30,146 nt of DNA from Candidatus Rifleibacteriota bacterium (GTDB lineage: Bacteria > Muiribacteriota > Ozemobacteria > Ozemobacterales > Ozemobacteraceae), in the NCBI GenBank assembly GCA_051747585.1, contig JBNJGH010000037.1, positions 1 through 30,146 of the forward strand. Direction: 5' to 3'. Below the pieces are notes generated by a model. That model saw only the letters and a list, made by a program, of their open reading frames with translations. It had not been told where the DNA came from and made no database searches. The number at the start of each line of letters is the position of its first letter. Position 1 is the first letter of the stretch. Both the position numbers and the translations under genes were made by a program. Below, one piece after another: positions 1 to 30,146 of this stretch.

Positions 1-488
1 CAAAAAACTATGTAAAAAAAGTTAAGCATTATTACGGTCATTATGCTTCGTTAGCTGGAAGTAATAACAAAAAAATTGTCATGAAGAAGCAGAGGGTGGT
101 GCCGGTTTTAAATTCAGATTTGTCTAAACGCCTTTCTGAGGCTTATACATCGTTTGGCCAAAAAGATTTTGAAGGAGCAATGGAAAAGTATCGTGATATT
201 TTAGCAATTTATCCCAGCAATACTCAGGCTCTATACAATCTAGCCTGTCTGTTGGATATGGATCAATGCTATGATGAAGCCATAGAAATTTATAATGCAG
301 CTTTAAAACAGGATCCTTATCTGGATAAGGCTCTTTATAACCTTGCTGTTATTTACGAACGATTTGGCATGACAGATAAAGCTATTAAAAATTGGAACAA
401 ATATATAAAGATAGTCAAGGATGAAGAAAAAATTCTAATGGCAGAGCGATTTATTGCAGAGCTCAAAGAATATGCCAGTTTGAAATGA
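1..488 (+). CDS. 3' part of a probable SLT-type lytic transglycosylase with a C-terminal TPR domain (5'-truncated by the window edge)
   Basis: The frame of ORF 81..488 is open back to base 3 and reads KNYVKKVKHYYGHYASL..., preceded by a partial codon 'ca' compatible with Thr. This matches the ET(R/K)NYVKKV end-motif of SLT domains. Downstream are TPR repeats (ALYNLA twice, YDEAIEIYNAAL). Confidence 0.7.
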   Translation, partial: KNYVKKVKHYYGHYASLAGSNNKKIVMKKQRVVPVLNSDLSKRLSEAYTSFGQKDFEGAMEKYRDILAIYPSNTQALYNLACLLDMDQCYDEAIEIYNAALKQDPYLDKALYNLAVIYERFGMTDKAIKNWNKYIKIVKDEEKILMAERFIAELKEYASLK

Positions 489-877
489 GGATATCAATGC
501 AGGAGAAACAATCGGCTTCTATCTTTGAGAAACTTTTGTATCTGGGAATTGCAACTTTCTTTCTCTGGCCTTTTGTCCAGTTGTGGTCAATCAAAGCTAT
601 TCCAATGGTTGATTCAGACGTCCATCTCAGGGCTTCAGTAGCACTCCAGAATGTTATGGAAGAATATCTGAGTGGTAAATTCGAAAAAATCAGTCCTGAT
701 CGTTCATTTTCTGCCATAGAAGGCTATGAAGACATCGGTTTGCAGGGAAAGGTAGTCTCTTACCCTCATCCGGATTTTAGAGGTATGATTCTGACCAGAG
801 CTCAGGTGCGTTGGGGCTGGTTTCCGTTTTCCAAAACTTTATCCCTGGAACATTTAAGAATGAGAAATAAACCATGA
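485..877 (+). CDS. Pilin/pseudopilin-like membrane protein (PilV/GspI-like position)
   Basis: N-terminal KQS-ASIFEKLLYLGIATFFLW hydrophobic helix with Glu at a +5-like position. ATGA overlaps with the neighbouring genes. Confidence 0.5.
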   Translation: MRISMQEKQSASIFEKLLYLGIATFFLWPFVQLWSIKAIPMVDSDVHLRASVALQNVMEEYLSGKFEKISPDRSFSAIEGYEDIGLQGKVVSYPHPDFRGMILTRAQVRWGWFPFSKTLSLEHLRMRNKP

Positions 878-1383
878 ATAAAAAAGGTATGCCCATTTGG
901 CAAATAGTATTGTTGACAATTTTTCTGGCAATAGCAGTAGGCTCGTCTTTGTTTTTCTTTTTGCTCAACTCGGAAGATGCAAGAAAAGCAAGAACCGAAT
1001 TTGCCTGGATTGAAAGCATAAATGAAACCCTCGATAAGATTTGCCTTGAAATAGCCAATGCTGCGGTAATAGAATACCCATTTTCCGGAGAAACTGAAGA
1101 ATGCTTTTTTAGACCAGCAATGAATTCGGGCCATCTTTTACCGACAACTGTTAAAGAAGGGTTTTCTTTCAGTAATAACAGCTTTGTATATATAAAAGGT
1201 TCTGGGACAAGACAGGTTACAAGCCCCCAGAAGTTTTCCAACCCCCTGATAAACGATTGCAAGGGGGGGAAATTTATAAGAAAAAGCTCTGATTGTCTGG
1301 AAATCAAATTCAGGGCGGCGGCACCTGATAATTCCGGGCTAACCAGAACCTTTCGCCGCAAAATTTTTCTGAGGAATCTATGA
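874..1383 (+). CDS. Pilin/pseudopilin-like protein (PilW/GspJ-like position)
   Basis: MNKKG|MPIWQIVLLTIFLAIAVG resembles a class III signal peptide (basic leader, Gly -1, hydrophobic helix). The C-terminal beta-strand ends in ...RKIFLRN. Confidence 0.6.
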   Translation: MNKKGMPIWQIVLLTIFLAIAVGSSLFFFLLNSEDARKARTEFAWIESINETLDKICLEIANAAVIEYPFSGETEECFFRPAMNSGHLLPTTVKEGFSFSNNSFVYIKGSGTRQVTSPQKFSNPLINDCKGGKFIRKSSDCLEIKFRAAAPDNSGLTRTFRRKIFLRNL

Positions 1384-3140
1384 AAAAAATATCTGTAGAA
1401 AAAAATACCGCTATACCTATAATAGTAATGGTTTGCTTTACCTTCTTGCTGCTTTTGGCACTTGTTTTAAGAGTTTATCAAGCTGATCGAGATCTTGGTC
1501 TGATCAATGTGGCAAAAAAACAGGCCAGACTCGCATCTGAGGCTGGGGTTCATTATGCAGCAAAGCAGATGTATGAGTTGATCAACCAGAACTCGCAGGT
1601 TAGTTACTTAAATGATTTTTCTGCAGATTATTTTATTAATAGTTTGAAATTTGATAAATGGATTAATTTTGGACAAAAATCAAATGCTTTTTTTCGTATA
1701 ATTAGAATTAGAGAGGTTTCGGCATCAGATAAACCCGAAACCCCACTTAAAAACGAAGAGCTTCGATTTCAGGTTGTGTGCGAAGGAAAAAGCGGCGGAA
1801 ATCAGTATTCAACTGTAGCTTTAATTCAATTTTATGATCTGGCAGCTACTTTCTGTGTCTTTTCAAGTCTCAATGAATATTATTATGGAAATCCAATTCA
1901 GCCCTGGGTGCAGAACTCAGGTTCATTGAGCCGGTTTGTTAAAGCAAATAACAAAATTTTTGAAAGTGGCAAAATCGATAAATTTGGTGTTTGTCATGAT
2001 CCTCAATTATTGTATAGCTTGTTTAAACCAAGCGGAACAGACGTTTTCAACCCTGTAGCCGGGGGCAAAAAACTTGCAGGCAACTATGGAACAATATGGC
2101 GCAAAAGTGGTGATTCACCGGCTAAAGGTCCGATTTACTGCAGTAAACCCATAGTTGTTGATTCGCATAAGTTTTATGGCCCAATCCAGACTGCTCTTTA
2201 TCTTTATCGCAGAGAAAATTCACAACCTGGAATCGTTAGAGGTAACTCGTTAGTTGCATTGAATTCGAGTTCAAGAGTGCAAAAGGCAGCTGACAGACTA
2301 GAAGGTAAAAATTCGTCACATTTACTGGTAGACCAGGATACATCGCTTTATCGCTCATATATTCCCGAATGGCGTCCAGATTTTAATTTTCTTAAAAAAC
2401 TTGCCCGGGATCGTGGTATTTATATCGATAAGCAGGGGCAGGGATTTCAAAAGGGCAAGAAAATCGATCTAGATTTCCATCCCGGCGAAGAAATGATTTA
2501 CTCAGACAGCTATTTAACTGCTAATTCCGACGGCTATGTTCAAGACCAGTTCAATAACAAATATATTGTCCTTTCTACTGAAACTAAATTTGATGGTTTT
2601 AATAATCTAAGCAATAAAAATTTAAAAGGTGCTCAGGTTATTTATTCAGAAAGATCTATTTATCTCCGAGGAGAAATTGGCTCTGATCTGGTAGTTGTGA
2701 CACCCAAACACATCTTTTTGACCGGTCCGACCAATATAGATTCAAATTTACGTTTATTTCTGATTGCTGGAGCTGGAACCGCTGCTTCGACCGTAGATCT
2801 TGAAAGCTATATCAATGAAAACAATCCTGATTCGGAATTTATAGATGCTGCAAGAGAATGGTTGGTAAATGCCCTGGTTTACAAGCCCGGTGCAGGCGTA
2901 TATACTTCAAAGTCAAGACAGCAAAAAGGCTCTCCTGTAAATTTTCGTAATCTATTTGCCGGCAGAAGTCTTAGAGTACATATAAATGGCGGATGCATCG
3001 GTGGAGATCTGAAACGATGGCAGGATAATTTTGAACCCGATGGATTGGAAATCTCCTGGAATAAAAGAATGGCGGAGGGATTACCGGTTAAACCATTCTC
3101 GCTTAATATTCTCAGAATGAGAACCTTACCTGAAGGCTGA
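1380..3140 (+). CDS. PilX/GspK-like large minor pilin
   Basis: N-terminal hydrophobic helix without E5, followed by QARLASEAGVHYA (PilX N-terminal A..AAEAG pattern). Large C-terminal domain; translationally coupled. Confidence 0.6.
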   Translation: MKKISVEKNTAIPIIVMVCFTFLLLLALVLRVYQADRDLGLINVAKKQARLASEAGVHYAAKQMYELINQNSQVSYLNDFSADYFINSLKFDKWINFGQKSNAFFRIIRIREVSASDKPETPLKNEELRFQVVCEGKSGGNQYSTVALIQFYDLAATFCVFSSLNEYYYGNPIQPWVQNSGSLSRFVKANNKIFESGKIDKFGVCHDPQLLYSLFKPSGTDVFNPVAGGKKLAGNYGTIWRKSGDSPAKGPIYCSKPIVVDSHKFYGPIQTALYLYRRENSQPGIVRGNSLVALNSSSRVQKAADRLEGKNSSHLLVDQDTSLYRSYIPEWRPDFNFLKKLARDRGIYIDKQGQGFQKGKKIDLDFHPGEEMIYSDSYLTANSDGYVQDQFNNKYIVLSTETKFDGFNNLSNKNLKGAQVIYSERSIYLRGEIGSDLVVVTPKHIFLTGPTNIDSNLRLFLIAGAGTAASTVDLESYINENNPDSEFIDAAREWLVNALVYKPGAGVYTSKSRQQKGSPVNFRNLFAGRSLRVHINGGCIGGDLKRWQDNFEPDGLEISWNKRMAEGLPVKPFSLNILRMRTLPEG

Positions 3141-3154
3141 AAAATCACCTTATA

Positions 3155-3165
3155 TGTGTTAAAAT
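3155..3165 (+). promoter_or_regulatory. Extended -10 promoter for yggS-yggT
   Basis: TGTGT-TAAAAT about 25 nt upstream of the TTG start. SD-like AAGGTG precedes the start. Confidence 0.45.
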
Positions 3166-3190
3166 AACTAAAAAATCAGAAGGTGATAAT

Positions 3191-3883
3191 TTGAGTCTTG
3201 ATCGCAATTTAAAAGAAGTTCTTGAAGCTGTAAGAAATGCCGAAAAACGCTCTGCCCGACCTGCAAACTCTGTTAAGCTGGTAGCGGTTTCTAAAAAGGT
3301 AGATGCCCCGGTTATACGCCAGATGCACGAAGCGGGGCAGCAGGTTTTTGCTGAAAGCAGGCCTCAGTCTCTTAGAGATAAAGTAAAGCTACTTTCAGAT
3401 ACCGACATAATCTGGCACTTTATAGGTCCTCTGCAAAGCAACAAGATTAAATATGTCTATCCTGCGGCTCAGCTGGTTCATTCTATTGATCGAGAAGATC
3501 TTTTGTTGCAGTTCGTTAAATGGAGCAAAAAGACCGGGAAAGTATGCCCGATTCTGCTTGAAGTTAATATCTCCGGCGAAGATGCCAAGCATGGTTTTTC
3601 CCCCGATGAAATACTGAATGTTATAGATGAATATAAAAATAATGAAGATCTGAATATGGTCGGGCTTATGGGCATGGCTCCCTTTGTAGATGACCAGCAA
3701 ATCATAAGAAAAAGCTTCAGATTGCTTGCTGATTTATTCAAGCAGAGCAAAGAGCACGAAGGCCCTTCATACCATGCCCGCGAACTTTCCATAGGTATGT
3801 CGAATGATTTTGAAATTGCAATAGAAGAGGGAGCAACCCTCGTAAGAGTTGGCACTTCGCTCTTTGCCGAGTTTCAAAAATGA
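3191..3883 (+). CDS. yggS: PLP homeostasis protein, YggS/PROSC family
   Basis: LVAVSK (PLP lysine), WHFIGPLQSNK, GLMGM, LSIGMSNDFEIAIEEGATLVRVGT motifs. Confidence 0.97.
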   Translation: MSLDRNLKEVLEAVRNAEKRSARPANSVKLVAVSKKVDAPVIRQMHEAGQQVFAESRPQSLRDKVKLLSDTDIIWHFIGPLQSNKIKYVYPAAQLVHSIDREDLLLQFVKWSKKTGKVCPILLEVNISGEDAKHGFSPDEILNVIDEYKNNEDLNMVGLMGMAPFVDDQQIIRKSFRLLADLFKQSKEHEGPSYHARELSIGMSNDFEIAIEEGATLVRVGTSLFAEFQK

Positions 3884-4146
3884 TAGTTTTAATTATCAAT
3901 CTTATTAGATTGCTTCAGCTGGTAATTTTTGTCAGAGTTCTATTGACCTGGATTATGCCCGGCCGATTGCCCGAACCTTTGCAAAAAATTGCTGACCCGA
4001 TTGACAGGCTTTTAAAAGTTTTTCAGGTGCTGATACCGGTTGGACCTGGATTTATTGATATCGGGCCCATGCTTTGTCTGCTTTTGCTCGAGGTGATTCA
4101 AAGGGTTTTAATTAGTGCATTTTACAGCGGCGCAGCGCTCTTTTAG
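3880..4146 (+). CDS. yggT: YggT family membrane protein
   Basis: 88-aa hydrophobic protein with the RVLLTW...DP..L...IDIGP pattern, coupled to yggS. Confidence 0.9.
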   Translation: MIVLIINLIRLLQLVIFVRVLLTWIMPGRLPEPLQKIADPIDRLLKVFQVLIPVGPGFIDIGPMLCLLLLEVIQRVLISAFYSGAALF

Positions 4147-4159
4147 CTTTTCTTTCCGG

Positions 4160-5464
4160 TTAATTTTCCCAGGGTATATAGCCTATTATCTCAAGGCAGG
4201 CTTCAGATACCGAAAAACCCAGAGAAAGTTTCGTTAGAATAGCCGAAATCGATGACCAGCCGCCTTCTTTTATTATTCTTAGGGTAAGATTGTGGGCTTG
4301 ATTATAAATGTTTCTTACCTGACTTCTATTTTTGCTTTTCCTTATGCTTTTATTGAATTCTTTCAGATTTTTATTGAGTTTCTGGTCTTTTTTTTCTAAA
4401 TCTGCCGGTGTTGAGTTAAATTCTAAAATTTGAGCCAATCCCTCATTGAGCCAGGCAGGGCAATTACCTGATGCCAGCAGAAATACCACATGATGGGTAT
4501 ACTCATGTCTGACCGCTTTTGCCACAGCTTTTTCGTCAAGGCTGGCTTTATAGACCGGTATTCTTATTTTGCCGTCATACACTCCTCCGGCCCAGTCCGG
4601 CAAATCATGAACTCTTTTGAAATCACTGGTTTGCAAAACCAGAACCTGGGCTCGTTGCAAAGGGTAAAAATTCAGCATTTCTCCGATTTTGTCATAGCTT
4701 TTTTCAAGAATCTGTAGAATTTTTTCGGCTGTTTCTTCAGAAAATTCAGAATTGCAGGTTAAAGAAAAATGAATGCTGTTATATTTTTTGGAATTTTTTA
4801 TAATTTCATTTTCCCTGTTTATCTGTTTTAAAAAAGATTTAAGCTTTGGCGCAGGATCCGGGGATAGAGTGACAGCTCGCGAGATAAGATAACCGGCTTC
4901 TTTAAGGGAGCCATTTTTGTAATGAATTTTACCAAGAGCTGCCAAAACCTCATAATTGTCAGGCCGTTTATCTAACAGTTCTTCAAGCAGTGTTTGGGCT
5001 TCCAGAGAATTTTCGGTATTTTGCAGCGCGGCGGCAACTTTTAATATTGTAGCAGTATCGGTTGGTCTTAGATTTACGATTTCTTTTGCTTCTCGCATCA
5101 CTCTGGAGGCATTCTTCAGGGTAACCAGGGTCGATAACAGGTTAAGTCTGATATCGAGGCTTTCCGGTTTTTGAGCTTTTGCGGCTTCAAAGTGTCTTAT
5201 TGCATCTTTATAATGCCTTTTTTTTGCAAGTATAACCCCGACGTTATTATGAGCGCAGGCCAGATTGGTAAGGGCGGAATTGTTAAAAGGATCAAGTTGG
5301 CAAGCTTGTTCAAAGGCTCTTATCGCGCTTTGGTAGTTGCCATCTTTGGCAAGTGAAAGACCTTTGCGATTTAAAATAAAAGCTTCCTCGTTAGTTGAGG
5401 CCCAGGTTGGGCTCAACAAATAAATAACTGTAATTAATGCTGTGATTAAGTGATTTAACTTCAT
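4160..5464 (-). CDS. Secreted TPR protein with a C-terminal peptidase MA-like (gluzincin) domain
   Basis: Signal peptide, several TPRs, HEYTH zinc motif followed by PAWLNEGLA. Confidence 0.85.
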   Translation of the reverse strand: MKLNHLITALITVIYLLSPTWASTNEEAFILNRKGLSLAKDGNYQSAIRAFEQACQLDPFNNSALTNLACAHNNVGVILAKKRHYKDAIRHFEAAKAQKPESLDIRLNLLSTLVTLKNASRVMREAKEIVNLRPTDTATILKVAAALQNTENSLEAQTLLEELLDKRPDNYEVLAALGKIHYKNGSLKEAGYLISRAVTLSPDPAPKLKSFLKQINRENEIIKNSKKYNSIHFSLTCNSEFSEETAEKILQILEKSYDKIGEMLNFYPLQRAQVLVLQTSDFKRVHDLPDWAGGVYDGKIRIPVYKASLDEKAVAKAVRHEYTHHVVFLLASGNCPAWLNEGLAQILEFNSTPADLEKKDQKLNKNLKEFNKSIRKSKNRSQVRNIYNQAHNLTLRIIKEGGWSSISAILTKLSLGFSVSEACLEIIGYIPWEN

Positions 5465-5814
5465 ATTTTTAAATCAATTTTATATCCTCGGGCGCCATCA
5501 GGCAGTTTAGGATGTTTTTTCGGTGCCTGACTTTCACTGGCTTTCTTTTTTTCTTCTTCTGCTTTTTCTTTACGTCTTTTTTGCTGTTGTTCTCTTTTGG
5601 CGTCTTTTTCTTCTTCTTCGTCATCTTTACGTATGACTTTATCTTCGGCTGCTTCGGTTTTTTGAACCGATTCAGCCTCATGTTCTTTGTGGTCCTTATG
5701 TTGCTGAACATTCTCGGCCAGCCCGGCTTCGTTAGCTTTGTGAACTTCTCGAATTTGACTGGCGCTATTGTTGGCCATAAGAGCTGTTTTTAAGTCAATA
5801 GGTTTAACAGACAT
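5461..5814 (-). CDS. Charged hypothetical protein (PIDL...G..IDLKI type)
   Basis: More likely start is ATG 5814 (MSVKPIDLK), with SD GAGGGAG upstream. The stop overlaps the start of the TPR-peptidase gene. Confidence 0.7.
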   Translation of the reverse strand: MSVKPIDLKTALMANNSASQIREVHKANEAGLAENVQQHKDHKEHEAESVQKTEAAEDKVIRKDDEEEEKDAKREQQQKRRKEKAEEEKKKASESQAPKKHPKLPDGARGYKIDLKI

Positions 5815-5832
5815 AATACTCCCTCTACCTAT

Positions 5833-5843
5833 ATTATAACACA
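5833..5843 (-). promoter_or_regulatory. Extended -10 promoter
   Basis: Minus strand reads TGTGT-TATAAT, 18 nt upstream of ATG 5814. Confidence 0.55.
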
Positions 5844-5885
5844 AAGGGAATTATGCCAGAAAAATCTGCAATTCTTGGTCAGCAC

Positions 5886-5950
5886 CTATCAACTAGTTTC
5901 AGAAAAAAAAATTGCCTCACACCAAGCCTCAAAGCCTCAAAGCCACAAAG
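5886..5950. repeat. Dispersed repeat, copy 1 (CAC.AAG.CTCAAAGCCACAAAG type)
   Basis: ctatcaactagtttcagaaaa...ctcacaccaagcctcaaagcctcaaagccacaaag aligns with 30009-30064. Confidence 0.8.
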
Positions 5951-5955
5951 AAAGT

Positions 5956-6165
5956 AACCACAGAGCGCACAGAGAACACAGAGAATTTTTTTCAGCCATT
6001 GTTTCCTTCTTCAGCAAGCCTTCAGAAAAGCACTCGTGTTTTTCTGAAGGCTTGCTGAAGAAGGAAAAGCCGGGCGGTGAAACCGCCGGCTATTTGTCCA
6101 CAGGACAAATCCTGGCTGAAAAAGATTAAAAAATCAACTCTGTGCCCTCGGTGGCCTCAGTGGTT
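5956..6165. mobile_element. Nested REP/MITE-like palindromic element
   Basis: Outer imperfect IR aaccacagagcgcacagagaacacagag / ctctgtgccctcggtggcctcagtggtt. Inner IR tttttcagcca (5988-5998) / tggctgaaaaa (6113-6123) encloses three hairpins, one with perfect 28-bp arms (6002-6067). Confidence 0.65.
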
Positions 6166-6199
6166 TAAATTCTATATTTGACAGATGGAAATCAGATAC

Positions 6200-6233
6200 A
6201 AAGAAAAACTACCGGCGTGAAGCCGGTAGTTTT
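6200..6233 (-). terminator. Intrinsic terminator
   Basis: Stem aaaactaccggc / gccggtagtttt with a 5-nt loop. The minus-strand tail is TTTTTCTTT. Confidence 0.85.
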
Positions 6234-6625
6234 ATGCCTGAAATGTTTATATAAAGCTGTAAATTGTTTTTTTATTGTTGGAGTTACTGCATTCTATGAC
6301 TCAGAAGAAGCTACTACACTTTGTCTGAAAGCTGCGACCAGTATCATGAATCTTATCCAGATTTTTGCTATATTAAATGCTATAATCATTTTGCTGCCTT
6401 TCTGTGAGGTTCAATATGATTGTTGTTTATCTTTTGCTGTAAAAATTCATTGATTAAAAGATGACGTTTTTAGTTACAAAGCTTTGAAAATACTTTGATT
6501 AATTCTGCTGATTTTGTGCTTCAATGTCTTAACAGGCTTAATATGGTAGAGAGAAAGCTGAGAGACTATCTATTGCTTTGTCAGAACCCTTAGTTTGATA
6601 GAACCAGGCCTTTTTTTACTTACAC
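6200..6625 (-). ncRNA. Candidate sigma54-dependent sRNA 1 (about 425 nt)
   Basis: Bounded by a -24/-12 promoter and a terminator, with no long ORF on this strand. Contains repeated AGCA/AGCT motifs, AANAANAA motifs and several local stems. Confidence 0.6.
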
Positions 6626-6635
6626 TTATTATACA

Positions 6636-6652
6636 TGCAATTAGGATGCCAA
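6636..6652 (-). promoter_or_regulatory. Sigma54 -24/-12 promoter
   Basis: Minus strand TTGGCATCCTAATTGCA versus consensus TTGGCACG-N4-TTGCW, with exact GG-N10-GC spacing. Confidence 0.8.
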
Positions 6653-6708
6653 GGTTTGTGACGGGCTTAAATAGAGGAAAACAGGGGAGCAGCTCTGAAT
6701 CGTTCCTA

Positions 6709-8190
6709 TTATTTTGGGCGCTTTATGCCCAGTTTGTTCATTTTAGACTCAAGAGTCGTCGGCTTTAAATCGAGTAATTCAGCGGCTCCACCTGATCCGC
6801 GAACTTTCCAGTTGCATTTTTCCAACATTGAAAGGATGTGTGCTTTTTCCACAGCTTTTAAGCTTTGGGGTGTAATTTGTTTAACACCAGGGGTTTTAGA
6901 AGTGTGAAAATTTGACGTTTCAGGAATTTCAAGCACTAATGTGTTGGAATCACACATAATCATAGCCCGTTCGATGTGGTTTTTTAACTCGCGAATGTTG
7001 CCGGGCCAGTTATATTGATGCATAAGAGCCAGAGAGACTTCGCTCAACCGGGGAGCTGGTTTACCCATTTTTTCAGAAAACAGCTTTATGTAAGCTTCTG
7101 CAATTAGCTTTAAATCATTACCACGATCTCTTAACCGAGGAAGCTGAATTGGGAAAACATTAAGACGGTAATAAAGGTCCTGGCGAAAATTCTGCTTTTT
7201 TACTTCGGCAGCGAGGTCCCGGTTAGTTGCAGCAATTACCCGAACATCGACATCGATTTGTGAGGTTGAGCCTATTCTTTCGAATTGATTTTCCTGTAAT
7301 ACTCTCAGGAGTTTGCTTTGTAATTCAAGAGGTAATTCGCCAATTTCATCGAGAAAAATACTTCCCTTATCTGCCAGTTCAAATTTACCAATTTTGCGAT
7401 TGATTGCGCCGGTAAAAGCTCCCTTTTCGTGGCCAAAAAGTTCACTTTCGATGAGGTTGGCCGGGAGTGCCGCACAATTGACCGTTATAAGGGGCATTTC
7501 TTTTCTTTGACTGCTTTTGTGCACAGCTCTTGCTATAAGCTCCTTGCCTGTGCCTGTTTCACCATTTATAAGAACGATTGAGTCTGTGGGCGCAACCTGT
7601 ATTACCAGCTTCATGACTTCCTGCATAGCCGGACACTCTCCTATAATGTCAGGCTCTTCGGTACTTCGTGCAATTTCTGATTTTAGCGAAACATTTTCCT
7701 GTTCGAGCTTTTTTTGCAGATTTAAAATTTTGTCGTATGCGTTTTTAAGTTTTATTTGAGCTGTTCTTAGCTCACTTATGTCATGAATAATTAAATTTAT
7801 GCGATCAATTTCGTTTTCTTCATCTAAAATTGGGTAGGCATTAACATCCCAGTAATTTGCTCTGTAGTTGTAATTGAAGCTGATTTCTTTTTCTTCCACA
7901 GAGGTTTTTGTAATAATTACATTGTTTATGATTGCGCCCAGATCTTGAGCCGCCTGGGGAAGAAGCTCAGAAATGCTTTTTTCCAGACAGCTTTCTTCAT
8001 CGAGAACCAAAAACTCGACAAATTTATGGTTAAGTCTGATAACCTTTTGCTGAGGGTCTACTGCAAGCATGATAACAGGTGCGGAATTGTAAATCTGTTG
8101 CAAAAACCCGAGGGCTTCGCAGGCATGACCGCAGGGCACCAGTTCGTGGGTGCCGGGTAGAAAATTTCCTGTCTGTTTTACTTTATTCAT
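6709..8190 (-). CDS. Sigma54 enhancer-binding protein (PAS + coiled coil + AAA+ + Fis-type HTH)
   Basis: GETGTGKE Walker [34 protein letters not shown]-terminal [21 protein letters not shown]-terminal PAS-like segment. Confidence 0.96.
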
Positions 8191-8243
8191 ATAAATTCAA
8201 AATTTAAAATTTTAATTTCGCTTATATTGTGAATTTAAAAGAA

Positions 8244-8274
8244 AAAAATTGCAACAGTTTCTATTGCAATTTTT
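8244..8274. promoter_or_regulatory. Palindromic operator-like site
   Basis: AAAAATTGCAACAG-ttt-CTATTGCAATTTTT, 13/14 matching arms, between divergent genes. Confidence 0.5.
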
Positions 8275-8461
8275 GCGCATTGATTATTATTTTTCTGCAA
8301 AAAATAGTATACCTGCCCCGGAGATCTCGGTGGATTGTTTAGCTTTTTTATCGGAAATTATTGCTTTATGGATTGTCTAAATTTATAAAAGTATTGAAAA
8401 TTGATTCAGAAAAGGTTAATTTCTTTTTTGCTTTATAAAATACAGGAGGCTTAATGCAGCA

Positions 8462-8647
8462 ATGACATTTCCCGGAAAAAAATTATCTGATGAAGAAGTT
8501 ACAGAATTGCGTTCTGAAAAAATGGAGCTCAATCGTAAGTCACGCCGACAAACCGGCATGAAAATGGTTTGCAAGGGTAAAGCTGATGGCGTATTAGAAT
8601 GCAAAACATCTGAAGGAATTTGTCCGGATTACGAAATTTGCCACTGA
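8462..8647 (+). CDS. Small Cys-rich protein (61 aa)
   Basis: AGGAGG at 8444-8449, four Cys in the C-terminal half (C-x9-C-x6-C-x5-C-H), and a terminator directly after the stop. Confidence 0.7.
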   Translation: MTFPGKKLSDEEVTELRSEKMELNRKSRRQTGMKMVCKGKADGVLECKTSEGICPDYEICH

Positions 8648-8661
8648 CCTGCTAACTTTTT

Positions 8662-8710
8662 CATAAAAAAAGCTTCTTAACCGGTTTGCCGGTTGGAAGC
8701 TTTTTTTATG
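8662..8710 (+). terminator. Intrinsic terminator (potentially bidirectional)
   Basis: cataaaaaaagcttc / gaagctttttttatg arms around an inner aaccgg / ccggtt stem. Confidence 0.85.
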
Positions 8711-8733
8711 TGCAATAAAATTTAGAAGATTAA

Positions 8734-8851
8734 AGATTGCTTCGTCGTTTCACTCCTCGCAATGACAGACCCAAACTGTCTTTATTTCCTGTGGTTAGCG
8801 GAGCAATCTAAATGTCTTGAAACCGTTATTAACCAACAAATGGAGAATAAC
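8734..8851. repeat. REP-like element (AGATTGCTTCG...CTCGCAATGAC type) with shared flank
   Basis: agattgcttcgtcgtttcactcctcgcaatgacag followed by a decayed inverse unit (agcaatct). 8802-8851 is an inverted copy of 11442-11490. Confidence 0.75.
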
Positions 8852-8871
8852 CGGTTAAATAGTAGTAAGTA

Positions 8872-8900
8872 TTGCCTGTGATTTTCATTTGGTCTATATT
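8872..8900 (+). promoter_or_regulatory. Sigma70-type promoter for the antiporter
   Basis: TTGCCT-17 nt-TATATT. Confidence 0.55.
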
Positions 8901-8911
8901 GAACATACAAT

Positions 8912-8959
8912 AATTAGTTTCAGGCCGGTCTAATGATAATAATTGCCGGGTCTCTGATT
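8912..8959 (+). promoter_or_regulatory. Candidate cis-regulatory RNA, Na+-I (DUF1646) riboswitch-like
   Basis: Begins just after the predicted TSS. Closing pair aattag/ctgatt encloses ...CAGGCCGGTC...AATTGCCGG.... Lies upstream of a KefB-type antiporter. Resemblance to the motif is from memory only. Confidence 0.4.
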
Positions 8960-8985
8960 TACTGAACGTGAGGGTAATTTAAGAG

Positions 8986-10209
8986 ATGGACATTCTTTTA
9001 ACCATTGGTTTTTTGCTTATAGCCGGATTTACCGTCGGTATGGTTTTTCATCGGCTGGGATTGCCTAAAATTATTGGTTATACCCTTGCAGGCGTAGCTC
9101 TTAGCCCAAATAGTATTGAGTTGTTCAGTAAGAGCATAATTCAGCGGACAAATCCACTTCTTGAAGTATGCCTGGCTTTTATTGCCTTTGAGGTTGGCGG
9201 TTCATTAAAGTGGAGTAAGATAAAAGAGCATGGAAAACAGGTCTTAAGTATAACTGTCATGGCCGGTATTGCACCTTTTATAATGGTTAGCCTCGGGGTT
9301 TATGTTTCGGGCATTTTTCTGAACTCCACTGTCTTTGATACTCATATGCAACTTTGGTTGTTTTCTTTATTGCTGGGAGCTATGTCTTCGCCAACTGCTC
9401 CTGCTGCAATTCTTGCTGTAATCCATGAATATAAGGCCAGAGGCGAAGTCAGCGATACAATACTTGGGGTTGTGGCCCTGGATGATGTTCTGGGAATTGT
9501 GCTATTCAGTCTTACTATTGCAGTCATGTCAGTTTTTACATCAATTGAAGCAGGTGGACAACTGTTTGGCAGTTCGCTGCTCTATTCACTTTTTGAAGTT
9601 GGTGGTGCTGTTGCAGTTGGGGCAGGAATTGGTTTTGCTTTTATAATGATAGGTCGCTTTCTAAAGCTTGAGGGAGACGGGCAGTGGTTTGTTATTATCT
9701 TTTCTTTAATAATTTTATGTGCAGGTCTGGCCAGCCTGTTTGAGGTTGATAAGCTGATGGCTTATATGGTCATGGGCATAGTAGTAGTAAACAAATGTAG
9801 TAAGCATAAGCTGATTTTTAAAATTTTGCGTCGATATACAGAAGAATTGATTTTTCTTTTTTTCTTTCTCCTGAGTGGCTTGCACCTTAATATAAGAGCG
9901 ATTCCTCAGACTGCTTTGCTGATTTTATTCTTTGTTGTTTTTCGGGCATTAGGAAAGTTTGCCGGCGCTGCGATCGGTGGCAGGATCGTAAATGCGAGTA
10001 AAAATGTAAAGAAATATACCGGGCCAAGTTTGCTTCCCCAGGCCGGTATTGCTATAGGTCTTGTTTTAAGTATTTACAAGCAGAAAGGTTTTTTAGAAAT
10101 TTCTGATTTACTTCTTGCAACTGTAATGGGAGCGACAATAATTAATGAGCTTATAGGGCCTCTTGTCACCAAATATTCTTTGTTGAAATCAGGTGACATT
10201 AAAGAATAA
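8986..10209 (+). CDS. CPA2/KefB-type cation:proton antiporter (membrane domain only)
   Basis: About 12-13 TM segments; LPKIIGY, SPTAPAA, VVALDD, RALGK, LLPQAGIAIGL, INELIGP motifs. Confidence 0.93.
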   Translation: MDILLTIGFLLIAGFTVGMVFHRLGLPKIIGYTLAGVALSPNSIELFSKSIIQRTNPLLEVCLAFIAFEVGGSLKWSKIKEHGKQVLSITVMAGIAPFIMVSLGVYVSGIFLNSTVFDTHMQLWLFSLLLGAMSSPTAPAAILAVIHEYKARGEVSDTILGVVALDDVLGIVLFSLTIAVMSVFTSIEAGGQLFGSSLLYSLFEVGGAVAVGAGIGFAFIMIGRFLKLEGDGQWFVIIFSLIILCAGLASLFEVDKLMAYMVMGIVVVNKCSKHKLIFKILRRYTEELIFLFFFLLSGLHLNIRAIPQTALLILFFVVFRALGKFAGAAIGGRIVNASKNVKKYTGPSLLPQAGIAIGLVLSIYKQKGFLEISDLLLATVMGATIINELIGPLVTKYSLLKSGDIKE

Positions 10210-10233
10210 AAACGAAAATGTTAGCGAACCTAC

Positions 10234-11358
10234 CTATAAGTTTAATGGTTTCAGATGTTCTATACCTATTTTTCCACCTTTGAGTAGTTTATCAAATAAC
10301 GAAGGATCTTTTCTTACAGCTTCTCGAATAATCATTAATCCTCTTAAGTAAGAAGCATCCTTTGTGTATGCACCAGCGTCTGCTGAATATTTTAATCCCC
10401 GTTTACATCTTACCGTAATCCGCCATGCCACTTCTTTGTCTGCACCCATTTGACGTAAGAGCTTAAACGTTCTAAAAAATGAATGTTTTAAGGCCCAGTG
10501 AACACCAAGAACGCGTAGAGCAAAAAGTGGCAGGCCGTCTTTTATCCCATTTTTAAATTCGTTATAAACAGCAAGACCTTCTTCAGTTTTTAAATAACCG
10601 GGCAAGCCGGTAGAAAACATTTTTAAAGGGTATTTTCTGCCGTTCTGGGCGCGGATGGCATGCACGCCTATTTCGTGCAGAATCAGGCGTTTTGCATCTC
10701 TTTTAGAAAATCTGCTGTTACCGTTAATTTTTACTTTTCGCGAGCCGGGTAAGACCGAGGCTCGTGCCCCCATGTTTTCATAGATTTTAATTTTCCATTC
10801 GTTGAGATTGTAATCCTGCAGCGCTTTTTCCAGGATCTTTTTTAGATCGAGTGGAGAAAGAGTTTTTTCGTATTCTGTAACTTTTACTTCTCTTAAAATT
10901 TTATGCGCTTCAAGAATCAGTTCCGGTTCAGGTGCAGGGTATAGTTCGCAACAAAGTCGGCTGAACTCATCTGGATCAGAGGTGAGAATTATTGCAGCCT
11001 TGGTTTTAAGAAGTTCAAGGTAAGACTTCAGTATTTCTGAGTAAAAGCCTTCCTGAGGCAATTCAACATCTGCAAAGTAAAAATTGCGTAATTTATCCGG
11101 AATTGGTTTAAAAGAAAAAACCGGGTTATAGACTTTGTTCTGAGCCATTGCTTCAAAAAATTTCTTTTTTTCCACTTTTTGAGAGGCCGACAGTGGATTA
11201 AGCCTGGAAGTAAATGCTACAGTTCTTCGATGTTTGTACAGCTGCTTATCTGCTTCTATTTCTCTGTTGGCAGGCTCAGGTAATGTCTGCGCCCGCGAGC
11301 AAACTGAAATAAGCAGAATGAACAACATCAGGATATTTTTAATTCTTTGAAAATTCAT
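10234..11358 (-). CDS. DUF1704 / MATCAP-like zinc carboxypeptidase with a signal peptide
   Basis: HEIGVH, TEEGLA, RCKRG, YTKDASYLRG and GKIG motifs. Likely start is ATG 11358, with GGAG SD. Confidence 0.88.
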   Translation of the reverse strand: MNFQRIKNILMLFILLISVCSRAQTLPEPANREIEADKQLYKHRRTVAFTSRLNPLSASQKVEKKKFFEAMAQNKVYNPVFSFKPIPDKLRNFYFADVELPQEGFYSEILKSYLELLKTKAAIILTSDPDEFSRLCCELYPAPEPELILEAHKILREVKVTEYEKTLSPLDLKKILEKALQDYNLNEWKIKIYENMGARASVLPGSRKVKINGNSRFSKRDAKRLILHEIGVHAIRAQNGRKYPLKMFSTGLPGYLKTEEGLAVYNEFKNGIKDGLPLFALRVLGVHWALKHSFFRTFKLLRQMGADKEVAWRITVRCKRGLKYSADAGAYTKDASYLRGLMIIREAVRKDPSLFDKLLKGGKIGIEHLKPLNL

Positions 11359-11441
11359 TAAATTATTCTCCAATAATGACAATATAGTTGTAAATTATAG
11401 GATTAAAGCAATATTTGATCAACCTCAGCAGATTAAGTTCA

Positions 11442-11665
11442 GTAATTCTCCATTTGTTTATAATAACTCTTTCAAGACATTTAGATTGCTTTGCTTCGAC
11501 ACCGCTCAGCACAAGCGCTTCGCTCCCAATGACAGCCCGTGCGGTCCTTGAGCGGAGTCGAAGGGACTCTGTAACCATCCATTGGTGGTTTCGACTCCGC
11601 TCAACCACCAATATATAATGACAGCCCCAAATTGTCATTGCGATGAGCATCGCGAAGAAGCAACC
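11442..11665. repeat. Composite REP cluster
   Basis: AGATTGCTT...CAATGAC unit interrupted by cttcgacaccgctcagcacaag. Then the inverted pair ttgagcggagtcgaa / ttcgactccgctcaa and an inverse gtcattgcga...gaagcaa unit. Confidence 0.8.
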
Positions 11666-12781
11666 TTATTTCCAGAAGTGTTCAACCAGTTTGTATCGGT
11701 TTTTTAATCCTACGGAGCGGCCCAAACAGACCAGCATATGAAGGAAATAGGGAATACGTCCAAACATTTGAACTCCGAGTATGGTGCCGCAGCCACGTTT
11801 GTTAGCAAGGGGCACTACCCAACCCGGATCAAGAGGATAAAAAGGTTTGAGTGCTTTTTTGTCAAGGTGTCTGAGCAAATTCTCGGCGGCTTTTTGTCCC
11901 TCAGACAGGGAAAATTGAACACCCATTCTTAACTTTTTATTCTTGTATTTGAAACCGGCAGCGTCACCGGCAGCAAATACACCGTTGCCAAGCTGCAGAC
12001 ATTCATCTACTTCGAGACGCCCTTGCGAATCTTTGTTGAACGACAGTTGCCGGATAAAGTCATCGGTGCATACGCCTGCTGCCCACAACGCCAGGGCGTT
12101 ATCGTAATCAGTGCCATCAGACAAGCTGACTTTGTTTCCATCGAAGCCTGTCATTGAGGTTTGGGTTTTCACCTCAATTCCGGCTTTTCTTACCTCTTTT
12201 TCTATAAAAGCAATTTGTCTGGGAGGCAATGCACTGCAAAGCGACGAGCCTCTTTCTACAATTGTAACTTTTCTTTTTAAGCCAATTTTTTTGAGAAAAT
12301 TATCAATATTTGAAGCAAGTTCTACACCGGTATAGCCGCCACCACAAACAATGAAACGCTTTTGGGTTGAACTTTCTACCAGCTTTCTTACTTCAAGTGC
12401 ATTTTCGATTGAATCAAGCTTATATGGCGGCTTCACCCAACTTTTGCATGGGCTCAGATTTGTTTTGCTTCCGCCACAAATTATTAAGCCATCGTAAGGA
12501 ATTTTTTTTGATTCTGTATGAACCACTTTTTCTCTTAAATCTATTTTTATGACCTTTTCCTGTAAAAAATCAAAATTCCAGCGTTTTGCGGCTTCTTTAA
12601 GCGGATATGCAAGTGCTTCAGGATTCAGAGACTGACCGACTATGTCAGGCAACATCGGCAGAAACTGGCTCGAATCCTTTTTATCTATAAGGGTTGTCTG
12701 GTGAGTTTTATGACTTGTTGCCAGATATTCGGCTGCTGCAAGTCCTGCAAAGCCACCGCCTATAATTATAATTTTACTCAT
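11666..12781 (-). CDS. Type II NAD(P)H:quinone oxidoreductase-like flavoprotein
   Basis: GGGFAG (FAD), GGGYTGVELA (second dinucleotide fold), WAAGV, FAAGD. Confidence 0.88.
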   Translation of the reverse strand: MSKIIIIGGGFAGLAAAEYLATSHKTHQTTLIDKKDSSQFLPMLPDIVGQSLNPEALAYPLKEAAKRWNFDFLQEKVIKIDLREKVVHTESKKIPYDGLIICGGSKTNLSPCKSWVKPPYKLDSIENALEVRKLVESSTQKRFIVCGGGYTGVELASNIDNFLKKIGLKRKVTIVERGSSLCSALPPRQIAFIEKEVRKAGIEVKTQTSMTGFDGNKVSLSDGTDYDNALALWAAGVCTDDFIRQLSFNKDSQGRLEVDECLQLGNGVFAAGDAAGFKYKNKKLRMGVQFSLSEGQKAAENLLRHLDKKALKPFYPLDPGWVVPLANKRGCGTILGVQMFGRIPYFLHMLVCLGRSVGLKNRYKLVEHFWK

Positions 12782-12849
12782 TTATGCCTCTCTTTCTATC
12801 TATCTTATTAATCATAACAGTAAATCCACAGTTATTTTTCATTTGTTTA

Positions 12850-13761
12850 TTAATGTCGGTTATATATCAAATAGATTTCTTCAAGAAGTAAAGCAAGCCC
12901 TACCAACAGCTGTACGCTAATCGCCAGTTTAGAAGAAATAGTCAATTTGTCTTTTTTGTCATAGTATTTTTTTAAAATAAATGCTGCAAAAAAAGTAAGT
13001 GGAAACCCAAGAAAAGCAAATCCTGCAGCTGTCTTGGAAATATAATTTTGATGTGCACAATATAGAATGGTTGCCCAGGCCATTAATTCAAGAATTACAA
13101 AAAGTATCCATCCTTTTTCAGCGCCTGTTTTAACCACGAGTGTATTTTTGCCACCTTTTGCATCTGTTTCTGCATCAGGAATTTCGTTTGCAACAAGAAT
13201 GCCGCTGGTTAAAAAACCGAAAATGGTTGAAATAATCAGTAATTCAATGTCAGGGTAGCCTGTGCCTGCAAAAAATGATCCACCTGCTATGCAGATCGGT
13301 CCAAATAAAATAAAAACTGTTATTTCACCCAGGCCTCGATAAGCTAAAGCCAGAGGTTTACATGAATACTGCCAGGCAAACGCCAATACCAGAAGATACA
13401 AAAATGGTGTTTCCCATCGATTAATCAAAATTGATATTGTCAAAAGGCAAGCTGCTGAACAGATTGCAGAAATTACGGCGGCTTTGTAATACCAGCTTAC
13501 CGAAAGTTTCCCTTCCTGAATAAGCTTTGAGCCGCCAAAGAAGCCGTAATAGTTTTCATCAAGATTATCTACGCCGGTTTTTGAGTCCGCTGCATCATTA
13601 ATTAAATTGGCCGAAAGATGGGTAGCAGTTACCGTAATTGCGCCAAGAATTAATAAAACAGGATCAATATTCTTAGAACTTCTAACAAAAGCAAATAAAA
13701 AAGGCAAAAGACAGGCTGAAGTAAATGGCAGTCTTAACGCTCTAATGAACTGTTTTAACAT
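12850..13761 (-). CDS. menA: 1,4-dihydroxy-2-naphthoate prenyltransferase-like (UbiA family)
   Basis: ALRLPF, ANLINDAADSKTGVD, YRGLGE, NEIPDAETDAKGGKNTLVV; multiple TM segments. Confidence 0.85.
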   Translation of the reverse strand: MLKQFIRALRLPFTSACLLPFLFAFVRSSKNIDPVLLILGAITVTATHLSANLINDAADSKTGVDNLDENYYGFFGGSKLIQEGKLSVSWYYKAAVISAICSAACLLTISILINRWETPFLYLLVLAFAWQYSCKPLALAYRGLGEITVFILFGPICIAGGSFFAGTGYPDIELLIISTIFGFLTSGILVANEIPDAETDAKGGKNTLVVKTGAEKGWILFVILELMAWATILYCAHQNYISKTAAGFAFLGFPLTFFAAFILKKYYDKKDKLTISSKLAISVQLLVGLALLLEEIYLIYNRH

Positions 13762-13842
13762 TATCTCGAATTTTCCTGACCGCTGATGAGTTTTTGTTCA
13801 TTTTTACTGAGTTGGCGATTGCTGACTGAACGAAACCGGTAT

Positions 13843-14877
13843 TTAAAACAGCTTCTTCAAGAAAACGATTATGTTTTCTTTGTCAGCTGTTTCAATATCA
13901 AGATCTGTAATTTGTTTTTCTGCACTGAAAAATAGCTCTTGCATTTCTTTTCTGGCAGAAGCAAAGGCATTACAGTCGTGAAGCATCTGCATAACATTTT
14001 TAGAATTTTTGCTGCATGGATTTTTCATATAACTGTTCCAACAATCGGTAAATTCTTCATTTCGGTTTGATTCCAGACCAATTACGAAGGGGAGGTTTTG
14101 AAAAACATCGCGTCGGGCTTCTTCACTTTTGTCGTTACCATTTAACAGGGCTTCAAGGTCTTCAAGATCGTCTTTTATCTGATAGGCCTTGCCAAGAATG
14201 TGCCCAAGTTCAAAAAGCTTTTTTTCTTCCGAGGTTTCGCAGTTACCTAAAAGTCCACCTATTACGAGGGGAATAGAGAAAGAGTATTCAGCGGTTTTGT
14301 GGCAATGAAGTTTTCTGGTAATGGCCGAATCATGTGTGGGGCAATCGCGAAGACTTACTTCGGTTAAGGCTCCTCCGCCCGTTGTTAAGGCAACATCCAG
14401 CAAAAGATTCAGGGCACGGTTTTTAAGTGCATCCGATAGCTGCAGATCGGCGAAGGTTTTACAGGCCCGGGTAAAAATAAGGTCTCCGGTTATTAAAGCA
14501 AGAGAGCGACCATCTCTTACCCCTGCTTCGCCGGGTTTTATTCTTAGAAGTTCATGTAAAGAAGGTTGGCCACGCCTTTGAGGGCTTCCATCTATAAGGT
14601 CGTCATGAATCAGAGCAAATAGATGAAATAATTCGATTCCTGCAGCAGCAGACAATTGGGTGCTTTTTTCCAGTGGTTTGTAAGCTGAATTAGCAATTAA
14701 AAACAGCCGAGGACGAAGACGCTTGCCGCCAGATAAGGCAAACTCAAGAATTCTGCTCTTTATTTTATTAGAAACCCTGGCAAAAGATGGTCTTTTAAGA
14801 AAAGTACTAATGTTCTTTTCTAACTCTTTTTCAAGTGCAGATTTCCAAGTGTGGAAATTTGGGTTAAAGTGCAGCAC
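13843..14877 (-). CDS. Polyprenyl diphosphate synthase (IdsA/GGPPS-like)
   Basis: GGKRLRP, FARM HDDLID..RRG, GD, KT, SARM YQIKDDLED. GTG start overlaps the DoxX stop. Confidence 0.92.
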   Translation of the reverse strand: MLHFNPNFHTWKSALEKELEKNISTFLKRPSFARVSNKIKSRILEFALSGGKRLRPRLFLIANSAYKPLEKSTQLSAAAGIELFHLFALIHDDLIDGSPQRRGQPSLHELLRIKPGEAGVRDGRSLALITGDLIFTRACKTFADLQLSDALKNRALNLLLDVALTTGGGALTEVSLRDCPTHDSAITRKLHCHKTAEYSFSIPLVIGGLLGNCETSEEKKLFELGHILGKAYQIKDDLEDLEALLNGNDKSEEARRDVFQNLPFVIGLESNRNEEFTDCWNSYMKNPCSKNSKNVMQMLHDCNAFASARKEMQELFFSAEKQITDLDIETADKENIIVFLKKLF

Positions 14878-15311
14878 TATTGATACCAGCGCCCTGCTAA
14901 TGCTTTTATTTTAGCACCTATGCTCAGACTTCCGCCACCGGTGAAAATAAGTGATAAAAAAACTATCGCAAGAGACAAGGCATGACTGTAAACGTTAAAA
15001 GGATCTCCTTTTCCGGCATGCATAAGAAAGGCCACCAGCATTGTAAAAGAAAGCAAAGCTGCAAAAATTCTTACCCCAATTCCCAGGAGCAAAAACAGGC
15101 CTCCTGCAGTTTCTGAGAATGCAGCCATAAAGCCCCAGAATGCCGGTGCGAAATTTATTCCAAAAACTCCCATTGCACCGCCTACCTTTTGCCACAACTC
15201 AACTCCACCGGATAATTTGGGTACACCGTGGATCATCATTATAATGCCAAGTCCAAGTCGTAAGATAAGTAACCCAATGTTGACAAGTTTGCCAGAAGTT
15301 TCTTCAGTCAT
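14877..15311 (-). CDS. DoxX family membrane protein
   Basis: LLILRLGLG...HGVPKL, ETAGG...LLG, GGGSLS; four TM segments. Confidence 0.92.
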   Translation of the reverse strand: MTEETSGKLVNIGLLILRLGLGIIMMIHGVPKLSGGVELWQKVGGAMGVFGINFAPAFWGFMAAFSETAGGLFLLLGIGVRIFAALLSFTMLVAFLMHAGKGDPFNVYSHALSLAIVFLSLIFTGGGSLSIGAKIKALAGRWYQ

Positions 15312-15491
15312 ATTTTCTCCATTTCTTGCTTAAAATCCGATTAAATTAAAATTGTAAATAAAATTAAGGGACCAGATAAATATAAAAACGGAAGCCCGAG
15401 AGTCAAGCCTCCTGCGACATCAATTTCGCAAAATAGTTGTAAAATGTTACACTTTGAAAAGAAAGATTTAAAATCACGGGAGAGAAAGTAT

Positions 15492-16223
15492 TTGGCGAAG
15501 GCAGACAGGGGAAAAGCATATATAGGAACTTCAGGTTTTCATTATAATCATTGGAAAAAGGTCTTTTATCCTGAGAAAATGCCCACAAGTGAATGGTTTG
15601 CTTATTATTGCAAAAGCTTCGATACGGTAGAAATTAACAATACTTTTTATCAGCTTCCGCCAGATGAGAGATTTGTTGAATGGCGCAGAAGCGCACCTGA
15701 AAATTTTTGTTATAGTCTTAAATTTAACCGCTACGGGTCACACCTTAAATGCTTAAAGGAGCCTGAAAGCACTATTGGTAAATTTATTGATGCTGCCGTG
15801 CATTTAAAAAAGAATCTTGGGCCAATATTGGTACAACTCAAGCCTAACTGGAAAAAGAACTTTGAAAGGCTTAATCATTTTCTCGAGGTGGCTCCGAAGA
15901 ATTTTCGCTGGGTGATGGAATTCCGTAACAAAAGCTGGTTATGTGCAGAAATTTTTCAATTGTTGAAGCAGCATGGGGTAGCTTTATGTTTGCATGATAT
16001 GCTGGCAGACCATCCCGTCGAAGTCACGGCTGATTTCGTTTATATGCGATTTCATGGAGATCATTATGATGGCAGTTACAGTAGGCAGTTTCTGGATGAG
16101 ATTGCCAGAAAAATCAATATTTACTGTGATCAAGGATTAGATGTGTATGTTTACTTTAATAATGACGCCCACGGATATGCTGTAGAAAATGCGTTGGTAT
16201 TGAAAAAGCTTGTTGAAGAATAA
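15492..16223 (+). CDS. DUF72 (YecE/YunF) family protein
   Basis: IGTSGFHYNHW, TVEINNTFY, EFRNKSW, YMRFHG, VYFNND..GYA. Likely TTG start at 15492 after GGAGAG (ORF track start 15444). Confidence 0.92.
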   Translation: MAKADRGKAYIGTSGFHYNHWKKVFYPEKMPTSEWFAYYCKSFDTVEINNTFYQLPPDERFVEWRRSAPENFCYSLKFNRYGSHLKCLKEPESTIGKFIDAAVHLKKNLGPILVQLKPNWKKNFERLNHFLEVAPKNFRWVMEFRNKSWLCAEIFQLLKQHGVALCLHDMLADHPVEVTADFVYMRFHGDHYDGSYSRQFLDEIARKINIYCDQGLDVYVYFNNDAHGYAVENALVLKKLVEE

Positions 16224-16298
16224 ATTCAGGCAGATCTGCTTGAAAATTTTCTTAAATTACTAAATTATCTGTCAGTAAAAAAATAATTTCATGGCAAA

Positions 16299-18203
16299 TT
16301 ATTGTAGTTGCTTTAAAAGTTTTTCAAAATCGTATTCAACATAAGGCTTTTGAGCGGCAGGCTCATTAGGAGTTGCTACTGATATGAAAATTTTAAGAAG
16401 CTGGGGTATGAAAAGAACATTTCTAAGGTTGCTTTTCATTGCTACCGGCCGATCCATGAGGCGCATTGCAGATGAAGCGTTAAAAGTACCGTAATTTTCT
16501 GAAATTCTTTTGCGCAGTAGTTTAAGACGATTTCCGGCTGATAAAATTACGGTATCTTCTATGCCTTTGCCGAGAAAATGATGCGATTGTCCGGCATTTA
16601 GAAATACAATGCTGTCAGAGGTAGCTCTTACGGCAACTGCATCTGGAATTTTTCCATCAGCAAAAACATAAAAGTATTCGCAGGTTCTGGGGTTATTCTG
16701 CCATAAGTTTTTAACCTGCTCGAGGCTGTTGCACTCTTCAAGGGCTCGTCGCATCAGAATCGACATTGGAACTCCATCCCATTGATATCTTCCTCTGCCG
16801 CCCATTTCTCCAATGGATATCTGCTTTTCATTCATACCGCTAACCGGGCCGGTAATACCAGCAAAGCCGGGCGAAAAAAAAGCAATTTTATTATCAGGTT
16901 TTATTACAAAAGCGACGGCATTATTCTGTAAGCCGATTTCGGTCATGTAATCAAGAATACGCCCGTGATACAGTAGACCGTCGTCAGTAGCACGGCCAAA
17001 TAAAGCGAACCCGGAACAGTGAAAATACTCTGGGAAAATATTAGATAATCTTAGTTCTCTGAGCGAAATTTCGGGGCATGATGAGGCCAGAGCTTCGATT
17101 TCGCTTTTGTGGGAAGACGGAATGTGTGGACTGAGTCTAGACCAGGCATTATCTAATTCTGTTAAAAACCACTTTCCCTGTGAAATAGTTTCAAAAAGTC
17201 CGACAAGATAAAGAGTTGAATCGACTACCTGTTGGGCCCACTGCCCTAGCAGCAGACCATGTGCCTTGCCGATTTCTTCAGGATTGCCGGAGAGCAGCAC
17301 CAGGCATTGGCCATCTTGATATCGCAGTTCGCCGTTCGGAACTTTTTTTGCCTGCGGCCTGATAATTGCACCGGGGAATCGAATTGCCAGAAATCTTTTA
17401 CAAGCCCGAAAAACCATTTTTTCGAGTTCATGTCTATTTACCGGAACTTCTTTAAGCTTCTTGTCAGGCCAGAAATGCAAACCATCAGAAAAGTCTCCTT
17501 TTTTTATAGTTGCTTCAACATAATTAAAATGATTTAAAAACAGGCGGTCTGTTTTTAATTTAAAATGCAAATCAGAAGAAGCTTTTCTTTTAATTTCTAT
17601 CTTGAACGATTTTCCTGCTTTAAATATCAGCTTGTCATTGTTTTTCTGAGTTTCTCTTACTTGTGTCAGATCAGGTAAGAGCAAATTCTTTATAAGCAAA
17701 ATAGAATAATCTGAGTTAATAAGAGTTAGAGCAGAAGAAAGAGAGGTTTCAGCAGTAAAAAGCCGATTTATAAGGGTTGAAGGGTTTAAGGTGTCTTTCT
17801 GATCATTCAGCTTGCCTTTGCCTTTAAATTTGATTCCTGCTTCGGGTAAAATTATTTCTGATGTAGCTGCATTTCGTAATATTCCAACGTCATGCCATGA
17901 ATTGAGCAATCGTATTCCTATGGTTTCAGAGCCTGTTCTTGTAATTGTTATGTGAAGTCTATGCTTTGCAGACATTTTATCTTTCGGCTTTTTTCCCGCT
18001 TCCAGACCGGCTTTAATGTCTAATTTGTAATTAGTGGAATTTTGAGCGATAACTTCAATAAATTTTTTCAGGTGATGTAAAAATAGCCCCTCAGATGCTT
18101 CGTAAGAAGTTGTTGAATGGTTTTCGGAAAGTTTCTGGCCGCTGTATAATTCTGACCAGGGGAGAATTAAAACAATCAGGAGAAAAACAATTTTTTTATT
18201 CAA
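16299..18203 (-). CDS. Secreted C45-family Ntn hydrolase with an extra N-terminal domain
   Basis: Signal peptide; LSGNPEEIGKAHG, H|CSGF nucleophile, HGRILDY, SGMNEKQISIG. Confidence 0.85.
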   Translation of the reverse strand: MNKKIVFLLIVLILPWSELYSGQKLSENHSTTSYEASEGLFLHHLKKFIEVIAQNSTNYKLDIKAGLEAGKKPKDKMSAKHRLHITITRTGSETIGIRLLNSWHDVGILRNAATSEIILPEAGIKFKGKGKLNDQKDTLNPSTLINRLFTAETSLSSALTLINSDYSILLIKNLLLPDLTQVRETQKNNDKLIFKAGKSFKIEIKRKASSDLHFKLKTDRLFLNHFNYVEATIKKGDFSDGLHFWPDKKLKEVPVNRHELEKMVFRACKRFLAIRFPGAIIRPQAKKVPNGELRYQDGQCLVLLSGNPEEIGKAHGLLLGQWAQQVVDSTLYLVGLFETISQGKWFLTELDNAWSRLSPHIPSSHKSEIEALASSCPEISLRELRLSNIFPEYFHCSGFALFGRATDDGLLYHGRILDYMTEIGLQNNAVAFVIKPDNKIAFFSPGFAGITGPVSGMNEKQISIGEMGGRGRYQWDGVPMSILMRRALEECNSLEQVKNLWQNNPRTCEYFYVFADGKIPDAVAVRATSDSIVFLNAGQSHHFLGKGIEDTVILSAGNRLKLLRKRISENYGTFNASSAMRLMDRPVAMKSNLRNVLFIPQLLKIFISVATPNEPAAQKPYVEYDFEKLLKQLQ

Positions 18204-18310
18204 ATTTGGCCTCTCAGTAAGTTGCAGACTTTGGAGTCAGTGTTTTTGTATTTATATGTTTTATAATACAACTAAAAAGCAAATTTGAAAATATGTCTCT
18301 AATAATTTAA

Positions 18311-18339
18311 TTGACTCAGGAAATGTACAGAGTTAAGAT
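18311..18339 (+). promoter_or_regulatory. Sigma70-type promoter for the TBDR
   Basis: TTGACT-17 nt-TAAGAT. Confidence 0.55.
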
Positions 18340-18378
18340 TTGCACATATAGTTGTGTTAAGTATTGTTTGGAGGTAGT

Positions 18379-20307
18379 ATGAAAAAAGCTTGTTTTATTA
18401 TTTTATTGCTAAGTCTTGCCAGTATTGCTTCGGCAGCAACATTCTCGCTGAATGCAATAAACATTGACGCTGAACGTAGTCAGTTAGATTTATGGTTCCC
18501 CGGAATTTCGGAAAATATTTCCAGTGATTCTATGCGACTACGTCATACTAAAAGTGCTAATGATTTGATTGAGTTAAATCCATCGGTTGATCTTGTTTCT
18601 TATTCCAGGGGTATGACTCTCGTGCCTGAGGTCAGGGGGTTCCCAAATTATTCAACTCTGGTAATGCTCAATGGAACACCGATCAATACTTCCTGGGGGA
18701 ACTTCAATAGTCTTACTTTTCTACCTTTGCACAGTTTTTCAGGTGTTTCTTTGACCAAATCAAATGAAGCTATTGTTTATGGGCCCAACACACTTGGGGG
18801 GGCGTTAAATTTAAAAATGCCCGATGCAATTGATCTTGAAGGTTTTAGAACTCGGTTTGAGTATGGTGAGTCCGGTAATATTCGTAAAGAAGCTACCTAT
18901 GGCTATGTAAGCGAAGACGAAAATAACATGCATCTTTTTGGACTTTTTACTGACGAAGGGCACCGTTACCAGGAACACAGTGATTTTGACGCCACAAGCT
19001 TTATGTACCGTGGGCAGATTCAGTTGAACAATGAATATAAGTTGAAATTAAGTTGGTGGAATTTGAATTCATCTTATGAATTGCCTGACCGTGGTGATCC
19101 TGCGGGGCCATTCCAAAACTGGGATTCCTGGAATACTTCTCATGCAGACATCATTTTGCAACGGGATCTAAAAAATGGTCAGCAGTTTACTTTCAGGTTT
19201 TTCAGAAACGATGATTTTTCCGATATGACTGATTATTCGGATAATACCTACACTAGAGTTCTGAATAAAAGTGAGATGTCGCAGTACAGATCTGGCAGTG
19301 AAATTTTATATAATCTCGATCTAAACGATAAGAATCGCCTTTCTATGGGGGTGACTCAACAGGTGAGTGATTGTACTACCCCGGCTCTTGCCGGTGGCAG
19401 ACAGGATGAAACCATCAAAGGTGGCTTTATCAGCAATCGTTATGAAGCAAATGATAAATTTGCATTACAAATGACCTATAGAAGCGATAACCACTCGGAA
19501 TCCGGGACCGAAAACAGCTGGTCTGTAGCAACAGAATATCAGCCGGACTCCAATCATACTTTCGTTCTGAGTGGTGGCGAGGCAAACCGTTTTCCAACTG
19601 TCAGAGAACTTTATATGCAGCATAGGGTATTTAAAGACCCGATTACAGGTAAATGGGTTTACTCGGTTCCGCTGTCGGGTAATATTAATATCAAGCCCGA
19701 GAGAGCAAAAAATATAGAAATGCATTGGAAATGGGCATTTGCCGAAAATTACGATTTTTCTGTAGGCTACTTCAAATCTATTATTACCGATTACATGAAC
19801 AGAAGCAGAACAGGCTTGCCGGCACCTAACCCATTAGTAATCTGGGAAAACCTTGACAATGTAGATCTCAATGGCTGGGAAAGCCGTCTGAATGGTAAAA
19901 TCAATGAAAACCTGAATTTCTGGGTTGCATACACCAGGATTGTTGATGCTGATAATACTTCTAATGGACAGAGAGTGGATTTTAAGAGAAACTATAAGCT
20001 GACAAGCGCCATTAACTGGGAAAAGGATAAAGACAGTGCTGCGTTGTTTATAGAACGTCTTGGGCCTTCGCCTTATTATGCCATGCCGCCAAAAGGAATC
20101 CCCGGGGCAGGTAAAAATACAGAGCTGGGTGCTGCAACCAAAATCGATTTAAGCTATAAAAGGCGGCTTACCGATCGCTCAAGCTTATTCGTAAATCTTA
20201 ATAATCTGACCGACGAAGAAATCGAGATTGACGGCCACGCAATCGGTTTGCCGGCTGTTTATGCTCCACCAAGAAATATTGCCGTGGGTCTTGAAACAAT
20301 CTGGTAG
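18379..20307 (+). CDS. TonB-dependent receptor
   Basis: Signal peptide from ATG 18379 (GGAGGT SD); plug motifs VRGF, LVMLNGTP, YGPNTLGGALN; barrel motifs FPTVRELY, IKPERA, NNLTDE; C-terminal Trp. Confidence 0.93.
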   Translation: MKKACFIILLLSLASIASAATFSLNAINIDAERSQLDLWFPGISENISSDSMRLRHTKSANDLIELNPSVDLVSYSRGMTLVPEVRGFPNYSTLVMLNGTPINTSWGNFNSLTFLPLHSFSGVSLTKSNEAIVYGPNTLGGALNLKMPDAIDLEGFRTRFEYGESGNIRKEATYGYVSEDENNMHLFGLFTDEGHRYQEHSDFDATSFMYRGQIQLNNEYKLKLSWWNLNSSYELPDRGDPAGPFQNWDSWNTSHADIILQRDLKNGQQFTFRFFRNDDFSDMTDYSDNTYTRVLNKSEMSQYRSGSEILYNLDLNDKNRLSMGVTQQVSDCTTPALAGGRQDETIKGGFISNRYEANDKFALQMTYRSDNHSESGTENSWSVATEYQPDSNHTFVLSGGEANRFPTVRELYMQHRVFKDPITGKWVYSVPLSGNINIKPERAKNIEMHWKWAFAENYDFSVGYFKSIITDYMNRSRTGLPAPNPLVIWENLDNVDLNGWESRLNGKINENLNFWVAYTRIVDADNTSNGQRVDFKRNYKLTSAINWEKDKDSAALFIERLGPSPYYAMPPKGIPGAGKNTELGAATKIDLSYKRRLTDRSSLFVNLNNLTDEEIEIDGHAIGLPAVYAPPRNIAVGLETIW

Positions 20308-21120
20308 TTAATCGAGCTCAACCCAGGCAGGAGCGTGATCTGAAGGTTTTTCCATTGCGCGTATCTCATAATCGATTCCCGCCTGCTTGCAGCGTTTTAA
20401 AACAGGTTGGCTGCCCAGTAAAAGGTCGATGCGCAACCCTCTTTTGGGGTTGTCATCAAAGCCTTTGCTGCGGTAGTCAAACCAGCTGTAATATTCAGTT
20501 GACTCGGGAAATTGCTCTCGGTAAAGATCGTAGGTACCCCATTTGACTATTTTGTCGAGCCATCCTCTTTCTTCGGGCAGAAAACAGCATTTGCCATTTT
20601 TTAACCATCTTTTCGCGTTTTTTTCTCCAATTCCCACATCCAGATCAGTGGGTGCGACATTCATATCTCCCAGGATAATAAAATTGTCTTTCTGGCTGAA
20701 ATTTTTGTTTAGATATTCGAGCAGATCTGCATAAAATTTTCTTTTTGCCGGAAACTTTAACGGATGATCTCTGCTCTCGCCTTGAGGAAAATAACCATTT
20801 ATAACGGTAATAGGGTTTTTATTGGAATCAAGATAAGTGGCTGCAATCATACGGCGCTGGGCTGCGGGTTCATCTGTTTCAAAACCTTTTTGCACCTTTA
20901 TCGGCTTCTGCTTTGACAACAGGGCAACCCCATAATGGCCTTTTTGTCCAAAAATTTCGCAATGATAACCCAGCTTGTTTACTGCCGGCAGGGGAAACGA
21001 ATCATCTACGACTTTGGTTTCCTGAATTCCAATTATGTCAGGGCTGTGCTTTTTGGTTAATTCTTCAAGTTGATGTAATCTTGCTCTTATTCCATTAACG
21101 TTAAATGATACGATTTTCAT
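20308..21120 (-). CDS. xthA: Exodeoxyribonuclease III
   Basis: Start [14 protein letters not shown] at 21120 with AAGGAG SD; QETK, YFPQG, GDMNVA, SWFDYR, RID, SDHAP. Confidence 0.97.
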
Positions 21121-21216
21121 GGTTTCTCCTTGCCAATTTAACAAAAGAAAAAATTTAGCTGTAATTAAATAAAAATTCTGTTTATATGCATTCAATTCAG
21201 GTGTTAAAATTACTAT

Positions 21217-21600
21217 ATGATAACAGAAATTGAAAGTATCATTTCGAGGGCATATATATATGAACTGGACGATTCCTTTATCGTAATTGCAGGTAAAACC
21301 AGCAAAGATAATGATTTTATCAGTATGAAAGTGGCCGGCAAAAATGATTTGTGGTTCCATATCAAAGGAATGCCGGGCAGTCATGTATTGTTACGCTCAA
21401 AAGATAAGATTAAACCTGGCAAATCACAGATTGAGAAGGCGGCAGCAGTGGCGGCATATTACAGCAAAGCCAGAAATGCGGGCGTGGTGCCTGTAAACTA
21501 TACCTTTGCCCATTGTGTTAGCAAGCCCTCGAAGGCCTCAAGTGGGACTGTAACAATAAAAAAGGCGAAGATTATAAAGGTCAGGCCCTCTTTACCTTGA
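21217..21600 (+). CDS. Stand-alone NFACT-R (DUF814) RNA-binding domain protein
   Basis: [40 protein letters not shown]...VSKP...GTV. Confidence 0.92.
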
Positions 21601-21633
21601 TTTAGTGGTTTTTAAAAAATATGGAGGTTTAAG

Positions 21634-22548
21634 GTGAAAAGATTTTTTACGGTTTTATCAGTTTTTTTGCTTGTGGGGCAATTAAACGCCCAAATGAATC
21701 CTGGCGGAAGATTTAAAAAATTTCAGGGAAAATCGCCCAAAGATAACTCTGCCAAAATGCTTGAAAAATACGATGAAAATAATGATGGCTTTCTTGACAT
21801 GAAAGAAAGAATGAAAGCCCGAAAAGAAAAAATGAAAGGCTTTAACAGGCCGGATTCGCCAGAAAAACCTTCCGATAATAGGCCACATATGCAACCGGAA
21901 AAGAATACCGCCTTTTCTAAAACAGCTCAAAAAATTGAAAGATTAAAAGAAAAAAATCCTCAGAAATATCAGGTAATTCTTAAAAAGTTTGACAGAAATA
22001 ATAATAATAAGATCGATAATAGCGAAATTGGGCAGCTTTTGCATGAGCAAAAAATGCAAAAAGATTTACTTAAAAAATTTGATAAAAACGGTAATGGAAA
22101 TCTGGATGAAGATGAAATGGAATTGCTTGAAGCTGAACATCAGAAAAATATGTCAGGATTTGCCCAGCATCAGCCGGGTTTGTTTGCTTCGATTCTAGAT
22201 CAATTTGATAAAAATCAAAATCAAAAGCTTGATTTTTCTGAATGGGTTGCCGCTCAACAAGAAGGGGTTTTTCCACCGCCCCCGCCATCGAGTGCGCATG
22301 GCGCAACTGGGTTTAATCAACCACAGCCGCCATCTTATATGAATCAAAATAAGGGTCGGGAAGAAATGCAACCGCCTCGGCCACCTCAGCAGCCGAAGCA
22401 ACAACAGCAACCTGGCCAATCATCGCCAAAACCTCAGCCGCAGCCTGAACCAGAGAATGATGATGCAGGCTTGCTTGATGGAGTTGAATTAAAAAGCGAT
22501 GATCAGGGGGATCAAAAAGATCCAGATATCAAATACCTTGATTTTTAA
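21634..22548 (+). CDS. Secreted EF-hand protein with a Pro/Gln-rich tail
   Basis: GGAGG SD and GTG start, signal peptide, four loops DENNDGFLDMKE, DRNNNNKIDNSE, DKNGNGNLDEDE and DKNQNQKLDFSE. Confidence 0.85.
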   Translation: MKRFFTVLSVFLLVGQLNAQMNPGGRFKKFQGKSPKDNSAKMLEKYDENNDGFLDMKERMKARKEKMKGFNRPDSPEKPSDNRPHMQPEKNTAFSKTAQKIERLKEKNPQKYQVILKKFDRNNNNKIDNSEIGQLLHEQKMQKDLLKKFDKNGNGNLDEDEMELLEAEHQKNMSGFAQHQPGLFASILDQFDKNQNQKLDFSEWVAAQQEGVFPPPPPSSAHGATGFNQPQPPSYMNQNKGREEMQPPRPPQQPKQQQQPGQSSPKPQPQPEPENDDAGLLDGVELKSDDQGDQKDPDIKYLDF

Positions 22549-24479
22549 TTTTTCAGATTATCAATTTCTACCGGTTTTGAATTGTCCGGATATTTCAGCT
22601 TGAATATACGACAGTAAAAATAAAGTTCACTTTTTAAAGAATGTTTAATATTCTCTGCCTGTCTAAACCCATGACCTTCACCTTCATAGGTGACATAGCA
22701 GGTGGGAATTTTTTTCTTTTTAAGAATTTTGTAGAGTTCTTCGGCCTGGTTTGGCGGAACAACTTTGTCATCCAGCCCCTGAAAGAAAATAACCGGGCAT
22801 GAAAGTTTTTCTGGAAAATTGATCGGCGATCGGTTTTTATAGATTTCAGCTTTTTCAGGGTAGGGGCCAATCAAATTATCCATATATCTCGATTCAAATT
22901 TATGTGTTTCTTTTGCCAGAATTTCGAGATCACTCAAGCCAAAATGGCTTGCTCCGGCTTTAAATGTGTCGGTAAAGGTCAGGGCACAAAGGGTAGTATA
23001 CCCTCCGGCGCTACCGCCTCTGATCGCAATTTTATTGCTGTCGACAAGTCCTTCGTTTTTCAGATACAGTGCACCCTTTTCACAATCTCTTACATCGATA
23101 ATACCCCAGCTTCCTTTAAGGCGGTCACGATATGCTCTGCCAAATCCTGTGCTGCCACTGTAATTTACATCTAGAACAGCAAAGCCTCTGGTGGTCCAGA
23201 ATTGAATGTCGAGTCTCAAGGTTGGGTTACTGCAGCCTGTAGGGCCACCATGGCTGCAGACCAGCAAAGGAGGTTTTTCGTTTTCCGGAATTTTGTAATC
23301 GGGGTTAGCAGGAGGGTAATAAAATGCATGGGCTTTCTGGTTTTTTGCTACTTCGAAATAGATGGATTCCGGTTTCGAAATAAAGCTTTTGGCTACAGGT
23401 ATTTCAGAAGATCCAAATAAAACCTGCAGATTAGATGAATTATAGTCGAATTGAACAACTTCGGCCCTGGTTTTGTAACCTGCACCGATAAAATATATAT
23501 GATCTTTGTTCAATGTAATAGAAGAATAGAGCTGATAAGGAAAATTAAGGTTTTCCAGGGCTTCAGACTGCATATTAATTATACCTGCATGCCAGCAGGC
23601 GTCTTCTGTCCAGGTAACAAAAATTCTGTCATCATCCAGAATTTGGTAAGGCTCTTTTGCAAAAGACCAGGGTGGCCCTGAAAAATCTGCGTCTTTGTTA
23701 AAAACGAGTGAACTTTTCTCGTTTTCATATTTAAAAATGTTCCACCAGCCATTTTTATCAGAAATATAGAATAAACTTTTATTGTGCCATTGAGGCCGGC
23801 ATACGGATTCATTACTGCATCCGCTTATTTTTTTGCTGGATTTTATGTTGCCTTCATCAGCGACAAGAGCAGTGTGTAGTTCTGTACCGTCCCATGGCAT
23901 TTGTGGGTGGTTCCAGGTAATGTATGCCAGCTCTTGCCCATCGGGTGAAATTCGGGGGCTGGAATAAAAATCATTGCCCGCAATTATTTTGCTGACTTTT
24001 CCATTTTCCAGATTAATTTTAACAATCGAGTTTTCTGGATTAAGATCACTTTTACTATGATCTTCCATTACTGCAAAAAGAAGATTACGTTTTGGGTCAA
24101 TGTTGAAATCTGCAAAACGGTAAGAAGGCTCATTGGTTAATTTTGTAACCGTTCCGTCCAGGGAAAGACGATAAATTTGTTGATCACTGAATTCAGTGAA
24201 GTAAAAATAATTTGACTGGTCTGAGGCAATACATAATCCACCATATTCGTGTACCCTGGATCTGATGTTGAAACGAGATGGAAGAACTTCTTCGGTTACA
24301 TCGTTATCCAGGCAAACGAGGGTGTTTCGGCCTTTTTCTGATGGTCTTGCCTCTAAAATGAAAAGCTTTTCTTTTAATTGTAAGATTTCAACCGGCCGGT
24401 TTGCTTTTTCTACCATCTTTTCGGGCGTTAAAGCAGAAGGCCATGAACCGGGAGTGAGTGGAATTCTATTATCCTTCAT
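22545..24479 (-). CDS. S9 family peptidase (prolyl oligopeptidase / acylaminoacyl peptidase type)
   Basis: GSWPS N-terminus, HGGP, GGSAGG nucleophile, QGLDDKVV (Asp), GEGHGF (His). Confidence 0.95.
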   Translation of the reverse strand: MKDNRIPLTPGSWPSALTPEKMVEKANRPVEILQLKEKLFILEARPSEKGRNTLVCLDNDVTEEVLPSRFNIRSRVHEYGGLCIASDQSNYFYFTEFSDQQIYRLSLDGTVTKLTNEPSYRFADFNIDPKRNLLFAVMEDHSKSDLNPENSIVKINLENGKVSKIIAGNDFYSSPRISPDGQELAYITWNHPQMPWDGTELHTALVADEGNIKSSKKISGCSNESVCRPQWHNKSLFYISDKNGWWNIFKYENEKSSLVFNKDADFSGPPWSFAKEPYQILDDDRIFVTWTEDACWHAGIINMQSEALENLNFPYQLYSSITLNKDHIYFIGAGYKTRAEVVQFDYNSSNLQVLFGSSEIPVAKSFISKPESIYFEVAKNQKAHAFYYPPANPDYKIPENEKPPLLVCSHGGPTGCSNPTLRLDIQFWTTRGFAVLDVNYSGSTGFGRAYRDRLKGSWGIIDVRDCEKGALYLKNEGLVDSNKIAIRGGSAGGYTTLCALTFTDTFKAGASHFGLSDLEILAKETHKFESRYMDNLIGPYPEKAEIYKNRSPINFPEKLSCPVIFFQGLDDKVVPPNQAEELYKILKKKKIPTCYVTYEGEGHGFRQAENIKHSLKSELYFYCRIFKLKYPDNSKPVEIDNLKN

Positions 24480-25356
24480 TTGTGTCGTTACCTGTTTTTT
24501 CTCTTAGAAGTCGTGCAACTTCTTCTGTTGATATCTGGTAAAGTTTACTGCAAAAATGGCAATAAACTTCCGGTTTTTCCTTGTTTTCGATAATTTCTTC
24601 CAGATCACTTATCGGCAGGCAGGATATTGAGTAGAGCACCTTTTCGCGGCTGCAGGTGCACTCGGCAGATAAAACTCTTTGTTCCATAACTTCCAGATCA
24701 TTTAAACCCAGTAGTTCACTTAAAACCATAATATCTATCGATTGTTTCAAAGCCTGTTTGATGGTTTTATCGTTGAATCTTTCGAGAAGAGGTACAAAGT
24801 CTTCTGCTTTACCTTCAGGCATTCTGCTCATACGAAGGCCTACAGCATTGTGCAGTTGGTGATCCCTGCTTGTGGCACTGATTTCGATTGCAGTCGGTTT
24901 CTGCTGCAGATCATTGAAATATCGTGCCAGACCCTGTTGTAAACACATCGGGCTGCAGGCTATCTGTTTCTGGGATATTACACCCCGACGGGTCGAATGG
25001 GTAAAAGTGAGCGAGCCACTGTCGCCAAGGGGTGCTGTAAGTGGGGCGTTTTCTTTGCTGTCATATTGGTTCAAAATCTTGGCGTTAGTGTAGCCTCTTA
25101 AATTTCCGGTTCGGGAAACATCTACAAAGCAGCCACCCATGGGGCCGCTGACCTGAGCTTGCAGGGCAAGCTTTTCGTCTTTATTACCCAGGTCTGATGA
25201 CATTATGGCCACTGCTGCCAGGGCTTCTGCAAGAAATCTGCCGGCAGTAGGGCCGGATAAGTGTTTTCGTTCAAGTTCTTTTGCGGCATCGGTAACATTA
25301 ACGTATGTTAATGAAATCATTTTTTCTTTAGAAAAGGCGTATATTAGTTGATCCAT
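24469..25356 (-). CDS. hslO: Hsp33 redox-regulated chaperone
   Basis: GNLRGY, and the zinc site CTCSREK...CHFC. Confidence 0.92.
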   Translation of the reverse strand: MDQLIYAFSKEKMISLTYVNVTDAAKELERKHLSGPTAGRFLAEALAAVAIMSSDLGNKDEKLALQAQVSGPMGGCFVDVSRTGNLRGYTNAKILNQYDSKENAPLTAPLGDSGSLTFTHSTRRGVISQKQIACSPMCLQQGLARYFNDLQQKPTAIEISATSRDHQLHNAVGLRMSRMPEGKAEDFVPLLERFNDKTIKQALKQSIDIMVLSELLGLNDLEVMEQRVLSAECTCSREKVLYSISCLPISDLEEIIENKEKPEVYCHFCSKLYQISTEEVARLLREKTGNDTNEG

Positions 25357-25456
25357 TAATCCAAATTCTCTTCGCTACGGTAGCCGGAATACGGCCCGTT
25401 AAAATTTTGTTCAACAGGGTTCGAACTGCAAATCAGTCGGTGTCCTGAAGGTACAC

Positions 25457-25485
25457 AGTATACATTCTTTCAGGCTTAAATTCAA
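25457..25485 (-). promoter_or_regulatory. Sigma70-type promoter for hslO
   Basis: Minus strand TTGAAT-17 nt-TATACT. Confidence 0.55.
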
Positions 25486-25566
25486 CAGCGTCTCCGGCAA
25501 TTCTCGGTGCAATGGTTATCAGCCGGTAAAAAACATTATTGTGCTATTTTCGCAATAATTGTGTGT

Positions 25567-25595
25567 GTGAAAAAAACACAGGTGAAAAAAACACA
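25567..25595. promoter_or_regulatory. Tandem repeat, candidate bEBP enhancer (UAS)
   Basis: GTGAAAAAAACACA at 25567-25580 and 25582-25595, about 80-110 bp upstream of the predicted sigma54 TSS. Confidence 0.5.
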
Positions 25596-25648
25596 CCTAA
25601 AAAATACTGTATCTGCATTGAAAAAAGCTTAAAGTGGAAAATCTAAAG

Positions 25649-25665
25649 TTGGCACGCTTGTTGCT
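25649..25665 (+). promoter_or_regulatory. Sigma54 -24/-12 promoter
   Basis: TTGGCACGCTTGTTGCT matches consensus TTGGCACG-N4-TTGCW. Confidence 0.9.
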
Positions 25666-25675
25666 TCAATAAAAA

Positions 25676-25902
25676 CTGTCGTTCTTTGATAACAATGGGT
25701 TCAATTATTCTAACCTCGCAGCAGCAATTGTTGCGAAGTATTTGCAGCAATTGTTGATAGCTTTACAAACAGCATAGTTCAGATTTTTTATAATTGAGCC
25801 TTTGTATTTACGCTTAGTCGCGTCCCCGCGCGACTTCACGTATCCTCTCAAAAGATCCTCTCACTTTGCCCCTGGCATTTCAGCCCAGGGGCCTTTTTTT
25901 TT
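25676..25902 (+). ncRNA. Candidate sigma54-dependent sRNA 2 (about 225 nt)
   Basis: Between the sigma54 promoter and a terminator. Long closing stem, twin GCAGCAATTGTTG hairpins, a UCCCC-loop hairpin and twin ATCCTCTCA tracts. Confidence 0.7.
25868..25902 (+). terminator. Intrinsic terminator
   Basis: gcccctgg / ccaggggc stem followed by C and T9. Confidence 0.9.
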
Positions 25903-26029
25903 AGCAATTTGCCAATTTGCCTGCTAATTAGTAAAGGTTTTGCGGGAATAAATCCTCTTAAAATGATAGTATCTAATCTCTATAAAAAGTATTTGTAAAA
26001 AAAAGTTTGTCAATAGAAAGGGATGGCTA

Positions 26030-27457
26030 ATGAAACAGGGGCGCGATCTGACTTCTGGCAGTTTGCTTTTTAATCTTATTGCCATGGCCGTTCCTATAAT
26101 GTTTTCAAACTTCATCCAGGTTTTTTATAATTTAACCGATACTTTTTTCCTCGGCCAGATGGAAAAAGGTTCGACCCAGGCAGTAGCAGTAACGGGTCTG
26201 GCTTTTCCAATGATATTTTTGTTTATTTCACTGGGGCAGGGGCTTGCTGTAGCTACAACAGCTCTGGTTTCCCGCTATAAAGGACGCGGCGACATTGAGC
26301 GCATAAAACATATTCTAGGACAAACCTGGCTGTTAAGTGCATTGTTTTTAAGTTTTTTAGGTTTAATGGTGGCTTTTGGCATTATGCCAATGTTGCGGCT
26401 CATCGATACTCCGGCAGAAATTCTGGACAGGGCTTTTGACTACACCCGTCTTATTTTATCCGGAATCATGATGCTTTTCGTTTTTTTTAATTATCAGAGT
26501 TTTGCGATTGCAATGGGAGATACGATTTCCCCCATGGCGATCAATTGTATCTCGTTGCTGATAAATGTTGTGCTGGATCCGATTTTAATTTACGGGCTGG
26601 GAGGTTTTCCCGAAATGGGAGTTCGTGGAGCAGGCCTGGCAACACTTTTGGCTAGAACCCTTACGGTGGTTATGGCTTCAATTTATATGTACAAAAGATA
26701 CCGAACTTTTATTCCGGGGTTGGCAGATTTCAAACCGGTATTTGGCAGCATCAGGTTGGTGCTTAAAGTGGCAATACCATCTTCGATGGCTCAAACAACG
26801 ACTTCACTGGGTTTTGTAGTAATGCAGGGTTTGGTGAACTCATTCGGAACTACGGTAATGTCTGCGCACGCAATTGGTCATAGATTTGTTTCTTTTATAA
26901 TGATGCCTCCCATGGGCATAAGCAATGCCCTTGCAGGCATAGTTGGGCAAAATCTTGGAGCAGGGCAGCCGGATCGGGCGCGAAAATCATTTTATGTTGC
27001 TATGGGTTTGTCGACTACCATAATGACAATTGGGACTTTCTTTCTTTATTTTAAAGGGAATCTGGTTTCGTCTTTTTTTATCAGCGATCCCGAAGCTGTA
27101 AAGCTTATTAACGAAATGCTTAAGATTAACTCTATTGCGCTTTGGTTTTTTGGCTTTTTGTTTATGTTCTGGGGCGTTTTTAACGGAAGTGGTCACACCA
27201 GGCCGGTTATGTTTGCAGATATTTTAAGATTATGGCTGATTAGATTACCCCTGGCTTACCTGCTTTCGGGCTATTTTTGCAGTAGAGACGGAAATTTGCC
27301 TTTGATTGTTCAGCAATTTTTTAATTCTGCTGCTTCTATTCTGGCTGATAAGCCTTACACTGCGTTGTGGTGGCCCATGATTGTAAGTAATGTGTCTGCT
27401 TCAATTTTTGCTCTTATAATCTACCGAAAAGGTGACTGGGTAGAATTAAAAGAATAA
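26030..27457 (+). CDS. MATE family efflux transporter
   Basis: DLTSG, YNLTDTFFLG, GDTISPM, NVVLDPILIYG..GVRGAGLAT, VGQNLGAG. Confidence 0.96.
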   Translation: MKQGRDLTSGSLLFNLIAMAVPIMFSNFIQVFYNLTDTFFLGQMEKGSTQAVAVTGLAFPMIFLFISLGQGLAVATTALVSRYKGRGDIERIKHILGQTWLLSALFLSFLGLMVAFGIMPMLRLIDTPAEILDRAFDYTRLILSGIMMLFVFFNYQSFAIAMGDTISPMAINCISLLINVVLDPILIYGLGGFPEMGVRGAGLATLLARTLTVVMASIYMYKRYRTFIPGLADFKPVFGSIRLVLKVAIPSSMAQTTTSLGFVVMQGLVNSFGTTVMSAHAIGHRFVSFIMMPPMGISNALAGIVGQNLGAGQPDRARKSFYVAMGLSTTIMTIGTFFLYFKGNLVSSFFISDPEAVKLINEMLKINSIALWFFGFLFMFWGVFNGSGHTRPVMFADILRLWLIRLPLAYLLSGYFCSRDGNLPLIVQQFFNSAASILADKPYTALWWPMIVSNVSASIFALIIYRKGDWVELKE

Positions 27458-27463
27458 CAAAAG

Positions 27464-28717
27464 TTATTTGCTCAATATATGCTCTGATGCTCTTTTACCA
27501 GCAAGCCAGCCGGTAGAAAAGGCAGCTTGAAGATTGTAACCTCCGGTATCTGCGTCAATATCAATTACTTCGCCGGCAAAATATAGATTGTGAACGATTT
27601 TTGATTTCATGGACAAAGGGTCTATTTCAGCAGTGGAAATACCTCCGGCAGTAACTATGGCCTGTGACCATGGGCCGGCTTCGGTTATTTTGAATCTTAA
27701 ATCTTTAATCCAGTTGCGTAGAGCTTTTCTTTTTTCGGCCCTGAATTCTGAGCAGAGATCAGAGGGGTTCAGCTTGCAGGCATTGTAGCACAGCCCTGAT
27801 AAAGAAGCGGGGAATAAACGTTTTAAAAGCATGTCGAGAGTTTTTATACTTTTATCATCAAGATCGCGTAAAATGCGGTTATCCAGCTTTTTATGATCAA
27901 GTGCAGGCTTCAGATCAATCGATACTTCAACTTCTTTGCCTTCTTTGATCGCCGGCACAGCAATACGACTCAGAGTTATTATAAGTGGACCGGCCAGATA
28001 TCCGTCGAGAAATGTCATTTCACCGATGAGACTTTGAACTTTTTTTTCGTTTACCAGTAGTGATGCTTCGATGTTTTTTAACGTCAATCCTTCAAGAGTT
28101 TCTGGTAGCTTTTTAGCAGGTTTCAGGGCGACCAGAGATGGATAAACTTTTTGAATTTTGTGGCCCTGATCTTTTGCCAGTTTGTAGCCATCACCGGTTG
28201 ACCCGGTTAGTGGATATGATTGGCCTCCGGTTGCAATTATAAACGCCCGGGCTTCTATAATTCTATTGTTTGAGGTATGGGCTTTAGTGCAATATTTATT
28301 TTTAGTTTCGAGCTTAACTATTCTGGTATCGGTTAAAATCTTAACCCCTTTTTGGGTGGCCGTTTTTATAAGGCGTCTCGAAATTTCCGGAGCTTTTCCT
28401 GAGGCGGTAAAAACTCTTCCACCCCGTTCATTAACGGTTTTAAGTCCAATTGAATGGATGAAATTCAGCAAATCGGCATTAAAAAATTGCTTAAAAGCAC
28501 TTTTTAAAAATCGGCCCCTGTTATTGAAATGCTGCAAAAAATCTTTATAGTCGGCATTATTGGTTATGTTGCCGCGCCCTTTGCCGGTCAGGCCAAGTTT
28601 AAGTGCCGGTTTTTTCATTGATTCGGCAATAATGCAGTTTATTCCTGCATCGGCAGCTTTGATTGCAGCCATTAAACCGGCAGGGCCGCCGCCGATTATC
28701 AGCAGTTGTGTTTTCAC
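27464..28717 (-). CDS. HI0933/YhiN/BaiN family FAD-dependent oxidoreductase
   Basis: GGGPAG, TGKGRGNITN, ATGGQSYPLTGSTGDGY, VTAGG, GEVIDIDADTGGYNLQAAFSTG. Confidence 0.95.
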   Translation of the reverse strand: MKTQLLIIGGGPAGLMAAIKAADAGINCIIAESMKKPALKLGLTGKGRGNITNNADYKDFLQHFNNRGRFLKSAFKQFFNADLLNFIHSIGLKTVNERGGRVFTASGKAPEISRRLIKTATQKGVKILTDTRIVKLETKNKYCTKAHTSNNRIIEARAFIIATGGQSYPLTGSTGDGYKLAKDQGHKIQKVYPSLVALKPAKKLPETLEGLTLKNIEASLLVNEKKVQSLIGEMTFLDGYLAGPLIITLSRIAVPAIKEGKEVEVSIDLKPALDHKKLDNRILRDLDDKSIKTLDMLLKRLFPASLSGLCYNACKLNPSDLCSEFRAEKRKALRNWIKDLRFKITEAGPWSQAIVTAGGISTAEIDPLSMKSKIVHNLYFAGEVIDIDADTGGYNLQAAFSTGWLAGKRASEHILSK

Positions 28718-29310
28718 TTTTTCCTGACACTGTAGCCAAAATGACCAAGCTTTTTGCCTAATTGATAATAATGCCCGTGGGCGTAACTTATTAATCTGGC
28801 TTTTTCGGTTTGTAACCGGCCCTCTTTATCTATGAGGTTTTTACTGACCTGAATCTGTTTGATTTCTGCCAAAAACATCGAGTGCGAGCCAAGTTCGATT
28901 TCCTGTTTTACTTCACATTCCAGGTTAATCGGGCATTCAACAATCAAAGGGGGGGTTACGGTCAGCGATTTTCCCTGAGTGAGTCCGGTTTCGTGAAACT
29001 TGTTTTTATTACGGCCGGAAATAACCCCGCAGAGATCAGTTTCCCGGGCTATTTGTTTGTCTGGCATGTTAACCACAAATTGACCGCTTTCTTTAATTAA
29101 ATTGTAAGAAAATCTGTCGGGTCGTACAGAAATTGAAAGCATGGGTGGCTCTGAGCATATAGTGCCGGTCCAGGCAATGGTTATGATATTTGCTTTGCCG
29201 TCATTGCCCTGGCAGGTGGCCATAACAGCGGGAACCGGAGAAAGTAGTGTGCCCGGTTTCCAGTTGGTTTTATTTGTTTGCGGATCAATTATTTTTGCTG
29301 ACATAATCAA
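28714..29310 (-). CDS. Flavin reductase-like (flavoredoxin) protein
   Basis: PVPAVM, NIITIAW, ISVRPDRFS, FVVN, ECPINLEC, GSHSMFLAEI. Start may be ATG 29304. Confidence 0.92.
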   Translation of the reverse strand: MIMSAKIIDPQTNKTNWKPGTLLSPVPAVMATCQGNDGKANIITIAWTGTICSEPPMLSISVRPDRFSYNLIKESGQFVVNMPDKQIARETDLCGVISGRNKNKFHETGLTQGKSLTVTPPLIVECPINLECEVKQEIELGSHSMFLAEIKQIQVSKNLIDKEGRLQTEKARLISYAHGHYYQLGKKLGHFGYSVRKK

Positions 29311-29912
29311 GCTTTCTTTGCTTCTTGTTCTTCGCTTTCATAATGAGTAACAAGCCCGAATTTGCTGCCATATTGGGCTAGAATTCGTTTTTTTTCTTCT
29401 TCTTTTATGTCTCTTGACTCATAATCCGGAGCAAAGATCGGAATGCTTTTCGCAGGGTCTGAATGAACCAGAGCGATATACCAGGAGTTAACTCCGCGGT
29501 AAGAATAATGCTTCAAAAATACACCTTCATATTTTTTCAGTTTTTCCTGCCACTCGTTTGCACCTTGCCTGGTAGTTTCAGAATAATTTACCATGCCATT
29601 GTCTATTTCAATATTTTTGCGGTAGGCTCTCCGGTTCATATAAAGCTTGTAAAAGCTGAAAAGACTGAACACGCTGATTGCAATACAAACAATCGCTATA
29701 GTTTTGTAATATCCGGGTATTGTCGGGTCGTCTTGGACCATATAAATCAGTTTTAAAGAAAGAGCCAGCACCCAGAACATCGATAAAACAGCGACAATGC
29801 CTGATAAATAAAAGAAAACCGCGGTTTTGGGAGGAAAATCAAGCCCCTTTTCGGTAAGCTTCATCGGAAATTCTTCGTTTTCTGCTGTCTGCCAGTTAAG
29901 TTCATTTTGCAT
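29307..29912 (-). CDS. Hypothetical membrane protein (two TM segments plus a soluble domain)
   Basis: 201-aa ORF with AAGGT SD, two hydrophobic helices, coupled to the downstream gene. Confidence 0.75.
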   Translation of the reverse strand: MQNELNWQTAENEEFPMKLTEKGLDFPPKTAVFFYLSGIVAVLSMFWVLALSLKLIYMVQDDPTIPGYYKTIAIVCIAISVFSLFSFYKLYMNRRAYRKNIEIDNGMVNYSETTRQGANEWQEKLKKYEGVFLKHYSYRGVNSWYIALVHSDPAKSIPIFAPDYESRDIKEEEKKRILAQYGSKFGLVTHYESEEQEAKKA

Positions 29913-30008
29913 AATTAATTTTTACCTTTTTAAATTCAGGGCAATTATAAGGTTAAAACCAACAAAAGTCTAATTTTAATCAGTAATTCAGAAATTCTCG
30001 GTATGCGG

Positions 30009-30064
30009 CTATCAGTTGGTTTCAGAAAAGAAAATTTCTCACACGAAGTCTCAAAGCCACAAAG
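30009..30064. repeat. Dispersed repeat, copy 2
   Basis: ctatcagttggtttcagaaaagaaaatttctcacacgaagtctcaaagccacaaag aligns with 5886-5950. Confidence 0.8.
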
Positions 30065-30146
30065 AGAGAATTAATTAAGCCGGTCGAAGTTTTTAATTGT
30101 GCAATTATTGGAGCTTGCCATTTATCTCAAAAACATAAGCCGCAAA

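Follow-up and report, generated by a model that had tools for sequence, protein, structure and literature searches.

A class-wide family of predicted sigma-54-driven small RNAs in uncultured Riflebacteria, and a separate, putatively decayed operon in the same window

Results

The window, which is the whole 30,146-nt stretch of DNA that we analysed, contains two units that each run from a sigma-54-type promoter to a terminator (Table 1). Both units had been proposed in an initial annotation, which stated that they do not align overall; the units exist, and the best match between them has an E value of only 0.002-0.004 under permissive scoring. Neither has an ORF of at least 60 aa on its transcribed strand. 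The unit 2 promoter is the sole exact match in the window to TGGCAC-N5-TTGCW. Only an exact match stands out, since the number of matches with up to two mismatches (15) is not above that in shuffled sequences (17.0 ± 3.8). Along unit 2, the order of elements is palindromes, -24/-12 promoter, conserved 5' end, helix P2 with its insert, hairpin P3, an invariant 24-mer and the terminator. We placed the start of unit 2 about 12 nt past the GC of the -12 element, and its end at the T-run; a simple terminator scan misses this terminator because the scan allows loops of 3-8 nt and the loop here has 9 nt.

Table 1. Positions and strands of the features of units 1 and 2 in the window
Feature	Coordinates	Strand	Remarks
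Unit 1	6625-6205	-	sigma-54-type promoter to terminator
PAS / sigma-54 AAA+ / HTH_8 enhancer-binding protein, predicted activator of unit 1	6709..8190	-
Sigma-54-type promoter TGGCATCCTAATTGCA, unit 1	6636..6651	-	1 mismatch to consensus
Untranslated leader, unit 1	6390..6625	-	about 235 nt; ORF-A position in sister species
Small ORF-B (MIIAFNIAKIWIRFMILVAAFRQSVVASSES)	6294..6389	-	31 codons; GAAAGG upstream at 6397-6402
Terminator, unit 1	6205..6233	-	12-bp stem, 6 G-C pairs
Two adjacent palindromic upstream activator sites, predicted	25565..25596	+	GTGTGAAAAAAACAC 25565-25579; GTGAAAAAAACACAC 25582-25596
Sigma-54 -24/-12 promoter TGGCACGCTTGTTGCT, unit 2	25650..25665	+	exact consensus match
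Small RNA gene, type a (unit 2)	25676..25902	+	about 227 nt
Conserved UCUUUGA, predicted 5' strand of closing helix P1	25683..25689	+	RNAalifold consensus, 9 type-a copies; predicted partner UC-AAAGA, 25848-25855
Long-range helix P2 around variable insert	25697..25800	+	GGGUUCAAUUA 25697-25707 with UAAUUGAGCC 25791-25800; type-a consensus
Hairpin P3, C-rich loop CCCC	25816..25835	+	type-a consensus; fold
Invariant 24-mer UCCUCUCAAAAGAUCCUCUCACUU, predicted seed	25843..25866	+	CCUCUC boxes at 25844-25849 and 25857-25862
Intrinsic terminator, unit 2	25868..25902	+	GCCCCUGG / CCAGGGGC, then nine U; 8-bp G+C stem, 25868-25892

Unit 2 has many relatives. All 31 aligned copies, drawn from 25 genomes, have exactly the same 24-mer, and an exact-match scan recovered 65 further metagenome stretches that carry it, 54 of them distinct. 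BLASTN with the 3' 70 nt of unit 2 found matches in 23 of 24 genomes of the same family. A covariance model of the 3' module (R1) matches 48 of the 51 genomes of the class, including all 27 good ones; the three class genomes without a match are 67, 69 and 86% complete. When the search was extended across the phylum, R1 matched all 32 family genomes, the present one included, and none of 20 good genomes from the other seven families. There are one to four copies per genome, some in tandem (as triplets in G014), and the present genome has a true sibling of unit 2 on contig C97. Copies range from 140 to 420 nt, and a helix clamps the variable insert. The module also occurs without a gene of its own: in G006, G017 and G015 the twin box and terminator follow the last gene of an EIIA / HATPase_c_2 / NDK operon, and no promoter was found within 450 nt of the module.

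The predicted fold of unit 2 is far more stable than expected from its composition, with a minimum free energy of -71.7 kcal/mol compared with -45.4 ± 3.8 kcal/mol for 200 shuffled sequences (z -6.92), none of which equalled it. The RNAalifold consensus for nine type-a copies has 45 pairs, eight of them with compensatory changes. Covariation is uninformative for P1 because both of its strands are invariant. For P2, both sides have changed in five of nine pairs across 15 type-b-like copies, and the terminator stem likewise shows compensatory changes between copies of the family. When P2 and the terminator are taken together, 97% of cells pair, compared with 21-70% in slid controls, and none of 500 shuffles reached the observed covariation score. 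The stem of P3 varies in sequence in other copies, with the hairpin kept and the loop mostly C/U-rich. A terminator-like stem lies 3' of the module in 61 of the 65 metagenome copies. We found no conserved ORF in the family; eight of 30 copies lack any ORF of at least 20 aa, and an ORF spans the invariant core in just five of the 30. We conclude, on the strength of these sequence comparisons, that unit 2 is a real non-coding RNA gene.

Promoter features are also shared across the family. Of 31 copies in relatives, 30 have a -24/-12 element, 106-390 nt 5' of the twin box; where metagenome copies have an upstream sequence of 400 nt or more, the element is present in 44 of 50. The upstream palindrome occurs in 26 of 30 family promoters, as compared to 1.3% of 20000 random 160-nt genome windows, and it keeps a fixed position, which for most copies is -66 to -89 relative to the -24 element. 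Four of the 30 promoters do not match the palindrome pattern, one of which has just 40 nt of upstream sequence. Among the 44 promoter-bearing metagenome copies, 34 also have the palindrome. Unit 2 thus appears to belong to what is, by prediction, a class-wide RNA family with sigma-54 promoters in the uncultured Riflebacteria.

The palindrome also points to a candidate regulator. The present genome has 123 sigma-54-like sites, five of which have the palindrome; two of the five belong to the small RNAs, and another immediately follows a response-regulator gene (G000:C10:25518-26897), which adjoins the same kind of palindrome as unit 2. This regulator has one clear orthologue (61-92% identity) in each of the 51 class genomes, with paralogues at no more than 46% identity; outside the class, in other families, the best match is at most 48%. 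In three genera, an operon adjacent to the regulator gene carries the promoterless module in its 3' untranslated region. We predict that this class-specific NtrC-type response regulator would switch on the unit 2 family. The shared palindromes, the adjacency and the co-distribution among kin on which this prediction is based are not independent lines of evidence.

Unit 2 lies 128 nt 5' of the start codon of a MATE efflux gene (26030-27457) in the same orientation, and both genus g1 and G014 keep the gene order Hsp33 / RNA / MatE, such that unit 2 might be read as a cis-acting leader or attenuator of this gene. We consider this highly unlikely, because a strong terminator closes every copy, because other genes, or none, lie downstream of the C97 sibling, the G014 tandem triplet and the other copies, and because the module is found at the 3' end of an operon in three genera.

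Unit 1 is a different kind of locus. Its GG-N10-GC promoter element is found in the same place behind the activator gene (Pfam Sigma54_activat, 1.9e-74; PAS, 3.4e-12) in all seven genomes compared, and the order of activator and unit 1 is kept in the six relatives examined. Sister species likewise have this promoter behind the same PAS activator gene, and there it drives proteins of 168-173 and 37 residues. The larger of these, an orphan protein encoded by ORF-A, is present in five of the seven genomes (G001-G005) and absent from the present genome (G000) and from G009; what is left of it here is a weak, stop-interrupted relic of the last ~35 codons (tblastn E 0.088). The smaller, ORF-B, has relatives in 18 of 51 genomes, comprising all six of genus g1, counting the present one, and 12 of 15 in genus g5, where it lies directly behind the promoter without ORF-A. 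Differences between ORF-B relatives fall 168/88/287 by codon position, with 105 synonymous codon changes in frame compared with 20 and 20 off frame, and the GAAAGG before the start is kept in six of seven. A 310-nt repeat element abuts unit 1.

This comparison indicates that unit 1 is a remnant of a protein-coding operon, keeping just the small ORF-B with its coding signature. Decay may have gone further: ORF-B is six codons short of the 37-aa form in sister species and has diverged more than any other in its genus (44% identity), and so may itself be decaying. A unit that is wholly a pseudogene, with decay of promoter, leader and ORF-B alike and no product, would fit these features, the loss of ORF-A and the neighbouring repeat, and we regard it as a realistic but lesser possibility; the GG/GC of the promoter, the GAAAGG, the start codon and the terminator are intact, and genus g5 likewise has ORF-B alone behind the promoter.

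The initial annotation had described the two units as redundant sigma-54 small RNAs, with no convincing protein product, that share AGCW motifs bound by one protein. We consider this pairing extremely improbable. Both units have sigma-54-type promoters and terminators, the density of AGCW in both is 2-3 times the genome average, and (G)UCACAGCA-like words are enriched in the type-b inserts of genus g1. However, neither unit has more AGCW than its dinucleotide shuffles would give (unit 1, 12 vs 8.65 ± 1.96; fraction at least as high, 0.078; unit 2, 5 vs 3.08 ± 1.35; fraction at least as high, 0.147). The repeated AGCA/AGCTTT motifs of the initial annotation are thus weak. Only the sub-motifs AGCTTT in unit 1 (4 vs 0.36) and CAGCA in unit 2 (4 vs 0.56) stand out; these words were picked post hoc, and CAGCA is missing from most unit 2 orthologues, with 4, 1, 1, 0, 1, 0, 0, 0 and 0 occurrences over nine type-a copies; in the present genome it sits in a species-specific hairpin. 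Since AGCW is neither above shuffles nor kept in orthologues, the proposed network built on an AGCW-binding protein is not supported. Unit 1 also differs from unit 2 in deriving from a two-gene operon with a conserved small ORF (31 aa here), in having no homology to unit 2 and in having no excess structure relative to shuffles (z -1.06), and the two upstream regions, when their sequences are read directly, differ and share no sites. The lack of a protein product thus stands for unit 2 alone. The CTCTC tracts noted in both units are real in unit 2 and form its best-conserved part; those of unit 1 are not kept in relatives. Likewise, an undescribed redundant set of sigma-54 small RNAs in this lineage is borne out by unit 2 and its C97 sibling, with unit 1 not a partner.

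Discussion

The account that we favour, and hold to be somewhat more probable than all others together, is that unit 2 belongs to a family of sigma-54 small RNAs that act by CCUCUC pairing and are controlled by the class-specific response regulator, and that unit 1 is a separate, decayed operon. That two units in a single window each have a sigma-54 promoter and no long ORF does not make them kin. To our knowledge, the Riflebacteria have no cultured representative; we found no literature joining "Riflebacteria" with "sRNA", and no small-RNA work among the matches listed for "Riflebacteria" or "Ozemobacter". No Rfam family matches the window at gathering score, and the unit 2 family, which Rfam 15 lacks, is new as an RNA family but familiar in kind. 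It offers a testable circuit in the candidate phylum Riflebacteria, consisting of a predicted activator, its binding site, two to four RNA genes per genome and an invariant seed, and the covariance model can be used in annotation to mark a class-specific RNA family.

That the twin CCUCUC boxes are invariant suggests either that they pair with ribosome-binding sites or that a protein recognizes them as CU-rich RNA. In the first case, the two boxes would pair with GAGAGG-type ribosome-binding sites of selected messages, and silencing of messages with such atypical sites is the likely mode of action. The 16S tail (GGATCACCTCCTT) and the use of canonical Shine-Dalgarno sites bear on selectivity: among 1908 starts in the genome, AAGGAG (122) and AGGAGG (88) are the common forms, and the minority includes GAGAGG (15) and AGAGGA (42), which means that a seed of CCUCUC could act selectively. 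The genome also has two copies of hfq, as well as csrA and rpoN. A scan for target duplexes was noisy and yields candidate sites only. One candidate is a SpoIIE-type phosphatase with (G)AGAGGAU(C) before its start in five of five genus g1 orthologues, including the present genome; this could be just a ribosome-binding site conserved within one genus. Genomic complements to the seed reach no more than 12 nt, and the longest fall mostly inside a repeat element.

The second case is that the twin AUCCUCUCA boxes dock an RNA-binding protein, probably dimeric, which the RNA titrates, much as RsmY/RsmZ titrate CsrA and CrcZ titrates Hfq/Crc; in type-b copies, the variable insert would offer further docking sites in the form of AUCCUC motifs. 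A protein-binding site would explain at least as well why the boxes and their AAAAGA spacer are identical over 15 genera, in all 31 copies and despite very different genome base composition. The variable inserts are rich in UCCUC (17 observed vs 3.5 expected; 11 of 30 copies), and multiple, sometimes tandem, copies per genome would suit titration. Nonetheless, we are aware of no global regulator in bacteria that recognizes CU-rich sites; the RNA does not expose GGA, the CsrA motif; the shortest copies (140-167 nt, in G024 and G013) have the twin box alone; and base-pairing small RNAs such as Qrr also have invariant seeds. On balance we think titration rather doubtful, and pairing remains our preferred reading. 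More tentative still, and in our view unlikely, is a broader proposal in which the twin box is a portable Riflebacteria module, joined either to stand-alone sigma-54 genes whose inserts evolve fast or to the 3' end of the regulator's own EIIA / kinase / NDK operon, that retunes a set of partner-switching signalling proteins with atypical GAGAGG ribosome-binding sites or titrates a CU-binding protein; if true, either would give the phylum a global post-transcriptional circuit of its own, unlike any described. The family shows a single seed module in two uses, as a gene that stands alone and at the 3' end of an operon.

Several known systems resemble parts of the unit 2 family. The Qrr1-5 RNAs of Vibrio are sibling small RNAs of about 100 nt that depend on sigma-54 and LuxO, and share with unit 2 a sigma-54 promoter, sites for an NtrC-type regulator, sibling copies, a long invariant stretch as the seed and a terminator of their own. 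By contrast, the unit 2 family has lengths of 140-420 nt, a helix-clamped insert and a duplicated CCUCUC box, and belongs to another phylum; the Qrr covariance model (RF00378) has no match on unit 2 at E values up to 5, or on four sibling loci at E values up to 1. The only Rfam models that weakly match the module in a permissive scan are those of the anti-Shine-Dalgarno small RNAs MmgR / suhB (RF00519; 19.8-24.3 bits, gathering threshold 41), anti-hemB (RF02837; 18.5-22.9 bits, threshold 49.5) and Betaproteobacteria toxic sRNA (RF02278; 17.6-21.6, threshold 50), and we rejected all three as assignments. Like unit 2, these RNAs have two exposed CU-rich boxes followed by a terminator; their box is CCUCC(UCCC) rather than CCUCUC, and we know of no sigma-54 promoters in these families.

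CrcZ/CrcY of Pseudomonas are CbrB/sigma-54-dependent sponges in which an A-rich repeated motif binds Hfq/Crc. The unit 2 family is similar in combining sigma-54 with a response-regulator activator, and in having long RNAs with repeated short motifs and redundant copies; it differs in that its only conserved repeated motif is the CU-rich box. There is no CrcZ/CrcY Rfam match on unit 2, and we rejected a sponge of this type with an AGCW motif, which is neither enriched over background nor kept in orthologues. Lastly, two reports on Desulfovibrio describe sigma-54-dependent small RNAs, namely Dv_sRNA2, whose gene follows that of the regulator DVU0679 (PMC3333781), and, in D. alaskensis G20, two small RNAs that depend on RpoN (PMC4045070). 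As described there, these are small sigma-54 units with a regulator site, behind or controlled by an NtrC-type regulator, as we predict for unit 2; they belong to a different phylum, and the likeness is drawn from the descriptions rather than from RNA sequences (PMC3333781, PMC4045070). The Desulfovibrio site GTGTAAAAAACACACA, reported for another regulator (Dde_3003/DVU2934), resembles the unit 2 palindrome, which we take as a lead only (PMC3333781, PMC4045070).

Unit 2 belongs to a class-wide family of sigma-54-promoter small RNAs

The candidate described in the initial annotation spans 19.7 kb, and its substance is two intergenic units. Both are present as described, with a sigma-54 element and a terminator located for each, and an ORF scan found no ORF of at least 60 aa on the transcribed strand of either unit. 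A simple terminator scan, which permits loops of 3-8 nt, omits the unit 2 stem with its 9-nt loop. At the gathering score, Rfam gave 0 matches across the whole window, and Rfam 15 contains no family for the unit 2 RNA; permissive Rfam scans returned sub-threshold matches only, to other small RNAs with CU-rich boxes, namely the suhB/MmgR model (21.0 bits, threshold 41), the anti-hemB model (22.9 bits, threshold 49.5) and the betaproteobacterial toxic sRNA model (17.6 bits, threshold 50).

In a BLASTN search of 41 relatives, the last ~70 nt of unit 2 (the 3' module) matched 23 of the 24 same-family genomes, in many of them at more than one site, and 31 copies from 25 genomes were used for comparison. 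Thirty of these have a -24/-12 element on the same strand, 106-390 nt upstream; the exception is a copy in the relative G019, with no such element within the 434 nt of available upstream sequence. All 31 copies agree at 24 columns of the aligned 3' module, UCCUCUCAAAAGAUCCUCUCACUU, which contain two CCUCUC boxes (the twin box), while the sequence of the flanking hairpin and of the terminator stem varies from copy to copy. R1, a covariance model of the 3' module, matches 48 of the 51 genomes of the family, which is the entire order and class within the genome collection. Every one of the 27 genomes with completeness of 90% or more and contamination of 5% or less has a match, and the three genomes lacking one are 67, 69 and 86% complete. 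A phylum-wide search with R1 was positive for all 32 family genomes searched and for none of 20 genomes from seven other families. Genomes carry one to four copies, with a second one in the window's own genome (G000), on contig C97. Unit 2 is unlikely to be a leader of the downstream matE, because its siblings have other neighbours and in one genome (G014) three copies stand in tandem.

An exact-match scan of metagenome contigs with the 24-mer provided an independent sample of 65 stretches, 54 of them distinct. A terminator-like stem follows the 24-mer in 61 stretches, and a strict -24/-12 match lies 180-291 nt upstream in 44 of the 50 copies that have at least 400 nt of upstream sequence; 34 of those 44 also have the upstream palindrome discussed below. 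We conclude that unit 2 belongs to a new sRNA family, spread across the class, with sigma-54 promoters and an invariant twin CCUCUC box, for which we predict a dedicated response regulator.

Our literature search found no report linking Riflebacteria with small RNAs, and among the papers listed for Riflebacteria or Ozemobacter none dealt with them. Sigma-54-dependent sRNAs behind NtrC-type regulators are a kind already known elsewhere; it is the RNA family that is new. One such RNA, Dv_sRNA2 of Desulfovibrio vulgaris, lies behind DVU0679 (PMC3333781), and D. alaskensis G20 is reported to have two RpoN-dependent small RNAs (PMC4045070). A regulator site in the latter paper, GTGTAAAAAACACACA, resembles the Riflebacterial palindrome, a likeness that we treat as a lead only (PMC4045070).

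Positions of the features discussed (window coordinates unless a contig or locus is named; G, relatives' genomes, with G000 that of the window; C, contigs; L, fetched loci)
Feature	Position	Strand	Remarks
PAS / sigma-54-AAA+ / HTH activator gene	6709-8190	-	stop codon 58 nt ahead of unit 1
Unit 1	6625-6205	-	
Unit 1 sigma-54 element	6651-6636	-	one mismatch
Unit 1 terminator	6233-6205	-	12-bp stem
Hsp33 gene	24469-25356	-	flanks unit 2
Tandem palindromes	25565-25596		upstream of unit 2 promoter
Unit 2 sigma-54 element	25650-25665		sole exact TGGCAC-N5-TTGCW match within the window (pattern scan)
Unit 2 (sRNA gene)	25676-25902	+	type a
Unit 2 terminator			8-bp G+C stem, then nine T
MATE efflux gene	26030-27457	+	flanks unit 2
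sRNA helix P1			closing helix, conserved 5' UCUUUGA with UC-AAAGA between the two boxes; predicted, sequence never varies
sRNA helix P2			long helix clamping the variable insert
sRNA hairpin P3			C-rich loop
sRNA terminator			fourth element of the type-a consensus
Second sRNA copy, G000	C97, about 720-1070		type b
Response-regulator gene	G000:C10:25518-26897		
3'-end twin box, G006	L085, about 5002-5055		
3'-end twin box, G017	L086	-	
3'-end twin box, G015	L087, about 4026-4085		
~310-nt repeat	5880-6192		hairpin at 6000-6070
61-aa protein gene	8462-8647	+	
Second short repeat	8700-8830		
11.6-kb block	8700-20300		
MATCAP-like protein gene	10234-11382	-	
EF-hand protein gene	21634-22548	+	

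The unit 2 RNA is structured and non-coding

Unit 2 has a minimum free energy of -71.7 kcal/mol, compared with -45.4 +/- 3.8 kcal/mol in shuffles (z -6.92; 0 of 200 shuffles as good). Copies of the family, with their variable insert, include type a, to which unit 2 belongs, and type b, exemplified by the copy on C97. The consensus of nine type-a copies comprises 45 pairs, including 8 with a compensatory change. Comparison of 15 type-b-like copies (nine genera) gave both-sided changes at 5 of 9 P2 pairs; for P2 plus terminator, 97% of cells pair and 0 of 500 shuffles reach the observed covariation, compared with pairing in only 21-70% of cells when the partners are slid by 1-3 columns as a control. 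Eight of 30 sRNA copies lack any ORF of at least 20 aa, and an ORF crosses the invariant core in only five of the 30. The unit 2 RNA is non-coding.

Type-b inserts in genus g1 (for example G000:C97:760-1000; loci L018-L022) are poor in G (13-17%) and contain repeats of (G)UCACAGCA-like words that other genera do not keep. Summed over all 30 inserts of the family, GTCAC occurs 27 times (5.8 expected) and CAGCA 30 times (8.2 expected).

Predicted control by a class-wide response regulator

Upstream of the unit 2 promoter, the motif GTGYG-A/T run-CRCAC occurs as two palindromes side by side. A match to this palindrome, at a nearly fixed distance, is found in 26 of 30 family promoters versus 1.3% of 20000 random 160-nt genome windows, and only 5 of the 123 sigma-54-like sites in G000 have a site of this type: those of the two sRNAs, of an operon on C75, and one each on C41 and C10. 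The C10 site lies directly behind a gene for a REC / sigma-54-AAA+ / HTH_8 response regulator. All 51 genomes of the class encode one clear orthologue of this regulator (61-92% identity; next paralogues at most 46%), and the best match in 20 genomes of other families is at most 48% identical; regulator and RNA are therefore co-distributed, across genomes that are kin and not independent observations. Homologues at 72-92% identity come from sources named Candidatus Riflebacteria, Rifleibacterium, Ozemobacteraceae or Ozemobacter sibiricus, and two labelled Clostridiales and Erysipelotrichia we take to be mislabelled bins. We propose that the regulator would activate the sRNA promoters through the palindromes.

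The regulator gene stands in the order HEAT-repeat protein, regulator, palindromes and sigma-54 promoter, PTS-EIIA-2, HATPase_c_2 protein, nucleoside-diphosphate kinase, and the EIIA gene adjoins it at 13 of 14 loci examined. In three relatives from three genera (G006, G017 and G015), the regulator-adjacent operon ends in a slightly shorter twin box (CCUCUCAAAGAUCCUCUC, with the spacer one A shorter) and a terminator. This box lies shortly past the stop codon of the operon's last gene in G006 and G017 and past the last recognised gene in G015, with no sigma-54 element of its own within 450 nt. The 3'-end version of the module ties it to the regulator's predicted regulon.

Tandem palindromes, GTGTGAAAAACGCAC and GTGCGAAAAACACAC, also accompany a third sigma-54 promoter, at G000:C75:1122 (plus strand; locus L065). 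Behind it lies an operon for family-less exported and TPR proteins, which has a signal-peptide-like start and probably belongs to the palindrome regulon as well.

Putative mode of action

G000 encodes rpoN, csrA and two hfq genes, and its 16S tail is the usual GGATCACCTCCTT. Among 1908 long-ORF starts, the ribosome-binding sites follow the canonical pattern (AAGGAG 122, AGGAGG 88) and GAGAGG (15) and AGAGGA (42) form a minority, so the CCUCUC box is close to the anti-Shine-Dalgarno sequence yet distinct from it and could select a subset of messages. We lean slightly towards a model in which the sRNA would repress translation by pairing at GAGAGG-type sites. Its main rival, which we consider rather improbable, is a protein sponge, in which the sRNA would titrate a protein. 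In favour of the sponge, the spacer separating the two CCUCUC boxes shares their invariance, and type-b inserts have an excess of further UCCUC words (17 versus 3.5 expected).

For pairing at translation starts, an RNAduplex scan of start regions was noisy, with long interior loops, and served only for picking candidates. These include a SpoIIE-type PP2C phosphatase (G000:C46:8281), with UUGAGAGGAU six bases before the AUG, and a HATPase_c_2/cNMP-binding protein (C176:3248). The phosphatase (G)AGAGGAU(C) is kept in all five genus g1 orthologues, G000 counted, and the G014 phosphatase has the related GAGAGAGG; as a putative sRNA target, this conserved site is suggestive only. Across G000, extended antisense complements to the seed were sought, and the matches reached at most 12 nt.

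Unit 1 is a decayed small-protein operon

Six relatives (five in genus g1, one in genus g5) have an orthologue of the PAS activator (53-60% identity) followed by a GG-N10-GC promoter; a separate homology search with the activator gave distant relatives from other phyla only. In G001-G005 this promoter is followed by a reading frame of 168-173 aa (ORF-A), which overlaps the start of one of 37 aa (ORF-B), and then by a terminator, and in G009 ORF-B lies directly behind the promoter. ORF-A has no Pfam family, and a word-indexed search gave one homologous cluster only, a 'hypothetical protein' of Candidatus Rifleibacteriota. ORF-B is found in 18 of 51 genomes (six of six in g1, G000 counted, and 12 of 15 in g5), with no usable match in the protein atlas. 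Its differences by codon position number 168/88/287, there are 105 synonymous codon changes in frame versus 20 and 20 off frame, and GAAAGG lies upstream in six of seven cases. Judged from these comparisons, ORF-B shows a coding signature. The initial annotation's view that there is no convincing protein product thus applies to unit 2 and not to unit 1.

Within the window ORF-A is gone, with only a stop-interrupted trace of its last ~35 codons (E 0.088), and ORF-B, at 31 codons, is the most diverged within its genus. Unit 1 folds no better than shuffles (z -1.06; 15 of 100 as good). Unit 1 is a decayed small-protein operon unrelated to unit 2. Indeed, the units had been described as having no overall alignment, and we treat the match between unit 1 and the sRNA family under permissive scoring (E 0.002-0.004) as none.

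The units had also been read as paired AGC-motif RNAs bound by an AGCW-binding protein. Against 2000 dinucleotide-preserving shuffles, AGCW repeats are not enriched in unit 1 (12 versus 8.65 +/- 1.96; fraction at least as high 0.078) or unit 2 (5 versus 3.08 +/- 1.35; fraction 0.147). Words picked after the fact do exceed shuffles, namely AGCTTT in unit 1 (4 versus 0.36) and, in unit 2, CAGCA (4 versus 0.56) and CTCTC (2 versus 0.12). CAGCA is not kept in unit 2 orthologues (4,1,1,0,1,0,0,0,0 across the nine type-a copies), and in G000 it sits in a species-specific 16-bp hairpin built of a repeated quasi-palindrome. The CTCTC tracts of unit 2 are the invariant twin box, whereas in unit 1 the CTCTC and AGCTTT words fall within a non-conserved leader. 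With AGCW unenriched, CAGCA unconserved and the units unrelated, a reading as a paired AGC-motif sponge is not supported.

The genome scan proposed for ORF-less sigma-54-promoter-to-terminator units recovered the two sRNAs and one further unit, on C14, and missed unit 1, which its strict terminator rule does not capture. Eight of the 123 sigma-54-like sites in G000 have a strict terminator within 600 nt, and these include the two sRNAs, a Flp-type pilin gene, a lysine-rich small ORF and the ORF-less C14 unit. The last (G000:C14:17460, minus strand) combines a sigma-54-like promoter, TGGCATGTAAATTGCT, with an upstream palindrome of another kind, GAGGTAAAATTACCTC, and its terminator follows 183 nt after the promoter, with no long ORF and no CCUCUC box; it is possibly a further small RNA.

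Synteny, repeats and other genes of the window

Units 1 and 2 are syntenic within the genus, about 8.6 kb apart; G000 has 19 kb between them, owing to an 11.6-kb block (about 8.7-20.3 kb) absent from relatives. The block, an insertion or rearrangement, is missing between the 61-aa gene and an EEP-family gene at the syntenic loci of five relatives. It encodes a Na/H exchanger, a MATCAP-like peptidase, a pyridine-nucleotide oxidoreductase, UbiA, a polyprenyl synthase, DoxX, DUF72 and a TonB-dependent receptor. At its left edge is a short repeat of the GATTGCTTCGTCG...CTCCTCGCAATGACA type, with 114 matches on 75 contigs. An interspersed repeat of ~310 nt near unit 1, with a long internal hairpin, has 342 BLASTN matches on 134 contigs of G000, and many contigs, C97 among them, terminate within it. 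The repeat resembles a MITE, and sub-threshold miRNA-like Rfam matches at 6000-6070 are its hairpin.

The 61-aa protein, with no Pfam family, has a Cys-rich C-terminus and an AGGAGG site upstream of its gene, and is 70-84% identical in six relatives, where its gene is always divergent from or adjoining that of the PAS activator. The MATCAP-like protein is a bacterial match (1.8e-41) to the microtubule-associated tyrosine carboxypeptidase family, and a 304-aa protein has EF-hand pairs.
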